64,000 bases of DNA from a virus. Lineage: Duplodnaviria > Caudoviricetes. This document shows, piece after piece, positions 1 to 64,000 of the stretch. Numbering within the stretch: position 1 is the first letter of the stretch; each line of letters opens with the position of its first letter. The notes under the pieces are model-generated. The model had not been told where the DNA came from. It searched no databases and saw only the letters and a list, made by a program, of their open reading frames with translations. The position numbers were made by a program, and so were the translations under genes. The DNA lies in the IMG/VR virus record IMGVR_UViG_2754412371_000001, positions 29,313 to 93,312 of that record. The stretch is one strand, 5' to 3'.

Positions 1-1062
1 CGGTGCCGCCGGTGCCGCCGGCGCCGCCGGCGGCGCCGGCGGCGCCGGCGCGACTGCCGGTTGAGCAACCGCTGCAGCCGGTTGGGCAACCGCTGCAGCC
101 GGTTGGGCGACTGCCGGTTGAGCAACCGCTGCTGCGACTGCGGGCTGCGCAACGGCTGCGACAGCCGGTTGAGCAACCGCAGGCTGAACGACCGCTGCCG
201 CTTCAACCGCAACCGCCGGCTGTGCAACTGCCGCTGCCGCTGCCGCTGCCGCGACCACCGGAGGAGCTGCCGCCGCGCCCACACCGCCGATCAGTTGCGT
301 CTCGTCGACTTCCCACGCTGCCGGTGCCGGCTGTGCCGCATACGGATTCGCCGCGATGGCGGCCGACGAGTAGCCAAGCGCCGCACCCGTCGGGGCCGGC
401 AGACCCGCGATCGCACGAACCTGCGTCAGTGCGCGCTGTGCGGCCGCTTCGCTTTCCTGCTTCACGAAGTCGTCCAGGTTGTTCAGCTTCGTCAGCGCAT
501 CCGCCGGAACCGGCTTCGACCCGCCCGCGACCTGCACACCGTAGCGGGTGTCCTTACCGGCGCCCGACTTCTCGATGATGATGTCGCAGCCCGTGTTCGG
601 ATCCAGCAGGTTCGGCCATTCGTCGAACAGGCTGATGATGCCGCCCACGCCCTTGTTGCCGTTGAATACGGTCGGCGGGATTTCGAGGATCTGCGGCACG
701 CCGGCGTTCGTGCCGTCGAGTTCGAGGACGTTCAGCAGCACGCGGCCGCTTGCCTTCGATTCTTCGATGCGTTTCTTCGTCACGTCGTCCGTCGTCGACG
801 CCATCGCGGTCGCGACTGCATCGCACACCTCGCACGGGCGACCGAACGTGCGATCCGTGCAGATGTAAACCGCCTTCACCTGGCCCGCAGCATCCTTGAT
901 GAAGTGCTGACCGAAGTCGTGATAGAAGAGCGGATCACCGTTCCCGCGCCAACCGGGCAGGATGCGGTAACGGTTGCGACCGGCCTTCGGCTTGATGGTC
1001 TTTTGACCACCCGTCTCGGCCTTACGCTTTTGGAGGAGTTCCATCAGTGCTGCGGTGCTCAT
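1..1062 (-). CDS. T4 gp32-like single-stranded DNA-binding protein with Ala/Pro-rich tail (3' end runs off the window)
   Basis: Not in the ORF track. Hand translation from ATG at 1062: MSTAALMELLQKRKAETGGQKTIKPKAGRNRYRILPGW..FYHDFGQHF..YICTDRTFGRPCEVC..GCDIIIEKSGAG; RILP and H/C-x-CxxC zinc pattern typical of gp32-like SSBs. Confidence 0.7.
   Translation of the reverse strand, partial: MSTAALMELLQKRKAETGGQKTIKPKAGRNRYRILPGWRGNGDPLFYHDFGQHFIKDAAGQVKAVYICTDRTFGRPCEVCDAVATAMASTTDDVTKKRIEESKASGRVLLNVLELDGTNAGVPQILEIPPTVFNGNKGVGGIISLFDEWPNLLDPNTGCDIIIEKSGAGKDTRYGVQVAGGSKPVPADALTKLNNLDDFVKQESEAAAQRALTQVRAIAGLPAPTGAALGYSSAAIAANPYAAQPAPAAWEVDETQLIGGVGAAAAPPVVAAAAAAAAVAQPAVAVEAAAVVQPAVAQPAVAAVAQPAVAAAVAQPAVAQPAAAVAQPAAAVAQPAVAPAPPAPPAAPAAPAAP
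50..230 (-). repeat. Imperfect tandem repeats encoding (A)VAQPA in the SSB tail
   Basis: Repeated ccggttg(a/g)gcaaccgc/cgactg units. Confidence 0.85.
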
Positions 1063-1161
1063 GTAAGTTTCCTTGAACAGTTTCAGTGACAGTTAAGTCG
1101 GAAGTTACGAACAGTTTGATTGACGGGCGGAGTGCTAGTCTGCCCGTCTCACATCATAATT

Positions 1162-1179
1162 ATAGTCAGTCGTGACTTA
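1162..1179. promoter_or_regulatory. 18-bp palindrome site (upstream of SSB)
   Basis: ATAGTCA-gtcg-TGACTTA; overlaps a minus-strand TATAAT. Confidence 0.75.
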
Positions 1180-1206
1180 CTTTATAGATTAAAACGAAGG
1201 CATCCG

Positions 1207-1848
1207 CTAGGATGCTTGCTGCATCCGCGCCTGCTCTGCGGCGAGCGCACGGTCGCGAGCGCTGGTCGTCGCGTTGTCGGCTTCACGCGCCTGCATGATC
1301 CGCAGTTGACCCTCGCGCTCGCGCCGGCGATCCACCGATACCTGCACGATCATGTCCTTGCGCTGCATGTAGGCTTCGCGAGCATCGTTCGCGATGTCGT
1401 AGAGCGCGCGGGCCTCGATCACCTTGGTTTGGGCCGCAATCATGCGCGGATCGGACTTCACCGCGTTCTCGACCATCTTCTCGGTCGCCTTCAGGCCGTC
1501 CAGAACGAACTTCTTGCGCCATGCGGAATCGAGCGTCGACTCCATCACGTCAGCGGCCAGCTTGCACTTCTCCCACTGACGCCTCGCCAACGCTGCCTGC
1601 TGTGCGTAATGCACGAACATCGGCGCCTGGCTGATGACGGCTTCGTCGAGATCGTTCGGATTGACCTGTAGATCGTGCTTGAGCTGCGCCGCGTCGACGA
1701 ACACGCGCAGTCCATGTTCGTTCGGTTGGTCTGCCGGCACGGGCGCAGCCGGAGCCAGTTGTTCGACAGCACCTTCGACGGCCGGCTTGTCGATATTGCC
1801 CACCATCTGCGCCATCTGATTGACGGTCATTGCGGCGGTCTGAGTCAT
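1207..1848 (-). CDS. UvsY-like recombination mediator / coiled-coil protein
   Basis: Helical protein (..ATEKMVENAVKSDP..AYMQRKDM) next to a gp32-like SSB. Confidence 0.5.
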   Translation of the reverse strand: MTQTAAMTVNQMAQMVGNIDKPAVEGAVEQLAPAAPVPADQPNEHGLRVFVDAAQLKHDLQVNPNDLDEAVISQAPMFVHYAQQAALARRQWEKCKLAADVMESTLDSAWRKKFVLDGLKATEKMVENAVKSDPRMIAAQTKVIEARALYDIANDAREAYMQRKDMIVQVSVDRRREREGQLRIMQAREADNATTSARDRALAAEQARMQQAS

Positions 1849-1862
1849 GATCGTTCCTTCTG

Positions 1863-4800
1863 TTACGAGATAAGTTCGGCGGTTTTCGCCGCCACGGTCT
1901 GCAATACGGAATACTTGCCCGGATCGTGATAGATCTGCGCCGGGTTGATGCCGAACACGATCGACGCATCGCGCTTCGGGTCATACACGACCTTCCCTGC
2001 GAGCTCGGCGGTTGCCCCCTTCACGCTCGGCGCGAAGAATCGCGCTGAATTGCTCCCGAGCGTCACGATAACGGGCGGTTTCAGGATGTCGAGCTCACGC
2101 TGCAGGAATTCACTGCAGGCATTGATCTGCTCGTTCTTGAGCGTCTTCTGGTCCTTCGGCTTGCCGCTCTTCACCAGCGCCGTGAAGTAGCCGTCCTGCG
2201 GCGACAGCCCTGCCTCCTTCAGTGCGTTGATGAGCATCGCCGCGTTGTCGCCCTCGAGCAACTTGCCCGCCTTTTCCTCCTGCCAGTTCGGGTTGTCGGC
2301 GACCACCATGAACTTCGGCGTCTTACCCACGCGCGGCATCGGGTGGCAACCACCCGACAGCGAGCATTTATCGCAGCTGCGTGTTTCCTCAGCGAGCCGC
2401 ACGATTTGCAGCAGGGCGAGCTTCTCGGCGTTCAGCGCGCGGTCAGCTTTCACAGTTTCGACCGCAAAACCCGGCAAGAGCTCAATTCGGTCTTTCTGCC
2501 GGTCAGGGTGCATAGCCGTTACGCGATCGCCTTCGCACTCAGCGAACGCACCGATGCGCGCGAGCTTCTCCTTCACCGCGGAGTTGATGTGCCGGCCGGT
2601 ATAGCCGGCAGACTTCAGCGCCGCATCAAAGTCGGTGCGGTTCGCGAATGGCCGCCCCCACTTTGCGCGCGCGTCGACGACATAGCCTGCTGCGTTCTCC
2701 GACATGCCCTTGAGCGCCTGGAACGGCGCATACAGCTTGTCTTCGCCGACGATTTCGACACGGGCGCTCGAATGGTTGATGTCCGGTGGCAGGACTTGAA
2801 TGTTCATCCGGCGCGCCTCGGTCACCAGCAACTCGCGCTTCTCTTCCTTGTCGAGCTCCGTCAGCGACGCGGCGAAGAACTCCGCCGGGAAGTAGACCTT
2901 GAGCCACATCGTCCAGAACGAGATCACCGCATACTCGACTGAGTGCGATTTGTTGAAGGCGTAACCAGCGAACACCTCGATCTTGTCCCAGAGCATGCCT
3001 GCGGCGCGCTCGTCCATACCGGATACAGAGACGCAGCCAGATACGAACTTCTCGCGCATTTCGGCCATCTTCTCCTTGTCCTTCTTGCCCATTGCTTTCC
3101 GCAGGTGGTCTGCTTGGGCAAGCGTGAAGCCAGCAACGTCGCGGGCAACTTGCATCACCTGTTCCTGATACACGATCACACCGAACGTGTCTTTCAACGC
3201 AGGCGCCATATTCGGATGCTCGTAATACGGATGCTTCTTCCCCTGCTTGATGGCGATGTAGTCGTCGCACAGCCCGGCATCAAGCGGTCCCGGACGATAC
3301 AGCGCGACCGCAGCGACCAAGTCATCGAACGTGACATCGCCAGCGAGCGCCATTTCGCGCAAAATGCGACGCATACCAGGCGATTCAAACTGGAACACAC
3401 CCGTCGTGTCACCCTGCCCGAACGCCTTCATCACCTTGGCGTCGTTAAGCGGCAGCTTCAACAGGTCGATGGTCTTGCCGTGACGCTCCTTGATGTAGTC
3501 GGAGGCAAGCTTCAGGACATCGAGGTTCGTCAGACCCAAGATGTCCATCTTGATGAGCCCCCAATCCTCGACCGACCGCTTGTCCCAATTGCACACCGGG
3601 CCGCCCGTTCGGGTTTCGACAACCGCGCGGTTCACGATCGGCTCACCGGCCACAACGACGCCCGCTGCGTGCTGACCGAGGCCGCGCGCGGCGCCCTCAA
3701 GGTTTACGGCATGCTTCCAGACATCGGGGAACTTGTTTCGGAATTTGTCGATCTCGGGGACCACCGCGGCCGACTCTTCGAGCGACGCGGACACTCCATG
3801 CGTGCTTTCCATCTGCTTCGAACAGGCATAGTCGAACGGAGACAGGTCATGGACGCGCCCGCAATCACGAAGCGAGGACGCTGCGCCCAGCGTGTTGTAG
3901 TTGGAAATGCCTGCGACATTCTCCCGCCCGAAGTGCTCCACGATATATTCGATGACCTCGTGACGGCGCTTCGACATGAAGTCCAGGTCGGCGTCGGGCA
4001 AATCGAGACGCTCCGGGTTGATAAAGCGCTCGAACAGCAGATCGAACCGAATAGGATCGACGTCGGTGATACCCATCAGATACGCGACGAGCGAGCCGCC
4101 CACCGAACCGCGGCCTGGCCCGACGATGATGCCGGCCTGCTTCGCCCACTGGACGATATGCTGCGTCAGCAGGAAGTAGCCGGAAAAACCCAGCTTGCGC
4201 AAGGTATCGAGCTCATACGCAAGCCGTTGCTTGTATGCCGGCAGCTCGGACGCGTCGGGCTTGTGGCCCAGCACCGGCGCAGAGAACCGCTGCCGCCAGC
4301 CCACCGCGCATGCCTCCATCAGCGCCTTGAACTCGTCGTCGGCCATCTTGGGCAGACACGGATCCAGCTTCTTGAACTCGTATGTGCAGGCATCGGCGAG
4401 CTCCTGGTTGCCCTTCATCGCGTGCATCACCGGAAGGTCCAGATCCCGCGCGGCAACGACGATATCCGTCATCGGCTTCATGCAGAAGTCACGGGCATGC
4501 GGTCGCATGACGCGGCGATCGCCCATCTTGACGTCCCGCGCCTCGATGATGACTCGCATAACATCGAGCGTGTCGGCGTGCTCTTCGTTCGGGTAGAGCG
4601 CGGGCCAAGACAGAATCGCACTCATCCCGTGCTTGTTGATCATTTCCGTCGCGCGCTGGTTGATCGTGCGATACAGCGGCGTGTTGAGCGGCACGAGCTC
4701 CACGAACACCGGCATGCGGCGAAACAGGTCGACCAACACTTCCTCGTATTTCGTGTAATGGAACAGCCCGTAGAAGTCGCCAGTCGAAATTATGCAGTCC

Positions 4801-5222
4801 TCGAGCTCGTAGAGCTCCTGCAAGCCGATACGCGAGTGGTAGTAGAAGTATTCCGCGCTGTTGGCCTTCGACAGCAGCTTCATGAGGCTGCGCATGCCGT
4901 TGTCGTTCTTCACATAGGCTTTCACCATGAAGAACGGGTTGGGCTTTTCAGCCTCACCGCTCGACTTCGCGGGCTTGCGGTAGGTCGGATCCTCGTAGAC
5001 GCGCAGCGTGCAGCCGATGATCGGCTTGACCCCCGCTTTCTGCGCCTTGCCGGCGAAGGTGACCATGTTGGAAACGGTCATGGTGTCGACCAGCGCGAGC
5101 GAGGCGTAGCCCAGCTCCTTTGCGCGATCCACCATCTTGTCGACCTGCAGGATCGACTGCCCCATCGAGAAGTCGGATCGCGCATTCAGAAAGTGCCGTT
5201 GCAGACTCGTTGATACACTCAT
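1863..5222 (-). CDS. dnaE: DNA polymerase III alpha (family C) with a C-terminal uracil-DNA-glycosylase-like domain
   Basis: GPGRGSVGGSLVAY, FERFINPER, PDADLDF, HAAGVVV, GLIKMDILGL, GVFQFES, YAFNKSHS; C-terminus CDKC..C..INACSEFLQRELDILKPPVIVTLG. Confidence 0.95.
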   Translation of the reverse strand: MSVSTSLQRHFLNARSDFSMGQSILQVDKMVDRAKELGYASLALVDTMTVSNMVTFAGKAQKAGVKPIIGCTLRVYEDPTYRKPAKSSGEAEKPNPFFMVKAYVKNDNGMRSLMKLLSKANSAEYFYYHSRIGLQELYELEDCIISTGDFYGLFHYTKYEEVLVDLFRRMPVFVELVPLNTPLYRTINQRATEMINKHGMSAILSWPALYPNEEHADTLDVMRVIIEARDVKMGDRRVMRPHARDFCMKPMTDIVVAARDLDLPVMHAMKGNQELADACTYEFKKLDPCLPKMADDEFKALMEACAVGWRQRFSAPVLGHKPDASELPAYKQRLAYELDTLRKLGFSGYFLLTQHIVQWAKQAGIIVGPGRGSVGGSLVAYLMGITDVDPIRFDLLFERFINPERLDLPDADLDFMSKRRHEVIEYIVEHFGRENVAGISNYNTLGAASSLRDCGRVHDLSPFDYACSKQMESTHGVSASLEESAAVVPEIDKFRNKFPDVWKHAVNLEGAARGLGQHAAGVVVAGEPIVNRAVVETRTGGPVCNWDKRSVEDWGLIKMDILGLTNLDVLKLASDYIKERHGKTIDLLKLPLNDAKVMKAFGQGDTTGVFQFESPGMRRILREMALAGDVTFDDLVAAVALYRPGPLDAGLCDDYIAIKQGKKHPYYEHPNMAPALKDTFGVIVYQEQVMQVARDVAGFTLAQADHLRKAMGKKDKEKMAEMREKFVSGCVSVSGMDERAAGMLWDKIEVFAGYAFNKSHSVEYAVISFWTMWLKVYFPAEFFAASLTELDKEEKRELLVTEARRMNIQVLPPDINHSSARVEIVGEDKLYAPFQALKGMSENAAGYVVDARAKWGRPFANRTDFDAALKSAGYTGRHINSAVKEKLARIGAFAECEGDRVTAMHPDRQKDRIELLPGFAVETVKADRALNAEKLALLQIVRLAEETRSCDKCSLSGGCHPMPRVGKTPKFMVVADNPNWQEEKAGKLLEGDNAAMLINALKEAGLSPQDGYFTALVKSGKPKDQKTLKNEQINACSEFLQRELDILKPPVIVTLGSNSARFFAPSVKGATAELAGKVVYDPKRDASIVFGINPAQIYHDPGKYSVLQTVAAKTAELIS

Positions 5223-5237
5223 ATAAAGGGTTCCCGG

Positions 5238-5861
5238 TTAACAAACAGCAGTTTTCCCGACCGCGCCCGGCGCGCACACGATGCGGTCACCCGCCAGTCG
5301 CGCGATACCGAGCGCAGGGAAAAGCGCCACCACAATCGACACGCGCGAAAACGCGGTGCCCTCGGACCAACCATAAACGCGGACATACTCCGCGCGCAGC
5401 TTTGCTTTGGTGAACCCGCCGGCGAGCAGCATGTCGCCCGCGAGCCGCAGCCACGGTGCGCTCCCATTGCCGAAGGGGTTCTCGCCATTCGCGACCCGGT
5501 AGCGCGCCCGCGCGTCCAAGCCGCGCTTGAGCATCGGCTTCAACACCTTGGCGACGCGCACCGGGACAGAGGCGAGCAGAGCTTCTTCCCGTGCACCCAT
5601 CGTGAGATTGACTTTGAGCGACGCCATCGCGGGCGCCGCGATCGTTGTCATCGGGTTCGATGCGGGTGTCGACTGAGCAGTTACGACTTTTGCCGTGCGT
5701 TCCAGGTATGCGAGGTTCGTCGTGACGTCCATCTTCTTCGCCAGGGACATGAGCATCCCGTGACAAGCGGATACGCAACCGCCCTTCTCACCGCATGCGG
5801 AACACGTCTTGGATTCGGCGACGAAAACCGACGGCAAACCGTAGCAGCTCGGCGAAGCCAT
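5238..5861 (-). CDS. Hypothetical protein with N-terminal Cys cluster and possible C-terminal winged helix
   Basis: Start reassigned to MASPSCYG (overlaps the upstream stop); C..CSAC..C..C. Confidence 0.7.
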   Translation of the reverse strand: MASPSCYGLPSVFVAESKTCSACGEKGGCVSACHGMLMSLAKKMDVTTNLAYLERTAKVVTAQSTPASNPMTTIAAPAMASLKVNLTMGAREEALLASVPVRVAKVLKPMLKRGLDARARYRVANGENPFGNGSAPWLRLAGDMLLAGGFTKAKLRAEYVRVYGWSEGTAFSRVSIVVALFPALGIARLAGDRIVCAPGAVGKTAVC

Positions 5862-6517
5862 TACAGCGCAACCCCATAGACACGCTCGAGCTCGGCCCTG
5901 ACGCGATCGCACTCCGACTTCTTCAGGCTCAGGAACCGAAAGATCATGCGCAGCGTGATGTCCTTCGGCGGCAGCACCATGCGCTCGCACGTCTCTTCGA
6001 AGAACGCCATGAATTCGGGCGTCTGGTGCAGCAGCAACGCCACAACGCGCTTCGCATTCGGGGTGAGCATCGCAATGTTTGCCAACCGCGACTGGCGACG
6101 CTCGAGCAGGCTCTCGGGCGTGTCTGCGTCTTCCTCTTCATCCTGGGACGAGAGGAACTCGTAGCTGTCGCCGCTACCGCCCTCGTCGAGCCCGTCGCCT
6201 GCCAGCGCCTCGGTGCTCACCAGACCGAGTCTCGTTCGCTCTTCGATCATGCGCTCGGCCCACTTGTTGAAGTTGTTCCAGCACGACTGACCGAAGTAGG
6301 CAGAGAATTTCCAGCCCTTGGTCGGATCAAAGGTGGAGATACAGCGGACGAGGCTTTCGGTCATCTGCTGATAGACGTCCTCGTAATCAACCGAGACACC
6401 TGCTTCCGCGAGTCGGCCGAACCCCTTCTTCGCGAACTTATGGAGAAGACCGATGTTGTCGGTGTAGTAGGCACTGCGGGCGGCCGTAGCCGCCCTCGTT
6501 TCTGCGTGGGCAAGCAT
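5861..6517 (-). CDS. Sigma-70-family-like factor (region 2 clear, region 4 divergent)
   Basis: DYEDVYQQ..LVRCISTFDPTKGWKFSAY matches the sigma region 2 pattern FDPxKGxKFSTY. Confidence 0.7.
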   Translation of the reverse strand: MLAHAETRAATAARSAYYTDNIGLLHKFAKKGFGRLAEAGVSVDYEDVYQQMTESLVRCISTFDPTKGWKFSAYFGQSCWNNFNKWAERMIEERTRLGLVSTEALAGDGLDEGGSGDSYEFLSSQDEEEDADTPESLLERRQSRLANIAMLTPNAKRVVALLLHQTPEFMAFFEETCERMVLPPKDITLRMIFRFLSLKKSECDRVRAELERVYGVAL

Positions 6518-6526
6518 GGCCGGTCC

Positions 6527-7717
6527 TTAGCTGGTGAAGATGCGCGATGCGACGCCGTCGACGACTTGACGATCAACGGGCGAAAGTTTGTTGATGAAGG
6601 CGAGCGTCAGGCCGGCGCGCCAGCTGCCCTTGCGCAGCCCGATATCGGCTGCATCGATCAGGCAGCGCGGCGAGATCGTGTTGCTGATTTCCTTCGACCG
6701 ATACGAATCGCGCACCATGTTCGCGAACTGCACCAGTTTTTGTGCCTGGTCCGACTTGATCTTCGACCGGTTCACGAGGATCAATTGCTCGAGCTCAGGC
6801 TTCATGTAGGTCGCCTCAATGACCATGCCAAACCGGTCGAAGTTCGCAGCGTTCTGAATCTGCGTGCCCTGATACAGGCCCGTGTCGTCACCGGAGCCGT
6901 TCGTGTTGCCCGTCGCAACGAATCGGAAGTTCGGGTGTGGCTTCACGACGCGCCACTCCGGCGACGCATCTTTAATAATTAGTGACTTACCGTATTCGAG
7001 AATAGGCTGATACACAGCGAGGACGGCCGGCAACCCGAAGTCGTATTCGTCGGCGAGATAGATCCAGCCATGACGCATCGCGAGCGGCAGCAGGCCGGGC
7101 TCGAAGACGGTTTCACCGTTACGCACGACCCACTGGCCGAGCACATGCGCTTCTTCGGTGCCGATCGAGTGCTGGATGCGAACGACGGGTCGCCCGGTGC
7201 GTGCCGCGATCTGCTCGACGAGCGTCGTCTTGCCCGTCCCAGCGTGGCCCCAGACAAACAGGTTCTTTCCGAGTTCGATCGCCATCAAGGCGTTCTTGAG
7301 GTTGTCCACGTCGAAGATGAAGCCGCTGTCGACAGCGGGCACAAATTCGGGATTCGACGGGTTGGCAAAGACCGTCACGGGGATCGGCTGACCGCGTCCA
7401 TTCTTGCCGGCCGGCGCGTCACCGAGCCCAAAGACTTCATGCAGAGCGCCTGTCGTCTCCCCGTTCGGATTGAGCGCGGTGACATTCGCCGGCATTGCGC
7501 TGCCGGCCATAGCGACCGCCGGCGCGGCGCTGCCCTGCTCTGCCAGGCGCTTTGCGATCGCAGACTTCGCGACCTCAGACAGAACCGGCGCATTCGGATA
7601 CTGAGCCTGATACTGGTGAAGCGTCATGTCTTCATGCTTGTCCTTCAGGTGCAGCTCAACCGAATGGATCATCGCGCCGCAGATGGCGCAAGCGATCTTG
7701 CCGTTGGACTCGTTCAT
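6527..7717 (-). CDS. CobS/MoxR-like AAA+ ATPase with N-terminal C2H2 zinc finger
   Basis: CAIC..HLKDKH; Walker A GHAGTGKT; YLADEYD; HPNFRFVATGNTNG; NAANFDRF; SPR. Confidence 0.9.
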   Translation of the reverse strand: MNESNGKIACAICGAMIHSVELHLKDKHEDMTLHQYQAQYPNAPVLSEVAKSAIAKRLAEQGSAAPAVAMAGSAMPANVTALNPNGETTGALHEVFGLGDAPAGKNGRGQPIPVTVFANPSNPEFVPAVDSGFIFDVDNLKNALMAIELGKNLFVWGHAGTGKTTLVEQIAARTGRPVVRIQHSIGTEEAHVLGQWVVRNGETVFEPGLLPLAMRHGWIYLADEYDFGLPAVLAVYQPILEYGKSLIIKDASPEWRVVKPHPNFRFVATGNTNGSGDDTGLYQGTQIQNAANFDRFGMVIEATYMKPELEQLILVNRSKIKSDQAQKLVQFANMVRDSYRSKEISNTISPRCLIDAADIGLRKGSWRAGLTLAFINKLSPVDRQVVDGVASRIFTS

Positions 7718-7795
7718 TCGTTCCCCCGTGTTCAACACGAAAAATTCAAGAAATTAAGCGATTGGTGAATAATAGAGGTGCCCACTTGGATTTGT

Positions 7796-7813
7796 AAAGT
7801 CACTTTTTACTTA
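7796..7813. promoter_or_regulatory. 18-bp palindrome site (upstream of cobS-like)
   Basis: AAAGTCA-cttt-TTACTTA. Confidence 0.65.
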
Positions 7814-7832
7814 TCCTTTCGGGCGTAAAAAA

Positions 7833-10055
7833 TCACTTCAAGAGGAGTCGGTGCAACTCCTTCATGACGGTGGTCGGCAGATCCTTGACGTCGTTCAGCA
7901 CGACGTGCGAGCGGTAGAACGCCTCCACCGCATCCGAGACGATCCCCAAGCCGATGACGTCGACACCGGATGCCTCCACCTTGCGAACGACCTCCTTCAA
8001 ATGCTCGTTCAGCGCCGCGCTCATCCCGTTGCACGCCGGCATGCCGTCCGACAGCACCTTGAGGATCTTCCGCTCCGCGCGCTGCTGCATCAAGCGACGG
8101 GCGGCGATCTGCACCGATTCACCATCGACGTTCTCAGCCATCATGTCGTCGCAGTGCGCCAACTGCGCGAAGCGGCGCCGAATGTCGGGCGTCATGCGCT
8201 CGTTGAAACCCTTCACGATGGCGAGCCGAAGTGCTGAGCGACGCGTGTAGCGGAATCCACCTTCCTCCTCTTCCCGGACTAGCTGCTCGAGCGCATCGCG
8301 CGGATAGTCCTTCGTCGTGAACGCGAGCACCTCGTTCGGAATACCCAACTGATCCAGCACCGACGACAGTGCATAAGCTGAGTATGCAGCGATAACCATC
8401 TTGCGATGCGACCACATCGACCCAGAGCAGTCCACGAGCAGCTCGACCGCGACGTCCTTCGTCTTGTTGGTCTGCTTGCGTCGAAACACGTCCGAGCGTC
8501 CGACGCTGATCCGCGCGAGCGACGGCCCATGCAGCCGGCCCGTCTTGTGACCGCCAGTCCATACCGCGGCCGAACGCGCAGCAACTGCACGCTCGAGCGT
8601 CTTCTGGAGCGGCCCGATCATGTGATCGACTTCCTTCTGCATGCGAGTCACGAGATCCTGGTTGAAACCTTCCTCGACCTCCAGAAGCGACACGTCGTCA
8701 TAGTCTCGCGAGAACAGGGAATACTGCGAACCCTTCGTGGCGGTGCGCGCATTCTTCGACAGCGCCTCTGCAGCTGCCTCGTCGAAGTCAGGCGCCGGCG
8801 ACTCGCTCAACTCATCGAACAGCGACGTCGTCGGCTCTTCGTTCTCTGCAGGGGCGCCACCAGCTGGCATCGTGCCATGCTCGCCGGCATCGCCCTCGTC
8901 TTCGCCTTCTGCACCAGACGCGCCCGTCTCGCCAGAGCTATTCTCGGTTTGCTCCTGCTCTTCGCCGTCTTCGGACGGCTGATCGCCCTGAGCGGCATCG
9001 CCACCCAGCATGCCGTCGCCCTGCTCGTCGCCCTGCTCGTCGCTCGGGTCGTCCTGGTCTTCGTCGGTCGCCGAGTCGGCACCCTCTCCCGCCTCTGCGC
9101 TTGCGTCAGTGTCGCCCTGTTCGCCGTTATCTTCCGGCGCGGACTCATCCCGAACATCCTCACCTTCGGGGGCGCCGCTCGGCCCACTCTCGGACTCGGC
9201 CGTCGACTCCAGGTCTTGCTCTTCCACCGGCTCCGCTTCTGGCAGCGGCTCCGCTTCTGGCAGCGGCTCGCTGCCGCCGCTCGGATCGCCCGCGACCGCC
9301 TCATCCGGATCACTCTCGTCGCCCGTCATACCGGGCTCCGGCGGCTCAGACGACGCGTCTTCAGGTGGCGGCTCGAGCGGTGCAGCGGGCGGTGACGGTG
9401 GCGGCGGCACTTTGGGTTTCGGCGTCGGGGTCGACAGGCGCTTCTTCGCCTCCTCCGCAACCTTCAGGCTGTCCCACGAACTGTTGACGCCCTTCAGCAG
9501 CTTCGCGAAGTCCTTGCCGAGCTTATCGACGACGTCGGCGACCTGATCCCACTTGTCGTCCATGTAATCGATGAACGCCGGCTGCCCGGCCAGCGCACGG
9601 AATGCCGGGACCAACAGGATGTTCTTTGCCTGCTCCGGCGCCTCCCGGAGTTGGCTGTCGATGTATTCACGCAGGAAGAAGCCGTGCATCCGGCCAAGGT
9701 GACCGCCGGAGCCCGGAAAACGCTCACCCATCTTGCGCTCAACGTAGGTGTCCTCGACCAAGTTGTGCAGCCAGTGGATCCCGAGCTTCTCTGCCTTCAC
9801 GACCGCCTTCTGGTCCGTAAAGAGAATGTGCCCGACTTCGTGGTCGAGAAAGCCCTGCGTCGCCGCGAGCAACTGATCGTCCGCGTCGTCAGGAATATAG
9901 GGAAGGTTCACGCGCTCGATCGCGTGTGTCTTGCGGCTGTATGCCACGTAAGCACGCGTCCCCTGTTGTGTAACCTTCACTGAACGCTGAGTTAACATCG
10001 GAACGATCTTGGTGATCGCTTCCCGCAGTATCAGAACGTTGTTGTTTACGCGCAT
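7833..10055 (-). CDS. CobT-like protein: HExxH N-domain, long acidic linker, C-terminal vWA (MIDAS)
   Basis: DHEVGH, NLVED, LLVDCSGSM, VLSDGMP; adjacent to the CobS-like ATPase. Confidence 0.9.
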   Translation of the reverse strand: MRVNNNVLILREAITKIVPMLTQRSVKVTQQGTRAYVAYSRKTHAIERVNLPYIPDDADDQLLAATQGFLDHEVGHILFTDQKAVVKAEKLGIHWLHNLVEDTYVERKMGERFPGSGGHLGRMHGFFLREYIDSQLREAPEQAKNILLVPAFRALAGQPAFIDYMDDKWDQVADVVDKLGKDFAKLLKGVNSSWDSLKVAEEAKKRLSTPTPKPKVPPPPSPPAAPLEPPPEDASSEPPEPGMTGDESDPDEAVAGDPSGGSEPLPEAEPLPEAEPVEEQDLESTAESESGPSGAPEGEDVRDESAPEDNGEQGDTDASAEAGEGADSATDEDQDDPSDEQGDEQGDGMLGGDAAQGDQPSEDGEEQEQTENSSGETGASGAEGEDEGDAGEHGTMPAGGAPAENEEPTTSLFDELSESPAPDFDEAAAEALSKNARTATKGSQYSLFSRDYDDVSLLEVEEGFNQDLVTRMQKEVDHMIGPLQKTLERAVAARSAAVWTGGHKTGRLHGPSLARISVGRSDVFRRKQTNKTKDVAVELLVDCSGSMWSHRKMVIAAYSAYALSSVLDQLGIPNEVLAFTTKDYPRDALEQLVREEEEGGFRYTRRSALRLAIVKGFNERMTPDIRRRFAQLAHCDDMMAENVDGESVQIAARRLMQQRAERKILKVLSDGMPACNGMSAALNEHLKEVVRKVEASGVDVIGLGIVSDAVEAFYRSHVVLNDVKDLPTTVMKELHRLLLK

Positions 10056-10137
10056 CAGGCTTCCCTCAGGCCCACAATTTGGGCTATCAACTCATCGAAT
10101 TTCAATTATCACCACCCACTTATGGCAAGTCAGCACA

Positions 10138-10365
10138 TCACCTTGCGGATAACCAGTTGTTGAGCTTTTCTGCGCCATTGCTGGCAACCGCGATTGTGGA
10201 GTCGCCCATCGACGAATCGATCAGAATCAGCTGTCCGAAGTCCGGGTGCTCGCCGATCTCCGTTTGCGTGGAACCCGCGTCCATGCTTGCAATCAAACGC
10301 AAGTCGACCTTGAGGTCGATCATGGCCGAATACGGTGCACGGATAAGGGTGAGGTTCTCCAACAT
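10138..10365 (-). CDS. Small hypothetical protein
   Basis: ATG at 10365 with AAGGAA upstream; lies upstream of cobT, divergent from the repressor. Confidence 0.55.
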   Translation of the reverse strand: MLENLTLIRAPYSAMIDLKVDLRLIASMDAGSTQTEIGEHPDFGQLILIDSSMGDSTIAVASNGAEKLNNWLSAR

Positions 10366-10548
10366 GAAGCGTTCCTTGAATGATTGAGTTCTTCGTATCG
10401 TCCGCATGTTGATAAGCGGTTACTTATATTATAGACCGATACAGTCAGGATCAGACAAGTTTTGTGACGCTCCAGATACATGGGAAGCCAGGGCATCGAA
10501 ACGACTGCCGATAGTTCCTTCGTTGGGCGCTACTAGACCCACTATAAT

Positions 10549-10566
10549 AAAGTCATCTGTAACTAA
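10549..10566. promoter_or_regulatory. 18-bp palindrome site (upstream of repressor)
   Basis: AAAGTCA-tctg-TAACTAA directly after TATAAT. Confidence 0.55.
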
Positions 10567-10620
10567 TTTCTTCGGTGCTAGAATCACCGAACATTCAAGA
10601 ATTTTTGGGGAGGCTCATCA

Positions 10621-11115
10621 ATGGCAACCAAACAAATTTCAGTCGCCGACTACATTTCTGGCGTGATCGGACTGTCGGGCAAACCGCAGCGACAGATCGC
10701 GGCGGAGATCGGTTACGAAAACCCGAACATGATCACGATGCTGAAGCAGGGCCGCACGCAGGTTCCGCTCAACAAGGTCAAGCTGCTTGCAAAGTCGTTG
10801 GGCATCGATCCCGTCCACCTGCTCCGCATGGTGATGATTGAAAAGACTCCGGAAGTCTGGGACATCCTGGAAGACATCATCGGCAGGAATTCGACGATCA
10901 CGCGTTCGGAATTTGCCCTTGTTGAGTATGCTCGCTCGGAACTGGGCGTGATGAACCTTGATTTCGCTGACCAAGAACTTATCGATGATCTTGGTAAGGC
11001 GTTTCGCTCGTTCGCGGAACGCAACAAGGAACGCCTTGATCTAGCGAGCAAAGAAGTCAAACGCGGCCCCGCCCCGAAGAAGGTTTCGGGCTCGACGCAG
11101 AAGCCGACTTCGTAA
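10621..11115 (+). CDS. XRE-family HTH repressor (probable immunity repressor)
   Basis: KPQRQIAAEIGYENPNMITMLKQGRTQVPL HTH; GGAGG RBS; TATAAT at 10543; divergent from the lytic genes. Confidence 0.8.
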   Translation: MATKQISVADYISGVIGLSGKPQRQIAAEIGYENPNMITMLKQGRTQVPLNKVKLLAKSLGIDPVHLLRMVMIEKTPEVWDILEDIIGRNSTITRSEFALVEYARSELGVMNLDFADQELIDDLGKAFRSFAERNKERLDLASKEVKRGPAPKKVSGSTQKPTS

Positions 11116-11134
11116 GCCCCAGTGAGCCCCGCCG

Positions 11135-11152
11135 AGCGCGGGGATTCTTTTG
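11135..11152 (+). terminator. Rho-independent terminator after the repressor
   Basis: ccccgc/gcgggg stem followed by attcttttt; coordinates approximate. Confidence 0.55.
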
Positions 11153-11190
11153 TGCTCTGCGCTTCCCATCCGCCAGCGCCTAACGAAAAC

Positions 11191-11221
11191 AAAAAAGCCC
11201 GCACAGTGGCGGGCTTCTTTT
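11191..11221. terminator. Bidirectional terminator
   Basis: aaaaaagcccgc-acagtg-gcgggcttctttt between convergent genes. Confidence 0.8.
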
Positions 11222-11245
11222 GATACGACGTTACGGCTTAAACTG

Positions 11246-11395
11246 TCAACGCGCAAACAGGACGATTGCTACCGCTGCGAACATGGCGAGCAGTGAGCCG
11301 GCAATGCCGAACTTCGCGACCTTACGCAGCAGCTCTTGGTTTGCCTGAAGCGTATTCAGATCGTCAAGACGGTGTTGTTGGTGCAGGAATTGCAT
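11246..11395 (-). CDS. 49-aa single-TM peptide
   Basis: Not in the ORF track: MQFLHQQH..KFGIAGSLLAMFAAVAIVLFAR; GAGGAGG RBS. Confidence 0.65.
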   Translation of the reverse strand: MQFLHQQHRLDDLNTLQANQELLRKVAKFGIAGSLLAMFAAVAIVLFAR

Positions 11396-11404
11396 GTTCC
11401 CTCC

Positions 11405-11863
11405 TCAATTCGCGGCGTAGTGCACCGCGGCAGCCATGACCAATACTACCACGCACGCTATCACCGAAGCAGTGAATGCCAGGTAAGTGCGCATCCAGGC
11501 CCAGATCGATGCCGCCGGCGCGGGCGTATGTGGTGTGGCGATCGAACCCAGGCCAGCGACGAGCGCGCCGACTCCTGCGGGAATCAAGATCAACAGGCCA
11601 ACCCACAACTCCCAGAAGGCCAGGTGTCCACTCGCCGCCCACTTGAAGATCTCGGCTTCCGCGCCGGCAGCCCAGCCCAGCGCAACGAATCCCAACTGAC
11701 CATCGCGGAACGGCGCGAAGGTATCGGTCGGTGTTGTCGAATGCACGATGGCGCGGCCGAACTTGATGACCCAGAGAAGGAGCAGCGGCGCAAAAGCACC
11801 GACGACTACGTTCGATAAAAGCCACCCTCCCCAATCGATCCAGAAAACGAAACTCTCGCTCAC
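11405..11863 (-). CDS. Multi-pass membrane protein
   Basis: About four hydrophobic segments; 4-bp overlap with the upstream gene. Confidence 0.7.
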   Translation of the reverse strand: MSESFVFWIDWGGWLLSNVVVGAFAPLLLLWVIKFGRAIVHSTTPTDTFAPFRDGQLGFVALGWAAGAEAEIFKWAASGHLAFWELWVGLLILIPAGVGALVAGLGSIATPHTPAPAASIWAWMRTYLAFTASVIACVVVLVMAAAVHYAAN

Positions 11864-12255
11864 ATCACCTCACTCAGGACTCGGTTGAAGTCATCGGCTT
11901 CAGCGCGCGTATCGACCCATACCATGCGATCGTAGAGCGCCTGTAGCTCAGCAAAGTCTCGACCGAGCGATACCGACTTGACACTATCTTCGAGCCCAAA
12001 TAACGGCGCTGCGACACCATTGTCGAGGTATTCCCAGAACACGTAGTCCAGGTGAAGATGGCGCGGCTGCGCGCGCACAATTTCCTTAGCGAAGTCGCTG
12101 TATTCGCCGCGGAGTGCTTCCTTCCAGCCAAGCAGGACGGCTTCTTCGATCGAGGTGCCGGTATCGAGCGCGAAAAGAACAGCATTGCGACGCGCGATGC
12201 TAAGCGGGGCGAGCATGATGCGTAGATCGCCGAGTGTGAAGGGTTTGTTGTTCAT
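11860..12255 (-). CDS. Short degenerate tyrosine-recombinase-like protein
   Basis: AVLFALDTGTSIEEAVLLGW resembles box I (TGxRxxE..LxW) with R replaced by S; no box II. Confidence 0.55.
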   Translation of the reverse strand: MNNKPFTLGDLRIMLAPLSIARRNAVLFALDTGTSIEEAVLLGWKEALRGEYSDFAKEIVRAQPRHLHLDYVFWEYLDNGVAAPLFGLEDSVKSVSLGRDFAELQALYDRMVWVDTRAEADDFNRVLSEVM

Positions 12256-12319
12256 GTGCTTCTCCAGAAATTCCGCACATGATACGGGCGTGGTTTACCC
12301 GATGTCGATCTCCTACGCG

Positions 12320-12342
12320 AAAAAGCCCGCAGATGCGGGCTT
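12320..12342 (-). terminator. Rho-independent terminator
   Basis: aagcccgc-agat-gcgggctt with a T-tract on the minus strand. Confidence 0.75.
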
Positions 12343-12362
12343 GTTATGTCGTGTAAGGAGCG

Positions 12363-12704
12363 TTATGCAAACAGGCTGCAATACCACGCATCCGGCTGTC
12401 GTCGCTTAGGTCGCAAGTGATGCGGCCAAGATATCGCGAGCAACAAGCGATCAAAGCAGCGAAGGGAAATGAGGCTCGTCCCTTCCCTGTCGATCACTCG
12501 AAACCGCGGCACCATACTCACCACGCGTGTCTTGTAGCAGACCACCGAGAACACGCGCGACGTGTGAAGCAGCCAAGTCGCGCGCCAGTCAGGAGCGCAG
12601 TGCTGGGTAAACGTGTCGGGATCGTCGCGCATGAGATCGGCAAGCGCTTTGACCGTTGGATCGATCAGCCCGAGCCGCACAAACCCCTGTTCGATCCTCC
12701 TCAT
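12363..12704 (-). CDS. Hypothetical protein
   Basis: Start MRRIEQG overlaps the upstream stop (ATGA). Confidence 0.5.
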   Translation of the reverse strand: MRRIEQGFVRLGLIDPTVKALADLMRDDPDTFTQHCAPDWRATWLLHTSRVFSVVCYKTRVVSMVPRFRVIDREGTSLISLRCFDRLLLAISWPHHLRPKRRQPDAWYCSLFA

Positions 12705-12907
12705 GAAGTGCCCTCCGCCTGAGCGGTCGCCGGCGCAGCCGCGAGCGTCGTGGTCAGGATACCGGCCAGCGCAGTGATGTTCAGCAGCGGGACTTCCTTG
12801 CCTGTCGCATCGAGCATGCGAACGCCACCCATACCGTTGAAGTTGACCTGCGTCACCCACGGGAATGGCGACGCCGCGCGGATCTCGTTGAGCGTGATGG
12901 TTTTCAT
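12701..12907 (-). CDS. Hypothetical protein
   Basis: 68-aa ORF tiling the operon. Confidence 0.65.
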   Translation of the reverse strand: MKTITLNEIRAASPFPWVTQVNFNGMGGVRMLDATGKEVPLLNITALAGILTTTLAAAPATAQAEGTS

Positions 12908-12916
12908 GTCGGGCCT

Positions 12917-13123
12917 TTACCGGATGCAGAGGATTTCGACGCCACCGCGCGTCACGGTGTAGTTCTTGTTGCTCTTCCCTCGCCGAGTGATCGAAAGCCC
13001 GATCGGGATAATGATGCCGGACGACATCACTGTCGCGACCTGCATGTCGCCGGGCAAGTCCTTGATCGCTTCCTTGAGCTCGGCGACGGTGGTCAACAGT
13101 TTTCCGGTGAGTTGCGCGCTCAT
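12917..13123 (-). CDS. Hypothetical protein
   Basis: Start MSAQLTGK overlaps the ligase stop; TVAELKEAIKDLPGD pattern common in small phage proteins. Confidence 0.65.
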   Translation of the reverse strand: MSAQLTGKLLTTVAELKEAIKDLPGDMQVATVMSSGIIIPIGLSITRRGKSNKNYTVTRGGVEILCIR

Positions 13124-14520
13124 GCCGCCACCGCCGATGCAAACTGATGCTCGACGCGGGCCAGGTCGTCGGCTTCGGTCTTGTCGGTGCGATAGCTGGC
13201 TTCGACCATGCGCGGCAGGAACAGCGAGTGCAACGTGTTGTTCTCGGACGGCTTCATGATCGAGTTCGCGCGCACCGCAAAGATACGGCCGATGAAGTCG
13301 CTCGGGTTCGCATCGATCGAATCGCGCAGCGCCTCGTTCTTCACAGTCACGTCGACCTGAAGCTGACCGCAGGACGACGTGCAGGTCAACGAGCCAGCTC
13401 GGCCTTCGTTCTTCGTGCCGGCGCGGCCGTCCACGATCGCGACGCATTTCAGGTCGACGTCCACCTCCAGCTTGAGCTTGATCTGCTCCTTGCTCGTGCC
13501 GTCCTTCCAGATCGCATTGCCGTTCTTGATGATCGTTCCTTCCTTGCCTTGAGTCAGGAGCTCGCGGTAGTGAGCGAGCGCCTCCTCGAGCGAATGCACG
13601 ATGCGAGTCGGGATATGCTGAATCATCGGGTCGATTCCCGGCAGCGCGCGTGCGCCGGCCGCCAGCCCGAGCAGCAGAGCCTTGATGCGTTCGCGGTAGC
13701 CGACTTCGTATTTGCCCTTCGGCGCGACGACGCTCAGCGGGATTTGGTCCCATGCGAAGAACCGGGGCACCTCGTTGGCTTCGAACTCGCCGCCCGCGGC
13801 GATGCGGTTCAGGATGCCGTTGCTGATTTCGCGCGGGGCGATCGTGCCGTCGACGAGCACCAGCATTTCGCCGTGCGTCTGCGTGCCGGCCGGGAACAAG
13901 GCGCGAACGTGGTCAACGAAACCACCGAATGCCTCGAGAGGAAACGGCGAGCCCTGACGACTGGTGATGCGAACTACCCCGCCCGTCTCGTGATCGACAT
14001 TCATGAACATGCCGTCGGCCTTCTCCTGCGAGATAACGCCGTCGCCCCATGTCCACGCATCGAGCTTCGCGTCCTTCAGCAGCGCGCAACGCATATAGGG
14101 GAATTCGAGAATCAGCCCCTTCCATGCCTTGTTGACCGTCGACTCGGAGAAGCCGGCACGCAGATCCTTGCGAATGATCCGCTTGAACAGTTCTGCCGAG
14201 CTGGGCGTCAGGAACGTCATAAGGCGCTGCACCTCGTCGCGAGCCGCGTTGCCAGTGAGCTCGCGCTTCGCCATCTTGTCCAGGCAGTCCCAGACCGGCG
14301 CGTTCTCGAACGTGTTCGCGCCCGGTGCCGCATTCTCGATGGGGCCGGGAACTTGCGTTATGCCGTAGGTGGTCAGCGGGTCGAGCGCCGCGACGAGCAC
14401 GCGCTTGAACGTGTCGAACGCGAGGAACTGTTTCACCATCGCCTGCTTGTCGTTCTTGCTGGAGGTAGCCGCGATGCTCTCGATCGCCGCGAAAGCCTGG
14501 TCGGAGTTCATGTGAGTCAT
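13120..14520 (-). CDS. ATP-dependent DNA ligase
   Basis: Motif I QEKADG; HGEM; EGTIIKN; IKLK; SLFLPR; start reassigned to MTHMNS. Confidence 0.92.
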   Translation of the reverse strand: MTHMNSDQAFAAIESIAATSSKNDKQAMVKQFLAFDTFKRVLVAALDPLTTYGITQVPGPIENAAPGANTFENAPVWDCLDKMAKRELTGNAARDEVQRLMTFLTPSSAELFKRIIRKDLRAGFSESTVNKAWKGLILEFPYMRCALLKDAKLDAWTWGDGVISQEKADGMFMNVDHETGGVVRITSRQGSPFPLEAFGGFVDHVRALFPAGTQTHGEMLVLVDGTIAPREISNGILNRIAAGGEFEANEVPRFFAWDQIPLSVVAPKGKYEVGYRERIKALLLGLAAGARALPGIDPMIQHIPTRIVHSLEEALAHYRELLTQGKEGTIIKNGNAIWKDGTSKEQIKLKLEVDVDLKCVAIVDGRAGTKNEGRAGSLTCTSSCGQLQVDVTVKNEALRDSIDANPSDFIGRIFAVRANSIMKPSENNTLHSLFLPRMVEASYRTDKTEADDLARVEHQFASAVAA

Positions 14521-14530
14521 TAGTGACTTA
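14513..14530. promoter_or_regulatory. 18-bp palindrome site (over the ligase start)
   Basis: TGAGTCA-ttag-TGACTTA. Confidence 0.75.
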
Positions 14531-14830
14531 TCCTTGTGTGTGATGTTCGGGTTCTTGCGGCGTGATGAGCTGCACCGCTTCGTTTTCGCGGAAGAACGAC
14601 ATTTCGCCGGCGCCGAGCTGCATACCGCGGCCTTTCGTCGTGAACGGCTCGAGCGACACCGCATTCAGCGCATGGCGATTGAGGGCACCCCAGCATGCAG
14701 CGACGGGGATATTCTTCCGGTCGTCTTCGTCGGTGCAGGTGATCCTCATAAACCGTGCGCCTGTATCCAGGTCGATGAACTGCTCGCCGGGCGCGAGCAG
14801 CTTGAAAGGCTTGTAGATGGGTTCGCTCAT
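14528..14830 (-). CDS. Hypothetical protein
   Basis: Coupled to the upstream ORF by a 4-bp overlap. Confidence 0.65.
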   Translation of the reverse strand: MSEPIYKPFKLLAPGEQFIDLDTGARFMRITCTDEDDRKNIPVAACWGALNRHALNAVSLEPFTTKGRGMQLGAGEMSFFRENEAVQLITPQEPEHHTQG

Positions 14831-15480
14831 GCGTGTGCCTGTTGGTTTTGACGCTCGCGCTTCATGCGCTGGATCGCCTCGAACGGCGACTCACCTGCTC
14901 GGATAACGAGCTTGGGGAGCGCCCCGTTCGTGGCGGCAGGGGTTTCGGCCGCCGCGACAGCGGCGAGCGTATGGTTCAGCGAAACCTGACCGTTAGTCGC
15001 GTTTGCGGTTTCGACGGTCGGCTGCGAGCGCTGCGCAACCATTCGGTTGAGCACGGCCGCGTGAATGTCGACGCCGATCGCCGGCTGAGCCAGGATGTCA
15101 GCGGGCTTCGATACGGGCGCCGGCGCAGCGCTTCGCTGCGTGCGGGAGCGCTTCGTCGACAGCGGCGACACCCATGCCTGCTGCTGATGCGCGACGATCG
15201 CTTCGCCCTTCACTCGCTCAATGAAGTAGATCGCGCGCCCCTCCAGCTGCTCCTTCTGACGCATGTCGAGTGCAGTGCAGCGGCACTGGCGGATCTCGGT
15301 CAGGCAGTCGCCGTAGATGGCCTGAATCGACGCGTCATTCGCGTGGTCCGCGATGTGCTGACACGCCGCATACGGCTTCTTCACCTTGAGGCTCAGACAG
15401 TCCGTGTAGAACGCATTGCGCTTGCCGTCAGCAGAGGTGGCCGGCGGCATGACTGCAGGCGCCGTTGCTTGTTCGGTCAT
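14827..15480 (-). CDS. Hypothetical protein with Cys-rich N-terminus
   Basis: 217-aa ORF with GGAGA RBS. Confidence 0.7.
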   Translation of the reverse strand: MTEQATAPAVMPPATSADGKRNAFYTDCLSLKVKKPYAACQHIADHANDASIQAIYGDCLTEIRQCRCTALDMRQKEQLEGRAIYFIERVKGEAIVAHQQQAWVSPLSTKRSRTQRSAAPAPVSKPADILAQPAIGVDIHAAVLNRMVAQRSQPTVETANATNGQVSLNHTLAAVAAAETPAATNGALPKLVIRAGESPFEAIQRMKRERQNQQAHA

Positions 15481-15489
15481 TACATTCTC

Positions 15490-15963
15490 CTACCAAGTGG
15501 CCCATTCGGGCATCGATTCTTCGGTTCGCGGTGCGGGCGCTTTCTTGCTGCTGCCCTTGGGGTCATTTTCGAGACCGCCCTGTGGCTCGTCTTCGGATGC
15601 AGCGATGGGAGGTCCGCCAACAAGCAGCTGTCTTACTGCCTCAGACTTGAATGGCCCGATGAGACGCTTCAAAGCGTCGAGCAGCTCGCGCTCGGAGCGA
15701 AACGACATTTCGGTCGTATCCCACCGCTTGTAGTCGCGCCGCGTCTTCTCCTTGACCTTCCTGTCATGGAGCTCACGCGATCGAGCCAACGAATACGGAC
15801 CACTCAGATCGACCTGAGCGCTCCACCCTTCAATCGAATCGATACCCGCGCGGAACTTGCCGTATTGAAAAATGACTGCACACTGGTCGCCGATTTCTAC
15901 CTCGATTACCTGATATGCCTTCGTGCCACGCTCGTGATGGGAAAAGCTGCGCCGTAGCTTCAT
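15490..15963 (-). CDS. WGR-domain-like protein
   Basis: GTKAYQV..VIFQYGK..KVKEKTRRDY resembles the WGR fold; GGAGG before ATG 15963. Confidence 0.5.
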   Translation of the reverse strand: MKLRRSFSHHERGTKAYQVIEVEIGDQCAVIFQYGKFRAGIDSIEGWSAQVDLSGPYSLARSRELHDRKVKEKTRRDYKRWDTTEMSFRSERELLDALKRLIGPFKSEAVRQLLVGGPPIAASEDEPQGGLENDPKGSSKKAPAPRTEESMPEWATW

Positions 15964-15993
15964 GACGCCTCCGAAATTGCTGATACGCACATT

Positions 15994-16011
15994 ATAGTCA
16001 CCGATTACTTA
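15994..16011. promoter_or_regulatory. 18-bp palindrome site
   Basis: ATAGTCA-ccga-TTACTTA; overlaps a minus-strand TATAAT. Confidence 0.7.
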
Positions 16012-17108
16012 CTTTCGTTCATAATGCGACGACCCATTCGGAGCTGCATCGCTGACACCCCGTTCAGCAGCGTCGCCCCATAGAACGCGCGCCGCACCAC
16101 CTCGGCTGGCACCTCGTTCGGGTCTTTCTCGGGCGGCAGCATCGCGATACGCACGCGAAACCCGTGCTGGCGCAGCATCAAGCCGGCCTCGACCGCGTCG
16201 TCGGTCGCCTGGATTTCCCCGTCCCACATGAAGGTCACTTCCTCAACGCCGCGCTCCCTGAGCAACATGAATTTCGCGAGCTGGCTGTTATCGCTGCCCG
16301 ACGACAGGTGTTTGCCGAACGTTCCCACCGGCACCACATCGCGCAGCTGCGGGTCCGCATCGAGCGCGATCTTGATCGCCGCGACGTCGAACGCGCCCTC
16401 GCCTACCGCGATGCGCTTCGTGTCGTGGACGTTGAGCCCGTTGAACAAATGCACGCCCGAACCGTCGATACCCGGCGGGAAGAGATACTTCTTCTCAGCA
16501 TGGCCGGTCACGTCGCGCCCCTGAAACGTCGCGAGCTTCCCGTCCATGTCGAACACCGGGATTAGCACGCGTGCGCTGTAGTCCTGGTAGGCCCAACCAC
16601 GCTCGGTCGGATACCGGAAGTGCGCACCGCGCGGGCAGTAGGCGAGGTGAAAATACGCAGACAGGTCCGCAGTGATGCCACGGTTCTCCAGATAGGCGAG
16701 GTTGCGCCCCTCATGAGGCAAGTCGATGTGCTGCGGTAGCTCCCAGCCGACATGCTTCTCGACCTCGACAGATTGACGTCGTGCCGGCCGCCAGCCCTGT
16801 TCGCGCGCGTATGCCCTGATGTGCTCGATGACTTTCGAACCGTGCGGCCGACCCAGATGGTCGCGAATGAACCGGTATTTGGTGAAGATCCGCTCTTCGA
16901 CCGGGTGCGAGCCGGCGAAGCAGTTGCCGACGCCGGTGTCGGCGTTGACGTAGACCTTCCAGTCGGAGTTGCCGCACGTCGGGCATTCCCGCACGTTGAT
17001 TTGCTGGCCCGATCGGCCATGCGTGAGCCGATAAGAAATGCCCTCGCGATCCATCCACGAGGGCATATCGATGGTATCCAGCAGCTCTGACAGATCGTCA
17101 GTCGCCAT
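16005..17108 (-). CDS. DNA primase (Zn finger + TOPRIM)
   Basis: CPTC..C; YLENRGI; FQGR; VGEGAFD; MWDGE; KDPNE. Confidence 0.9.
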   Translation of the reverse strand: MATDDLSELLDTIDMPSWMDREGISYRLTHGRSGQQINVRECPTCGNSDWKVYVNADTGVGNCFAGSHPVEERIFTKYRFIRDHLGRPHGSKVIEHIRAYAREQGWRPARRQSVEVEKHVGWELPQHIDLPHEGRNLAYLENRGITADLSAYFHLAYCPRGAHFRYPTERGWAYQDYSARVLIPVFDMDGKLATFQGRDVTGHAEKKYLFPPGIDGSGVHLFNGLNVHDTKRIAVGEGAFDVAAIKIALDADPQLRDVVPVGTFGKHLSSGSDNSQLAKFMLLRERGVEEVTFMWDGEIQATDDAVEAGLMLRQHGFRVRIAMLPPEKDPNEVPAEVVRRAFYGATLLNGVSAMQLRMGRRIMNESK

Positions 17109-17117
17109 TGTTGCTCC

Positions 17118-18515
17118 TTATGCGAAGCCGAGCACCTTGGTAATGAACTTCATCCGGTCCATCGCCTGCTCGATCTCAATCGTGAATTCCCCGCCTTGGT
17201 TTCGCGACGCCGCGAAATACAACCGAGCCCGGCCCGCTGCGCGCTCTTCTTCGGTGCGGTTGATCGAAATGATGATGTCTGCGATACGGACCTTGTTGAA
17301 GTCTTCAGCGACGTGCTCGGCCTTGATGACGTTCGCGTTCGCACCAATCCGGTTCGACTGCGTTGCGGTCAGCACCGCGAGCCCTTCTCGGATCGCCAAC
17401 CCGCGCAGGTCAACGTAGACCGACTTGGAATTCTCGATCGCGGAGTCAGTGACACGCTCCGGCGACATGATGTCGGCGTAGTCGACGATGACCAGATCGA
17501 AAACGATGCCCTGCTGCTTGAACCGCTCGATACGCCGACGAAGCTCCGACACCTTCAGCGAGCCGGTCGGGAACTCGTCGATCATGAACTTCGCGTTCGT
17601 GCCGTCGGCGCGCCGCGCGCGGTCTGCGAACAGGCGAACCTTGTCGCGGACTTCGTGCGTGTGCGCCCCGAGCTCCATCATTGCCTGCTCGGCGATGTTG
17701 GCGTCCATCCGGTCGGAGATCACCTCCCGCGAGACTTCACACGACGCGTAGTAGACGTTGTGGCCGGCGGCCCAAGCACCGATGCCGAAGTCGATCAGCG
17801 CGGTCGTCTTGCCCGCCTTCGCAGCGCCCAGTAGCACCGACAGCTCTTTGCGGCCCCAGCCGCGGTGATAGAGCAGATCGTCGATCACCCGGTAGCCGGT
17901 CGTGATGCCTTGCGGCGGCAGCTTGCCCGACGCGCGCTCCAGACGGATGCCGGTGCGGTTGTCAATCGACGCCGCAAAATCGTAGGTGTCCCCCTCTGCG
18001 TTCGCGCCGACGTTCAGCGCCGTCTGCATGAGCTTCGAAATGCCGTCGAAATCGTTGCGGTCGAGCTTCGGGATCGCCTTGAACATCGCAGCCTGCATGG
18101 CCTGATGCCGAGCGAACGTCGCAACCTGATCGACCACGAAGTCGCGGTCGGAAATGTCCGTCTCGAACAGATTCTTCAGGTGAGCGATCGCCGCAACGCC
18201 GAGCGCTTTCGGCAGCACTTTGGCGTCCAGGTCTTCCCGCAATAGCATTGCGTAGATGCCGATGTTTGCCGGTGCCTTGCGATACTTGCTCCAGTAGCGC
18301 AGCGCGACGCTGACAAGATAGGACTCGATCTCAGACTCGAAATGCCCCGGCTCGACCAGCCCATCAACCATCTGGTTGAAGGACGTGTCACGCAGGGTAA
18401 GGGCCGCAATACGCGACTGAAAGTCACCGTCGAACTGGAACTTGCTCATCGGCGGCTCGGCCGCTTCTGCGGCCGGCGTCGTCGACGGCACTGCTGACAA
18501 TGCCACCACGCTCAT
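17118..18515 (-). CDS. DnaB-like replicative helicase
   Basis: GAAKAGKT; VIVDYADIM; LTATQSNR; ADIIISINR; ASRN. Confidence 0.92.
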   Translation of the reverse strand: MSVVALSAVPSTTPAAEAAEPPMSKFQFDGDFQSRIAALTLRDTSFNQMVDGLVEPGHFESEIESYLVSVALRYWSKYRKAPANIGIYAMLLREDLDAKVLPKALGVAAIAHLKNLFETDISDRDFVVDQVATFARHQAMQAAMFKAIPKLDRNDFDGISKLMQTALNVGANAEGDTYDFAASIDNRTGIRLERASGKLPPQGITTGYRVIDDLLYHRGWGRKELSVLLGAAKAGKTTALIDFGIGAWAAGHNVYYASCEVSREVISDRMDANIAEQAMMELGAHTHEVRDKVRLFADRARRADGTNAKFMIDEFPTGSLKVSELRRRIERFKQQGIVFDLVIVDYADIMSPERVTDSAIENSKSVYVDLRGLAIREGLAVLTATQSNRIGANANVIKAEHVAEDFNKVRIADIIISINRTEEERAAGRARLYFAASRNQGGEFTIEIEQAMDRMKFITKVLGFA

Positions 18516-18898
18516 CACTGCACCGCCGACGTATCGCTGTCCTGGGGCACGCCGAAGAACTGTTCGATCGCATGCTTGTAGAACACGCGACGAATCAGAC
18601 GCGTCGAGTCCTTCGGATGCTTGGTCAGCAGCGTGATCGTATATTTGTCGCGGCCTGTCACCAGCCCTTCGAACGTGACGTCACCCGTAGTGATGATCGT
18701 GGCGAGCTGACGTTCTTCCTGCATCGCCTTGAGGATGGCATCGTGACCCTTCGGCGGGCGTGCGGTGGCACGCGGGCGCTGTTCCCCATACTGCGGACGA
18801 GCGACACTGCCCGTGCGGCTTTCGAGCGTGCGATGCTCGAGCGTAATCATTCGGCGGCCGGCGTTGATCTGTTCTTGGCGAGCTTGCTCGGGGGTCAT
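18515..18898 (-). CDS. Hfq-like Sm/LSm RNA chaperone
   Basis: HDAILKAMQEERQLATIITTGDVTFEGLVTGRDKYTITL..VFYKHAI aligns by eye with Hfq Sm1/Sm2 (YKHAI). Confidence 0.75.
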   Translation of the reverse strand: MTPEQARQEQINAGRRMITLEHRTLESRTGSVARPQYGEQRPRATARPPKGHDAILKAMQEERQLATIITTGDVTFEGLVTGRDKYTITLLTKHPKDSTRLIRRVFYKHAIEQFFGVPQDSDTSAVQ

Positions 18899-18922
18899 GC
18901 TGGAACTCCAGTGAGTTGATGA

Positions 18923-18961
18923 AAAATTAGCGATGACTTAATTATAGTCATTGCTTACTTA
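18923..18961. promoter_or_regulatory. Tandem palindrome sites (upstream of the Hfq-like gene)
   Basis: AAAATTA-gcga-TGACTTA and ATAGTCA-ttgc-TTACTTA flanking a minus-strand TATAAT. Confidence 0.7.
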
Positions 18962-18963
18962 CT

Positions 18964-19650
18964 CTAATTGAGAAAAAAACGCTTCGCTTGCTGCAGTGTC
19001 ACCTCGCCGAACGCCGCGCGTGCCACCGATTCAGAGACGGCCCGCTCGCTCAGCAGCCGCGAAAGCAGCATTGCCCGGTTACCACCGCGGCTCTTGATCT
19101 GATCGATCTGCCACGCTTGGTATGCAATTTGGTCAGGGTGGCCGTGGTAGTTCTCGATCAGAAAGCGCCCGTCACGCGCCAGCTGGATTGACTTCTTGCA
19201 TTCGGCAATCCATGCGTCGCGCAGATCCAGCGCCACCTCTTCCGCATAGAGCTGGTTGGGCCGGGGAAACATCCGCCAACCGCGATCGCAGGCCCGGCGC
19301 ACGACGAAGTCGAGGCCGAACTCATACCGGCATCCGACCGCGTCGAACGCCTGCCTCGCTCGCCATACGGCGGCCAGCTCCCGACTATCGAACAACCCCG
19401 CTACGTCGATCGGTTTGACCTTCTCGACAGTGCGGATGTCCTTCTGCCGTGCGTATGCCCGCTTGATTGCATCGTGATACTCGTGAGCGAATAGATACGT
19501 CGCTTGCACGGGATGCAGATGGCGGTAGTCGAACCACTTACGCAGAAATAGCAGCGCCTCCACCGCCCGCGACGACGGCGCGATACGAGACAACGCAAGC
19601 ATTTCGCAATCCGCCGGTGTCAACGACTGGCCGAAAAATTCATGGAGCAC
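18964..19650 (-). CDS. Hypothetical protein upstream of the helicase/primase genes
   Basis: GTG start at 19650 after GAGAGG; AT-rich promoter-like region upstream. Confidence 0.75.
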   Translation of the reverse strand: MLHEFFGQSLTPADCEMLALSRIAPSSRAVEALLFLRKWFDYRHLHPVQATYLFAHEYHDAIKRAYARQKDIRTVEKVKPIDVAGLFDSRELAAVWRARQAFDAVGCRYEFGLDFVVRRACDRGWRMFPRPNQLYAEEVALDLRDAWIAECKKSIQLARDGRFLIENYHGHPDQIAYQAWQIDQIKSRGGNRAMLLSRLLSERAVSESVARAAFGEVTLQQAKRFFLN

Positions 19651-19771
19651 TTGGGGCTTCCTCTCATTTCCATTATTGATAAGTTTCAGATTAATTATAG
19701 GTATAGGTTCATGGAATTTAGAAAGGTTAGAAATTGAGGGAGCGCGGTCCTGGCCCCAAGCAATCCTTGAT

Positions 19772-19800
19772 CCTCCCCGAGAAGATGCGGCTCGGGGAGG
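19772..19800 (-). terminator. Hairpin after the lysis cassette
   Basis: cctccccgag-N9-ctcggggagg perfect 10-bp stem. Confidence 0.65.
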
Positions 19801-19804
19801 CTTC

Positions 19805-20389
19805 CTACTTGCCGAGCGGCGTGTCATCGACACCGAGTCGCGCGCGCTGCTCCTTCTGAAACTGTTCCACCGAATCGACGAGCGCGTCGTGGCGCTGCGC
19901 CAGGTCCAAGTAGAGCTTCGTCAGTTCTTGGTCGGCGTCGACGAAGTCGGTAAAGCAAAGGGCCGGAGCGGCGTCGCCCGCTTCATCGCCGCTTGCGGTG
20001 GAATGAAAAGCGACTCCGGCGCGGCTTGCGTTGAGCATGCGGACAGTGCCGACATCAAGATAAAAGCCGCCGCAAGCAGCGCGCATCGTTTCATGTGCTT
20101 CCTCACTGGGAGTGGGCGCGGGCGCGACGGCCCGCTTGATCTGCGCCGCAACCCGATGACGGATAGCGACCTTGTTCTGATCGATGTTGTCGGCAGTGAC
20201 TGTCACTGCCGCCTCGACCGTCTTGCTCTTCGTCTGCGCCACTGCGACGCCGGTCGCTACACCCGCAACAGCCTTCACCTCCTGCTTTGCCCGCGATGCC
20301 AGCACGAACTGGCGGTCGACGTAGGCGCCTGCGCCGAAGGCGATGGCGCAGGCAAGCGCAAGCACACCAATCTTCGCGAGCGGATTCAT
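19805..20389 (-). CDS. Rz-like inner-membrane spanin
   Basis: N-terminal TM, helical periplasmic part, downstream of endolysin and holin. Confidence 0.75.
   Translation of the reverse strand: MNPLAKIGVLALACAIAFGAGAYVDRQFVLASRAKQEVKAVAGVATGVAVAQTKSKTVEAAVTVTADNIDQNKVAIRHRVAAQIKRAVAPAPTPSEEAHETMRAACGGFYLDVGTVRMLNASRAGVAFHSTASGDEAGDAAPALCFTDFVDADQELTKLYLDLAQRHDALVDSVEQFQKEQRARLGVDDTPLGK
19921..20094 (-). CDS. Rz1-like outer-membrane lipoprotein spanin embedded in Rz
   Basis: Alternate frame MKRCALLAAAFILMSA-LSAC lipobox, Pro-rich mature part, GAGGA RBS. Confidence 0.75.
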   Translation of the reverse strand: MKRCALLAAAFILMSALSACSTQAAPESLFIPPQAAMKRATPLRPFALPTSSTPTKN

Positions 20390-20658
20390 CAGCCTGCCTC
20401 CTTCGTCTCATCGTCGGTCTTCATCGGGGAGTCCTTCTTCACAGCCATCCACACACCGATGCCGGCGAACAAAGCCGCGCCGCCTGTGCCGAATGCCGTA
20501 GCATTGAACGGAACCTTGTTGACGACGGTGTCCCACGTCTGCGTGAACACAAAGTCCAGCGACGTGATCGCGGCCATGTATTTCGCCAGGTCCGGCGTCG
20601 CGTTATCGACTTCCGTGAACAAGTGGTGGAAGAAGATCTTCAGCTTGAGCAGGCTCAT
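20389..20658 (-). CDS. Putative holin
   Basis: 89 aa, two hydrophobic segments, charged C-terminus; overlaps the endolysin stop. Confidence 0.6.
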   Translation of the reverse strand: MSLLKLKIFFHHLFTEVDNATPDLAKYMAAITSLDFVFTQTWDTVVNKVPFNATAFGTGGAALFAGIGVWMAVKKDSPMKTDDETKEAG

Positions 20659-21197
20659 GCCGGCTCCTCGCAGCGGAATTCCCGCGCTTCGGCTTGCCGG
20701 CGCCGCAGCAGGCCCGCAACGTGAACGCCGCCTGCCATATCCCACTTTTGGAATTCGTTGGCGGCGGCCTCATACTGACCGGCATTCAGCAGGCGCAGCA
20801 TGGTGGAGCCCGCAAATCGCGTTTCGCCGAGGTTGAAGACAAAATCAACGAGCGCATCGAATTGGCACTGGCTCAGCGGCACCTTCACGAGACGGTTGAC
20901 TGCGTCGACCGCAGCCTGCACGTCCTTCATCAGTGCCGCCTCCGCTTGTGCTTGCGTCCATACCAGCCCGTAACGCACTTCCGGCCCGGTATGGCCGTAG
21001 CCGATCGTCCACGGCCGCGCGCTCAACTTGTTGAGTAGGTCGGCAGCGATCGGCGCACCGGCGAGCGTTTTCTTCCAGAGCCCGCGGCGCTGGAGCTCTA
21101 CCCCCAGCGGAGACTTCGGATCCGGGTAGGCGTGAAGCACGCAGCCTTCGAAGTTCTCCGTCAACTGCAGTCCGGTCTTGGAATAGGTCATGTTCAT
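20655..21197 (-). CDS. Endolysin, GH24 (phage lysozyme)
   Basis: FEG..AYPD..WTIGYGHT; QFDALVDFVFNLG; STMLR; GLLRRR. Confidence 0.93.
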   Translation of the reverse strand: MNMTYSKTGLQLTENFEGCVLHAYPDPKSPLGVELQRRGLWKKTLAGAPIAADLLNKLSARPWTIGYGHTGPEVRYGLVWTQAQAEAALMKDVQAAVDAVNRLVKVPLSQCQFDALVDFVFNLGETRFAGSTMLRLLNAGQYEAAANEFQKWDMAGGVHVAGLLRRRQAEAREFRCEEPA

Positions 21198-21207
21198 GGC
21201 GCGGCCC

Positions 21208-21576
21208 TTAGTGAGTGGCGGTCGGGGCCGCCATCGCCATCATCAGCAGCTTCCCGGCAATGGTGAGAGCAGCACCCCCGACAAGCGCCCAGACAGCTTT
21301 TGCCGTCCACGTCGCGCCGGCGAACCGCGCTTCATACTTGATCTGCGACTTCTCGAGCTCCGTCGTCCGGCCCGATACATCGACCATGCGATCCTCGAGC
21401 TTCTCGACGCGTGCACGCGTCGCCAGATGTCGCTCTTCGATCACTGCCAGGCGGACGATTGCGTCCGCAACTTGGCCCATTCCGGTCTTGATTTCCTGAA
21501 CGTGCCCCTGCACGTCCCTGATCTGGCTACCCAGCGCAGCGAGCTCCGACACGTCGTTGTCCTTTTCAGCGGTCAT
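21208..21576 (-). CDS. Lysis-associated coiled-coil protein with C-terminal TM (holin/antiholin-like)
   Basis: First gene of the lysis cassette; coiled coil plus one TM. Confidence 0.6.
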   Translation of the reverse strand: MTAEKDNDVSELAALGSQIRDVQGHVQEIKTGMGQVADAIVRLAVIEERHLATRARVEKLEDRMVDVSGRTTELEKSQIKYEARFAGATWTAKAVWALVGGAALTIAGKLLMMAMAAPTATH

Positions 21577-21609
21577 AAGTCCCTTCGCAGTCTCTCGCTC
21601 AGCGGATAC

Positions 21610-21647
21610 AAAACATCGCCGATGTTATCCGGAAACATCGGCGATGT
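21610..21647 (-). terminator. Terminator between the tail and lysis genes
   Basis: acatcgccgatgtt-N7-aacatcggcgatgt perfect 14-bp stem, then T-tract on the minus strand. Confidence 0.8.
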
Positions 21648-21665
21648 ATAGTCATTGCTTACTTA
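21648..21665. promoter_or_regulatory. 18-bp palindrome site (upstream of lysis genes)
   Basis: ATAGTCA-ttgc-TTACTTA. Confidence 0.7.
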
Positions 21666-21690
21666 CTATATAAACTACACGAACGAGCTA

Positions 21691-22023
21691 TTACTCGACG
21701 ATCGTGCCTCCCGCGAGCATGTAACGGTTCGCGCCATACGGCAGCATTCCCGCGGTCTGATCGCCGTCTGCCGGCTTGCTGACAATGAGCAGCTTTTCAG
21801 CGAAGGAAATTGCGCCCTCGTTGGCATCCGGGATACCTTGCATGTAAATGGTCGTCGCGCCCTGAATCGGCTGCTTCCCCGACGTGTGCGTGTCTGCCGA
21901 GACGTAACTCATAATCGTCGCGCTCGTCATCTTGCTGAGCGTGTCGATCATCACCTGAGTGACAACGTGATATTCGGCAGTGGCGCCGGTGGACTCGAGA
22001 ACGACTGCTTGCTTGATCGCCAT
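21691..22023 (-). CDS. Tail-fibre-associated hypothetical protein
   Basis: AGGAG RBS; position after the fibre chaperone. Confidence 0.7.
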   Translation of the reverse strand: MAIKQAVVLESTGATAEYHVVTQVMIDTLSKMTSATIMSYVSADTHTSGKQPIQGATTIYMQGIPDANEGAISFAEKLLIVSKPADGDQTAGMLPYGANRYMLAGGTIVE

Positions 22024-22065
22024 GTTTGGCTCCTGTGGTTGAAAGTGATCGGGCCTAGCCCGGTG

Positions 22066-22467
22066 TCAAGTGCGATTCGGTGGCGTGGGCCACTGAACAT
22101 CGAGCGGCCAGCCGGCCTGCTCCGGTAGATCTCGTAATGCCTGCCTGTAGGCCGCATAACGTGCAGCAGTTGTCGCCGGCACATCTGCTGCCTGGGTCCA
22201 ATCGGTCTGCGCCAACAGCTGATCACGTTTGAGCCGCACGGGGGCTTCTTGGAACGCTTGCCTGTGCATAGCCACATGCGTCTGAATCCAGTCGGTGTCC
22301 GGCCGGTCGATACCGGCAGGCCACATATCGACTCGCGCATGCTCCTTTGGGGTGCCGTCCGGATTGAGCGCCCGAGCCAGCAAGTAGTCCTTGCCTCCGA
22401 CCAAATCCGGATATTCTTGCTGAATGGCAAACAGCAATTCATCCAGTGTCACAAATTCTTCAGTCAT
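22066..22467 (-). CDS. Tail fibre assembly chaperone (XkdW-like N-terminus)
   Basis: RDQLLAQTDWTQAAD..YRQALRDLPEQAGWPLDVQWP motif. Confidence 0.85.
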   Translation of the reverse strand: MTEEFVTLDELLFAIQQEYPDLVGGKDYLLARALNPDGTPKEHARVDMWPAGIDRPDTDWIQTHVAMHRQAFQEAPVRLKRDQLLAQTDWTQAADVPATTAARYAAYRQALRDLPEQAGWPLDVQWPTPPNRT

Positions 22468-22478
22468 GGGTGTTCTCT

Positions 22479-25400
22479 TTAGTTGTTGCGGAGCCATGCA
22501 AAACGGACCCAGCAACGGTTACCGCCTGCAAAGCCGATACCATTCATGATCCACGGGCTATCTCGACGAATCCAAAATTGCGTGCCTTGGGTCATATCGT
22601 AGGGGCCAACTTCTTCGAGTGCCACAATCGGGCACTGCGCGCCACGGTCGGCGCGGTTCAACTGCGCGTCATTCGCTTTGTTCCATGCGTCATCGAGCTT
22701 TCCCATGTCGTCGGACAGCCAGCGGCCGCGATAGCCTTGCCAGAGGTTCCCGTCAGTCTGTAGCGTCGCCCCGCCGACGTGCAGGTTTCCGCCCTGCCAC
22801 GTCTCGCCATCGTTGCTAACGTTCCACGGCACGCCGTTGTAGGCGCTGTTGATGACTTCGAGGCCACCGCCGTCACGTGCACGCAGGTATGTCCACGAGT
22901 CGTAGCCTGGTCGGTTGTTGTGCAGCCCAATGTCGGCCTGCCAGCCGGCGCGATCGAGAGTGATTCGATCGCTGAAATACGTCACCCCGTTGGCGCGCAA
23001 GTTCATGATGGTCGCGGAGTTGTCCGTGCCATTTACCGTGATGACGTTGGCACGCCAAGAGCCATCCGGGTTCATCGTCGCCCAGGAGGAGTAACCGTAT
23101 GCGCCGCCGGTGCTCATCGAGCCGTGGAGCCATGCGAGCGCGGTGTTATCCGGGCGAGCGAACACTGCGCCGGCAGCCGTCGAATTGTTCGGCGCACGCA
23201 CGCGCAGATCGCTCGTGAGGGTGTCGCCTGACTTGTGGACGAAAGTGTTGTCCAGGAACGTGCGAAGCCACTGACTGCCCCACTGCGTTCCCCAGACGTT
23301 TCCATCTGGTGCAATTGTGGCGTTGGTGCCGCTCGCGTATGAGACGCCACCCACCATCAGGTTGCCGCCTGCGGTCGCAACACGAGCGTCCTTGCTAACC
23401 GTCAGCACCCCCGATACACCAACGTCCCCTCCGAGCGTAGTCCCCGCGCCCGTGCTGTCGATCGAGACATAGCCGGTTGAGAGATTCCATGCAAACGGCC
23501 GATAGCCATTCCACAACCCAGATTGGTCCCCGCTCGCCGTCTGCAGGAAATAGACGTTAGCTCCGTCGTTTCGGAAAAAGGCCCCGTAATTGCCAAACAC
23601 AACCCGGAAGCCATTCGAATCCGATGTTCGCACGTCCCCCGTGAATCGGCCCTTGCCGGAGACTTGCAGCAGCGTGGAGCCATCGTCGGTCGCAGTCCCG
23701 ATCAGAACGCGTCCACCCCAAGGTGCAAAGGCGATATTCTTTTTGGTCGTGTTAGCCTTATTGAATACCTCAAGCGTCGCACCACCGGACCAGTTCGACG
23801 TGGATAGCGTGACCTGCGTGTCGTTTGCGCCGTAGTAGGTCGAGACGGCGTTCGCAAACATGCCCGACCCAGCTACTTGCAGCAGGTTGGCGCCGTCGTC
23901 AGTCAACGTTCCGACAAGGACGTGTCCGCCATTCTGCATCAGCATCATGTTGCCGACGTTAGATCCGGAGCCGCGCGTGATACAGAGCGCGTTCTGCGCA
24001 GCGGAATATGCATCGTTAGTGGCTCGAATGGAGAACGCGCCATCGCCACCCTGCATCAACTCCCACTTCTTCTGGTCGGCCGGTGCACCATCCCGCGAGA
24101 GGATTACTGACGTTTGGCCCGTGCCCCCGCCGTTCGAGGCAATGAGAGCGCCGATGCTATTCATGCCCCTTACCGTGCCAGCAACCTGGAGCAAGTCACC
24201 GCCGTTGTCGGCTGTTGTCCCGATCAAAATCCGGCCGGATGCGGTCACCCGAAGTCGCTCGGCATTGGCAGATACGAGGCCAACGTAGCCGGACGCCCCC
24301 GCCGAGCCTACAAGCGCATTGCCTTGCCCATACACGTAATACGCGTTCGCATCGGCGTTGATCCACGCTTTTGCGGAGGTCTGACCGAAGTATGAGACGC
24401 CGTAGAAATATGTGTTGCCAGCAACCTGCAGCAGGCTTGAGCCATCATCGGAAGCGGTCCCGATAAGGACACGACCAGAATTCGTAACGCGCATGCGTTC
24501 GGTCAGTGCGCCGGCCGCACCGTTGCCGGCCGGACGCGTCAGGAATGCCAACCCGCCTTGGTCATAGCTGCCGCCGCTGTATTTATTGTCCAACACCCCC
24601 TTCACCTGCGACATCGGTGCAGAACCGACGTTTGCGGCGAACGATACCGCGCCGCCCATGCCAGTTGTGTTGCCGCCGGCTACAGCGAGAAGACCGGTTC
24701 CATTCCCTCCAGCGCTGTAGACCTGAACCGCGTTCGCCCCGTCATCAGTCGTCATGCCGATCAGCATGCGACCAGAAGCGACGAAGCGCGCACGCTCGGC
24801 AAATGCCGTGCTGAATACCAGCGATCCGGCACCGATCGTTCCAGAGCCGTAGAACGCGATATTGGGGCCGTTGGAATTGTTGAACCCGAACAGACCTGAG
24901 TCCCCCGTAGCCTGGCTGTTGATGAAGTAGTTGCCAGCACGGACACCGCCGCTTACCTGAAGCGAGTTGACTCCATCATCAACGGTCGGGCCTACCAGAA
25001 CATTGCCGCCCTGACTGATCGCCAGTTTAGTAGCGCCCAGGATTTGGAAATTCAGACCAACGTTGCCGCCGGTTACCGCGCTATTGTTTGCATCGGTCGT
25101 TGCGTTGATGGTCAGAGGGCTCGCATTCGACGCGACCGAATACGAGTTGATGGTGTTCAAGACGGATGCCCCGAGCACGATCTTCTGGGCCGACCCGAAG
25201 CGCGAAACCAGCAGACTGTTATTGACTTGCAGCGTTGTCGAGCCGTCATCGGTCATCCCCGTGCCGACGAGCACCCGCCCACCAAACGTCATGCGCATCA
25301 CACGACCTTGCTTCGAGTCGTAGCGCCCATCATTGCCGGCGTTGTTGAGGCAGAAGTCGAGGTATTCGGTCCCCCACGTCCCGCCATTGAACCCCGCACG

Positions 25401-26996
25401 GAGCGAAGCAACGAGTCGATTGCCCGTATCGGACGTGGTGCCGCCAAACGTGCCACCGAGCCGAATTTTCCCTTCGCGATTGAGTGCACCAGATGATCCG
25501 CGAGCTTCCAGGTGCGCCGTCGTGTCAGTCGTGACCGCATCGATGACGACCGGCCCGGTGAACGGCGAGCTACCATCGAGCTTGGCGTAACCGCTTACTG
25601 CCGTCTGGGCCTGTGCAGCACTATTGGCCGCTGCTGATGCACTGTTCGCTGCATTCGTTGCGCTCGTCGCCGCGCTGCTTTGCGAGGCGGCCGCAGCACT
25701 GGCTGAATTCGCCGCATTGGTAGCACTCGTTGCAGCGGCGGTCTTCGACGAGTTGGCCGACGATGCGCTGCTCGCTGCGGCAGCAGCGCTGTTGTCCGCG
25801 GCAGTGGCCGATCCGGCAGCCTGGGATGCGCTCGCGGTTGCGTTTGCCGCCATCGCTTCGGCGGTCGCGTCTTGGTCTTGCCAGCCAGTGCTGGTGTAGA
25901 CCCGCATCTGGTTAGTCGTGGTGTTGAAATACTCGCAGCCCACGACGAGCGGGTTGCCGTTGTTGTCCTTGGTCGGGTCGGCAGACTGCTTGCCCAGATA
26001 CAGGGCGTTCATTGTGGTCAGGATGCCCTGAACCTGCGTGAGCACGCTACTCGCGCTCGATGCCGATGCGCTCGCCGCGCTCGCCGAGCCAGCAGCGGCC
26101 GTGGCCGAACCGGCAGCAGCGGTTTCCGAGTTCGCAGCATTGGTTGCGCTCGTGGCCGCAGCGGTCTTCGACGACGCGGCGCTCGTTTCCGACGCCTTTG
26201 CATTCGTCTCGCTGGTCTTCGCGTTCGTCTCAGACGTCTTGGAATTTGACTCCGATGCCTTGGCGTTCGTTGCGGACGCTGCTGCGGCGCTCGCCGAGCT
26301 TGCAGCATTTGTCGCGCTGTTTGCTGCGCTGATAGAGCTTGCTGCAGATGCAGAAGCAGAAGAACCCGCGTTCGAAGCGCTGTTCGCGGACGACGTGGCG
26401 GAGTTCGCAGCCGCGGTCGCCGACGCAGCCGCGTTCGTCTCACTTGTCATTGCGTTGGCCGCGCTCGTTGCAGCAGCAGACTTGCTCGCCGCAGCCGCAC
26501 TTGAACTGCCTGCCGCTGCAGTCGCGCTGCCGGCTGCATTCGCCGCACTGTCCGCGGCCGCGCCGGCCGCTGCGGCCGCAGCGGCCTCTGCCTGCTGCGC
26601 GCCGTTCAGACTGGCGTGGATTTCACTGATCGACGCGGCGAAACCTTCAGGGCTGACCTCCTTGATCATGTCCTGGATCTGATACATCGCCTTCGTGAAG
26701 ATCGCGGCGGTGCCGACATCGCCCTGCGAAAGCGTCGGAAGGTTGTCCGGCACGGTGAAGTCCGTTGCAACAGCGCAATCAAGACCGATACCACCCTGCC
26801 CTTGATAGACACCGGCGAGCGTGAACTTCGTGCTCGTGCCATCGAAGGTCGCGTCGGCGGCAACCACATAGGGCACATACTCCCCAACGATCAGGAAAAT
26901 ATTGTTCGCCCGAATGCGGTATGCCACGTTCTGACCGGGCAACGTAACGGTCTGACCGCCGTTGTCGATCGAACATTTGACCTTGAGTTGTGCCAT
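22479..26996 (-). CDS. Long tail fibre protein
   Basis: Ala/Ser-rich AAASATNA repeats as in side tail fibres; 7 GRVLIGTxTDDGxxxLQV modules; followed by a chaperone. Confidence 0.9.
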   Translation of the reverse strand: MAQLKVKCSIDNGGQTVTLPGQNVAYRIRANNIFLIVGEYVPYVVAADATFDGTSTKFTLAGVYQGQGGIGLDCAVATDFTVPDNLPTLSQGDVGTAAIFTKAMYQIQDMIKEVSPEGFAASISEIHASLNGAQQAEAAAAAAAGAAADSAANAAGSATAAAGSSSAAAASKSAAATSAANAMTSETNAAASATAAANSATSSANSASNAGSSASASAASSISAANSATNAASSASAAAASATNAKASESNSKTSETNAKTSETNAKASETSAASSKTAAATSATNAANSETAAAGSATAAAGSASAASASASSASSVLTQVQGILTTMNALYLGKQSADPTKDNNGNPLVVGCEYFNTTTNQMRVYTSTGWQDQDATAEAMAANATASASQAAGSATAADNSAAAAASSASSANSSKTAAATSATNAANSASAAAASQSSAATSATNAANSASAAANSAAQAQTAVSGYAKLDGSSPFTGPVVIDAVTTDTTAHLEARGSSGALNREGKIRLGGTFGGTTSDTGNRLVASLRAGFNGGTWGTEYLDFCLNNAGNDGRYDSKQGRVMRMTFGGRVLVGTGMTDDGSTTLQVNNSLLVSRFGSAQKIVLGASVLNTINSYSVASNASPLTINATTDANNSAVTGGNVGLNFQILGATKLAISQGGNVLVGPTVDDGVNSLQVSGGVRAGNYFINSQATGDSGLFGFNNSNGPNIAFYGSGTIGAGSLVFSTAFAERARFVASGRMLIGMTTDDGANAVQVYSAGGNGTGLLAVAGGNTTGMGGAVSFAANVGSAPMSQVKGVLDNKYSGGSYDQGGLAFLTRPAGNGAAGALTERMRVTNSGRVLIGTASDDGSSLLQVAGNTYFYGVSYFGQTSAKAWINADANAYYVYGQGNALVGSAGASGYVGLVSANAERLRVTASGRILIGTTADNGGDLLQVAGTVRGMNSIGALIASNGGGTGQTSVILSRDGAPADQKKWELMQGGDGAFSIRATNDAYSAAQNALCITRGSGSNVGNMMLMQNGGHVLVGTLTDDGANLLQVAGSGMFANAVSTYYGANDTQVTLSTSNWSGGATLEVFNKANTTKKNIAFAPWGGRVLIGTATDDGSTLLQVSGKGRFTGDVRTSDSNGFRVVFGNYGAFFRNDGANVYFLQTASGDQSGLWNGYRPFAWNLSTGYVSIDSTGAGTTLGGDVGVSGVLTVSKDARVATAGGNLMVGGVSYASGTNATIAPDGNVWGTQWGSQWLRTFLDNTFVHKSGDTLTSDLRVRAPNNSTAAGAVFARPDNTALAWLHGSMSTGGAYGYSSWATMNPDGSWRANVITVNGTDNSATIMNLRANGVTYFSDRITLDRAGWQADIGLHNNRPGYDSWTYLRARDGGGLEVINSAYNGVPWNVSNDGETWQGGNLHVGGATLQTDGNLWQGYRGRWLSDDMGKLDDAWNKANDAQLNRADRGAQCPIVALEEVGPYDMTQGTQFWIRRDSPWIMNGIGFAGGNRCWVRFAWLRNN

Positions 26997-27035
26997 CCGT
27001 GAGTGCCCTTGCCGACTTTCTAGTTGTTACGAGTA

Positions 27036-27053
27036 TAAGTCATTGCTGACTTA
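27036..27053. promoter_or_regulatory. 18-bp palindrome site (upstream of tail fibre)
   Basis: Perfect TAAGTCA-ttgc-TGACTTA. Confidence 0.85.
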
Positions 27054-27078
27054 TCAACAAGGCACTCACATATTCTGC

Positions 27079-27267
27079 TCAGTCCTTCTTGTAGCGCTCC
27101 TTCACCTCGCTGCAGTGCCGGATCCACTCGAGCGTCTCGTCCGGCAACTGGATACCCTGCCGAGCCAGCGCGTCGAACCCTTTCATGATGGCGTCGAGCT
27201 GCTCACCGATGTCCTGGTAGTCGGCCTGCCGCAGTGGGATCGGGTCGACCTCGTGATGGATCTTCAT
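27079..27267 (-). CDS. Small tail-associated protein
   Basis: RQADYQDIGEQLDAI..VKERYKK; ATGA overlap. Confidence 0.7.
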   Translation of the reverse strand: MKIHHEVDPIPLRQADYQDIGEQLDAIMKGFDALARQGIQLPDETLEWIRHCSEVKERYKKD

Positions 27268-27623
27268 GCTTGTGTCACCTCGAAAATTGCATCGAGCATC
27301 GGCCACGCCTTCACGATCACCGGATAGGTGCCAGGCTGGCTGAATGACAGGGTTGCGCTATTGTCGACGCACTCATGCGCTTCGCCATTAACGACGATCG
27401 TGCATGGCGCCGGCAGGTTCTTGAGCGACATCCCGTCAATGGTGGCCGGATTAGCCGGGCGACGCTTGACTTCACCTCCCTCTACCCAGTCCAGAGCAAT
27501 GTCACACGAGGCACGCAACAGCGTGCCTCCCTCTGGCACGACTTGAATGTCGATCATTATGTCCGGCATCCGGGCACGCGTCGTGATCCTGCCATTGCTG
27601 TCATGAATCAAATAGTCCTGCAT
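27264..27623 (-). CDS. Tail-associated hypothetical protein
   Basis: Follows the tail tip gene; AAGGA RBS. Confidence 0.75.
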   Translation of the reverse strand: MQDYLIHDSNGRITTRARMPDIMIDIQVVPEGGTLLRASCDIALDWVEGGEVKRRPANPATIDGMSLKNLPAPCTIVVNGEAHECVDNSATLSFSQPGTYPVIVKAWPMLDAIFEVTQA

Positions 27624-27632
27624 GATGTTTCC

Positions 27633-30600
27633 TTATCGTTTGAACTCGATTGCGTAGATGACGTAATGGATGTCACCAGTAATCGAGACGGAGTGATCGC
27701 CAGGCGGAAGGTTGGCCGAACAGCATCCATAGGTCGGCAAAGCAAGGCCGCCGGAGACATTGTTTTGCGCGTTGGTTCGCCCACCAATGTATGCACCAAG
27801 CTGCTTTCCATCAACGCTGAGAACGCCGCCAAAGGCGCTCGTCGACAAACCACAAAAGATAAACAGCACCGGATTGCCCGTTGATCGGTAAGTGAATCCT
27901 GATCCGTAGTTGGACCCACTCGTGGTTTCCCAATAAACGCCTGTCGTCACTGCGTTCAGGCCGATCCGCAATGTATCGATCTGCGCTTCGCCGATGTGTG
28001 CGGCCTGGATCGCCGCATACTGTATCTTCGCGCTTGTGATCGCGCCGTCGGAGATCTTCGCCGTATTCACCTGCAAGTCGCCGATCTTGGCGTTGTCGAT
28101 CGACGCATCGCCAATCAGCGCACTGCTGATGATGACCTTCGGCTGTCCATAGACCGCACCGATCGTGAACGGATGCACGCCCGCGTAACCAGGCAGGTTC
28201 ACAGAGAACGTGTCGGTGCGAACTGCGAACTCGCTTGTCGGCACGCCGTTCACCGTCGTAGATGCCAGGCCGAAGCCCGCCACATACCCGTTGTTGTCGA
28301 TCTTGACGGTGTATTGCGCGTTCAAGCCGTTGATCGAGCTTGCCTGCTGTTGAATCGTGGTCGTGTGGCCGTTGACTGTCGTCGTCAGGTTCGTGATCGA
28401 CGCCGCGTTCGCACTGTCCCCGTTCGCGCGTGCCGTCTGCTCGCTCGTAATCGCTGCGGTGTTCGAGCTCACCGAGCTCGCGAGTGTGTCGATTCGGCTC
28501 GACAGCGCGCTATCAGCGTCCGAGCGCGTCTTCTGCTCGGTCGTGATCGCGGCTGTGTTGCTGCCAACCGTCGACGACAGCGTGTCGATGCGGGTCGACA
28601 ACGCGGAGTCGGCGCTCGCACGGGCGGTCTGTTCGGACGTGATGGCCGCGGTGTTGCCGGCCGCGCTTGCCACAACCGCGTCGATTCGCGACCCCAGCGC
28701 GCCGTCTGCTGCTACGCGTGCATTCGTCTCGGATGTCACGCTCGCCTGAATCACCATCGGGAGCTGGCCGCCGGCCGTCGCCACGGGCCTCCCGTTGAGC
28801 ACCTGGAAGGTGTATGTCAGGAACGCCTTCGCGTCGCTGTCGATCGCACCGGCGTATAGCTCGGTGCCCGAGCCCTCGTTGCTGCCCGGCACGCCCACGA
28901 GAATGTAGGCGGAGCGATATTTAATCTGCGACAGAACTGCATTGGTCGCGCCGCAGCGCACCAGCGCAGTCTGAAGCGCGCCGGCGAGGTTCCCTTGTGG
29001 CTCGTCGAACGTCCACACAACCACCGTCACCGTGTTCGGCAGGCCGTTCAACAGCGTCACCAGATTGTCGCGCGCCGCCGTGCTGCTGAAAACGTCGAAT
29101 GACCCGCGCGTCGTCACGGCGCCGGTTGCGTCGATCGTCGCGACGTTGTAGCTGCGTGCGCCGCCCTGCAGCTTCACGCCGGACACGGCGTTGTAGAGGC
29201 CGGTGGCGGCGGCACCCACTGCCAATGCACCGTTGCTCGAGACACGGAACAGGAGCGCGTTGCCAAGCTGCGCTTGCACTGAGCTGATGCTCGACGCGTT
29301 TGCACTGTCGGCATTTGCGCGCGCGGTCTGTTCGTTCACGATTGCAGCGTTGGCGCTCGCAACCGATGCAGTCACGGTGTCGATTCGGGTCGACAGCGCC
29401 GAGTCAGCATCGGTGCGCGCTTTCTGCTCACTGGTAATGGCCGCAGTGTTGTTGTTCGTCGTGGCGACAACCGTATCGATTCGGGTCGACAAGGAGCTAT
29501 CAGCGTTCGCACGGGCAGTCTGTTCGGTCTGGATAGCCGCCGCGTTCTGATCGACCCGCGCCGTCACCGACTGGACCTGGCTCGAGAGCGAATCGTCAGC
29601 CGCTTGGCGCGTCTGCTGCTCGGTCGTGATGGCCGCGGTCAGTGCGCCCTCTGCGACCTTGCGGGCTGCCGCTTCCGCATCGAGCGCGTCCTTGGTCGCT
29701 GCCGCAGATGTAGCGCTCGCCGCCGCGATCGCCTTGTTCGCGGCGTCGAGCGCCTCCTGCACACGCTGGTTCACCGAGCCGAGGCCGTTGCCGTCAACGA
29801 GGTCGATCCGCTGTTGAAGTTCGGGGATGAGCTTCGATCCATTCAGCACACCGTCCGCAATCGCATTAACGTCCATGAACGGCGTGTGGAACTTGAACTT
29901 CGGCGTGGGAATCGTCTCGTCCATCCCGAATGCATCAAACGGCACGAGCACGTAGTAGTAGTCGTGGTTGAACATCAGGTTCGGCAGCAGCACCGAGCTG
30001 TCTGGCCCTTGGTAGACCAGCGTTGTCGAGTCCGCGACGAAGTTCGGATCATCGCTCAGATAGATCGCCGCGCCCGCGAAATCCGTATCGTCCGAGTGCG
30101 TGTAGGAGATCGTCACGCGATCGTAGTCGGCGCTCTGGTTCGCCGATACCACCGTCGGGGGTGGGTTGTAGGCATCCATGACCGCCGGCCGGCCGACGTT
30201 GTTGAACACATCGCGAACAGCGATTTCAACGGTCACGCGGCGATGCGTGCCATCCGCGACGTTCTTCTCGTAAGTGTAGATGTAGTTGTTATCGCGCGTG
30301 TGCTCTACGCGCAGCAGCTTGTGGCTGTGGTCGTAGATGCGCACCTCGTAGTCGAGGAAGTGCGGATCCAGCGAGCCGCTGTCCGCGCCGTTAGGCTCGG
30401 AACCAAACTCGAACGATTGCGTGGTCGAGTTGTAGTTCCAGAACAGCTTCAGATCCTTCCCAGCCCAGATGAAGTTCACCCCGGTCACATCAGCGACAGC
30501 TAGGTTCGATACGGAGCCGACCACCTTGTAGGTCACCGTGGGCGACTGATCGTAGCTCGCGCGTTTGCCCCAAACGTCATAGGCCACCGCTCGAACAGTT

Positions 30601-33600
30601 ACCGTATCGCCCTTGTTCAGTCCCTTGACGAGGTAGCTCGTGTCACCGCGCACCGTGTCGGCAAGCACGGGCGCCGCCCCGTTGATCGAAAGGTGAATGT
30701 CAGCGCCCGCATACGCCCCAACCACCGGGTTCGCCCATGCAGCACGCACGTTCGTGAGGATCTGCGTCCCGGAGACGAACGTCTCCTCGTAGATCGTGAG
30801 GTTCTGGACAGCACTGATCACGCCCTGAGAAGGATCAATGGACGGCACCTCAAGTGAGCCGTAGACCTCTTCGTATTGGGTCAGGTCGTAGACTTCCGGC
30901 CGATACTCGATCGCCGTGATCGTGCGATGGAAATCAGTCGAGCCGAGCGTCACGCCCTTGATGCGGAACGGCTTCTTGACCTTCTCCGTCTTCCCGAACA
31001 TGTAGTTGATGAACGGACCCGGCGCATACGACATCGGCGATACCAGTTGGATGGTGTCGGTTTGCCCCGGCGCCAAGACGACGTCATGCTCCTCCACCAC
31101 ATCAGTATCGATGAAAGTGACCGGCTGGCCGACCGAGAGTCCCGCAGTGGATTCGACATATACCCCATCCGGCAGCACGTTGGTGATGCCGACGTCGGTC
31201 CCCGACCCATTCGTCATGCGCATCAGCCGTCCCGACGGCGTGCCGTTGGCGACCTGCACGAACGTTCCGGTGATAGCCTGAATCACGGACGTCCCGCGCG
31301 TGACCGTGTTGCTCAGGACCAGCAGGCGGTAGCGACCGCCGGCCTCCATCTTGACGAGCTTGTCGAGCTTGATGATGCTGTTGCTCGAGCCAACGGCGGT
31401 GCGGCCCGACTCGCTCCATGCGGGCATGTCGTGCTGCACCAGCACCACGTCGCCCGGCGCGCAGGCGATGGATTCGACCGGAGACTGCCACTCGCACGTC
31501 AGTTGCAGGTAGCGGTTCAGATTGAGCTGGAACGCGCCCTCCATATAGGCACGCTTGATGTCGACCACGCCATACAGGGTGATCGCGCTCGCGTTCTGAT
31601 TTTGCCCTTCGAGCACTGAATCCGGGTTGGTGACCTTAACGGTCTTTTCCCTGTAGCCGTCCGTCCGGTCGAAGTAGGTCACATCGACTTCCGTCGCGCG
31701 ATCGACGGTGCCCAGCCACGTCTGCTTGAACGTGTCCTGCATGATGTTGCCCATACCGAACATCATCACGGGATCGGATGCGCGCTCGATCGCGATGTAG
31801 TAGCGCGTGCCTACCGTGATAACCTGAGCGTGACCGACGCGCAGCACATAAGCGGAGGCATCCCAGAAGTTCATCGTCTGGTCAAGAACCGCATTGAACG
31901 TCAGGCCGTTGGCATCGCAGAATTCGGCCCACTCGAACAGCGAATCCATGTCGAGCCGATCCGGGCTGAAACCGGGTCCATAGCGACCGTTCGTCGCCAT
32001 GTCGTAGTAGACCCACGCCGGGTTCGCGTTTGCCGACTGCGCGGTCTGGATGACGCCTTTGTCACGCGTCATCGTCGCAATGAGTCGGCCGCCATTCGTG
32101 AACGTGACCGACGGGATGCCCGACAGCTGACTGTCCATCTGAACACGCAGAGCTACGAGCGCAGTGTGGTTATAGGCGACACCCTCGTAGACGATTTCGT
32201 TCAGGTCCGTGATATAGCACTCGGATTGTGACGTGTCGCCGGTGATGGGCTGGCCGCGGATAACGCGCGGGTTGCCGCTGCTCCAGTCGGTGTAGTTCTC
32301 GTTGCGCCGAACGCGAACCTCATACTTCCCTAGCGACAGCTGCGGTGTGAAGTAAGATCGACGCACCGTCGAACGCATCTTCTCCGTCACGATCAGCGCG
32401 CCGCCGCGTCCGGGGATTGAGATCGACGTGGAGATCCACATTCCGCCGAAGGCGCTGATCCACGTCGAGTAAGGCCGTCCGACGTAGTTCCAGTATTGGT
32501 TCTTCAGCGCGGTGACGAGCGAACTGTCGACATCGGTATTCGAGTCGGAATAAACGACCGCGAAGTCGGTGATCTTGTCGTCGGGATCAATCGGATAATC
32601 ATTGCCGAGGAAACCGCCACGGTAGACCTTCGGTCGAATCTTGACGTTCGCGTAGGACGGCCGGGTCGCGCTGAAGGGCGTCCAGTCAGTCGCCCCCACG
32701 AGGCGATAATCTGCCTCGATGACGCACGTATTGCTCTGCATGTCGCCCGAGTTACGATCGAGCGCAAACAGGCCGGCGGGGAACGTGAAGTCCAGACGAA
32801 TCTGCTCTACTGAATCCGACGTCGAAAACTGCAGGTAGCTGCTGTCATGCGGGAGAATCTGGTTCTTGCTGTGCGGGACGATGACCTTGGAGAACCAGTC
32901 GATCACTCCTTGCGTCGGATCACCCATACGCGTCTGCACCGCGACTTCCTTGAACTCGCTGATGTCCCGGTCATTGAGGCGGATATTCGAGATCGACGCG
33001 ATCGGGCCTTCCCCGGCGTTGATCAGCATGTAGAGGATCTGGCTGTTGTCGACGTTCTCGGTGTAGGCGCCGATGATGTTGCCGGCCATCTGGAACGAGC
33101 CGTAGCACACCGGCACCGGCAGCCCCTCGGCACTGGTGTTCTTCGCCCCGTCTGCCCCGTATGTCGAGCTCGAGGCCAAGCTGTTGTTCGAGCTGTTCGT
33201 CGGCGTGGGCGGCGGCATGATCGCGTTGATCAGCAGCGAGCCGGCGACCGTGATGCCGACCGTCACTGCCGCGGTGATCGCGGTCAGGCCGGCCGAGCCG
33301 ACAGCGGCTGCCAGGCCAATGCCACCGAGCGAAACAAGCGCGCCTGCCAGTTCCGGCGCGACAATCGCGACAGCGACCATCGCAATCATGCGGAAGATGC
33401 CCTTGAATCCGCCGCCACCGCGCGGGATCGGGCAGAGCACGATGAAGTCGTCAGGCTGCGGGTATACGAGCCCGAAGTCCTTACTCTCGACGATGCCGCC
33501 GTTGCGCGACACCACCACTTCTTCAGCCAGCACCAGAGGCAAGTAATCTGCAAGCGTGGCGCCCGGCCGGTATGCCCAATGCTCCGTCTCAATCTCGTAG

Positions 33601-33677
33601 AGCGGATCCAGCGGGTTGACGATGCGCCGGACGTTGATGACCTGCGCCAGTTCGCTACTCTGCATGCTGATACTCAT
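27633..33677 (-). CDS. Tail tip / host specificity protein (lambda I+J-like) with FN3, coiled-coil and ILEI-like domains
   Basis: PVPVCYG, GEGPI, NPAW, PGDVV; EQTARAxADSAL repeats; C-terminal YVAGFGL; start may be 33665. Confidence 0.9.
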   Translation of the reverse strand: MSISMQSSELAQVINVRRIVNPLDPLYEIETEHWAYRPGATLADYLPLVLAEEVVVSRNGGIVESKDFGLVYPQPDDFIVLCPIPRGGGGFKGIFRMIAMVAVAIVAPELAGALVSLGGIGLAAAVGSAGLTAITAAVTVGITVAGSLLINAIMPPPTPTNSSNNSLASSSTYGADGAKNTSAEGLPVPVCYGSFQMAGNIIGAYTENVDNSQILYMLINAGEGPIASISNIRLNDRDISEFKEVAVQTRMGDPTQGVIDWFSKVIVPHSKNQILPHDSSYLQFSTSDSVEQIRLDFTFPAGLFALDRNSGDMQSNTCVIEADYRLVGATDWTPFSATRPSYANVKIRPKVYRGGFLGNDYPIDPDDKITDFAVVYSDSNTDVDSSLVTALKNQYWNYVGRPYSTWISAFGGMWISTSISIPGRGGALIVTEKMRSTVRRSYFTPQLSLGKYEVRVRRNENYTDWSSGNPRVIRGQPITGDTSQSECYITDLNEIVYEGVAYNHTALVALRVQMDSQLSGIPSVTFTNGGRLIATMTRDKGVIQTAQSANANPAWVYYDMATNGRYGPGFSPDRLDMDSLFEWAEFCDANGLTFNAVLDQTMNFWDASAYVLRVGHAQVITVGTRYYIAIERASDPVMMFGMGNIMQDTFKQTWLGTVDRATEVDVTYFDRTDGYREKTVKVTNPDSVLEGQNQNASAITLYGVVDIKRAYMEGAFQLNLNRYLQLTCEWQSPVESIACAPGDVVLVQHDMPAWSESGRTAVGSSNSIIKLDKLVKMEAGGRYRLLVLSNTVTRGTSVIQAITGTFVQVANGTPSGRLMRMTNGSGTDVGITNVLPDGVYVESTAGLSVGQPVTFIDTDVVEEHDVVLAPGQTDTIQLVSPMSYAPGPFINYMFGKTEKVKKPFRIKGVTLGSTDFHRTITAIEYRPEVYDLTQYEEVYGSLEVPSIDPSQGVISAVQNLTIYEETFVSGTQILTNVRAAWANPVVGAYAGADIHLSINGAAPVLADTVRGDTSYLVKGLNKGDTVTVRAVAYDVWGKRASYDQSPTVTYKVVGSVSNLAVADVTGVNFIWAGKDLKLFWNYNSTTQSFEFGSEPNGADSGSLDPHFLDYEVRIYDHSHKLLRVEHTRDNNYIYTYEKNVADGTHRRVTVEIAVRDVFNNVGRPAVMDAYNPPPTVVSANQSADYDRVTISYTHSDDTDFAGAAIYLSDDPNFVADSTTLVYQGPDSSVLLPNLMFNHDYYYVLVPFDAFGMDETIPTPKFKFHTPFMDVNAIADGVLNGSKLIPELQQRIDLVDGNGLGSVNQRVQEALDAANKAIAAASATSAAATKDALDAEAAARKVAEGALTAAITTEQQTRQAADDSLSSQVQSVTARVDQNAAAIQTEQTARANADSSLSTRIDTVVATTNNNTAAITSEQKARTDADSALSTRIDTVTASVASANAAIVNEQTARANADSANASSISSVQAQLGNALLFRVSSNGALAVGAAATGLYNAVSGVKLQGGARSYNVATIDATGAVTTRGSFDVFSSTAARDNLVTLLNGLPNTVTVVVWTFDEPQGNLAGALQTALVRCGATNAVLSQIKYRSAYILVGVPGSNEGSGTELYAGAIDSDAKAFLTYTFQVLNGRPVATAGGQLPMVIQASVTSETNARVAADGALGSRIDAVVASAAGNTAAITSEQTARASADSALSTRIDTLSSTVGSNTAAITTEQKTRSDADSALSSRIDTLASSVSSNTAAITSEQTARANGDSANAASITNLTTTVNGHTTTIQQQASSINGLNAQYTVKIDNNGYVAGFGLASTTVNGVPTSEFAVRTDTFSVNLPGYAGVHPFTIGAVYGQPKVIISSALIGDASIDNAKIGDLQVNTAKISDGAITSAKIQYAAIQAAHIGEAQIDTLRIGLNAVTTGVYWETTSGSNYGSGFTYRSTGNPVLFIFCGLSTSAFGGVLSVDGKQLGAYIGGRTNAQNNVSGGLALPTYGCCSANLPPGDHSVSITGDIHYVIYAIEFKR

Positions 33678-34041
33678 AGAACCCGAAAACCCTCTTGCTC
33701 TTTTCCCAATCTGAAAGCCGCTCGATCGTCACGCCGCCGGTCTTGTCCCATGCGTGGATAAAGCGGCTTGCGTCGATGACATAGCCGCAGTGGTTGATGT
33801 GGCGCCCCATCCGGAAAAGCACGCAGCAGCCGGGCTTCGGCCCGTCGAGCTTTTTCCAGAAGACACGGGCGCACGCCATCATTGCCCCGATGCGCGCGGC
33901 ATCCCCAGACACCCCGTAGTCCGGCGGCCGCTTGCCCGTGGCCTGCTCCGTGAGGTGCATCACCAGCCCGTAGCAGTCGAACGAATCAGGCCCGCGACCG
34001 CCGAGCTCAAAGGGGACGCCGAGAAGATCATGATAAGTCAT
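33655..34041 (-). CDS. NlpC/P60 tail assembly protein (lambda K-like)
   Basis: GGRGPDSFDCYGL..HCGY..FIHA. Confidence 0.9.
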   Translation of the reverse strand: MTYHDLLGVPFELGGRGPDSFDCYGLVMHLTEQATGKRPPDYGVSGDAARIGAMMACARVFWKKLDGPKPGCCVLFRMGRHINHCGYVIDASRFIHAWDKTGGVTIERLSDWEKSKRVFGFYEYQHAE

Positions 34042-34051
34042 TTGTGACTTA
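34034..34051. promoter_or_regulatory. 18-bp palindrome site (over the NlpC gene start)
   Basis: Perfect TAAGTCA-tttg-TGACTTA. Confidence 0.85.
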
Positions 34052-34053
34052 TT

Positions 34054-34689
34054 CTACCGGGTAACAGAATTCGAGGAAACAAGGTTCGGATATCCGCCAA
34101 AGTTGATGACGTTGCCGTGAGCGCGGCAGCCGAGCTTCCCCTCCATTGTTCGATCGCAAACCTGCATCGGACCGTTGTATCGGCAGGTGCTTCCGTCGCG
34201 ATAGATCCACTGGCAAAAGTCACGCCGCTGGATCCGCTTCGGGAACATCTTCTGCAGGCCGTTCTCCGCTCCAAGCGTCCACGACACTGTGTAGTTGGTC
34301 GCCGACGCGTTGACGACCTCGAAATACTCCTGCACCTCCGGAGTGCCGTCCAGGTTGTCGGCCGAGCACACGATCACGATCACCGGGAAACCCGTGCCGC
34401 CGCTGTAGTCCTGCATCTTCTGCAGGAGCACGCGCGCGTAGTCCAGGACCGACAGCATGATCTGCGGCTGCGTGCCGGTTTCCGCCTTGAGCTCAAGCGA
34501 GAACTGCGCCGCGGTGTAGTTCGCACCGTTGCGCGCGATGTCCTCGGTGTTGTTCACGAAGCGCAGCGTCTCTACGATCGCGCCTGTCGTGCGATCGAGC
34601 ACGCCGATCTCGAGGAATGCCAGATACGGAACGTCGCTGCCGAGCTTGTTCTTCTCGATGACGCTGGCGACTGAGAGACGGTTACCCAT
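34054..34689 (-). CDS. Minor tail protein L-like
   Basis: C-terminal CQWIY..C..C..C..FGGYP. Confidence 0.85.
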   Translation of the reverse strand: MGNRLSVASVIEKNKLGSDVPYLAFLEIGVLDRTTGAIVETLRFVNNTEDIARNGANYTAAQFSLELKAETGTQPQIMLSVLDYARVLLQKMQDYSGGTGFPVIVIVCSADNLDGTPEVQEYFEVVNASATNYTVSWTLGAENGLQKMFPKRIQRRDFCQWIYRDGSTCRYNGPMQVCDRTMEGKLGCRAHGNVINFGGYPNLVSSNSVTR

Positions 34690-35054
34690 TAAGCCTCCTC
34701 AAGCTTGAATTCCACGTCCCATCGGAAGTTCGTGCCGGCGCCCGAATACTTCCAGTTGAGCTCGGTGTCGGTCGTGAACCGCACCAGAATTTGCTCTTTC
34801 GTCGTGGGGTGGATATACGTGAAAATCACCGACCCGCCGCTTACCGAATCGAAGAAGTCGTCGAACGACTTCCGATCGGCTTCGGTCATGTTGGTGAAGC
34901 CGGTCGTGAACTTGCGGCGCGGCCGGCGCGTGTGACGGGGGCGCGTCACCACGTAGCCCCCATCCATCTTCGATCCGATCGCCGGGTTCTCTTTGCCAGG
35001 CTGAAACTTGGACGAGTCCTGCTGATCGCAAAACGGCATGGTCTTGTAGGTCAC
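34689..35054 (-). CDS. Distal tail protein (lambda M-like)
   Basis: Size, position after the tape measure gene, MDGGY..R..FTYIHP. Confidence 0.75.
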   Translation of the reverse strand: MTYKTMPFCDQQDSSKFQPGKENPAIGSKMDGGYVVTRPRHTRRPRRKFTTGFTNMTEADRKSFDDFFDSVSGGSVIFTYIHPTTKEQILVRFTTDTELNWKYSGAGTNFRWDVEFKLEEA

Positions 35055-38000
35055 TTCAGTGCTCCCCGCATCTGGTCACGGAACGCACCCGGCGTGGTCG
35101 ATGCGGACAACACCACGTCGAGAATCATCTGCTTGCCGTCGAAGCGGGTGTTGCCCTGCTGCGCCTGCACCTGCTGGCCCGTCTGGTTAATGACGTTGAC
35201 GGTGACCGCCGGCGCGCCGCCACTTTGGCTGCTGCTTTGCTGTTGCCCCGCGATGCGCATCGTCACCGGGATAGAGTGACCGTCAGGCAGCGGGACGAAC
35301 GCTTCCGGCGTGCTGCCCTCCCCGTAGATCGCCATCTGCGGGGAATTGGCGATACCGCCATTCGCATACTTCCGGAGGTTCATCACGCCGAACTGCGTCA
35401 TCACCCCGCCGTTCGCGAACGCCGGCACCGTGAAGCCGAAGCTGTTCGATCCCACGCCCCAGCCGCTCGCCGAGCTGGCAGCCGCAGTCGAAGCGCCGGA
35501 CGAGCCGCCAAGACCGAACGCCGACCCCAGCGCGCCGAACAGCCCGCCGATCCCGCTGCCACCACCGCTGCCACCCGCGATCTGGGCGAGTGCCGACGAG
35601 GCAATCTGAGCCGCGTTTGCCAGCGTCATCAGCGAGTTGTTGGCGGTCACCTGTGCGGTCTGACCTGTCAACATGCCCTTCACGTTGTCAGCAAGCGAGA
35701 ATCCCCACTTGTCAGAGCTCATCGCGAGATTGGTGAAGCCGCGGGCCAGGGTCGACACGCTCGTTTGAAGCTCGAGGCCGCCAGCCATGCCCAGACCCGC
35801 ACCTGCCGAACCCTGGGTCGTAATTGGAGCCGGCGTAGCGTTGCCGCCCAGCAGCTTGCCAATCCCGTTCGCCAGCCAGTCGTAGCCGACCTGAAGGGAC
35901 GAGCCGATCTTCTTCTGGAGCGACGCCTTCAGGGTGTCTGCGACGATGCCCTCCATCAGGTTTTGCCACTCGAACCGGCCGGTCTTGGCGGCATTCACGA
36001 ACGCGTCGATCGTGTTGTTCGACCAGTTCACCGACGCCTGCTGCATCGTGTCGGTCGCCTGCTGCCACTTGGTAACGAGTTGCTGCATCGGCGTCTCAAG
36101 ATCCCGAGCATGCTTTTTCGCGCGCACCAAATCGGCAGCGTCGATAATCGACTGCTCTTCGGATACGTCCTGCCCCTGCTTCGCCACCTTGTTCAGGCGG
36201 TCTGCTGCCTCGCGTCGCCATGCCGCGTCCTCGATTGCCCATTGCGCCTGGAGCTTCTCAGCGCGCCCATCGATCAACGACAGCTGGTCGGTTTGCATCT
36301 GCTTGCCGACGTTGCGGGTGAAGTTCATCAGGTCGACCTGGTCGGCCACACGCTGCGCCTCCTTCATCTTGTCGATGAGAGGCGCGAGATCCTTCGCAGC
36401 TTCCAACGATCGGGTCGACAGCTTCTCGAGGAACGACAACATCGAGTTGTCGTTCTTCCCGGTCGGCGTCGTGAAATCCCCCTGCGCAATCTGATCCATG
36501 CCCTGCGCGTATTCGGCCTTCAGCGGCGCGATCCGCGCGTTGAGCTGCTGCATCTGCTGCCGGCCGTTCTTCAGGATCTCAAGCAGCGTCATCTGGTCGA
36601 CGAGCTTCTGGGCCATTTCACTGTTGATGTCGGCCTTCGTGCTCGTGCCGCCCTTTCCGTGCGTAACGAAGTTGAGCTGACCGGCGTCGATCATCGCCGA
36701 CACCTTCTCCTGCGCTTGGGCGCGGAGCTGGTCATACTCGGTTGCTCCCTCAACGACTTGAGCGAGCTTGGCCTTGGCGTCAGCGATCTGGACGTTCAGG
36801 TCGCCCAGCCGATTCGCGAGCTTGTCGGTCGGCGGTCGCGCTGCGCCGCCCTTCTTCTTGTTCGCTTCCAGCCATACGTTGGGCGAGTTCATCGCCGCAA
36901 CGAACGTGGAACGCTGGTTCTCGCCCTCTTGGCGAACTCGCTCGAGTTCCTTCTGCAGCGCCGCGCGCTGCATTTCCGCGTCCGGCCCGGTGACCGATTT
37001 GATCCTCTGGCGTAGCTCGGCGTCGCGCGCCTCGTATGCCTTGGCAATCGCCTCAGTGCCCTTCTTGATCGCCGCTGCAACTTCGGTCCCTTGCGCCTGT
37101 TGCTGCTCTTCGGACAACCCCTTGCCTGACGCCTTCTTAATCGCGTCGTATTTGTCCTTGATCGCCGAGACTTCGTTCTGGCCGGACTTCGCGATTGCCG
37201 CAACCTTGGCGTCAGTTTCCCGCTGATACGCAGTCTGATACTTGTAGGTGTTGGCGTCCAGGTCGGACGCGTCTAGAACCTTCTTCGCCGCAGCGCGCTG
37301 GCTGACGAGCTCCTGAAGCGCAGCCTGCTCTTGAGTGATCTGCGACTTGAGCTGTTTCACGCGCTCTGGATCGGGCGCTTGCCAACCAGAATCGACGCGC
37401 TGCCCCTTCTGAGCGATAGCAAGCTGGTTATTCAGGTCGGCGATCTTGTTCTTCTGATCCGCGATGTGCCCGTCTTGACGGTCCAGATCGCTCTGAGCAA
37501 CGGCACCTTGCGCGATCGAGCGCTTGATATTGGCAGCGTCGATCGCGGCATTTGCCGCGCGCTTCGCCGCTTCGGCGAAGCTGTTCCAGAGCGCGATACC
37601 GCCAATAATGGCGCCAGCGAGCACCGTGAGCCAGCCACCGAGCGCGTTGAACGCGAACTGCAGCCCAAGCGTCGCCTCCTTCCACGCAACTTGTGCAGTC
37701 GTCATCTGCTGAACTGCCGTCAGCGCTACACGCTCTTCGGCAATGGTTGCTGCAAGGAGTGCGTTCTTCTCGACGAGGATCGCGTTTTCAGCGCTGGTCG
37801 CTGCGTTGAGCTGCCCTTGTGCAACCGCTGTTTCGCGCTCGGCCGCCGACACAGCGTTAAGCGTGGCAATGCGCTGACGCAGGAGCGCTTCTTCCTCGGT
37901 CAGGAGCGCAATCTCAGCACGCATCGACGCGAGCCGCCCTTCTACTTCCTGGGTGAACTTCGCTTGCGCCGCATACTGCGCAGCCGTTGCAGAATTGGAT

Positions 38001-39457
38001 GCCATCGACATCGCGAGACGCTTGTCCTGCTCGGCCGCCACGAACGCAGTTGCCGCGACCTCGCGCGCTTCGAGCTCGGCGAGCAACGTGACCTTCGCCG
38101 CGAGAATCTGCTCGTTGGCGGCGATCTCGCCGGCGATCTCGGCTTGACGGCGCGCGTCGATCGCGGCGTAACGCTTGTCGTTCTCGACGATGAGGCGTTG
38201 GTTGCCCGCGATTTCCGCGGCGAGCGCCTCTTGACGCGCTACGCTCTCCTCCCGAATCATCGCGATACGCTTTGCATCCTCGGCCCGAATCTGCTCAGAC
38301 AGGGAAATGCGCTTTTGCGCGACCAGATTCTCGGTCGCGAGCGAGTCAGTCGCGAACTGCCGGAACGAACCGACGAAGCTTCCAGCCGCGCCCGCGACAC
38401 CGCCCAGCACCCACTTCGTCGCCATTACGGCACCGAGCGCAGCGGCAGCCTCCGCGGCAAGCTTCAGCTGGTCCTTGTATTCGACAACCGTGCTGACGAG
38501 CGAATTGCCAGCCTTGATCGCGCCGACCAAGCCATCGCTCAGGTCATGAGCCCACTGCTTCGCTTCGGACGTATGGAAGACGTCCACCATTTCCGACAAC
38601 GACTTCTTCGCCGCATCGAAGAACCCGGCGTCGCCGACGGACTTCTTCCAAAGCTCCCACTGCGTGCCGAGCTTTTCCTGAAGACCAAGCCATGTCTCCA
38701 TCTGGGCGGCGCCGGCGCCCAGCGAGTCCAAATTGAACGCAGCGAGCATCTTGCCCACAGCGGACGATGCCTCGACTGAGCCCTTCTTGATCTTGCCGAT
38801 GAGCTGATCCATCGACAGGCCCATCGCGTCGGCCATCTTCTGCGCCGCGTTCGGGACTGCCTGCGACAGCTGCATGCGAAGCTCTTGCAGCGACACGCTG
38901 CCCTTACCGAGCATCTGCTGGATCGCGAGCGATGCTTCCTTCAGCTGCAGCGACCCACCACCGAACTTTGCAACCTCGTTCGTCAGTGCTTCAGCGGCAC
39001 CCCTCGCGGGATCGATGCCGACCGTCTTGAGCTTGACGAACATGTCGGTGAGCGACTGCATGCTGAACGGCACTCGCTGCTCAAGGCCCAGAATGAAGTC
39101 GACACCGCGCAGCGCATCGAGCTGGCGCTTCGCATCCGTGCTGGCGGTCGACAGCCCCTCCAGCACCTTCGTCAGCCGCTCGATCTGGCCGGACGTCTCC
39201 ATGATGCCGGCCGGAAGCGCGAGAAAGATCCCATGGACGTCGAGCATGGCGAACTTCACCGCGCCAACGGTTGCCACGAAGCTGTGGAACGAACCGCCCG
39301 CCTTCGACAAACTGCCCTGCAATGCCTCTACGGCCTGCCCTGTCGATGCGAACTGGCGCTCGAGCGCCTGGAGCTGCGCATGCGTGGCCCTCGCGGTTAC
39401 GCGAAAACCACTGTCATCCAGAATGAGGTTGTAACCAATGTCGCCCAGACCGTTCAT
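35051..39457 (-). CDS. Tail tape measure protein
   Basis: 1468 aa, Ala-rich helical; QMLGKGSVSLQELRMQL; FANGG..GEG..PEAFVPL. Confidence 0.93.
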   Translation of the reverse strand: MNGLGDIGYNLILDDSGFRVTARATHAQLQALERQFASTGQAVEALQGSLSKAGGSFHSFVATVGAVKFAMLDVHGIFLALPAGIMETSGQIERLTKVLEGLSTASTDAKRQLDALRGVDFILGLEQRVPFSMQSLTDMFVKLKTVGIDPARGAAEALTNEVAKFGGGSLQLKEASLAIQQMLGKGSVSLQELRMQLSQAVPNAAQKMADAMGLSMDQLIGKIKKGSVEASSAVGKMLAAFNLDSLGAGAAQMETWLGLQEKLGTQWELWKKSVGDAGFFDAAKKSLSEMVDVFHTSEAKQWAHDLSDGLVGAIKAGNSLVSTVVEYKDQLKLAAEAAAALGAVMATKWVLGGVAGAAGSFVGSFRQFATDSLATENLVAQKRISLSEQIRAEDAKRIAMIREESVARQEALAAEIAGNQRLIVENDKRYAAIDARRQAEIAGEIAANEQILAAKVTLLAELEAREVAATAFVAAEQDKRLAMSMASNSATAAQYAAQAKFTQEVEGRLASMRAEIALLTEEEALLRQRIATLNAVSAAERETAVAQGQLNAATSAENAILVEKNALLAATIAEERVALTAVQQMTTAQVAWKEATLGLQFAFNALGGWLTVLAGAIIGGIALWNSFAEAAKRAANAAIDAANIKRSIAQGAVAQSDLDRQDGHIADQKNKIADLNNQLAIAQKGQRVDSGWQAPDPERVKQLKSQITQEQAALQELVSQRAAAKKVLDASDLDANTYKYQTAYQRETDAKVAAIAKSGQNEVSAIKDKYDAIKKASGKGLSEEQQQAQGTEVAAAIKKGTEAIAKAYEARDAELRQRIKSVTGPDAEMQRAALQKELERVRQEGENQRSTFVAAMNSPNVWLEANKKKGGAARPPTDKLANRLGDLNVQIADAKAKLAQVVEGATEYDQLRAQAQEKVSAMIDAGQLNFVTHGKGGTSTKADINSEMAQKLVDQMTLLEILKNGRQQMQQLNARIAPLKAEYAQGMDQIAQGDFTTPTGKNDNSMLSFLEKLSTRSLEAAKDLAPLIDKMKEAQRVADQVDLMNFTRNVGKQMQTDQLSLIDGRAEKLQAQWAIEDAAWRREAADRLNKVAKQGQDVSEEQSIIDAADLVRAKKHARDLETPMQQLVTKWQQATDTMQQASVNWSNNTIDAFVNAAKTGRFEWQNLMEGIVADTLKASLQKKIGSSLQVGYDWLANGIGKLLGGNATPAPITTQGSAGAGLGMAGGLELQTSVSTLARGFTNLAMSSDKWGFSLADNVKGMLTGQTAQVTANNSLMTLANAAQIASSALAQIAGGSGGGSGIGGLFGALGSAFGLGGSSGASTAAASSASGWGVGSNSFGFTVPAFANGGVMTQFGVMNLRKYANGGIANSPQMAIYGEGSTPEAFVPLPDGHSIPVTMRIAGQQQSSSQSGGAPAVTVNVINQTGQQVQAQQGNTRFDGKQMILDVVLSASTTPGAFRDQMRGALK

Positions 39458-39464
39458 GCCCTTC

Positions 39465-39815
39465 CTACCATTGTTGCGACGCCATCATCTTTAGTTCTGC
39501 GAAACCGGCGTCATCACGCTTCTCGTTCAGGCGCGAGTTCGTCGCGTTCACCTGATCGGGGAAAATCTCGGTTCGGAGCTTGGTTTCGTATTCCTGCGCG
39601 GGCTCTGCGGCCTGGCGGGATACATGCAACATGAACGCGCGGAGATCTTCTTCCGCGAGCAGCCGGTTGATGTTGCGGTTGAGCATCCAGAAAGCACGAA
39701 TGGGAAGACCCATGACTTCCCAATAGGTCATGCTGTAGTGCCGCATGACGCGCGAAAACAGGAAGGGGAACTCGATTTCGACCTCCCCGTCGGCATCAGC
39801 GGCAGTTACTTTTTT
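39465..39815 (-). CDS. Tail assembly chaperone, frameshifted C-terminal part (gpT-like)
   Basis: The -1 frame from A-AAA-AAG (39809-39815) is open into MRHYSMTYWEV.. Confidence 0.8.
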   Translation of the reverse strand, partial: KKVTAADADGEVEIEFPFLFSRVMRHYSMTYWEVMGLPIRAFWMLNRNINRLLAEEDLRAFMLHVSRQAAEPAQEYETKLRTEIFPDQVNATNSRLNEKRDDAGFAELKMMASQQW

Positions 39816-40186
39816 GCGTCGCCGGCCCCCTCGCCGCTCTCTGCCGCGGCAGCAGCGACCGCCGCCTCGACGTCGGCTTGGTCCGGGTCGAACATGCCGC
39901 GAATGAACGCGCCGACCACCGACAGCTTCTCGAACGTCAGCTTGCGCAGCTCAGCTTCGGGCACGTCCGGCACCGCGCGCATGATCGCGACGATCGTCTC
40001 GTCCAGCTGCTTGAGGATGTCCGTCTCGCCTTCGAGGCGCTTGGCGGCCTGTTGCGCGTCGATAAACATTTCGACCGTCATGTCCTGCACTGCGTAGCTC
40101 TTGCCGCCCAGAGTGATCTGGCGCTGGGGCTGGCTCGTCGGCAGGTTGTCGAGATCGAGAATCTTGACTGCGGAGTTTTTGCTCAT
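39806..40186 (-). CDS. Tail assembly chaperone (gpG-like)
   Basis: Between major tail and tape measure genes; ends GCA AAA AAG TAA. Confidence 0.85.
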   Translation of the reverse strand: MSKNSAVKILDLDNLPTSQPQRQITLGGKSYAVQDMTVEMFIDAQQAAKRLEGETDILKQLDETIVAIMRAVPDVPEAELRKLTFEKLSVVGAFIRGMFDPDQADVEAAVAAAAAESGEGAGDAKK

Positions 40187-40232
40187 GCTCTTTCGCTTCT
40201 TGATGTGGGTGAGCCGGCTTGCGCCGGCCCAT

Positions 40233-40250
40233 TAAGTCGCCGCTGACTTA
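40233..40250. promoter_or_regulatory. 18-bp palindrome site
   Basis: TAAGTCG-ccgc-TGACTTA. Confidence 0.8.
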
Positions 40251-40267
40251 TCTAAAGGTGCGTATTT

Positions 40268-41113
40268 TTACACGGGTGCGGTGCCGATCGAGAACACCTT
40301 CCGTGACAGCGGGTCCGGGAAGCCAGTGAACGTCGTGTCGAACACGCGTTCCTTGTCCACCTGATACGCGTAGTTCATGCCGCCTGCCGTTGCAGCCAGC
40401 GGAATAACGAAGTCCTCGGAGTAGTCGTTTGCCGGCTTCGCCTGCGGGTGCAGACGGAGCTCGCCCGCCAGGCTCAGCAGGTCCAGACCGACGCCATCCG
40501 TCACGACCACGCTCTTCTGCGGATCCGCCCCGCCGGTGAGCGTAGCGCCCGACACCGTCACGCCGGCGCCATCGCTCGCCAGCGTGAATGCGTTGCCGGT
40601 GGCATCCTGCGCCTGTGCGGTCGCCGTCACCACCGAGCCTGCGGCCGCATAGCTGGCGCTCTTGACCTTCGAATCGGTCGAGGCGGCCAGGGCGGTCGCA
40701 ATCGCAGTTGCCTGCGCTGCCGTCGAAGCAGCGATCGCGATATCGGTCGCCGACGCTGCGTTCGCCTTGAACGTGAAGACAGTGCCGTTGACGGAGATCG
40801 TATCGTTGGCCGCCGGCAGCGCCGTGACCGTCAGCGAGCCCGTCGCCTTCGCGCCGCCCGTCGTGGTCAGTGTGGCGCCCGGCATCGTGGCGACGAGGTT
40901 GTCCAGCGTCGTTTCCGCCAGCGGCGCCTTGACCGTGACATCGCGCGACATGATGTTTTCGTTGATGGCGCTCTGGCCGAACTGGTCGACGTTGACCTTG
41001 TGGGTGTTCGTCTGGACCGTGACCGTCACGCCGCCTTGCGTATAGCCAAGATCCTGCCCCTTGTAGAAAATGGTGCAGATGCCCAGCTTTACGTTTTTGG
41101 TATCACTTGCCAC
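40268..41113 (-). CDS. Major tail tube protein
   Basis: DLGYTQGGV..VNVDQFG..PLAETTL; AGGAG RBS; position. Confidence 0.85.
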   Translation of the reverse strand: MASDTKNVKLGICTIFYKGQDLGYTQGGVTVTVQTNTHKVNVDQFGQSAINENIMSRDVTVKAPLAETTLDNLVATMPGATLTTTGGAKATGSLTVTALPAANDTISVNGTVFTFKANAASATDIAIAASTAAQATAIATALAASTDSKVKSASYAAAGSVVTATAQAQDATGNAFTLASDGAGVTVSGATLTGGADPQKSVVVTDGVGLDLLSLAGELRLHPQAKPANDYSEDFVIPLAATAGGMNYAYQVDKERVFDTTFTGFPDPLSRKVFSIGTAPV

Positions 41114-41143
41114 TCAAAAACTCCTTTGCAAAGGATGCGATGA

Positions 41144-41161
41144 TACGTCACCGCTGACTTA
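41144..41161. promoter_or_regulatory. 18-bp palindrome site (upstream of major tail)
   Basis: TACGTCA-ccgc-TGACTTA. Confidence 0.8.
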
Positions 41162-41166
41162 TTACT

Positions 41167-41550
41167 CTATCGGACAACGTAGGCGCAGTCAATGTTGACC
41201 ACGAACTCCTGCAGTCCCGATTGTGGGATCGGATAACCGATTGGCAGATGGCGCGGAATCACGTATTTGATCTGCGTGCCATCGTCGAGCGTTTCCTCGA
41301 GCATCGATGCCAGCGTGTTCATCGCGTCGTAGGCCAGCGCGCGCGCGGCGGTGTAGCCGTTCTTGCGCACGACAATTGCGAACTCGCCCCGATAGAACTT
41401 GGGAAGGTTCGGATCGATTGCCGTGCCCTTGTAGCTCTCCTTGAGCATGATCCCGTCGCAGCCCGCGCGCATCTCGTTGATGAAGATGCTGACGCCCGGC
41501 TTGCCGAGGTCCGCCGCGACGAGCTTCGGCACGAACATTTCCAGATTCAC
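41167..41550 (-). CDS. Tail terminator / head-tail joining protein
   Basis: Size and synteny. Confidence 0.65.
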   Translation of the reverse strand: MNLEMFVPKLVAADLGKPGVSIFINEMRAGCDGIMLKESYKGTAIDPNLPKFYRGEFAIVVRKNGYTAARALAYDAMNTLASMLEETLDDGTQIKYVIPRHLPIGYPIPQSGLQEFVVNIDCAYVVR

Positions 41551-42008
41551 TGCCCCTCCTCGTTGATGATGGCCTTGACCTTCTTGCCCATCGGGCCGAG
41601 CCGCGAACGCACCGCGCGTTCCATGAACTTGCCGCCCACCTTGCCCGAGCCGGCGTCCTTCGCGATCGAGCCGTCGTCGAGCTTGAACGCGCCCGTGCCG
41701 TAGGGCGCCAGCCCCTCGTGCATGATCGCGGCGTATTCGGCGACCCGCTTCCCGTGGGCGTCGACGGCTGCTGGGTCTACCTCAATCGTGACCTGTGTGC
41801 GGTTGTTCATCCCACCGCGGTCCTCGACAACGTGGATGGCTTCCTCCAGATCGCCGTCCTTGTGCGGCGCGTTCTCCCTCGCTAGGCGCGCGATCGTCTG
41901 CGCCTCGTCACGCATGACGGTCAGGATCTTGCGGCTCGAGCGCTCGCCCAGCTGTGCCAGTTGAGCGGCAAGCAGCTCAGTGCTGAAGTTGCTTTTGACT
42001 AGACCCAC
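41547..42008 (-). CDS. HK97 gp10-like neck/tail completion protein
   Basis: ARENAPHKDGDLE..YAAIMHEG..KFMERA. Confidence 0.75.
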   Translation of the reverse strand: MGLVKSNFSTELLAAQLAQLGERSSRKILTVMRDEAQTIARLARENAPHKDGDLEEAIHVVEDRGGMNNRTQVTIEVDPAAVDAHGKRVAEYAAIMHEGLAPYGTGAFKLDDGSIAKDAGSGKVGGKFMERAVRSRLGPMGKKVKAIINEEGQ

Positions 42009-42340
42009 GGCGTGCCCTCGATGACGTGGTGATCGAGCCGGCCGAACGTGTCATATTTTGGCTCGATCGACGTGATGCGAATCGTGATGTCGCGCGCCGT
42101 GAGCTTCGCGCCAATCGCTGCCGACGTGCGACGGTCAACCAGAATGCGCGCGACGACCGCGGCGTCTTCTGCGTGCTCGCCCGAGCCCGAGATCATCGCG
42201 CGCGAGTTGGTGGGTTTCACGCTCGACTGCGAGCGCACGATGTTGCACCCCTCCTGAACTGGCTTGCCGGCAATCGACTCGCCATAGAGGGTGTGCTCGA
42301 GCAGCGGAAAGATCGAGCAGACTGCGTTAGGCCGGAACAT
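41999..42340 (-). CDS. Head closure protein (putative)
   Basis: Size, beta-rich sequence, synteny; GGAGG before ATG 42340. Confidence 0.6.
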   Translation of the reverse strand: MFRPNAVCSIFPLLEHTLYGESIAGKPVQEGCNIVRSQSSVKPTNSRAMISGSGEHAEDAAVVARILVDRRTSAAIGAKLTARDITIRITSIEPKYDTFGRLDHHVIEGTPWV

Positions 42341-43091
42341 CGTCACCTCCATACGGACGCAGCTGCGCGTCCGAGTTCGGATGGAAGATCTCGTCGCGCA
42401 CCGACATGAAACCCAACCGGCCCTTGGCGCCAGAGAGCGACACCAGCAGGCCGTGGTTGTCGTGAATCTCGTCCGGGTAGGTCACCTCGACCAAATCGAC
42501 GCCGGCCGAGGCCGCAATCGTCGCGAACGTGTTGGCGTAGATGCCCTGCATCGCCCCTTTGACGAGCGCGGCAGCGTAGTCGGTTGTCTTCCATTTGCGC
42601 CCCAGCGTATCGAGCACGCGAAACGACACCGGCGCCTGGGCTTCGACGATGCGCGCCGCCACCAGCGCACCCGACATCGTGTTCGTGCCGGCCATGACAG
42701 CCAGGTCGACACGCGTCACGAAGTCGCGCACGCGGCGCGCAGCCGTCGCGGCGTTCTTCTGCGCGAGAGCGGACAGCGCACCCAGCAGCTCGGCACGCTC
42801 CTGGCGAACGAACTCGCTGCTGATGATCGTGCCCACGTCCGGGCTGGCGCCGGCGTGCTCGGCAGCAGCCGCCACAACGTCGCGCAGCGCCAGATCGATC
42901 ACTGCCGCCAGCGCGGTCAGATAGCCAGCCTGCGCGCTGAGGCACTCGCGCGTGTATTGCGAGAGCGTGCTAGGCGCGGTCGGCGCGGCACCATACACGA
43001 CGGACGCGGCGAGCCCGGTCAGGCCCATGTTGAAGCCCGTGGTGTGCCGAGCCACGTTCAGGCCCAGCGTATCGATGATGTGGTTCTTCAT
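42327..43091 (-). CDS. Minor capsid / head morphogenesis-like protein
   Basis: DTLGRKWKTTDYA..IFHPNS; start MKNHII overlaps the upstream stop. Confidence 0.6.
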   Translation of the reverse strand: MKNHIIDTLGLNVARHTTGFNMGLTGLAASVVYGAAPTAPSTLSQYTRECLSAQAGYLTALAAVIDLALRDVVAAAAEHAGASPDVGTIISSEFVRQERAELLGALSALAQKNAATAARRVRDFVTRVDLAVMAGTNTMSGALVAARIVEAQAPVSFRVLDTLGRKWKTTDYAAALVKGAMQGIYANTFATIAASAGVDLVEVTYPDEIHDNHGLLVSLSGAKGRLGFMSVRDEIFHPNSDAQLRPYGGDDVPA

Positions 43092-43873
43092 GAGCGGGAA
43101 AGGCGTGTGCGTTTGACGACGTAGCGCGACAGCTCCTTCATGGCGCGGTCGCAGATCAGCCGGCGGTTTGGTCGAACAGCCGAAAATGTTGTCGATGCAT
43201 CCCCGATCGTCTCGGAGACAATGCCCTGCAGTCGCTTGGCGAGGACAGGATCGCCGCCCAGCAGATCGTCGGCCTCCATGACCTGAGCGCGCTCGCACGC
43301 GACACGGAAGTCGATCGGCAGGGACATGTATTGCTCCTGCGAAAACTGGACGATCGAATAGATCCCGAACTCCGGGAAGATGAAGTTCTGCCAGTTCTCC
43401 GACCAGCGGTAGCGGTATTGCATCTGGCCGAGGTTGTTGCGCGCCTGAATCATGGCAGCGACGCGCTCGGATCGCGATGCCTGCACCCAGCCGGTCAGAC
43501 CCGGAATGTCGAGCGCGACGAGCTCGGCCTTGTTGAGCGTCTGGAACGAGTTGGTGCCGGGAATCAGCAGCTCCGTGCCCTCGAGCAGATATCGCGCATC
43601 CGTGAGGACACGGCCGGCAGCCGTGTCCATGAGCAGCTCGATCTGGCGCAGCGCGCGCACCTTCCCGGCGGGCAGCGCGTTGATGGCAGCCGGCACGGTG
43701 ACCGTCACCGATTCGACGATGGAGCCAAACGCGATCGACGTCTCATCGAGCAAGACAGCGCCCTCTTCATCCAGCACGCGGTAACTCACCGCGGTTGGCG
43801 TAACCGGGTTGCCCAGGCTGTCAACGAACGGAATCGTCAGGGTGACGTCCGACGCGGCGAGATACACGTTCAT
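43088..43873 (-). CDS. Head-tail adaptor protein (putative)
   Basis: GTNSFQTL..GIVSETIGDAS pattern; synteny. Confidence 0.65.
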   Translation of the reverse strand: MNVYLAASDVTLTIPFVDSLGNPVTPTAVSYRVLDEEGAVLLDETSIAFGSIVESVTVTVPAAINALPAGKVRALRQIELLMDTAAGRVLTDARYLLEGTELLIPGTNSFQTLNKAELVALDIPGLTGWVQASRSERVAAMIQARNNLGQMQYRYRWSENWQNFIFPEFGIYSIVQFSQEQYMSLPIDFRVACERAQVMEADDLLGGDPVLAKRLQGIVSETIGDASTTFSAVRPNRRLICDRAMKELSRYVVKRTRLSRS

Positions 43874-43876
43874 GGG

Positions 43877-44386
43877 TTACACCGCCTCGGCGACGCTCGC
43901 TTCGGCCGGCGCTACGGCTTCTGCCGCGGTCGTTGCCTTTGTCACCTTTGTCGCAACCTCCGGGCCTTCCGGCGCATCAACCGGCGGGATCGGATTGACG
44001 TCAACCTTCACGCCTTGCTTCTCGAGGATGAGACGGATCAGCTCGCCGATACCGGTCGCCTTCACGCCCAGCGTGTCGCCGATTTCCCGCAGCCCTTTGA
44101 TCCCGCGATCCGATGCGACACCTTCGAGGTATTCCTGCGAATACTCGACATGTGCTGCTGCCGGCGCGATGGTCGGAATGACGGCCATCGGCCGGGTCTG
44201 CGAATCGAGCACGAGTTGCGCCGTGCTCGGGTTCGAGCCGTCTTCGCGCTTGATCTTCACGATGTTGGCGAGGCGCCCGGCGGTGCGGTGGTCGACGTCA
44301 AACGCCGACTCGCCGTCGACGAAGTCAACGCCGCCAAACGAGCCGGTGAAACTCTCGTAGCCGGCCTGAACCATGCGGATCTTCAT
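43877..44386 (-). CDS. Head-associated hypothetical protein
   Basis: Follows the major capsid gene; GGGAG RBS. Confidence 0.7.
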   Translation of the reverse strand: MKIRMVQAGYESFTGSFGGVDFVDGESAFDVDHRTAGRLANIVKIKREDGSNPSTAQLVLDSQTRPMAVIPTIAPAAAHVEYSQEYLEGVASDRGIKGLREIGDTLGVKATGIGELIRLILEKQGVKVDVNPIPPVDAPEGPEVATKVTKATTAAEAVAPAEASVAEAV

Positions 44387-44412
44387 GTGGTGGAACTCCC
44401 TGTCCAAAACGG

Positions 44413-44443
44413 AAAAGGGGCATGGACTACATGCCCATGCCCC
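44413..44443 (-). terminator. Terminator after the major capsid gene
   Basis: ggggcatgg-N9-ccatgcccc plus TTTT on the minus strand. Confidence 0.75.
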
Positions 44444-44457
44444 GCATTCTACCCTCT

Positions 44458-44475
44458 TAAATCACTAGTGACTTA
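44458..44475. promoter_or_regulatory. 18-bp palindrome site
   Basis: TAAATCA-ctag-TGACTTA. Confidence 0.8.
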
Positions 44476-44484
44476 CCGTCAGGC

Positions 44485-45387
44485 TTAAATGTTGGTGACG
44501 CCGCGCAGACGAGCCAGCGAACGGGTCGACTTCAGAGCCGTGCCGCAATACCACTTCACGCGGATGCGGTCGGCGTCCTTGTTCTGCACCGTGCCGACGT
44601 CTTCGACGCGAATGCCCGCGTCCTTGCCGCCCCAGAGGCCGTGCATGCCGTCGAGCTCGTTCAGACGGACGGCATAGATCGAACACGTCTTGGCGTTCGT
44701 GCCCATCGTCTCGTCGTTCGCGAGCCAGTCGTTACGCAGGATCGGGATGCCGTTGTGAGCGAGCACCGCCTGGCCGAAATTCGGGATCTCGACCATCGCC
44801 GGCTGGATGCCGCCGGTCGCGTAGAGCAGCGCGCGGTATGCGCGGATCGTGCCCGGACGCATCACGAACGCGTCGGCGCCGTTGATGACCGCGTCGGCCA
44901 GCTCGTCCATCATCGACAGCGTCAGCGACGCACCGTTCGCGTCAGCGTCCAGCGTCATCGCCGAGGTGACCAACTGCGGCAGGCCGTCGAATTCCTTCGG
45001 GTTCTTCGCCGCGTTGCCCTGCGCGATCGTCTTCTTGAAGATACGGCCGACCGCCTTGGCCTTCATCGCGATCTGCGTCGCGCGCTGGTCGTTCGTATCC
45101 GAATCGGTTTCCTGCAGGAACTTGTCGACGTCCACGTCGCCCGCGAGGATGCGCAGCTTCGACACGACCTCGTCGAACGTGCCTGCGTCCTCGTTCACGG
45201 TGTCGTTCGGCGACAGGAAGTCAGCCGTCGGCAGCGTGTTCTCGCGGTCGTAGACGTAAGCCTTCCCGTTGATGCCGATGAAGGGGATCAGCGCGAAGAG
45301 CTCATCGCGTTCGATGATTTCCTCGATCACGCCGGCGACAAGCTGATTGTTCGACAGCTTCTCGGCTTCTGCTTGCAACAGAGGCAT
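44485..45387 (-). CDS. Major capsid protein (HK97 fold)
   Basis: ILAGDVDVDKF..EFDGL..GIPILRNDW..RVKWY; follows the scaffold gene. Confidence 0.9.
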   Translation of the reverse strand: MPLLQAEAEKLSNNQLVAGVIEEIIERDELFALIPFIGINGKAYVYDRENTLPTADFLSPNDTVNEDAGTFDEVVSKLRILAGDVDVDKFLQETDSDTNDQRATQIAMKAKAVGRIFKKTIAQGNAAKNPKEFDGLPQLVTSAMTLDADANGASLTLSMMDELADAVINGADAFVMRPGTIRAYRALLYATGGIQPAMVEIPNFGQAVLAHNGIPILRNDWLANDETMGTNAKTCSIYAVRLNELDGMHGLWGGKDAGIRVEDVGTVQNKDADRIRVKWYCGTALKSTRSLARLRGVTNI

Positions 45388-45413
45388 AGTTTTCCTTTCG
45401 AAAATAGCGATGA

Positions 45414-45431
45414 TAACTCATCGGTGACTTA
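45414..45431. promoter_or_regulatory. 18-bp palindrome site (upstream of major capsid)
   Basis: TAACTCA-tcgg-TGACTTA. Confidence 0.8.
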
Positions 45432-45473
45432 CTTTATCAGGAAGCCACCGGGTTTACAAGATCCAGGCGGATC

Positions 45474-46385
45474 TCACTTGTTGCGTGCCGCCAAGCCCGC
45501 CGCGATCTTCGAACGACCCGTGCTCACTTTCGACGCTTCGGGTTCTGCATGCGGCGTCTGTTTGCCCCCCGTCGAAGAACCGACACCGGTGCGCAGCTTC
45601 GACTTGCGCAGCGAATCCTTGTCCGGGTCGATATCGACGAGCTTGGCGATCGCGGCTTCGAAGCTCAGCGGCTCGCCCTTCGAGTCGACGAGCACCGCGC
45701 GGTCCTTCGCGCCGGCCGGCTTGTCGAATGCCACGACCGCGCCGTCCTGGAACTCGAAGTGCGCGCCGTAGACACGCCGCGCCTTGGCCGGCGACAGGGT
45801 CAGCTCTTCGTTGATGAACTTCGAATTGCCGAACGCATTGCCGACGGACAGCTCCGCGATCTGAGCCTCGAGATCGCGCGAACGCTGCTCGGCGGCGGTC
45901 AGCTTTTCATCGCGCTCGCGCAGCTCGGCGCTGTGCTGCTCGACCATCTGCGACTTGAGCGCATCCCACGCGCCCTTCGCCTCCAACTGGGCCGTCTCAG
46001 CGTCCTTGCGCTGCTTCACCAGCTCGCGCAGCTCCTTCGCGTCCAGGCCGTCGAATTCCGCGAGGCGCGCGTTCACTCGCGCGAGCTCCTCGGACGTCTC
46101 CTTCAGCTTGGCCTTTTTGTCCATCACTTCACGAAGCAGTGCGGCTTCCGCATCCGACGGCTTGCCCGAGCGCGACCCGGCCGGGTCGCCTTGGCCGCCC
46201 TCACCACCCTGACCGCCCTTGTTCTTGCCGCCGCCATCGCCCGCGCCGCCACCTTCGCCGCCTTCCGGTGCGCCACCGCTGCCAGCCGGACCACCGCCGC
46301 CGCCCTTGCCGCCGTCACCGCCGTCACCCGCCGCTGCGTCCATGTAGCCGCCGCGCACCATCAACTGCTTCAGAAACCAACTCAT
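45474..46385 (-). CDS. Capsid scaffolding protein
   Basis: Gly-rich N-terminus, coiled coil, basic C-terminal helix; between portal and capsid genes. Confidence 0.8.
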   Translation of the reverse strand: MSWFLKQLMVRGGYMDAAAGDGGDGGKGGGGGPAGSGGAPEGGEGGGAGDGGGKNKGGQGGEGGQGDPAGSRSGKPSDAEAALLREVMDKKAKLKETSEELARVNARLAEFDGLDAKELRELVKQRKDAETAQLEAKGAWDALKSQMVEQHSAELRERDEKLTAAEQRSRDLEAQIAELSVGNAFGNSKFINEELTLSPAKARRVYGAHFEFQDGAVVAFDKPAGAKDRAVLVDSKGEPLSFEAAIAKLVDIDPDKDSLRKSKLRTGVGSSTGGKQTPHAEPEASKVSTGRSKIAAGLAARNK

Positions 46386-46461
46386 GTTCTTGCCTACCTT
46401 TCGTTGACCGTTCTCTCGGTCGGGTTGTGTGATGGGCCTATCGCTTGGCCCGCTTTACTGC

Positions 46462-48018
46462 TCAGGACGACTTGACCAGTTGGTTCGAAACGATCCGGCC
46501 CGCCGTCTTCTGGAGCTCGCCCTTTCCCATCGGGGTCGCGCCTGCTCCAGGCGCCGCCAGCGCGTCCACCGGCGGCCAGTTCTTCAAATCAGCCTTCATC
46601 GCGCCGATGAGATCCTGCTTAATCATCGGGAACAGCTTGCGAATGACCGCTTCCATCTGCTGACGACGCACGCTGTCCGGCGCCTCGATGAGCGAGAGGC
46701 GTGCCGCGATGTCGAACTCGTCGTAGAGCCCGCGGACGTCGAAGTCCTTCGGGTAAGAAACCATCTGGCGCTCTTCGACCAGTGCGGCATTCGGCGCGAT
46801 GTCGATCTCTTCGCCGTTCCAGCGCGCGGCGAGCTCGCAGAGCTTGCGTTCTGCCGCTTCGAGCGCGTCGGCCTTCGCCGCGAGCAGCGAGTTCACGCGC
46901 TCGAAGTCGTATGCCTTCGCCACACCCGAGCTGTTGTCGATGCCTTGGCTGTTGTCCTGCTTTGTGCGCTCGCCGGCTAGGCCGACCGAGTGGTAGATCT
47001 CGTTGATGATCTTGGAAACCACCTGCAGGATCAGCTCGGCCTGCTTCACGTCCGGCGAAATGAATTCAGGCTTGCCACCGCCCGAACCGTCGTAGGCGAA
47101 GATCCGCTTCGTGCCCATTTCCACCAGCTTGTCGTAGCCTTCCGTGCCCGACTCGATCGCTTGAGACGGGATCGTGAGCTGGCTGAACGTCTGGTCCTGA
47201 ATCACCGCGTCGAGGTTCGACAGGTAGTTCGCGACCGCACGGTCGAGGTAGGCGACATCGGCGATCAGCGCCGGGGACGTGTAGACGTCGTCCGAGATCA
47301 TGTTGTCGGCCCAGAACACCGGGACGACACCGAGCCCGTGCTTCACGGGAGCGTCTTCTATGATGATCGGCTTGCCGCGCTTGTATTCGACGCGGAACAA
47401 CTGCGAGCTGTCGCGGGTCCAGAGGCGGTAACGCTCCATGACGTTGCCCGACGAGGTGATCGGGTTCCCGTCGTCGCGCTCCGTCTCGTAGAACAGGATC
47501 CAGTTAAGCTTGCCGAACTGGTCGAAGCTCATGTCCAGCGCGTGCTGCGGCTTGATGATGTAGGCGTAGACGCGGGAGTCCGTCGCCTTCTCGTCAGCGA
47601 TCGTCTGCACTTCATCGGACTTCGTCGAGTCAACCACGATCCACACACGGCCGAAGGTCGACGTCCGGTTCGACACGCGCTTCATGAATTCCGTGATCGG
47701 TAGGTCCGATAGCGTCGCGCGCTTCCAGAACCGCTGCACGTAATCCGGCGCATCCTCATTGCGCTGGATCTCCATCTTGAACACGTATTTGTCGAGCAGG
47801 TCGACGACCTCGCGCGAATGGTTGAACCGATACGCTCGCGCCAACCGATCCTCGTATTCCTTCTCGCCCTCTTTGATGTAGCGATGCAAGTTCGCGACGA
47901 ACCAGGCGCGGCCACCCTCGTAGGTTTCCTCGAGGAAGTCCCAATGCGCCTTCATCGCTTCATACAGCGGGTGCCGCCGAGCGATGAACTGTTGAAGCGT
48001 CTTTTGCGAGTAACTCAT
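46462..48018 (-). CDS. Portal protein
   Basis: Follows TerL; HGLGVVP; SGVAKAYDF; SYPKDFDV. Confidence 0.9.
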   Translation of the reverse strand: MSYSQKTLQQFIARRHPLYEAMKAHWDFLEETYEGGRAWFVANLHRYIKEGEKEYEDRLARAYRFNHSREVVDLLDKYVFKMEIQRNEDAPDYVQRFWKRATLSDLPITEFMKRVSNRTSTFGRVWIVVDSTKSDEVQTIADEKATDSRVYAYIIKPQHALDMSFDQFGKLNWILFYETERDDGNPITSSGNVMERYRLWTRDSSQLFRVEYKRGKPIIIEDAPVKHGLGVVPVFWADNMISDDVYTSPALIADVAYLDRAVANYLSNLDAVIQDQTFSQLTIPSQAIESGTEGYDKLVEMGTKRIFAYDGSGGGKPEFISPDVKQAELILQVVSKIINEIYHSVGLAGERTKQDNSQGIDNSSGVAKAYDFERVNSLLAAKADALEAAERKLCELAARWNGEEIDIAPNAALVEERQMVSYPKDFDVRGLYDEFDIAARLSLIEAPDSVRRQQMEAVIRKLFPMIKQDLIGAMKADLKNWPPVDALAAPGAGATPMGKGELQKTAGRIVSNQLVKSS

Positions 48019-48046
48019 GTGCCTTACCTTTCGGGCCAGCGGCGAT

Positions 48047-48064
48047 TAAATCACTGCTGACTTA
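48047..48064. promoter_or_regulatory. 18-bp palindrome site (upstream of portal)
   Basis: TAAATCA-ctgc-TGACTTA. Confidence 0.8.
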
Positions 48065-48073
48065 TCATGTCAA

Positions 48074-49369
48074 TTACAGCGAAACGCCCATCACTTGAAC
48101 CTCACGAACCGGGAACATGTATTGGACCGGGTAGCCCACCGCGTCGGCCATGTGGTCGAAGCCCGAATCCTTGTCGACCTCGCGCCCGCCTTCCTTGTAG
48201 ATCGTCTGCTCGAGCGATCGGATGACCTCCTTGCAACGCTTGTCCACGCGCAGCCGGATCTTGCCGTCAGCAGTGCGTAGCATCCGGTTCACCGCGTTCA
48301 CGCGATCGGCGACCGGCGGGTGCTTCTTGTGGTAGCGGATCCTCTTAAACCCCTTCTGCACGAAGATGTCCAGGTCGGACTCACCGCGCGCGTGCTGCCG
48401 GTAGCCGCCGGCCGGGTCGGGGAAGATCGTGACGTTGCCCATGAGCTTCCAGTAGAGGCGCTCGAGCTCGTCGCACACCTCCTCCGTGTTCGAGCTCTTC
48501 AGGCTCAGCTCGTTGACGATCCAGACCTCGCCGTTCTCCTGCGGCTGCAAAATGCAGCTCGACATCGGATCGATGTTGAAGTCCTGCCCCACCCAGATCG
48601 GCAGCGACGGGTTGAACGGGTAGTCGCCGACGTGCGTCTTTCGGTCGAACGGATAGTAGACCCGGCCGCTCATCGTCTCGAAGCTCGCCTCAAACTCCTG
48701 CGCGAACTCCTTCTCGCCCATGTCGGCCTTGGCAGCCTCAATTTCGGACTTCGGAATAAAGGGCGACGTGATGGTCGGGAACTGCCAGCTCTTCCAACGT
48801 CCGAGCATCTGGTTCTCGAGGTTCTGGCCGAGCGCGTAGAGGTCGTAGAGGAAGTTGTAGGACTTCGGCGTCCCGATGAACAGTGCGTGCCCACCCGTCG
48901 ACGCCAGCGTCGGCCGCAATACCTTCGACCAGGCTTCCGGGTTGATGTCCTGCACCTCGTCCATGACGAGAAAGTGGACGCCCACGCCGCGCAGCGAGTC
49001 AGGGTTATCGGCGCCCTTCAGCTCGATCCGCGTGCCGTTGACCAGCAAGATCGACATCGTCGTCTCGTTGATCTTCTTGACCCACCGCCGCGGCAGTGCT
49101 GCGATCAGGTCCGGCCACATGATCTGCTTCGCCATCCGATAGGACGGCGCGACATACCAGATCAGCCGGCGCGCGACCTTGGCGTATTTGATGAGCGACA
49201 CCTTGGCAAGCTGGGTCTTGCCCCAGCGCCGGCCTGCGACAACCACGCGGAAGCGGTGCGGCGACTGGAACACCTCCATCTGCTTCGGATGGAGGAAGAT
49301 CGCCTCGACCTCGGACTGAATCGGTGTTGCCGCCTTCGCGGTCGGCAGGCCGGGCTCACGCAGCTTCAT
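48074..49369 (-). CDS. Terminase large subunit
   Basis: AGRRWGKT; LRG..VMDE; IGTPK; GQDFNIDP; DHMADA. Confidence 0.95.
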   Translation of the reverse strand: MKLREPGLPTAKAATPIQSEVEAIFLHPKQMEVFQSPHRFRVVVAGRRWGKTQLAKVSLIKYAKVARRLIWYVAPSYRMAKQIMWPDLIAALPRRWVKKINETTMSILLVNGTRIELKGADNPDSLRGVGVHFLVMDEVQDINPEAWSKVLRPTLASTGGHALFIGTPKSYNFLYDLYALGQNLENQMLGRWKSWQFPTITSPFIPKSEIEAAKADMGEKEFAQEFEASFETMSGRVYYPFDRKTHVGDYPFNPSLPIWVGQDFNIDPMSSCILQPQENGEVWIVNELSLKSSNTEEVCDELERLYWKLMGNVTIFPDPAGGYRQHARGESDLDIFVQKGFKRIRYHKKHPPVADRVNAVNRMLRTADGKIRLRVDKRCKEVIRSLEQTIYKEGGREVDKDSGFDHMADAVGYPVQYMFPVREVQVMGVSL

Positions 49370-49994
49370 TAGCCACCCCCGCCGGCACTTCGTCGAAGTC
49401 GACCGTCATGGCGTCATCGGCCGCTACGTCGATACCGCCGTCCTCCTGCCGCTGCTGCATTTCGAGGATCTGATCCGCGGTCATTTCGTGGATCGGCAGC
49501 TCAGGCAGATCGCCAATCTCGTCCTTCTCGCCGTTCGCGATGCCCAGCACTTCGAAGCGCTCGGCGCGGCAGATCGATAGCGCCTCGGCCGCGAGCTTGA
49601 GCGTCTTGATCTCGTTCTGAACGGTGGCGAATGCCTGCCCGTCGCGCTGCGCCTTTACGAGTTGGTTCTGGATCAGCTGCGCAATGACCTTCGCCGCGCT
49701 GTAGTGGCTGTCTTTCGTCTCGCGAATCTTGCCGGCGATGACCGTCGCGTCGCCCGCAATCTGCTCTGCAACCTTCTGCTGCACCGCTGCATGCACTTCG
49801 GCGCGCTTCTCGCCCTTCTTCACCCCCGCCTTCGAGAACATCATCATCAGCGCTCGAGGCGTGCGCCCGAACCGCTCACCGAGCTCTTCGAGCGTCGCAT
49901 CCCCCGACTGCCACAGGGCAATCACCTCCGCGCGCTGCTTCTCGGTCAGAGCTTTCGTGCCCTTCTTCGCACCGGGCGTCTTCTGCTCAGCCAT
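49356..49994 (-). CDS. Terminase small subunit (putative)
   Basis: N-terminal HTH directly upstream of TerL; GGGAG before ATG 49994. Confidence 0.75.
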   Translation of the reverse strand: MAEQKTPGAKKGTKALTEKQRAEVIALWQSGDATLEELGERFGRTPRALMMMFSKAGVKKGEKRAEVHAAVQQKVAEQIAGDATVIAGKIRETKDSHYSAAKVIAQLIQNQLVKAQRDGQAFATVQNEIKTLKLAAEALSICRAERFEVLGIANGEKDEIGDLPELPIHEMTADQILEMQQRQEDGGIDVAADDAMTVDFDEVPAGVANEAA

Positions 49995-50007
49995 CAATGC
50001 TCCCGAC

Positions 50008-50041
50008 AAAAAAATAGGGGCACCCGTGATCGGTGTGCCCC
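50008..50041 (-). terminator. Terminator-like hairpin immediately upstream of terS
   Basis: ggggcac..gtgcccc stem followed on the minus strand by TATTTTTTT. Confidence 0.7.
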
Positions 50042-50095
50042 TTGGAGATATGCGTAAACCTGAAAGCGAAGCATACCCCAATCCGGCCGTTATTG

Positions 50096-50113
50096 TAAAT
50101 CACTGACGACTTA
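50096..50113. promoter_or_regulatory. 18-bp palindrome site (upstream of terS)
   Basis: TAAATCA-ctga-CGACTTA. Confidence 0.75.
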
Positions 50114-50269
50114 TTTTTTGCGACGCAATTCGGCAGCGCCGTCCCCGTCCCGCACATCGTTCTCACCCTCCCGTCATGCCTGTCGGAACACCTTTCTAAA
50201 ACCCTTCAGTCAATCAATGTAAATACAGTAAAGGTTTTAAAAAGGGTTCTTATATATAGGGAACACCCA

Positions 50270-50441
50270 AAAAGTGACAAGTTGGAAGAAAATTGAAAGG
50301 CCGCGGGAGAGGCCATTACTTTTCTTACAGCAAGCCACGGAAATACCAAAAAAGTGACAAGTAATCAGTATCCTTATGAATACAAACGATATTTCGTCTT
50401 CCAGAGACCCGCGGAACGGGAATGCCTGAAAAGTGACAAGT
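50270..50441 (+). repeat. Three direct repeats AAAAGTGACAAGT in an AT-rich intergenic region
   Basis: Copies at 50270-50282, 50350-50362 and 50429-50441. Confidence 0.85.
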
Positions 50442-50538
50442 AAAGCATTTCGTAATAATTCCTCGGTTCTTTGGGTGGTTCGCTGGAGACTCCGGCGCAG
50501 GGGTCTCCATTCGAAAGCATTCAGTAAGATAGCGTGCC

Positions 50539-50958
50539 TCAGTCCATCAGCACCTCCTCGACGAAGCCCGGTTCGACATCAAATTCCTCGACCGTCACGA
50601 GCTCCGGAATCACCGACTCAGATAACTCACCGCTTACCTCGTTCACGACCGGGGCCGACGGGCGCACGGTGGGCGCGCTGGCGGGTTCCGGTCGCGGCGT
50701 CCCGGCAATGACGGCACTACCCGTCGGCGTGGGCGCCACGAGCCGCCTGACGCGCCCTCGGCGGTGTTCCGTGGCACCCCGGTCGATGAGGCCGTGCTTC
50801 TCGAGTGCGCGCAGCGAAAACTGCAGGCTCTCCTTCGTGGTGCGATACGGCAGCCGATCGAGGATCTGGTCGATGTCCGCCGGCGACCATCCAGCGGCCG
50901 CGGCGTTGCCCGCCACCACGACTTTCATGATCTCGATCTGCTTAACGGTCAGATTCAT
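50539..50958 (-). CDS. Winged-helix DNA-binding protein
   Basis: LTVKQIEIM..SLQFSLRALEKHGLI..RR..PTPTG (MarR-like). Confidence 0.75.
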   Translation of the reverse strand: MNLTVKQIEIMKVVVAGNAAAAGWSPADIDQILDRLPYRTTKESLQFSLRALEKHGLIDRGATEHRRGRVRRLVAPTPTGSAVIAGTPRPEPASAPTVRPSAPVVNEVSGELSESVIPELVTVEEFDVEPGFVEEVLMD

Positions 50959-51191
50959 TGCCGCTCCTTGCACAGCCATTCCATCCGGCCATTTCGAGCC
51001 AAAAGTGAAATTTGCGCAGTGGTCAGCTCTTCTCTTGATGGCATGCGAAGCCAGCTAATCTCGTCGAAAGAACATCCTCTAAAACCGTCAATGTTGAAAA
51101 CGCGTGTGTCAACCCTGCACCGGCCATCGCAGAACGAACTACTGGCGATTGCAAGAAGCTCAGGTCGATCACGCAACCGGCGTGCACTCAT
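50955..51191 (-). CDS. Hypothetical protein
   Basis: ATGA overlaps at both ends. Confidence 0.5.
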   Translation of the reverse strand: MSARRLRDRPELLAIASSSFCDGRCRVDTRVFNIDGFRGCSFDEISWLRMPSREELTTAQISLLARNGRMEWLCKERQ

Positions 51192-52168
51192 GCCCCCTCC
51201 AAGAGATCGAGTCGCAACGGTTCGTCCACTCCCTGCATGTCGAACGCGGACAGCGGCAGACGTGCCGGCAGCGCGCGCATGGCGCCGGTTGCCGCATCCC
51301 AATCCGGGTTCACCCACGCGGCATACACCGTCGCGCCGAACACCAGCTGCTGCGTCTGCTTCAGGAGGTAACCGAGCTCCATCTGCTCAACGCGTGACGT
51401 GCCGTTCAGCCGGTTGTCGCCCGACTTCTCCATCGAGCTGTTGCGGTAGTAGAAGGCGCGAAGCTCCTTCAGCGTGTGCTCGCGCAGGTAGTCGGGCATG
51501 CCCTCGATCTCTGCCTTGATCGCGACGTAGTCGTAGGCCGGGCTTTTGAAGTGTCGCGCGAAGAATGCGAGGCCCGACTCGAACGCCGGCGCCGATTTCG
51601 GCTTCACGAACCGCATGCCGGCCTTCGCCGAGAACGGGTTGTAGCGGCTCATGGAGCTGCGCGACTCAACGTAGCGAAAGCCCATCAGGCGGTATGCCAG
51701 ATTCTTGAACCGGTAGGCAATGCCGCCACCGCGATACATCGTGTCCAGCACCGTGCGCGACGACAGGATCAGGTTCTTGTTGATCCATGCCATGCGCTGC
51801 ACGTTCATCAGCTTCGTGTCGCGGCCGTTCTGGTTCGGACGCAGATGCGGGAACACCTGATTTCGGCCCGAGTCGAGCGGCTTCGGCACCGTGAACACCA
51901 TCACGCCGATCGTCTGGGCCGGCGCGACGCCGTCGTCGACCACCAGGCGCATGTAGCGCGGGCCGATACCGTTGTTCGATGCCTTGTAGTGGAGCTCGTG
52001 GAGCAGTTGCCAGTCTTCCAGCGTGCCCCGCTCCACATACATGTGCTTGACGAGCGACAGCGGCCGCGTGCCGGCTGCCGGATCGCGCCACGCCAGGATC
52101 GGGCTATCCCGGTCGTCTGACGCCGTGATCGGCCCGGCAAGGTTCAATGCGGTGGCCGGCGTGCTCAT
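51188..52168 (-). CDS. GNAT-fold acyltransferase-like protein
   Basis: LHELHY; SRTVLDTMYRGGGIA (acyl-CoA-binding R/QxxGxA/G motif); MSRYNPF..AGM. Confidence 0.7.
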   Translation of the reverse strand: MSTPATALNLAGPITASDDRDSPILAWRDPAAGTRPLSLVKHMYVERGTLEDWQLLHELHYKASNNGIGPRYMRLVVDDGVAPAQTIGVMVFTVPKPLDSGRNQVFPHLRPNQNGRDTKLMNVQRMAWINKNLILSSRTVLDTMYRGGGIAYRFKNLAYRLMGFRYVESRSSMSRYNPFSAKAGMRFVKPKSAPAFESGLAFFARHFKSPAYDYVAIKAEIEGMPDYLREHTLKELRAFYYRNSSMEKSGDNRLNGTSRVEQMELGYLLKQTQQLVFGATVYAAWVNPDWDAATGAMRALPARLPLSAFDMQGVDEPLRLDLLEGA

Positions 52169-52497
52169 TCGAAGCTCAGCCCCCGCGCGATGACACCGAA
52201 CGAGGTCAGCCAGTCCTCAACCTGTGCCCTGGTGCGCGCGCCGGAGAACTGCGCCTTGACGACGCCGTCCTGGAGCACTCGCAAGTTCGGCACGCCACGC
52301 ACGCCGAGCGTCTCTAGATCTTCTGGGCTGATGTCGGCTGCATTGATCTCGGTGCAGTTGAAACCGTAGTCGGCCTTGAGCGCCTGCAGCGCAGGCTTGA
52401 GCATCTTGCACGGGCCGCACCACGGCGCAGTGAAGATGACGACTTCGGGCGCCGTGCTCGAGCCGGAAAGGAGCTTGTCGTAGATCTGTTTCATCAT
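52165..52497 (-). CDS. Thioredoxin
   Basis: FTAPWCGPCK; GVRGVP. Confidence 0.93.
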   Translation of the reverse strand: MMKQIYDKLLSGSSTAPEVVIFTAPWCGPCKMLKPALQALKADYGFNCTEINAADISPEDLETLGVRGVPNLRVLQDGVVKAQFSGARTRAQVEDWLTSFGVIARGLSFE

Positions 52498-53210
52498 GCC
52501 ATCCGTTTCAGGAGTTCGAATGCCTCGTCGCGCGTCATCACACGCTCGCCGGCAGCGGCCGCATTCAGCTCTTTGAACGTCTCGACGCGCAGCTTTTCGC
52601 GATAGCGCTTCTCGATGTAGAGCGACGGCTGGAGGTCTTCCACGAGGTCGAGGTGGGTCGTCGCAACGATCACCGTCGCCCCAACCTTGCGCGCGGTCTT
52701 CTGCACCGCATACGCGATCACCTTCGCCGCGGTGCGGTCGAGCACCGCCATGAACTCGTCGGCCACCCAGACGTCGGCCTGGCTTTCGATCGCCTTCGCC
52801 AAGCGGAAGCGGTAGCGCTGGCCGTCGGACAGCTCGCCGGGCTTTCGGATGAACAGGTAGGCGTCGTTCAGCCCGGCGATGGACAGCAGCCGGATCGCGT
52901 CGTTGGTCGAGGTGCCGATCTGGTCGATCAAGGGAACGTCGGGCTCGAGGTGGACGTGGTCGAGGTTCGCGACCTTCTTGCCGGCCGCGTCCATCTGGTC
53001 GGAAAGCTCGCGCAGCAGCAGCGACTTGCCCGCGCCCGACTGGCCGGTGATGTAGACGACGTCGCCCTGCTCCACGTCCAGATTCAGCTCGTCGAAGATC
53101 ACGAACTCCTTGTCGTCCAGGCCGAGGCCGAATGCCTCTGCCACCTCGACGACGCGCTGCGATCGCGCGACGCGGGTGTGGAACCGCTTGTCAATGAGAT
53201 AGGTTGTCAT
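52494..53210 (-). CDS. Soluble ABC-family ATPase
   Basis: GQSGAGKS; LSDGQ; VWVADE; VATTH; no permease nearby. Confidence 0.9.
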   Translation of the reverse strand: MTTYLIDKRFHTRVARSQRVVEVAEAFGLGLDDKEFVIFDELNLDVEQGDVVYITGQSGAGKSLLLRELSDQMDAAGKKVANLDHVHLEPDVPLIDQIGTSTNDAIRLLSIAGLNDAYLFIRKPGELSDGQRYRFRLAKAIESQADVWVADEFMAVLDRTAAKVIAYAVQKTARKVGATVIVATTHLDLVEDLQPSLYIEKRYREKLRVETFKELNAAAAGERVMTRDEAFELLKRMA

Positions 53211-53211
53211 T

Positions 53212-53229
53212 TAAATCATTCGTGATTTA
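53212..53229. promoter_or_regulatory. 18-bp palindrome site (fills the ParB/ABC gap)
   Basis: TAAATCA-ttcg-TGATTTA, a perfect palindrome. Confidence 0.75.
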
Positions 53230-53883
53230 CTGTTGGCGCCGAATAAAAGCGATCAGCGCGTCTGCGCCGGCCAGGCCCGTTTCTGCCTGCACGCGCGCCA
53301 TGAAGCGGGATACGTGGATCTCGTCGACGCCAGCGATGTCCTTGAACCCAAACACCTTCGCGAGCGGCACGCGGCGCGCACTGACCGCGTCCGCTTTCGC
53401 GTGTGCCTCTTCCTCCTGCTGCTCGACTGCTACCGCGACGTCCGGCACGAACGCGTCGACATTGAGCTCGCCGAGGTCGGCCGCGGAGAACTCGAGTTCC
53501 TTCGTGTCGAAGATGCCCACCAGCAGCGATTCGAGGCCGGCCACTTCCTCGCGGAACATGAGCGTGTCGATGCCGCCTTCGTTCGTGCGGTTGTCGGCGA
53601 GACGCAGCGCGCGTTTCTCTTCGTCGGTCAGGCCCGACAGGATCACGACGGGCACTTCTTCCATGCCGCGCTTGATGGCCGCCAGCCGCCGGCCATGGCC
53701 GGCGATGATCTCGCCGTGGTCATCGATGACGATCGGCTGGGTCCAGCCGAACTGCTCGATCGACTCGACGATCTTGTTCACTTGCGCGTCGTCGTGCTTC
53801 TTGACGTTCTTTGCATACGGGACCAGCGCGGCGACCTTCCAGACGTCCTCGCGACGGGTAACTCGGGGATGATTTCGGCTCAT
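53227..53883 (-). CDS. ParB/Srx N-terminal domain protein
   Basis: LVPYAKN..SIEQFGWTQPIVID..IIAGHGRRLAA..LADNR. Confidence 0.9.
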   Translation of the reverse strand: MSRNHPRVTRREDVWKVAALVPYAKNVKKHDDAQVNKIVESIEQFGWTQPIVIDDHGEIIAGHGRRLAAIKRGMEEVPVVILSGLTDEEKRALRLADNRTNEGGIDTLMFREEVAGLESLLVGIFDTKELEFSAADLGELNVDAFVPDVAVAVEQQEEEAHAKADAVSARRVPLAKVFGFKDIAGVDEIHVSRFMARVQAETGLAGADALIAFIRRQQ

Positions 53884-54083
53884 GCGGCCTCTTTGTTTCG
53901 GTAGAACTGCACGATCGCGGAGCGACGCGCGGAGAGGTGTTCCGTGGTGTCCTCCGGCTCGAATTGCGAAGCGCTATCGCACGCTTCGCAAATGGCCGGC
54001 TCGCGGTTGTGGAAGTAGCAGCGCTGGCACTCCGGGTAGAGGAACTCAGCGCGCGGGATGCGGGCAAAACCGGTCGGCTTCAT
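53880..54083 (-). CDS. Small 4-Cys protein
   Basis: CQRC..CEAC; overlaps both neighbours by 4 bp. Confidence 0.7.
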   Translation of the reverse strand: MKPTGFARIPRAEFLYPECQRCYFHNREPAICEACDSASQFEPEDTTEHLSARRSAIVQFYRNKEAA

Positions 54084-54559
54084 GCGATCAACGTCCAGTC
54101 TTCAGCGAGCACGTCGGTCTGCGACGCGAGCCACGGCACGAACTTCTCGTCGGCTGTCTTCATGCCGATCCAGGGCAACTTCTCGCAGCCGAGAGCGTGC
54201 ACGGAACCCGCGCGCGAATCGGGGTTGTAGTCGTAGCCGAACACGAGCGCGAGCCACATGCCCTTCCCATTCCATCCTGCCCGAGCGACTCGCTTGCCTG
54301 CCTTCAGTGCTTCGATTGCATCGCCAAAGGTCATGCCTTCGACCTGCCGATATGCACGCTCGAACACCGCCTTCGGCGACCAGCTGACGTAGCCGGCATA
54401 GAGCGCCGTGTTGGCTGCCCCGCCGTCTGCGTATTCGACGAGATAGCCCTCGTCGGCCGGGTTCTCGTCGGCCGGCACCGTCCAGCCACGCAACGTGTTG
54501 TAGGCGCCGCGCGTCATCGGTTCGGCGTTGACGATCTTGGTTCCGAGGTATCGCTTCAC
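54080..54559 (-). CDS. DUF2829 (Tad2-like) domain protein with an extra N-terminal domain
   Basis: MTFGDAIEALKAGKRVARAGWNGKGMWL..PWLASQTDVLAEDW. Confidence 0.85.
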   Translation of the reverse strand: MKRYLGTKIVNAEPMTRGAYNTLRGWTVPADENPADEGYLVEYADGGAANTALYAGYVSWSPKAVFERAYRQVEGMTFGDAIEALKAGKRVARAGWNGKGMWLALVFGYDYNPDSRAGSVHALGCEKLPWIGMKTADEKFVPWLASQTDVLAEDWTLIA

Positions 54560-55209
54560 TTGTATGCCTTCATCAGATGGACGAAGGCGTTGCCGGCGTT
54601 CGTCATAGAGTCTTCCTGCGTGAAGCCCTGTTCACGTGAGGCTCGATCGATCGCGGACGTGATCCACGCGACATCCTCGACAGGCACCTTGAAGCGCATC
54701 ACCTGATGGGTGGCACCTGCGCTCGGCAGCTCAGGCATCTGCGGTTCAGCGTCAGAATCCAGCTCGTCGAGATCTATACTCGAAGCCATGAGAATGTCGG
54801 TGAGCTCGCCGTCGGTGTAGGGCAGGAATTCGGCGACGTCGTTGCCGAGCTCCTTGAGCAGGCGTGACAGCGCGAGCGTGTCGTCTTCGCCGTAGCGACC
54901 GTTGTCGACGAGGCCAATCTCCTTCGCCGCTTTGTCGCTGATGCGGCCGACGTTGATGATCGGAACTTCCGTGAGCCCGATCCGCTTCGCGCTCTCCCAG
55001 CGGTGCTCGCCACCCAGGATTTCGAACGCGCCGTCGTCGATAGTTCGAACGACGACAGGTTTGTAGAGCCCACCAAAGCGCCTCAGCGACGCGTCAAGCT
55101 TCGCTTCGTTCTCCGGGCTCATGTGGTTTGTGTTCCAGGGGTTGGGTCGCAGCATGTCGATCGGGACGGTCGCCTGTGATACCTGGATGTGGGTAGCTGA
55201 ACCTGCCAT
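54556..55209 (-). CDS. ParB/Srx N-terminal domain protein
   Basis: LRPNPWNTN..PVVVR..EILGGEHRW. Confidence 0.88.
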   Translation of the reverse strand: MAGSATHIQVSQATVPIDMLRPNPWNTNHMSPENEAKLDASLRRFGGLYKPVVVRTIDDGAFEILGGEHRWESAKRIGLTEVPIINVGRISDKAAKEIGLVDNGRYGEDDTLALSRLLKELGNDVAEFLPYTDGELTDILMASSIDLDELDSDAEPQMPELPSAGATHQVMRFKVPVEDVAWITSAIDRASREQGFTQEDSMTNAGNAFVHLMKAYK

Positions 55210-55225
55210 AATGGTGAGCGTAAGT

Positions 55226-55243
55226 TAAATCACTGCTTACTAT
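55226..55243. promoter_or_regulatory. 18-bp palindrome site (divergent ParB/helicase promoter region)
   Basis: TAAATCA-ctgc-TTACTAT overlapping a plus-strand TATACT. Confidence 0.6.
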
Positions 55244-55272
55244 ACTTTTTGACCTCCTCTAAGGCAAGGCAT

Positions 55273-56994
55273 ATGACGACAATCGGGATCACGCTCGCCG
55301 CGAGCGCGGTGAATGCCAAACTGATCGGCGCCAGTCGAGAAGCGAAGCTGCTCGTGCGCGATACGCTGTCCTACCTCGTCGACGGCGCACAGTATTCGCA
55401 GGCATTCAAGGGCACGAGCTGGGATGGCCGCTCGAGCTTCTTCGACTTCAACAGCGGGACGTTCCCGGCGGGCTTCCTCTACAAGGTGCAGGCGAAGCTG
55501 CTGAAGGCCGGCTACCGGGTGAACGTGGTGCGCAACCCCGCGCCGGCGCCGCTCGGTCCGGAGCGCCCGGAGGTCGACGAGTTCGGCTATGACCCGCGCT
55601 ACAGCTACCAGCCCGAGGTCGCTGACAAACTGGTCAAGCACCGGCAGATCATTGCCCGCGTCGCCACCGGGGGTGGCAAGTCCCGTATCGCGCGCATCTG
55701 CTACAAACGCATCGCCCGCAAGACGCTGTTCCTGACGACGCGCGGGATCCTGCTCTACCAGATGGCCGACGCGGTCGAGTCGAACCTAAAGGAGACGGCC
55801 GGCATCATCGGCGACAGCAAGTGGGACGGTTCGCGCCAGTTCACGGCCGGCATGGTGCAGACGCTCGCACAGGCGGTCGAACTCTGGACTGAGGAAGGCG
55901 AAATGCTCGCCTACCTGAAAAACCGCGACGCGGCAGAGGACCGCGAGGTCGAGAAACAGGCAACGCGGCTGAAGAAGCAAGGGTTGAAGGCGGCTGAGGT
56001 CAGCGCCGCCACCGCCACGCTGCGCAAGACGCTCGAGGCGCAGCGGCCCTCAGACGCGCAGGTGGTCGCCGACATTCAGGCGAAGGTGCGCGACCACAAC
56101 AAGCGGCGCGATGAGGTCATCGAGTGGCTGAAGACGATCGAGTTCGTCATTCTCGAGGAAGCTCATGAGGTGTCGGGCGAGGGCTTCTACCAGTTGATGC
56201 GCCAGTGCACGAACGCGCACTACCGGCTCGCGCTGACCGCAACACCGTTCATGAAGGACAGCCCTGAAGCGAACCTGCGTCTCGAGGCATGCAGCGGGCC
56301 GGTCGCGATCACGGTGACAGAGAAGCAGTTGATCGACCTTGGCGTGCTCGCGACGCCCTATTTCAAGTTTATCCCGCTCCAGAACCACGCACCGCAATAC
56401 CAGACCGAGGTGAAGGGCAAAGTGTTCACGCACCGGCTGTTTCGCTCGACGCCCTGGCCCAAGTGCTACGAGGTCGGCATCGTCAACAACGACGAGCGCA
56501 ACCACGCGATCGTCTACGAGGTCGCGCGCGCGGCGAAGCACGGTCTGCGAGCAATGGTGCTTGTCGGCCGCAAGGAGCACGGCAAACGCCTCACCGAGCT
56601 GCTGACGGCCGCCGGCGTGCGCTGCAACTTCATCTTCGGTGAGCACGACCAGACGGAGCGACAGGCCGCGCTGAACGCGCTGCGCGACGATCGCATCGAT
56701 TGCGTGATCGGCTCGACAATCCTCGACGTGGGCGTCGACGTGCCGGCCGTCGGTCTGATCGTGCTTGCCGGCGGTGGCAAGGCAGAGGTGCAGACCCGGC
56801 AGCGGATCGGCCGCGGGCTGCGCGCGAAGAAGCTCGGCCCGAACGTCGCATTCGTCGTGGACTTCGTCGAGGCGAACAACCAGACCCTTCGCGACCACCA
56901 GAACGAGCGGATCGCGATCATCAAGAACACGCCGGGGTTCGGGGAGAACATCGTGGCGGACTTCGACTACTCAGCTTTCAAGAAGGCGGCATAA
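55273..56994 (+). CDS. SF2 (DEAD/DEAH-like) helicase
   Basis: ATGGGKS; ILEEAH; LTATP; GVDVP; QRIGRGLR. Confidence 0.92.
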   Translation: MTTIGITLAASAVNAKLIGASREAKLLVRDTLSYLVDGAQYSQAFKGTSWDGRSSFFDFNSGTFPAGFLYKVQAKLLKAGYRVNVVRNPAPAPLGPERPEVDEFGYDPRYSYQPEVADKLVKHRQIIARVATGGGKSRIARICYKRIARKTLFLTTRGILLYQMADAVESNLKETAGIIGDSKWDGSRQFTAGMVQTLAQAVELWTEEGEMLAYLKNRDAAEDREVEKQATRLKKQGLKAAEVSAATATLRKTLEAQRPSDAQVVADIQAKVRDHNKRRDEVIEWLKTIEFVILEEAHEVSGEGFYQLMRQCTNAHYRLALTATPFMKDSPEANLRLEACSGPVAITVTEKQLIDLGVLATPYFKFIPLQNHAPQYQTEVKGKVFTHRLFRSTPWPKCYEVGIVNNDERNHAIVYEVARAAKHGLRAMVLVGRKEHGKRLTELLTAAGVRCNFIFGEHDQTERQAALNALRDDRIDCVIGSTILDVGVDVPAVGLIVLAGGGKAEVQTRQRIGRGLRAKKLGPNVAFVVDFVEANNQTLRDHQNERIAIIKNTPGFGENIVADFDYSAFKKAA

Positions 56995-57176
56995 TGCGCA
57001 ACTGCAAAATTTTCCTGCTCACCTACCTGTCCCTGCTGCTGACCACGCTGGCCGGCAGTGCGGCCGGGGTCGCAACTGGCGTCGGGGTCGCAACTGGCGT
57101 CGGGGCGGCAGATGGCGCCGCTGCTGCGCAGTTCCTCTGGGGCATCGTCGTGCTGACCACGAAGGAGATCGGGTGA
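56994..57176 (+). CDS. Small hydrophobic protein with an internal 18-bp duplication
   Basis: TAATG overlap with the helicase; cggggtcgcaactggcgt x2 at 57065-57100. Confidence 0.45.
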   Translation: MRNCKIFLLTYLSLLLTTLAGSAAGVATGVGVATGVGAADGAAAAQFLWGIVVLTTKEIG

Positions 57177-57242
57177 GGGAGCGACTGCCCAAGCCGTAAT
57201 CGTCCATGCGCTGACTATACTTATCCGTGTAGACAACGATCT

Positions 57243-57266
57243 AAGGGCTCTTCGGAGCCCTTTCTC
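57243..57266 (+). terminator. Rho-independent terminator
   Basis: aagggctc-ttcg-gagccctt then T-rich. Confidence 0.75.
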
Positions 57267-57283
57267 ATTTGCGGAGAAACACC

Positions 57284-57754
57284 TTGCCACGACCGATTGT
57301 CACCCTCATGCAGCGTGCCAAGGCGCTGCTGCCTGAAATCACCGCTGACATCGAAATTGATCGTGATGGCGTAGGTGCGCTCGCAACTTTGCTGTCGCGG
57401 GTAAACTATCGGCCTCACAGCCACGTATTGCCCGAGTCGCGCCAAGTGTGGCTCGATAGACTGAGCGAACGTAGCCTGCTGGCGATGAAGCCCGACCAGC
57501 GGATACGGACGTATCGCAAGTTTGCGCTCGATTTGACCGATCCTGCGCTCAAGGACATCGAGCAGGTGTTGGAGTGGCGCGCAAAGCATGGCGACTCGAA
57601 CATGCCCGAGTCCCAGCGGTTCCCGGCTGCGCAGCTGACCGACGATGCGGCTCGCTGGCAACTGCCGATTCAGGAACAAGATGACGTGGAGAAGGTGGCC
57701 GATGCGCTGCTCGCAGACGCGGCGCTCGGTAATTCAGAATGGTCTGCGTGGTAA
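57284..57754 (+). CDS. Hypothetical protein
   Basis: GGAGA before TTG 57284; ends EWSAW. Confidence 0.65.
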   Translation: MPRPIVTLMQRAKALLPEITADIEIDRDGVGALATLLSRVNYRPHSHVLPESRQVWLDRLSERSLLAMKPDQRIRTYRKFALDLTDPALKDIEQVLEWRAKHGDSNMPESQRFPAAQLTDDAARWQLPIQEQDDVEKVADALLADAALGNSEWSAW

Positions 57755-57769
57755 TTGATGGAGCTGTCT

Positions 57770-58105
57770 ATGAGAAAAATGATCGTCGTCGCCTTGCTCG
57801 CTGCATCGAGTTCGGCCTTCGCGCTGCCGCCGGGGAACATGGTCGAATTCAACAATCAGGTCGAGACGTGCAAAAAGTTCGGCAACGTCGGGGCGCTCTA
57901 CTATCGGATGGCGGAGCAGGGGAAAACGCCGACCGTTCACATGAGCAAATACACCGAACCTATTCGGCAGACGATCGAGAGCGAGATCTTCGGCAACACG
58001 GCTTCATATAACGAGGAGTCAGCGTGGAAGTTTGCCTACTCCTACTGTTGGGACCACATCGATAGCGCCCTTCGCCAGATGAAAGCGGACGGTGCGGCAG
58101 AATGA
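57770..58105 (+). CDS. Secreted hypothetical protein
   Basis: Signal peptide MRKMIVVALLAASSSAFA; two Cys. Confidence 0.75.
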   Translation: MRKMIVVALLAASSSAFALPPGNMVEFNNQVETCKKFGNVGALYYRMAEQGKTPTVHMSKYTEPIRQTIESEIFGNTASYNEESAWKFAYSYCWDHIDSALRQMKADGAAE

Positions 58106-58542
58106 GCGACATCACCAGAGCGCTGATCGTCGCATCTCCCCATATCGAGAAGATTCTATCCGGCGAGAAAACTTGGGAGATGCGGACTCGCCATGTTCAC
58201 TCACGTGGCCCAATCGCACTTATTGCGAAGGGAACTGGCACTGTCGTCGGTGTCGCAGAAATTGCTGATTCGCTCGGGCCGCTCTCGGATGCCGACCTCT
58301 TCGCCAACGCATCACGGCATCGCATTGAAGGTCATCATCTAATCAGCCAACTGAGCGAAGGTCCTTTCCCGGAGGTGCCAAAGCGATGGTCGCACGCGTG
58401 GGTGCTTGAGAAGGTTCTGAAGCTCATTAAGCCGGTGCACTACCGGCATCCCAACGGGGCTCAGCAATTTGTTATCTTGGACAAGCCGGCCATCGAGGCA
58501 ATAACGAAGCAGGTCGCGGCGCTCCGGAAATCGGCTGTATAA
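58102..58542 (+). CDS. ASCH-domain protein
   Basis: ILSGEKTWEMR (GxKxxExR); GTVVGVAEI; HAWVL; HPNGAQ. Confidence 0.88.
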   Translation: MSDITRALIVASPHIEKILSGEKTWEMRTRHVHSRGPIALIAKGTGTVVGVAEIADSLGPLSDADLFANASRHRIEGHHLISQLSEGPFPEVPKRWSHAWVLEKVLKLIKPVHYRHPNGAQQFVILDKPAIEAITKQVAALRKSAV

Positions 58543-58580
58543 GGAAGCGACTTTCCACCCGGCGCCTGGCTGTATAAGGA
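58533..58580 (+). repeat. 13-bp direct repeat GGCTGTATAAGGA x2
   Basis: Copies at 58533 and 58568. Confidence 0.75.
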
Positions 58581-58951
58581 CGGGTCGCTTCCGCCAAAAA
58601 ATTTCCGACGAAGCCCCACACTAAGTGCGTGCCTGCCTAAGACTACCCACGTCTGTCCGAAAGCGCTTGACGACTACAAATTTCCGTGTCCGGTAGTGCA
58701 CCTTCCTCGCTATGCACTACCGGGCTCCGTTCGTCAGAGCGTCCAATCAACACGAAAAGAAAGACAATCGAAACGCGTGTTGTCAGTGTCCCATTGATCG
58801 AGTATCCGGGCGTCGTGCGCGCACGGGTCAAGCTCTGAGCGTTCGATCGTGTCGAGCATATCAGCGCGGGCATGTTCGCGGGCGCGTGAGACTTTGCAGG
58901 GGGCGTTAAATGCGGTCGTCATGGTGCAATGTGAGTTAGCTTAGGGCGGGC

Positions 58952-58978
58952 TTAGTGGGCGCATATCGCGCCCACTAA
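58952..58978. terminator. Hairpin downstream of the 58987-59655 gene
   Basis: ttagtgggcgc-atatc-gcgcccactaa perfect 11-bp stem. Confidence 0.7.
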
Positions 58979-58986
58979 ATCACCAT

Positions 58987-59655
58987 TTACTTATCTTTCT
59001 TCGCCCCTTTAACGAGCGAAAGGGTGTCATCGCTTGCAGTCTCAACCATCTTTGCGATTGCAGCGATGAACGGGGATTTTTCGTTCACTTCCAGGGTTGC
59101 TTCTTTGCCCTTTACGCGAACCATCTTACCCATGCCCAGATACTTGCAGAACCCGTTAGAACCAAACGAGCGGGAATTCTGCGTGCCCTCCGTCGTGATA
59201 CCCACCCCGCCAATGACGCGACGAAGCTTATTGACCAGAGATACATCGCGCACCACGTCAGACGTCGAATCGTCGCCCTTGCCCGTCGTCGCATAGACCA
59301 GTGCACTACGGGAAACCGCGCCCGCATGAATCGCGCTCAGAAGCGACAGAGCGGTAACACCATCAAGCATGGTGTAGTCTTTCGCATGCAAGCATGCGAG
59401 GAACTCAGACACGCGCTTTACTGCTTTCACGCCCATATTGTCGGCGATGGTCGACAGGAATTCGATATCGGAGATCTTTGCGCGCTTGAGCATGCCCGCA
59501 GCGAAAACGCAAAGCTTGTCGTCCCAATACTTGCGTGCGGTTTTCAGGTCTTCGCACTCGCCCGCGCGCCCTTCTTTCTTGGACCAACGATCGTTAGCCC
59601 GGTTGATTGCGATCATGACGTTTTCGAGGGTGAAGACGTTTTCTTGTGCGTTCAT
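58987..59655 (-). CDS. Hypothetical protein, stand-alone transcription unit
   Basis: 222-aa ORF, AGGT RBS, AT-rich upstream region with a palindrome site. Confidence 0.8.
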   Translation of the reverse strand: MNAQENVFTLENVMIAINRANDRWSKKEGRAGECEDLKTARKYWDDKLCVFAAGMLKRAKISDIEFLSTIADNMGVKAVKRVSEFLACLHAKDYTMLDGVTALSLLSAIHAGAVSRSALVYATTGKGDDSTSDVVRDVSLVNKLRRVIGGVGITTEGTQNSRSFGSNGFCKYLGMGKMVRVKGKEATLEVNEKSPFIAAIAKMVETASDDTLSLVKGAKKDK

Positions 59656-59745
59656 TTTGATTACCTATTAAGAGTGAAATTTATCTATTGTTCGCTGCGT
59701 CGCTTTGTGTAACGCAGTGTTTGTATGGTAATTGAACCATTCGCA

Positions 59746-59763
59746 TAAGTCACTAAGGACTTA
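59746..59763. promoter_or_regulatory. 18-bp palindrome site
   Basis: TAAGTCA-ctaa-GGACTTA. Confidence 0.75.
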
Positions 59764-60193
59764 TTAATCGAGGATCGCAGGAGCGTTAGAGGCAATCTAT
59801 TTGAGCTGCCAGCACACCCGTAGTAATCGCGCGTGCGCGCACTCTTGCTATAGGTGACGTTAACGGGTGCCCCGCTGGCGGAGGTAGTGCGAAGCGCGAT
59901 GCTTCGTGGATCTGATGATCGATGGATTGGGCGGGCTCGGCGACAAGCTCAGGTCGGCCAAGTAGATGCGCAATACGAAAGCGCCGTTTTCGTCCAAGAA
60001 GCGCCATACCGGGCCGCGTTTTGGATCCGAAATCGGCAGAGCAAGGTTGGAATGGTGACGCCCTCTTCCGCGGCGTGCCAGGTGGGCTGACAAAAAGCAG
60101 CCGAGCGAGCACGGATGCGCTCAAACTCGGCCAAAAAGCTTCACCGCTACGGGGATAGGCTCACTCAGGTAAAACAGTGCCGATGTCGCGCGG

Positions 60194-60367
60194 TCAGTGC
60201 GTCCAGGTCATCGATTGGGAGCGCCCGGCACGCATCTGGCGGTGCTCGGTGCGGGTGCGCAGTTCGCGCAGCTCCTCATGCTCTTGCATACGCTCCATGT
60301 CGGTCATGCCACGATCTTCATCGTCACGGCAGAGGGCGGATTCGACATAGACGCGGTGTGCAAGCAT
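60194..60367 (-). CDS. 57-aa hypothetical protein
   Basis: Not in the ORF track: MLAHRVYVES..; GAGAGG RBS. Confidence 0.5.
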   Translation of the reverse strand: MLAHRVYVESALCRDDEDRGMTDMERMQEHEELRELRTRTEHRQMRAGRSQSMTWTH

Positions 60368-60465
60368 AGGGTGACCTCTCTTTTGAATTCGTTACAGCGT
60401 CATCGCTGCGATGACATGAATTCTGCAGATCTATGCTTGGCGCACGGTTGGATAGATGGGTGGCG

Positions 60466-60681
60466 CTATTCCTGCGCCAAGGCGGTCATTGTAAGCGGGA
60501 GCTTATCGTCCCGCGCCCTAAATTTTACCGGCGCCCTTTCCATCGACGTGGTGCAATTGCATTGAGCCAATCCGCTGCCCGGCTCAATGCAATTGCTGAT
60601 ACCGCGACGATCACCATCGCTGAAATCCAGCCGACGATAGCCGCAATCATTCCAGATCTCAACATAATTCCGCACTCCCAA
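60466..60681 (-). CDS. Hypothetical protein
   Basis: Short ORF, start uncertain. Confidence 0.3.
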   Translation of the reverse strand: MGVRNYVEIWNDCGYRRLDFSDGDRRGISNCIEPGSGLAQCNCTTSMERAPVKFRARDDKLPLTMTALAQE

Positions 60682-60795
60682 TTTCTACATCTGAAATGGT
60701 ATCGAGCGGTTCGAGGAGTCTTGTTGCTCCCCTCGATGGCTGGACTCAGTGGATTTTGGATTCGGGTGGATTCTGAAAAATCTAGGAATCCGCCC

Positions 60796-61173
60796 TTACC
60801 CCAGATGCGAAATCATATGCAGGTGCCTGACGAGGTTCACCATCGAGAAGCCGTCGTCGAAGCCGATCACTGACATGCAAAGGGCCGCAAAACCCGTCGC
60901 TGCGCCGAACACCGTCGTCAGTCGTTGCAGCAGCGCATTTGTCTTGGCAGGCCGCGGCGCGCGCTGAGCCACCCCTTCTGTCGGGGCGATATCGATCGTG
61001 ATCTCTTCAACACGGCTGAACGACAGCACCTCGATACCGGCGTCACGATACGCCGCGGCGATCTGCTCGAACCATCGTTTTTGCTTGACCTCGTCACGCG
61101 GAAAAGGCGTCTCCAGCCTCACCACATGAAAGTTTTGATTCGCGTCAAGGCAGTCAAATTTCACGATTCTCAT
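60796..61173 (-). CDS. Hypothetical protein with C-terminal hydrophobic segment
   Basis: GGGGA RBS; palindrome site upstream. Confidence 0.6.
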   Translation of the reverse strand: MRIVKFDCLDANQNFHVVRLETPFPRDEVKQKRWFEQIAAAYRDAGIEVLSFSRVEEITIDIAPTEGVAQRAPRPAKTNALLQRLTTVFGAATGFAALCMSVIGFDDGFSMVNLVRHLHMISHLG

Positions 61174-61239
61174 AGCATCCCCGGCAGTGCCCCTATTCTC
61201 GAAGCAGGCGATGTTACAACACGTAACAGGTTATAACAA

Positions 61240-61257
61240 TAAGTCACAATAAATTTA
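61240..61257. promoter_or_regulatory. Degenerate 18-bp palindrome site
   Basis: TAAGTCA-caat-AAATTTA. Confidence 0.5.
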
Positions 61258-61518
61258 TTCTCACCCCGAATCGTTTCACATATAAAAATTATCCAAGGAA
61301 TTGTTGTTCATATCGGTGAACGGCCACTTCCGGGCCGTCCGATGCTCAATACCAGCGATGGCAGGGGGCCGATGCGAAGCGACGCTCTTCCGTGCGCTGT
61401 GTCTGCCGGGCCATCAGATATGCACTTCGTGGACACGCCCCGGCAGACCGGGCGCCGAGGTAGACATTTCGCTCGATGAACGTCCGCAGACGATTCGCTG
61501 CCTCATGCGTTGTCACAC

Positions 61519-61698
61519 TCATCGTGCACCTCCATTGACCGACTTGATACGCTTCGGCATCGCGCAGCGTCGCTCACGGGCCGCGTGAATCGGGCCACCC
61601 ATGAGGAGATCGATCACCCACCAGCACACCGCACCGATGAGCACCGCGGCACCGATGACCAGCAAGACGGCACAGAACCATTCGAACTGTTCGAGCAT
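61519..61698 (-). CDS. Small membrane protein
   Basis: MLEQFEWFCAVLLVIGAAVLIGAVCWW; GGAGG RBS. Confidence 0.55.
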   Translation of the reverse strand: MLEQFEWFCAVLLVIGAAVLIGAVCWWVIDLLMGGPIHAARERRCAMPKRIKSVNGGAR

Positions 61699-61711
61699 GT
61701 CGCCCTCCCCC

Positions 61712-61861
61712 TTATGCGAGCGACGGCGTGACGCGGAACGGATCCACTTTGACCAGATTGCCCTGATCGTCGGTCGTGAACAGACCAGGCTGGCCGTCAT
61801 ACACCTTGTAGAGAAAACCGAAGCGGCGTGCGAGAACGGGAAGGCAGAGGTGGTGTTGCAT
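61712..61861 (-). CDS. Small hypothetical protein
   Basis: 49-aa ORF in tandem with the previous one. Confidence 0.4.
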   Translation of the reverse strand: MQHHLCLPVLARRFGFLYKVYDGQPGLFTTDDQGNLVKVDPFRVTPSLA

Positions 61862-61966
61862 GGTGAAAGCCCGGTTGTGTTGAAGAGCTTTCATTCTCGA
61901 GATCGGGCTCTGGAGCACCGCAGGACGCTACAATCGACGCACTACAATTCCGAATCGGGGATAGCC

Positions 61967-62341
61967 ATGAAGCGAATCATCTTCGGCGTCACATTGCTGA
62001 CGGCGGTGGCTTGTGCCAATGCACAGGCTAGTCCGCCCTCCCGGACCTTCTATAAGGGCTCTAATTTTTTGCGGCTGACGCCGAGTGAACAGATGGGGTA
62101 TCTGCAAGGCGTGATCGACGGTTTCGATACAGCGCCAGATCTATATAACGACCAGGATTCGCCCATGCGCCTAGCCATCTATAAGTGCAGCAAAGCCATG
62201 GACCTCCACGGCAAGCAACTCTATACGATCGTCAGCAACTACATGCAGGCAAACCCGGAGCGGTGGGAATACAGCATGGGCGAACTGGTGCTGTTCGCCA
62301 TGGCTCAATCTTGCAAGAAGGTGGGGATACCCATCAACTGA
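61967..62341 (+). CDS. Secreted Rap1a/Tai-like immunity-fold protein
   Basis: Signal peptide; GYLQGVIDG..C..QLYTIVSNYMQANPERW..LV..A....C. Confidence 0.6.
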   Translation: MKRIIFGVTLLTAVACANAQASPPSRTFYKGSNFLRLTPSEQMGYLQGVIDGFDTAPDLYNDQDSPMRLAIYKCSKAMDLHGKQLYTIVSNYMQANPERWEYSMGELVLFAMAQSCKKVGIPIN

Positions 62342-62349
62342 ATCGAAAC

Positions 62350-62615
62350 CTTATACGGCGCGCCTTGGAAACTTATAGGGCGACATGCCAACCTTATATG
62401 TGACTCTTATAGGGCCGCGGCTGTCCAAGGAGCTCCATACCGGCGCTGATCTTGGATATTTTCGGCATGGTCGATTCCTAGGAAGCCCCGTCCAGCTTGG
62501 CAGACAGGACAATTGGCCTTCCTTGGCGGGGTGCCGGGCGGTATAAGAAAATTTCCAGGGAGCACGTTTTTAACATGACGATGCGGCCCGCCAGCCTCAC
62601 TTTCTTATACGGCGC
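62350..62615. repeat. Cluster of CTTATA(C/G)GG repeats
   Basis: CTTATA at 62350, 62372, 62393, 62406 and 62604; inverted copy at 62542. Confidence 0.65.
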
Positions 62616-63031
62616 ACAACGCGGTGAGTGCGTGAGGATGGGGTATATATGGGAATGTGTGGATGATCCATATACGATGCGTGCACTCTCCTATCCGCGC
62701 CGGTATTGGGATGGCACGAGTCGGTGTTGTTGTCCTCTTCCGTGCTCTTCTCATCGTTCGAGCCATCGATCATTCTTCTGTTTTTCTCTACTGTTCTGGG
62801 CCAGCGCTGCCTATCCCTGACGTCATGAAGTCTCCCTGAAGCCGCACGGAAGCATTGCGCCCTCGGATTCTTGCGATTACGGTTCAGAATCAAGGACTTA
62901 TTGCGCACATTTCACTACCCTCTGTTTCGAGGCAGAAAACGTCCAAGTTTTCACGCTGTTCGCGGCCCTCTCACCAGAAAATGAACAGGGATTCTTTCCT
63001 CTAAAGTGCGTGCGTTCTCACCCTGATTGCC

Positions 63032-63880
63032 ATGACGAAGCGCTACCTCGAACGGAACATTGTCTCGGTCATCCAGCAGCTCAATGCGGAGGGAATCGAG
63101 CGAGTTTCTTCGATGGAAGTGGCGTCTCGGCTGGGTGAAAGCAGGACAACAATCGGCAGGTATTTGAACGCGCTGGTGGATTCTGGGCGTCTGGATCGTG
63201 TCGGTTCTGGATCAGGAACCCGCTACGTGCTGGTGAATATCGGCGATTGGCTGGACCGGAAATCCGCGGCAGCCGGCGACTTCGACGATTCGGGCGCAAT
63301 GGTGTCGTTCCAGGCTTACCAGGCTGCTGACGCGTATGTGCGTCGGCTATCCCCTCTCGTAGGCGAACGTGGCGCTCGCAGGAAGGGGAAACGAGTCGGG
63401 ATCGTAGTCGTTACGCCTGACCGCGGCGCGCACGGTCGATACGCGGCTCGGATTCTGGGCGCTCTCTCGCGGAAGATCCACGACCTAGAGACTGAAGGGC
63501 TCGGCGTGGAGCTCACCGCGATCGGCCAACTCGCGGGTGACTTCGTCGCGGGGGCCGGACTGCCGATCAAGTCGTCGATCGAGAAGATCCGGTCCGGGTC
63601 GAAGCTCGAAGGGTTGATCGGTGCGCTCAACAGTCATGCCGAAGGTTATGTCGCAGGGCGTCTGCGCGCGATCTACCTCGTCCATGCAGGGTTTATCGAG
63701 TCTGCGAACAGCGGCATTGTGGTGGATCGCGTATTACCGCTTGATCCCGATTCCGTTGCGCATGACGGAGCAGACGAGGCGCTAGCGCCCGACATTGTGC
63801 GTCGCTATATCGAGGCAGTTGTGCTTCGGTCCGTGTGCGAAACCATTACGCTGCAGGCTGTATTGGCAGCTGGTGATTGA
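63032..63880 (+). CDS. Winged-HTH domain protein with unknown C-terminal domain
   Basis: VSSMEVASRLGESRTTIGRYLNALVDSGRLDRVGSGSGTRY. Confidence 0.75.
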   Translation: MTKRYLERNIVSVIQQLNAEGIERVSSMEVASRLGESRTTIGRYLNALVDSGRLDRVGSGSGTRYVLVNIGDWLDRKSAAAGDFDDSGAMVSFQAYQAADAYVRRLSPLVGERGARRKGKRVGIVVVTPDRGAHGRYAARILGALSRKIHDLETEGLGVELTAIGQLAGDFVAGAGLPIKSSIEKIRSGSKLEGLIGALNSHAEGYVAGRLRAIYLVHAGFIESANSGIVVDRVLPLDPDSVAHDGADEALAPDIVRRYIEAVVLRSVCETITLQAVLAAGD

Positions 63881-63904
63881 GTTACGTCTTTGGAGATTTA
63901 AACG

Positions 63905-64000
63905 ATGGTGGAAGGTAAGATTGTTCAGTGCATCGGCGCCGTTATCGACGTGGAATTCCCGCGCGACAGCATGCCGAAGATCTACGACGCGCTCATTCTC
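63905..64000 (+). CDS. atpD: F1Fo ATP synthase beta subunit, 5' end (truncated by the window)
   Basis: Not in the ORF track: [32 protein letters not shown]; GGAGA RBS at ~63892. Confidence 0.92.

Follow-up and report, generated by a model that had tools for sequence, protein, structure and literature searches.

A dispersed 18-base palindrome as the candidate operator of an XRE/Cro-CI-type protein in an SSU5-like provirus

Introduction

Which protein reads a symmetric motif that recurs at gene boundaries all along a phage genome, and does it turn the genes nearby on or off? The question is raised by the stretch of DNA analysed here (the window: 64,000 nucleotides, positions 29,313 to 93,312 of IMG/VR record IMGVR_UViG_2754412371_000001), which belongs to an integrated SSU5/RHEph10-like siphophage. 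SSU5-like elements are common as large prophages and phage-plasmids; in the literature searched, their lysis-lysogeny control is essentially undescribed, and nothing relevant was found on the palindrome or on regulation in the SSU5 group. A single repressor with a simple operator would account for the silence of about 100 kb of lytic genes. A first-pass annotation of the window had proposed that one dimeric regulator acts at the boundaries of gene blocks, naming an XRE protein, a winged-helix (wHTH) protein and a sigma-like factor as candidates.

An abundant palindrome between genes

The 18-base palindrome TAAGTCA-N4-TGACTTA is real. It occurs 21 times in the window at three mismatches or fewer, against 0.62 copies expected, and 14 times at two or fewer, against 0.05 expected; neither count was reached by any shuffle. 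The 29 kb of provirus that precede the window add 8 copies, which brings the complete 93-kb Burkholderia provirus to about 30, and 27 of the 29 copies in the record are non-coding, where 0.36 would be expected from shuffled non-coding DNA. The first-pass annotation thus stands on three counts, namely that the motif is improbable by chance, that it lies mostly between genes and that its 20 listed copies exist, all of which were recovered at their coordinates. Absent from its list were the copies at 10409 and 58976, a degenerate one at 19680 and, within a gene, a half-site at 6972; the copy at 55226 has 4 mismatches, yet scores well with a position weight matrix (Table 1). Genome-wide, copies abound in the short gaps that separate genes within operons, and the stop codon upstream is often just 0–10 nt away. 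A search of 596 Gb of bacterial genomes gave, among the matches listed, one exact palindrome match per stretch.

Table 1. Copies of the palindrome and associated genes, in window positions. The term operator is putative throughout.
Feature	Position	Strand	Context
Operator copy	1162..1179	.	Minus strand TAAGTCACGACTGAC-TATAAT, 3' half fused to -10 box
Sigma-like gene	5861-6517		In replication module
Doubtful copy, single good half-site	6972..6989	.	Within CobS-like AAA gene
Operator copy	7796..7813	.	Upstream of CobS-like AAA gene; upstream site at ortholog in 5/5 compared genomes
89-aa gene, Cro-like position	10138..10407	-	Divergent from XRE gene; no family match
Degenerate operator, leftward promoter	10409..10426	.	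Minus strand TATAAT-a-TAAGTAACCGCTTATCAA-c-ATG
Degenerate operator	10549..10566	.	Adjoins TATAAT (10543-10548) of XRE gene's rightward promoter
XRE/Cro-CI-type HTH protein, 164 aa	10621..11115	+	Proposed palindrome-binding repressor
Operator copy	14513..14530	.	Immediately ahead of probable start of DNA ligase gene
Operator copy, TGAC-TATAAT class	15994..16011	.	Gap between primase gene and next gene
Tandem pair (18923 and 18944, 21 bp spacing)	18923..18961	.	TATAAT in between; ahead of Hfq-like/DnaB/primase genes
Degenerate copy	19680..19697	.	6 nt ahead of likely true start of phrog_2500 gene
Operator copy, TAAGTAAGCAATGACTATA class	21648..21665	.	
Perfect copy	27036..27053	.	Upstream of tail fibre gene (1505 aa)
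Perfect copy	34034..34051	.	12-nt gap in tail operon; first base overlapped by TAGAAT
Copy	40233..40250	.	Gap between major tail protein gene and tail chaperone genes
Copy	41144..41161	.	Upstream of major tail protein gene; at ortholog in 4/5 relatives
Copy	44458..44475	.	Gap between major capsid stop codon and terminator hairpin; likewise in G001, G002, G005
Copy	45414..45431	.	Upstream of major capsid gene
Copy	48047..48064	.	Upstream of portal gene, in TTGACA-N17-TTTAAT spacer; at ortholog in 5/5 relatives
Copy	50096..50113	.	Upstream of small terminase-like and large terminase genes
wHTH protein gene	50539		
Copy	53212..53229	.	Gap between ParB_N gene and ABC-ATPase gene
Copy	55226..55243	.	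Divergent gap before plus-strand helicase gene; plus-strand TATACT at 3' end
Copy	58976..58993	.	Right arm
Copy	59746..59763	.	Right arm
Degenerate copy	61240..61257	.	Divergent gap in right arm

Both the enrichment and the intergenic position hold in four genomes of 44–61% GC and 40–60% protein identity, with 27/29, 41/43, 36/38 and 40/46 copies between genes. More widely, relatives of 39–65% GC (again 40–60% protein identity) carry 20–45 copies of the palindrome or its lineage variants per genome, and sites recur at orthologous junctions (28/51 vs 28/131, p=2.6e-5).

Two independent half-sites

The half-sites measure 7 bp and their centres are 11 bp apart, about one helical turn. The palindrome has no strand bias, and the stronger half-site is not the same one in every genome. 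The idea that the half-sites differ consistently by strand had to be dropped, as G000 and G005 show one direction and G002 the reverse, a reversal that points to local context as the source of the asymmetry. Within sites, no covariation of the two arms was found, each varying independently of the other, and when mismatched pairs were read in the direction of transcription G.U did not significantly outnumber A.C (59 vs 47, p=0.29). The lack of wobble bias and the independence of the arms argue against an RNA or DNA hairpin.

That the repeat is an RNA hairpin (a processing, stability or termination signal) or a DNA cruciform is in any case scarcely credible. A stem of 7–8 bp with a loop of 2–4 nt is possible, the palindromes do sit between genes and at position 4 G.U exceeds A.C (19 vs 9), but 204 of the 310 arm asymmetries are non-pairing transversions, and the arm sequence itself, not pairing alone, is kept between phages with fully diverged DNA elsewhere. 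No U tract follows the repeat, which eliminated an intrinsic terminator, and the inferred transcription starts would fall inside it. From its sequence, the palindrome instead looks like a pair of half-sites that a protein dimer would bind.

The XRE protein as the candidate binder

We consider it probable that the palindromes serve as operators to which the XRE/Cro-CI-type protein encoded at 10621-11115 binds as a homodimer. Its helix-turn-helix, with the recognition helix foremost, is the best conserved block of the protein, with profile matches to Rco (8bny, E=5e-5) and the 434 repressor and a Pfam HTH_3 match of 19.9 bits that lies under the curated cut-off. The AF2 model (pLDDT 89.5) has a Cro/CI helix-turn-helix followed by a helical C-terminal domain; Foldseek matched it to 434 Cro, P22 c2, lambda cI, C-proteins, Stl and DdrO, the matches to the repressors Stl and DdrO covering both domains.

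The distribution of the gene follows that of the motif. Of 24 near-complete relatives, 22 have a homolog, and in a search for XRE homologs every one of the 32 loci had sites, 4–16 each. In the lytic relatives nickie, ANB28 and JGB6 no palindromes were found, and the XRE protein is likewise absent. Phage Cyrano has the 89-aa gene and the XRE gene in the same layout as here. SSU5 has 22 sites and has lost the XRE gene, whose position corresponds to that of the gene annotated as a putative repressor in Cyrano; no XRE homolog was found in two further motif-bearing relatives, G013 and G019.

Helix and half-site also appear to change together. Where the recognition helix starts with Lys, position 6 of the half-site tends to be C (mean A fraction 0.12, n=21); where it starts with Asn, that position is A or mixed (mean A fraction 0.62, n=15), and a QSN helix pairs with a TCAGTCAAT half-site. 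The Lys/Asn association (uncorrected p=1e-6) involves three or more independent switches that all run the same way, but phylogenetic correction leaves 2–3 independent contrasts, too few for significance. Adding 69 homologs taken from bacterial genomes brought no power but a caveat, because most of them belong to other elements that lack dispersed palindromes; in other bacterial contigs, homologs that share the helix likewise come without dispersed palindromes, and the evidence for local operators there is weak.

The idea of one dimeric regulator at block boundaries has support in silico for its core, from the independent symmetric half-sites, the family-wide motif and the sites at orthologous junctions; among the three candidates, the XRE protein alone survived. 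The wHTH protein was rejected on a phylogenetic profile that mismatches the motif, being absent from the motif-bearing G002, G005 and RHEph10 and present in the motif-less nickie. The sigma-like factor shows poor conservation, and symmetric sites are not what sigma factors recognise.

Another dimeric protein, be it the 89-aa product, a ParB_N protein acting as KorB does on dispersed OB sites, or a host factor, is in our view an unlikely binder. Dispersed palindromes of 16–18 bp at variable distance from promoters do resemble KorB/ParB sites and the provirus encodes two ParB_N proteins; the 89-aa gene stays beside the XRE gene, and the XRE protein is missing from SSU5 and two motif-bearing relatives. 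ParB_N, however, is equally conserved in the palindrome-less nickie, and BLAST detected no relatives of the 89-aa protein in the compared phages. A host factor would have to be common to hosts of 39–65% GC, whereas the motif variants track phage lineage and XRE helix.

Sites and promoters

If the XRE protein is the binder, where do its sites lie with respect to promoters? The clearest case is its own gene. Each of the two divergent promoters there has a TATAAT followed after 0–1 nt by a palindrome. The first-pass annotation had also described a downstream half fused to TATAAT in the direction of transcription, and this proved correct: TGACTATAAT is found at window positions 1162, 15994 and 18944, and again at record positions 16422 and 25183, with 0 antisense occurrences. 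In G002, strong promoters of the form YGCAAWCC-N12-CGCTATATT have the palindrome 1–8 nt past the -10 box in 6 of 7 cases, and at two further sites it overlaps a -35-like box; such a variable register to the promoter boxes is typical of operators. Overlap with core promoter elements is thus clear at the XRE divergent region, at six G002 promoters and at the TGAC-TATAAT sites. Just 5' of the palindrome, a -10-like hexamer is only marginally commoner on the sense than on the antisense strand (41 vs 26 of 157, p=0.053), and no sense-antisense bias was found for such a hexamer at the 3' end, so that many sites are without a demonstrable promoter and a general rule of a -10 box at the 3' end had to be abandoned.

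This coupling to -10-like boxes, together with a sigma-like gene in the replication module, could also mean that the palindrome belongs to a promoter type special to the phage, which either its sigma-like factor (5861-6517) or a modified host polymerase would recognise. We regard this as very improbable. The half-sites are symmetric and independent, the half that is better conserved in the direction of transcription varies between phages and the register to -10 and -35 boxes is variable; moreover, motif-bearing phages barely conserve the sigma-like protein, SSU5 lacks it at the syntenic place, and the motif is missing from lytic relatives. A T7-type or sigma-type promoter was discarded given the symmetric sites, the varying register and the absence of a single-subunit polymerase gene.

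Repression or activation

Under the XRE homodimer reading, each monomer would read one half-site, TAAGT(C/A)A, at sites lying on or beside the core promoter elements of some 30 transcription units in every module. Some sites would be directly 3' of the -10 box and cover the inferred start, others would overlie the -10 box or lie within the spacer; a -35-like box is overlapped at some sites of relatives. Bound dimers would occlude RNA polymerase in the prophage, and might also stop read-through within the long late operon, so that nearly all viral genes could be kept off by one protein; the two weak sites over the divergent promoters of the XRE region would allow autoregulation.

Repression is favoured over activation on the pattern of sites and genes, because the sites overlap -10 boxes or starts and because SSU5 is viable without the XRE protein. 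It is decidedly unlikely that the XRE protein binds but chiefly activates promoters lacking a -35 box, as a lytic-cycle factor and not as an immunity repressor. Most of the associated promoters do have a -10 box alone with no conserved -35, the XRE gene is co-directional with early genes in G002 and RHEph10, and RHEph10 was isolated as a plaque-forming phage. Against this, site centres at about +3 or -19 from the inferred start are positions that would occlude polymerase and not those of an activator. SSU5, a propagated phage, keeps its 22 sites without the XRE gene, which argues for a repressor, and lytic relatives do without both protein and sites.

Comparison with other phage and plasmid regulators

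Genome-wide repressor operators are a known strategy that seems to be undescribed for the SSU5-like family. P1 is a plasmid prophage, as are the SSU5-group relatives, and its C1 operators are asymmetric 17-bp sites scattered over a genome of about 100 kb. Both systems would combine a single phage repressor with many scattered operators at the promoters of separate operons, but the P1 protein is of the C1 family, whereas here the candidate has an XRE/Cro-CI helix-turn-helix and the sites are palindromic. The late genes of P1 are indirectly controlled, while here sites are also found within the structural operon.

Another parallel in layout is provided by the stoperators of Cluster A mycobacteriophages (L5 gp71, TipsytheTRex), with 20–35 intergenic copies genome-wide, also in long operons, and a single silencing repressor proposed (PMC9283540, PMC6550527). 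Stoperators are 13–14 bp long, asymmetric and oriented with transcription, and are bound by a two-domain monomer (PMC9283540, PMC6550527), whereas the present sites are symmetric with no consistent orientation, and any roadblock action is putative. The analogy with P1 C1 operators and stoperators drawn in the first-pass annotation therefore extends to the dispersed layout and stops at the symmetry of the sites.

The lambdoid repressors (434, P22 c2 and lambda cI) and SaPI Stl resemble the present system in protein fold, in a palindromic operator with half-sites one turn apart, and in a divergent arrangement of repressor and early genes with sites over their own promoters. Lambdoid phages have 2–3 operator clusters confined to the immunity region; here there are about 30 putative operators, in all modules. 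The XRE protein has no peptidase S24 domain, so that its induction could not proceed by RecA-stimulated self-cleavage.

A broader reading, which we offer tentatively and consider doubtful as a whole, is that the repressor-operator pair is an ancient immunity system shared by the whole family of SSU5-like phages and phage-plasmids of alpha-, beta- and gamma-proteobacteria, with a few discrete specificities set by single residues of the recognition helix (Lys selecting TAAGTCA, Asn TAAGTAA and Gln-Ser TCAGTCAAT). If so, a few cross-immune groups would span elements of very different hosts, and the late-operon copies would halt elongation as symmetric roadblocks, palindromic equivalents of stoperators. 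On the narrower reading of a single repressor with a simple, predictable operator, the operator sequence would serve to predict promoters, the heads of operons and immunity groups among hundreds of relatives that are uncultured, and the system would give a compact test of how a single helix residue changes the specificity of an entire regulon.

Two other kinds of dispersed site invite comparison. KorB is a ParB-family CTPase with 12 OB palindromes on plasmid RK2, and shares with the present system dispersed palindromic operators, a variable distance to promoters and the global silencing of a mobile element, which here is putative; the ParB_N proteins of these phages, in contrast, do not co-vary with the motif. 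The start-associated sequences of Cluster K phages are likewise short conserved motifs at many gene starts, asymmetric and at a fixed short distance from start codons (PMC3203893), whereas the distance here ranges from 0 to >60 nt, a spread that also removed a start-codon-linked signal from the candidates.

A dispersed palindrome in non-coding DNA

The IMG/VR provirus measures 93,312 bp over the full record (the window covers bases 29313-93312) and carries nearly all of its genes on the minus strand. Family searches identified a DnaE polymerase, CobS/CobT-like ATPases and a sigma-like protein, as well as DNA ligase, primase, DnaB, RecA, SbcCD, ribonucleotide reductase and thymidylate synthase. 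The head-tail module is that of a siphovirus and is complete, and the left end of the record encodes a tyrosine integrase. The polymerase ends in a UDG-like domain of the uracil-DNA-glycosylase superfamily (Pfam UDG, residues 967-1099), a fusion also mentioned in the annotation of Rhizobium phage RHEph10. Protein identity to the closest named phages (RHEph10, Pseudomonas phage nickie, and Salmonella phage SSU5 with related phage-plasmids of Klebsiella and E. coli) is just 37-54%.

The first-pass annotation had noticed an 18-bp palindrome, TAAGTCA-N4-TGACTTA, and this observation is confirmed, with a copy present at every coordinate listed for it. The window holds 14 copies at ≤2 mismatches and 21 at ≤3, against chance levels of 0.05 and 0.62 in dinucleotide-preserving shuffles. 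Scanning the full record with a weight matrix, we found ~30 good copies plus a few that are degenerate, among them three in the window that the first-pass annotation had missed and eight upstream of it. By codon-usage gene calls made for the present analysis, 27 of the 29 record copies at ≤3 mismatches are non-coding (0.36 in composition-matched shuffled non-coding DNA). Upstream of the window, the 7 kb nearest the integrase (~11 genes of unknown function) have no copies; these genes may be expressed in lysogeny, or be cargo, and not belong to the regulon.

A hairpin reading was rejected. When sites were oriented by transcription direction, arm asymmetries that pair in RNA (G.U, 59) were not in excess over non-pairing ones (A.C, 47; p=0.29), the majority were transversions (204), and complementary positions between the arms were as frequent, genome by genome, as expected for independent arms. 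Since the arms are independent and the better-conserved half-site differs between genomes (the 5' half in the provirus and in relative G005, the 3' half in relative G002), the palindrome behaves as a pair of half-sites, read separately and spaced 11 bp from centre to centre. Such a pattern is characteristic of a dimeric helix-turn-helix protein, the predicted type of binder. Tandem operator pairs spaced exactly 21 bp (two helical turns) occur in two distant phages, which suggests that two dimers bind cooperatively to one DNA face.

Coordinates of the features discussed (window positions unless another sequence is named)
Feature	Sequence	Position
DnaE polymerase with UDG-superfamily C-terminus	window	1863-5222
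89-aa gene (-)	window	10138-10407
XRE gene (+)	window	10621-11115
Further copies, missed by the first-pass annotation	window	10409, 19680, 58976
Tandem operator pair	window	18923-18961
Tandem operator pair	G002	28399-28437
Tail-chaperone-like frames	window	39806-40250 (frames 39951-40232 and 39806-40186)
Capsid-end palindrome and terminator	window	44407-44485
Capsid-end palindrome and terminator	G001	8946
Capsid-end palindrome and terminator	G002	23982
Capsid-end palindrome and terminator	G005	38646
ParB_N proteins and ABC-type ATPase	window	52494-55209
Palindrome-free genes	full record (G000)	1-7250
Strong promoters	G002	56986-102773
Region of the XRE homolog annotated as putative repressor	Cyrano	42188-43038
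Equivalent region, with a tRNA-Asn gene	SSU5	41776-42761

Conservation among distant relatives

When IMG/VR was scanned for the exact pattern, several copies each were found on many contigs 100-117 kb in length. The complete genomes G001, G002 and G005 have 33-38 copies at ≤2 mismatches and, at ≤3 mismatches, intergenic fractions of 41/43 (G001, GC 43.7%), 40/46 (G005, GC 53.6%) and 36/38 (G002, GC 59.6%). As their core proteins are just 40-60% identical to those of the provirus, no nearer than those of nickie or SSU5, the palindrome has outlived all other DNA similarity between them. Variant forms occur in RHEph10 (~24 copies of TCAGT(C/A)AATATTGA(C/T)TGA) and SSU5 (~22 copies of TA(A/G)GTAAG-NN-CTTAC(T/C)TA). 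Nickie, Stenotrophomonas phage ANB28 and Xanthomonas phage JGB6 had no palindromes above controls. Among 558 terminase relatives in IMG/VR, most of the best ones with ≥12 kb of sequence carry 5-14 TAAGT(C/A)A-type palindromes in a 21-kb region spanning the terminase gene. Beside the terminase genes, two proteins with ParB_N domains and an ABC-type ATPase that lacks a permease are kept in all relatives, motif-less nickie included.

Placement is conserved as well. Orthologs also had an upstream site in 28/51 comparisons for genes bearing one here versus 28/131 for site-less genes (Fisher p=2.6e-5), and the portal and CobS-like genes have a site upstream in 6/6 genomes compared. In 4/4 TAAGTCA-type genomes, all distant phages, the capsid stop codon is followed by the palindrome and then by a strong terminator hairpin. 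From a -10-like box 3' of this capsid-end palindrome, transcripts would start inside the terminator stem and so escape termination. Downstream of the major tail protein gene, two overlapping reading frames look like the usual tail-chaperone frameshift pair, and a palindrome adjoins their first ATG.

A putative Cro/CI-type repressor

Of the regulators proposed by the first-pass annotation, the XRE protein (164 aa, Cro/CI-type) fits the BLAST and profile searches, and the wHTH protein and sigma-like factor do not. Its link to the palindrome is predicted and indirect. Four of the further near-complete relatives have only 1-2 palindrome matches near the terminase gene.

Occurrence of XRE homologs and palindromes
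Genomes or loci	XRE homolog	Palindromes
G001, G002, G005, RHEph10	yes	yes
Further near-complete relatives, including enterobacterial phage-plasmids	22/24	in most
IMG/VR loci found by protein search	32/32	4-16 within 20 kb
Nickie, ANB28, JGB6	no	no
SSU5	no	~22
G013, G019 (relatives)	not detected	yes

The E. coli phage Cyrano has a homolog, annotated as putative repressor, in the same place as the XRE gene and divergent from a small gene that precedes a CobT-like gene. The equivalent place in SSU5 has a tRNA-Asn gene and lacks both the repressor and its small divergent neighbour, which suggests that SSU5 arose from a temperate phage-plasmid and turned lytic; it looks like a natural repressor-less derivative still carrying the sites. 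That SSU5 keeps its sites without the XRE protein argues for a putative repressor rather than an activator, one not needed to express site-flanked genes. Many of 69 homologs in bacterial genome contigs share the helix and most lie in other elements without dispersed palindromes, so that the dispersed layout is a trait of the phage lineage and not of the protein family. Indications of local operators of palindrome sequence near these homologs are weak.

The XRE family is 25-40% identical, except for its most conserved block, the helix-turn-helix (K/N)PNIITMFKQG. The residue that opens this block co-varies with position 6 of the half-site, where the mean A fraction is 0.12 for Lys (21 genomes) and 0.62 for Asn (15 genomes; Mann-Whitney p=1e-6, uncorrected for phylogeny). 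In contacts to DNA, Lys usually favours G:C pairs, and Asn A:T pairs. Along the protein tree, the Lys/Asn state switches at least three times, each time with the expected half-site shift; phylogenetic correction leaves only 2-3 independent contrasts, so the corrected test cannot reach significance. A Gln-Ser helix variant accompanies TCAGTCAAT. The AlphaFold model (pLDDT 89.5) has a Cro/CI-type five-helix domain and a helical C-terminal domain, with structural matches to 434 Cro, P22 c2, lambda cI and controller proteins, and two-domain matches to the mobile-element repressors Stl and DdrO.

The proposal that one dimeric regulator acts gene block by gene block is partly supported. The layout resembles the P1 C1 regulon and the Cluster A mycobacteriophage stoperators (PMC9283540, PMC6550527), but the palindrome is unlike the asymmetric, oriented sites of both, and the repressor families differ. 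Protein fold and operator symmetry are those of Cro/CI-type systems, which occupy one immunity region whereas the sites here span the whole genome; the palindrome-XRE pair is a predicted system of this type expanded to that scale. Our literature searches turned up no account of either the motif or immunity in the SSU5 group.

Relation to promoters

The XRE gene is the only plus-strand gene of its region, and the 213-bp gap to the leftward 89-aa gene has, in both directions, a degenerate palindrome 0-1 nt after a TATAAT box. The fusion of a palindrome half to TATAAT in the direction of transcription, reported earlier, holds: TGAC-TATAAT occurs five times in sense in the early half of the record (three in the window) and never in antisense. 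G002 has seven strong, near-identical promoters (YGCAAWCC-N12-CGCTATATT), six with a palindrome 1-8 nt past the -10 box; elsewhere, two sites have the palindrome lying across the -35-like box. Such a variable register is operator behaviour, not that of promoter elements. The -35-like box of these promoters is not of the sigma-70 type, and the phage's own sigma-like factor might recognise it. Across 157 oriented sites, a TAnnnT hexamer lies just upstream of 41 in sense versus 26 in antisense (p=0.053), with no sense/antisense hexamer difference found at the 3' end. Set against this weaker comparison, the XRE gap, the fused copies and G002 point to a promoter coupling that is clear for a subset of sites and putative for the rest; transcription would start inside the palindrome.

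Other repeated words occur in the named phages. Nickie has an intergenic word, TAAACGCTTGCA, with component 7-mers in 9-11 gaps, which is probably a promoter -35 region; SSU5 has a second palindrome, AAACAA-N-TTGTTT, in 11 exact copies; and in RHEph10, 12-14 gaps contain a further intergenic word, ATCGCTAAA(T), which resembles the CGCTATATT -10 region of G002.

What the first reader, a model, noticed from the sequence alone, without database searches (positions are those of the whole stretch)
63032..64000. Prophage apparently integrated into the 5' end of atpD, supplying a replacement start for ATP synthase beta
Seen: phage DNA runs directly into [32 protein letters not shown] with its own GGAGA RBS, 24 nt after the stop of a co-oriented wHTH gene, and no atpG lies upstream. 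The first codons (gtg gaa ggt aag att gtt) are mostly T-ending, whereas the later ones are mostly C-ending. Knowledge: housekeeping atpD follows atpG in atpBEFHAGDC, and from memory Burkholderia AtpD starts MST(A/T)[12 protein letters not shown], five residues longer. Inference: attP carries a shortened, synonymously recoded atpD start, with crossover near cagtgcatcggc (~63926). atpD and atpC would then be cut off from the atp promoter and transcribed from phage DNA, possibly behind the wHTH gene. That would give the prophage control over host ATP synthase beta/epsilon supply.
Basis: partly seen in the sequence, partly recalled or inferred. Interest (0 to 1): 0.85.

Follow-up and report, generated by a model that had tools for sequence, protein, structure and literature searches.

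The report
Phage cargo mimicking ATP synthase genes
A Burkholderia prophage carries a very rare two-gene cassette: a DNA-binding protein built from an ATP-synthase gamma-subunit domain, followed by a re-started copy of the beginning of the beta-subunit gene. The phage itself sits in a different chromosome site, so it probably has not cut the host's ATP synthase operon as first proposed.

Summary
The sequence is as described. A 282-aa gene (63032-63880) is followed after 24 nt by GGAG-N9-ATG (63905) and [11 protein letters not shown]..., an atpD start five residues shorter than native. It has four synonymous changes in its first five codons and is identical to native Burkholderia atpD from 63926.

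- The upstream "wHTH gene" is two-thirds an ATP-synthase gamma domain (Pfam PF00231 above cut-off; AlphaFold/Foldseek top hits are F1 gamma).
- The other end of the about 93-kb SSU5-like prophage is not atpG plus an atpD stub. Its only integrase abuts the 3' end of a chromosome-2 oxygenase gene.

Two assemblers stop exactly k-1 or k bases past 63925. This implies that the atpD 5' sequence occurs twice in this genome.

A sister phage (91%-identical integrase, 104 kb) matches up to about 62,810, lacks the cassette, and carries other cargo there plus 10.9 kb more.

The same cassette (fusion 54% identical, dN/dS 0.24) lies in an unrelated element in three other B. cepacia-complex strains. Only four sequences exist among about 15 billion proteins.

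Best reading: a phage-borne cargo cassette, not integration into atpD. What follows base 64000 could not be reached, and the function is unknown.

The parts
62810..63031 (+). Upstream non-coding part of the cassette, probably its regulatory region
   Evidence: Homology to sister phage G096 ends at about 62,805-62,815. The last roughly 90 nt before the start codon are conserved with the unrelated L004/L092 element, and nothing further upstream is. No sigma-70 consensus or terminator was found by the simple scan. No Rfam hit.
63032..63880 (+). Gene for a 282-aa fusion protein: N-terminal winged helix-turn-helix (residues about 3-67), a linker helix, then an ATP-synthase gamma-like globular domain with the first part of the C-terminal helix (residues about 107-279)
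   Evidence: PF00231 at 53.7 bits (cut-off 39.9), residues 107-271 = profile positions 63-233 of 285, plus weak HTH hits at residues 12-75. PDB gamma chains at E = 1e-12. AlphaFold2 pLDDT 85.6, pTM 0.73. Foldseek top 50 hits are all F1 gamma, E about 1e-11. dN/dS is 0.24 between two close copies.
63881..63904 (+). 24-nt spacer with GGAG (63892-63895) 9 nt before the ATG
   Evidence: Read directly. The diverged L004/L125 version keeps GGAG-N7-ATG in an otherwise dissimilar 35-nt spacer.
63905..63925 (+). Element-specific start of atpD': ATG replaces the native Leu6 codon TTG, followed by four synonymously changed codons
   Evidence: Alignment with five native atpG-atpD junctions. These positions are invariant in 14 species.
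63926..64000 (+). atpD' segment identical to native Burkholderia atpD (codons 13-37 of the native gene). It is repeated elsewhere in the same genome.
   Evidence: 75/75 identical to B. anthina atpD. The Logan k=31 contig ends at 63955 and the NCBI contig at 64002, that is 30 and 77 nt past 63925. The same geometry is seen in B. territorii.

Best explanation
The finding is the visible part of a small cargo cassette (window about 62,810 to beyond 64,000). The cassette is carried inside a temperate SSU5-like tailed phage. The phage is integrated next to the 3' end of a PiuC-like oxygenase gene on chromosome 2 of a Burkholderia cepacia-complex strain, not in the atp operon.

The cassette has three parts:
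- its own conserved upstream region of about 90-220 nt;
- a gene for a winged-helix DNA-binding domain fused to a strongly diverged gamma-subunit globular domain. The rotor-shaft helices are missing, so this protein cannot act as a rotor;
- 24 nt later, behind a GGAG ribosome-binding site, an ATG created at native codon 6 that reads into atpD sequence.

This atpD piece is a second, element-borne copy, partial or whole. From 63926 onward it is identical to the host's own atpD, which is why both assemblies break there. The native atpG-atpD junction most likely persists elsewhere in the genome.

Shown: the anatomy; the gamma fold; purifying selection on both domains; absence of the cassette from a sister phage; presence of the cassette in an unrelated element; and the chromosome-2 left junction.

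Inferred: that the atpD piece is an extra copy and that the phage continues past the contig end.

Proposed mechanism (speculative, about 1 in 4). The fusion protein is a transcription factor whose gamma-derived domain binds a natural partner of gamma, either epsilon or beta. It would regulate the cassette, whose second gene makes at least the N-terminal crown domain of beta. This would let the element sense or perturb F1 assembly in the lysogen.
For: 1. Left end. The integrase (G000 1-1275) is preceded by 98 nt of phage DNA and then by host DNA that is 90-94% identical to chromosome-2 loci of B. seminalis, B. anthina and B. ubonensis. These loci hold the oxygenase, a TonB-dependent receptor, an OTCase-like gene, EamA and AraC. 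There is no atp gene within 8.4 kb.
2. The Logan contig stops 50 nt into the host, inside the oxygenase 3' end. That 29-mer is single-copy in five uninfected relatives. This fits an att-type duplication at the oxygenase site.
3. The record holds only one recombinase and no internal copy of the left junction.
4. It is one coherent tailed phage. It has terminase, portal, tape measure, tail fibre, DnaB and ligase, and 17 copies of an element-wide palindrome between G000 11875 and 89058. Its portal is about 53% identical to SSU5-like phages of 103-120 kb. CheckV completeness is 84%.
5. Sister phage G096 (integrase 91% identical, 104,464 bp, 94% complete) matches window 54000 to about 62,810 at 79-96% identity. 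It lacks the cassette and has a KAP NTPase and 10.9 kb more DNA there.
6. Contig ends at 63955 (k=31) and 64002 fit a repeat starting at 63926. The same 47-nt offset is seen in B. territorii.
7. In a third strain the L092 copy of the fusion gene is truncated at codon about 133. It lies in the middle of a 231-kb contig with no atpD beside it, so a host does not need the cassette for atpD expression.
8. The fusion gene is functional: dN/dS is 0.24 overall, 0.15 for the wHTH part and 0.28 for the gamma-like part, and the fold is predicted with confidence.
9. GGAG and the ATG at the same codon are kept in both lineages although the spacers have diverged.
Against: - The DNA after base 64002 was never seen, so 'extra copy' is inferred and not shown.
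- A look-up for the predicted native-context contig end (a 37-aa product) found nothing. A look-up for a contig starting at the repeat also found nothing.
- The abrupt switch from about 24% divergence to 0% at 63926 is what a junction between element DNA and host DNA would look like. For a long-resident cargo copy it requires gene conversion by the host gene or very strong nucleotide-level constraint.
- G096's extra 10.9 kb may be partly host flank. Its last 2.5 kb is a T6SS-type effector/immunity module found in other genomes. The claim that the phage continues past the cassette therefore rests mainly on CheckV estimates and the genome sizes of relatives.
- That the NCBI assembly used k=77 is an inference.
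- No binding or DNA-recognition test of the fusion protein was possible.
Confidence: 0.55

Rival explanations
1. The sequence right of 63926 is the host's only functional atpD, so atpD and atpC are expressed from the element. Because the phage's left end lies on chromosome 2, this would need a chromosome 1 / chromosome 2 translocation, or another rearrangement, through the element.
For: There is a sharp boundary: 5/21 differences, then 0/75. The design (own RBS, an ATG at codon 6, an in-frame join) is what a replacement start needs. The same arrangement occurs at the contig end in three strains. The predicted native-context contig end was not found.
Against: The left flank is chromosome-2 DNA with an att-like duplication of the oxygenase 3' end, and there is no atpG or atpD stub. 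SPAdes crosses the left junction but not the right one, so the two repeats differ. The sister phage and CheckV indicate more phage DNA beyond the cassette. The L092 strain tolerates a truncated cassette with no atpD beside it. Independent translocations in several strains are unlikely.
Confidence: 0.15
2. The atpD piece is a homology arm. The cassette lets the element, or the cassette alone, recombine by RecA with the host atpD in a Campbell-type single crossover that leaves atpD intact behind a new promoter and start. Repeated crossovers keep the element copy identical to the host gene downstream of 63926. The sequenced culture may be a mixture of states.
For: At least 77 nt are perfectly identical to the host gene, directly behind an element-specific start. 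The cassette is shared by two unrelated elements, as expected for a module that moves through a common chromosomal locus. Graph branching occurs exactly at the identity boundary in three strains.
Against: No recombinant junction (atpG, then native 5' end, then element DNA) was seen. The length of the homology is unknown. No precedent is known to me. A mixed population was not tested.
Confidence: 0.12
3. The atpD piece is a dead passenger fragment. An ancestral element captured an atpG-atpD junction, the gamma part was co-opted into a regulator, and the beta start is carried along without function.
For: The gamma-like part is only 31-34% identical to Burkholderia AtpG and has lower GC3 (0.66 against 0.83), so the capture is old. 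Traces of the native ATTTAAA motif remain upstream of the start.
Against: GGAG and the ATG at the same codon are conserved in two lineages whose spacers have otherwise diverged. A dead fragment as old as the fusion gene should have decayed, not stayed 100% identical to the host gene.
Confidence: 0.13
4. Assembly artefact: the last 77 nt were joined to the phage wrongly.
For: The feature sits at the very end of a draft contig.
Against: Two assemblers with different k give the same join, and their ends differ exactly as the k values predict. The same join is found in two other strains sequenced separately. The k-mers spanning 63925/63926 must be present in the reads.
Confidence: 0.03

Closest known systems
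Prophages that integrate into a protein-coding gene and carry a substitute gene end (e14 and phage 21 in E. coli icd; recalled from the literature, not re-read here)
   Same: Mobile DNA carries an in-frame, synonymously diverged copy of one terminus of a housekeeping gene. A sharp switch to host-identical sequence follows.
   Different: Here it is the 5' end with a new start codon and RBS, not the 3' end. This prophage is not flanked by the target gene: its integrase end lies at a chromosome-2 oxygenase gene. The piece sits in a cargo slot that is absent from a sister phage.
F1 ATP synthase gamma subunit (PF00231; e.g. the E. coli gamma/epsilon complex 1FS0, and 3OAA)
   Same: Residues about 107-279 have the gamma globular alpha/beta domain and the adjoining helix segments. 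Foldseek gives E about 1e-11 with TM up to 0.74 on the target; the sequence match is E = 1e-12.
   Different: The N-terminal shaft helix is replaced by a winged helix-turn-helix, and the last roughly 45 residues of the C-terminal shaft helix are missing. Identity to Burkholderia AtpG is only 31-34%. The gene is encoded on mobile elements, not between atpA and atpD.
Phage morons and lysogenic-conversion cargo near the attachment site
   Same: The cassette is present in one phage and absent at the same position from a close relative. It has a different codon composition, its own upstream region, and is shared with an unrelated element.
   Different: The cargo is built from pieces of two adjacent essential host genes. 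One piece is kept nucleotide-identical to the host copy.
F1-like ATPase gene clusters outside ATP synthesis (e.g. the Mycoplasma mobile G1-ATPase, 9IO5, which appears in the fold hits)
   Same: A gamma-like protein used outside the canonical ATP synthase.
   Different: Those clusters are complete alpha/beta/gamma motor complexes with diverged subunits. Here there is no alpha, the gamma domain is fused to a DNA-binding domain, and the beta piece is host-identical.
SSU5-like phage-plasmids (Pfeifer et al. 2021, PMC7969092)
   Same: Portal about 53% identical, similar genome size class, and its own replication genes (DnaB, ligase).
   Different: This phage has a tyrosine integrase and is joined to the chromosome.

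Membership tests
   The left flank is a chromosome-2 oxygenase / TonB-receptor locus. There is no atp sequence within 8.4 kb, and the phage left end has no similarity to atpD.
   TTG->ATG plus four synonymous changes, then 75/75 identity from 63926.
   The contig ends at 64002 and the rest of the genome is not held. The break points imply two copies of the 5' region.
F1 ATP synthase gamma subunit (PF00231) | Match to the family profile above the curated cut-off, and the gamma fold | tested here: met
   53.7 bits against a cut-off of 39.9. The Foldseek top hits are all gamma chains.
F1 ATP synthase gamma subunit (PF00231) | Full N- and C-terminal coiled-coil shaft helices that insert into the alpha3-beta3 ring | tested here: not met
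   Profile positions 1-62 and 234-285 are not matched. Residues 1-75 fold as a winged helix, and the protein ends about 45 residues early.
F1 ATP synthase gamma subunit (PF00231) | Encoded in the atp operon between atpA and atpD | tested here: not met
   It lies in a prophage cargo slot and in an unrelated accessory element. All 93 native genes found in 95 Burkholderia genomes are separate and only 31-34% identical.
Phage moron / cargo cassette | Absent from a closely related phage at the same position | tested here: met
   G096 matches up to about 62,810 and then carries different genes.
Phage moron / cargo cassette | Own promoter and terminator | tested here: inconclusive
   A conserved upstream block of about 90 nt is shared with the other element, but no sigma-70 consensus or terminator was found. 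The 3' end was not seen.
SSU5-like phage group | Shared head and packaging genes, and a genome size of about 100-120 kb | tested here: met
   Portal 50-54% identical to SSU5 and its relatives of 103-120 kb. CheckV completeness of 84% at 93 kb implies a full size of about 111 kb.
SSU5-like phage group | Maintained as a plasmid in lysogens | tested here: not met
   The left end is joined to chromosome-2 DNA next to a tyrosine integrase in two assemblies.

The most novel reading that the evidence does not exclude
Mobile elements of the Burkholderia cepacia complex carry a 'gamma-mimic' transcription factor. Its ATP-synthase gamma-derived domain would bind free epsilon or beta subunits and couple that signal to DNA binding. 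It would drive a re-started beta gene and, through the host-identical atpD arm, could recombine in front of the chromosomal atpD and atpC. The element would then be able to sense and take over supply of the catalytic subunit of the host ATP synthase.
Probability: 0.15. Interest if true: 0.85.

Novelty: new variant of a known kind. Interest (0 to 1): 0.55.

Why it matters
If the cassette is functional as a unit, it would be the first case known to me of two things. One is a rotor-subunit domain of the ATP synthase reused as the sensor or partner-binding domain of a DNA-binding protein. The other is a mobile element that carries a deliberately re-started copy of the catalytic beta-subunit gene.

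Either would point to phage manipulation, or monitoring, of host energy conversion at the level of F1 assembly.

There is also a practical point. NCBI names one member (WP_060348551.1) 'F0F1 ATP synthase subunit gamma', which is misleading. Draft assemblies break at this cassette, so it is easily mistaken for a prophage inserted in atpD.

Tried and rejected
**Reaching the DNA beyond base 64000**
- The host genome is not held.
- Exact-product look-ups failed for a contig starting at the repeat (QCIGAV...) and for a native-context contig end (37 aa).
- The 32-aa product found only the same contig.
- My first integrase look-up used a partial sequence and failed. One look-up used the wrong end of a minus-strand gene.

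**Searching for more family members**
- Nothing in species genomes, phages or plasmids, or viral and metagenome contigs.
- The window end has no near match in the phage collection.
- The exhaustive HMMER search gave only self, P0002 and the partial P0003. Cluster listing added P0100.

**Other searches that led nowhere**
- A search for short AtpD N-terminal stubs was too noisy to use.
- Integrase homologues in species genomes are only about 50% identical and lie beside no tRNA, oxygenase or atp gene, so they say nothing about target choice.
- The phage left arm has no exact match in viral contigs.
- L092's downstream DNA is accessory and absent from relatives.
- G096's terminal DNA does not match the chromosome-2 flank.
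- No Rfam family matched, and there is no unusual mRNA folding at the start.
- No paper in the library describes a prophage in atpD or a gamma-HTH fusion.

**Ideas rejected**
- A composite of two tandem elements: the element-wide motif, the single integrase and the unbroken k=31 contig argue against it.
- An 8-nt GAATTCCC match between the left arm and atpD as an att core: this is at chance level.

Full report
**1. What is in the sequence**

The window is the last 64 kb of a 93,312-bp IMG/VR provirus record, and it ends where that record ends. The parent NCBI contig is LOYC01000004.1 of GCA_001524725.1 (167,311 bp). It stops two bases later, so the right edge is an assembly break and not a mapped prophage boundary.

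At 63032-63880 lies a 282-aa ORF. After 24 nt containing GGAG (63892-63895), an ATG at 63905 opens [32 protein letters not shown].

Five native atpG-atpD junctions from related Burkholderia read AAAGGAAAAGCG ATG AGT ACT GCT GCT TTG GTA GAA GGC AAG ATC GTA CAG TGC.... The window copy therefore starts at native codon 6 (TTG changed to ATG). It has synonymous changes in four of the next five codons. From 63926 it is 75/75 identical to B. anthina atpD, giving 5/21 versus 0/75 differences (Fisher p = 3e-4). The same 90 nt of the native gene are invariant in 14 Burkholderia species, so the recoding is not normal variation.

**2. The upstream gene is not a plain wHTH gene**

- Pfam places residues 107-271 in the ATP-synthase gamma family (53.7 bits, cut-off 39.9, profile positions 63-233 of 285). 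Only weak HTH hits fall in residues 12-75.
- Solved gamma chains match at E = 1e-12.
- An AlphaFold2 model (pLDDT 85.6, pTM 0.73) shows a winged helix (residues 3-67), a long helix (86-113), an alpha/beta domain (121-235) and a C-terminal helix (249-279).
- The 50 best Foldseek matches in the PDB are all F1 gamma subunits, including the E. coli gamma/epsilon complex 1FS0.

The N-terminal shaft helix is replaced by the DNA-binding domain, and the last roughly 45 residues of the C-terminal shaft helix are absent. The protein therefore cannot be a rotor. It is only 31-34% identical to Burkholderia AtpG, and its GC3 is 0.66 against 0.83 for native atpG. This points to an old derivative of atpG.

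**3. The other end of the element**

The record begins with a 424-aa tyrosine integrase, the only recombinase in it. In the NCBI contig the integrase is preceded by 98 nt of phage DNA. Before that comes host DNA 90-94% identical to a chromosome-2 locus of B. seminalis, B. anthina and B. ubonensis. That locus holds a PiuC-like 2OG-Fe(II) oxygenase, a TonB-dependent receptor, an OTCase-like gene, EamA and AraC. Host homology ends 16 nt after the oxygenase stop codon.

There is no atpG, no atpD stub, and no similarity between the phage left arm and atpD.

A k=31 Logan assembly of the same reads starts its phage contig 50 nt inside the host, within the oxygenase 3' end. That sequence is single-copy in five uninfected relatives. 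Its apparent duplication in the lysogen fits an attachment-site repeat there. No copy of the left junction exists inside the 93 kb, so attR lies beyond the record.

**4. The element is one phage, and the cassette is cargo**

PHROG hits to large terminase, portal, tape measure, tail fibre, DnaB and DNA ligase show a tailed phage. I found 17 copies (two mismatches or fewer) from G000 11875 to 89058, which supports a single element. The portal is about 53% identical to SSU5-like phages of 103-120 kb. CheckV rates the record 84% complete.

A sister provirus, G096, has 104,464 bp, 94% completeness and a 91%-identical integrase at its end. It matches window 54000 to about 62,810 at 79-96% identity. 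At that point it lacks the cassette. It carries instead a KAP-family NTPase, an SRAP peptidase, unknown genes and a DUF4123 / Tox-REase-5 / Imm52 trio over a further 10.9 kb. Most of that DNA is absent from 95 Burkholderia genomes. Only the last 2.5 kb recurs, as a mobile effector module.

The cassette therefore occupies a variable cargo slot in the right arm, and the phage probably continues past the contig end.

**5. Why the assemblies stop here**

The Logan contig ends at 63955 and the NCBI contig at 64002. These points are 30 and 77 nt beyond 63925. This is what de Bruijn assemblers with k=31 and k=77 do when a unique path enters a sequence that has a second left context in the same genome. 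That the NCBI assembly used k=77 is my inference.

In B. territorii the two assemblies end 67 and 114 nt after the fusion gene's stop. That is the same 47-nt offset, with the shared sequence beginning right after the A of the ATG. A third sample breaks at the same place.

The atpD 5' sequence is therefore present twice in each of these genomes. SPAdes crosses the left junction of the phage but not this repeat, so the two repeats are different.

**6. The cassette elsewhere**

Among 1.8 billion representative proteins only the window's protein, P0002 and the partial P0003 belong to this family. Every other hit is an ordinary gamma subunit. A cluster listing added P0100 from B. territorii, which NCBI names 'F0F1 ATP synthase subunit gamma'.

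These copies lie in an element that shares nothing else with the SSU5-like phage. It carries a DNA methylase, an H-NS-like protein, a nucleoside deoxyribosyltransferase and a DprA-like protein.

- The fusion proteins of the two lineages are 54% identical over their full length.
- About 90 nt upstream of the start are also conserved.
- GGAG plus an ATG at the same atpD codon are kept, although the spacers differ.
- Between two close copies dN/dS is 0.24 overall, 0.15 for the wHTH part and 0.28 for the gamma-like part.
- In one strain the fusion gene is truncated at codon about 133. It sits in the middle of a 231-kb contig with no atpD next to it.

**7. Interpretation**

The simplest account of all this is a phage-borne cassette, built long ago from an atpG-atpD junction. 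The phage itself is inserted at the chromosome-2 oxygenase site.

It is further weakened by the sister phage and by the truncated copy. It is not excluded, because nothing beyond 64002 could be read, and the abrupt change from diverged to identical sequence is what a junction between element and host DNA would look like. If the piece is cargo, gene conversion by the host gene, or repeated homologous exchange with it, has to be invoked.

I put the cargo reading at 0.55. A true junction with the host's only atpD (requiring a rearrangement) is at 0.15. A homology-arm or dynamic-recombination reading is at 0.12. A dead passenger fragment is at 0.13. An artefact is at 0.03.

**8. Mechanism**

Shown: a well-folded protein under purifying selection that joins a winged helix to the gamma globular domain. 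It is followed at translational-coupling distance by a maintained start into beta-subunit sequence.

Inferred: the gamma globular domain is the part that binds epsilon and faces the beta C-terminal domains in F1. The most economical guess is therefore that the fusion protein binds one of these partners and links that to DNA binding at its own conserved upstream region. The downstream ORF would supply at least the N-terminal crown domain of beta.

**9. Novelty and limits**

I found no paper describing a prophage in atpD or a gamma-HTH fusion. The comparison with e14 and phage 21 at icd is from memory.

The family is tiny: four sequences, all from B. cepacia-complex isolates, three of them with run accessions in the same SRR1956xxx series. 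The 3' extent of the cassette is unknown. Read-level analysis of SRR1956404, or a long-read assembly, would settle the architecture quickly.

Noticed in passing
L087-L102 (native atpG-atpD junctions of 14 Burkholderia species); equivalent to window 63875-63965: The native atpD translation-initiation region (30 nt upstream plus the first 20 codons) is identical at every nucleotide in all 14 species sampled, synonymous sites included. This suggests strong constraint at the RNA or codon level.
   Followed up: partly
L003:1-148 and L005:11972-12140 (left junction, outside the window): The prophage attachment site lies 16 nt after the stop of a chromosome-2 PiuC-like 2OG-Fe(II) oxygenase gene. The k=31 assembly breaks 50 nt into the host, which implies that about 30-76 nt of the gene's 3' end is duplicated. 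That duplicate is presumably the attP/attB identity block.
   Followed up: partly
window 61601-62341 (+); L142:341-2520 in sister phage G096: The cargo region of this phage lineage holds T6SS-related genes. The window has an ORF with a weak Rap1a (T6SS immunity) hit. G096 has a DUF4123 / Tox-REase-5 / Imm52 trio and a KAP-family NTPase at the position of the cassette.
   Followed up: partly
P0100 = WP_060348551.1 (B. territorii, L125:10001-10855): NCBI names this wHTH-gamma fusion 'F0F1 ATP synthase subunit gamma'. It lacks the rotor-shaft helices and lies in an accessory element, so the name is misleading.
   Followed up: yes
L092:6983-8389 and L092:10400: In one strain the second element carries a group II intron reverse transcriptase insertion. 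Its fusion gene is cut at codon about 133 and followed by unrelated accessory genes (a CBS-domain protein and a trypsin-like peptidase).
   Followed up: partly
G000 11875-89058 (window up to 59746): The palindrome TAAGTCA-N4-TGACTTA occurs 17 times (two mismatches or fewer) across the phage. No copy with two mismatches or fewer lies past window 59746, so none lies in the cassette. This fits the cassette being foreign to the phage regulon.
   Followed up: partly
window 62350-62415 and 62538-62613: There are three direct copies of CTTATAGGGC-like decamers and a 13-nt inverted repeat (GCGGTATAAGAAA / TTTCTTATACGGC). They lie in the non-coding phage backbone just left of the cassette, in a region conserved with sister phage G096.
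   Followed up: no
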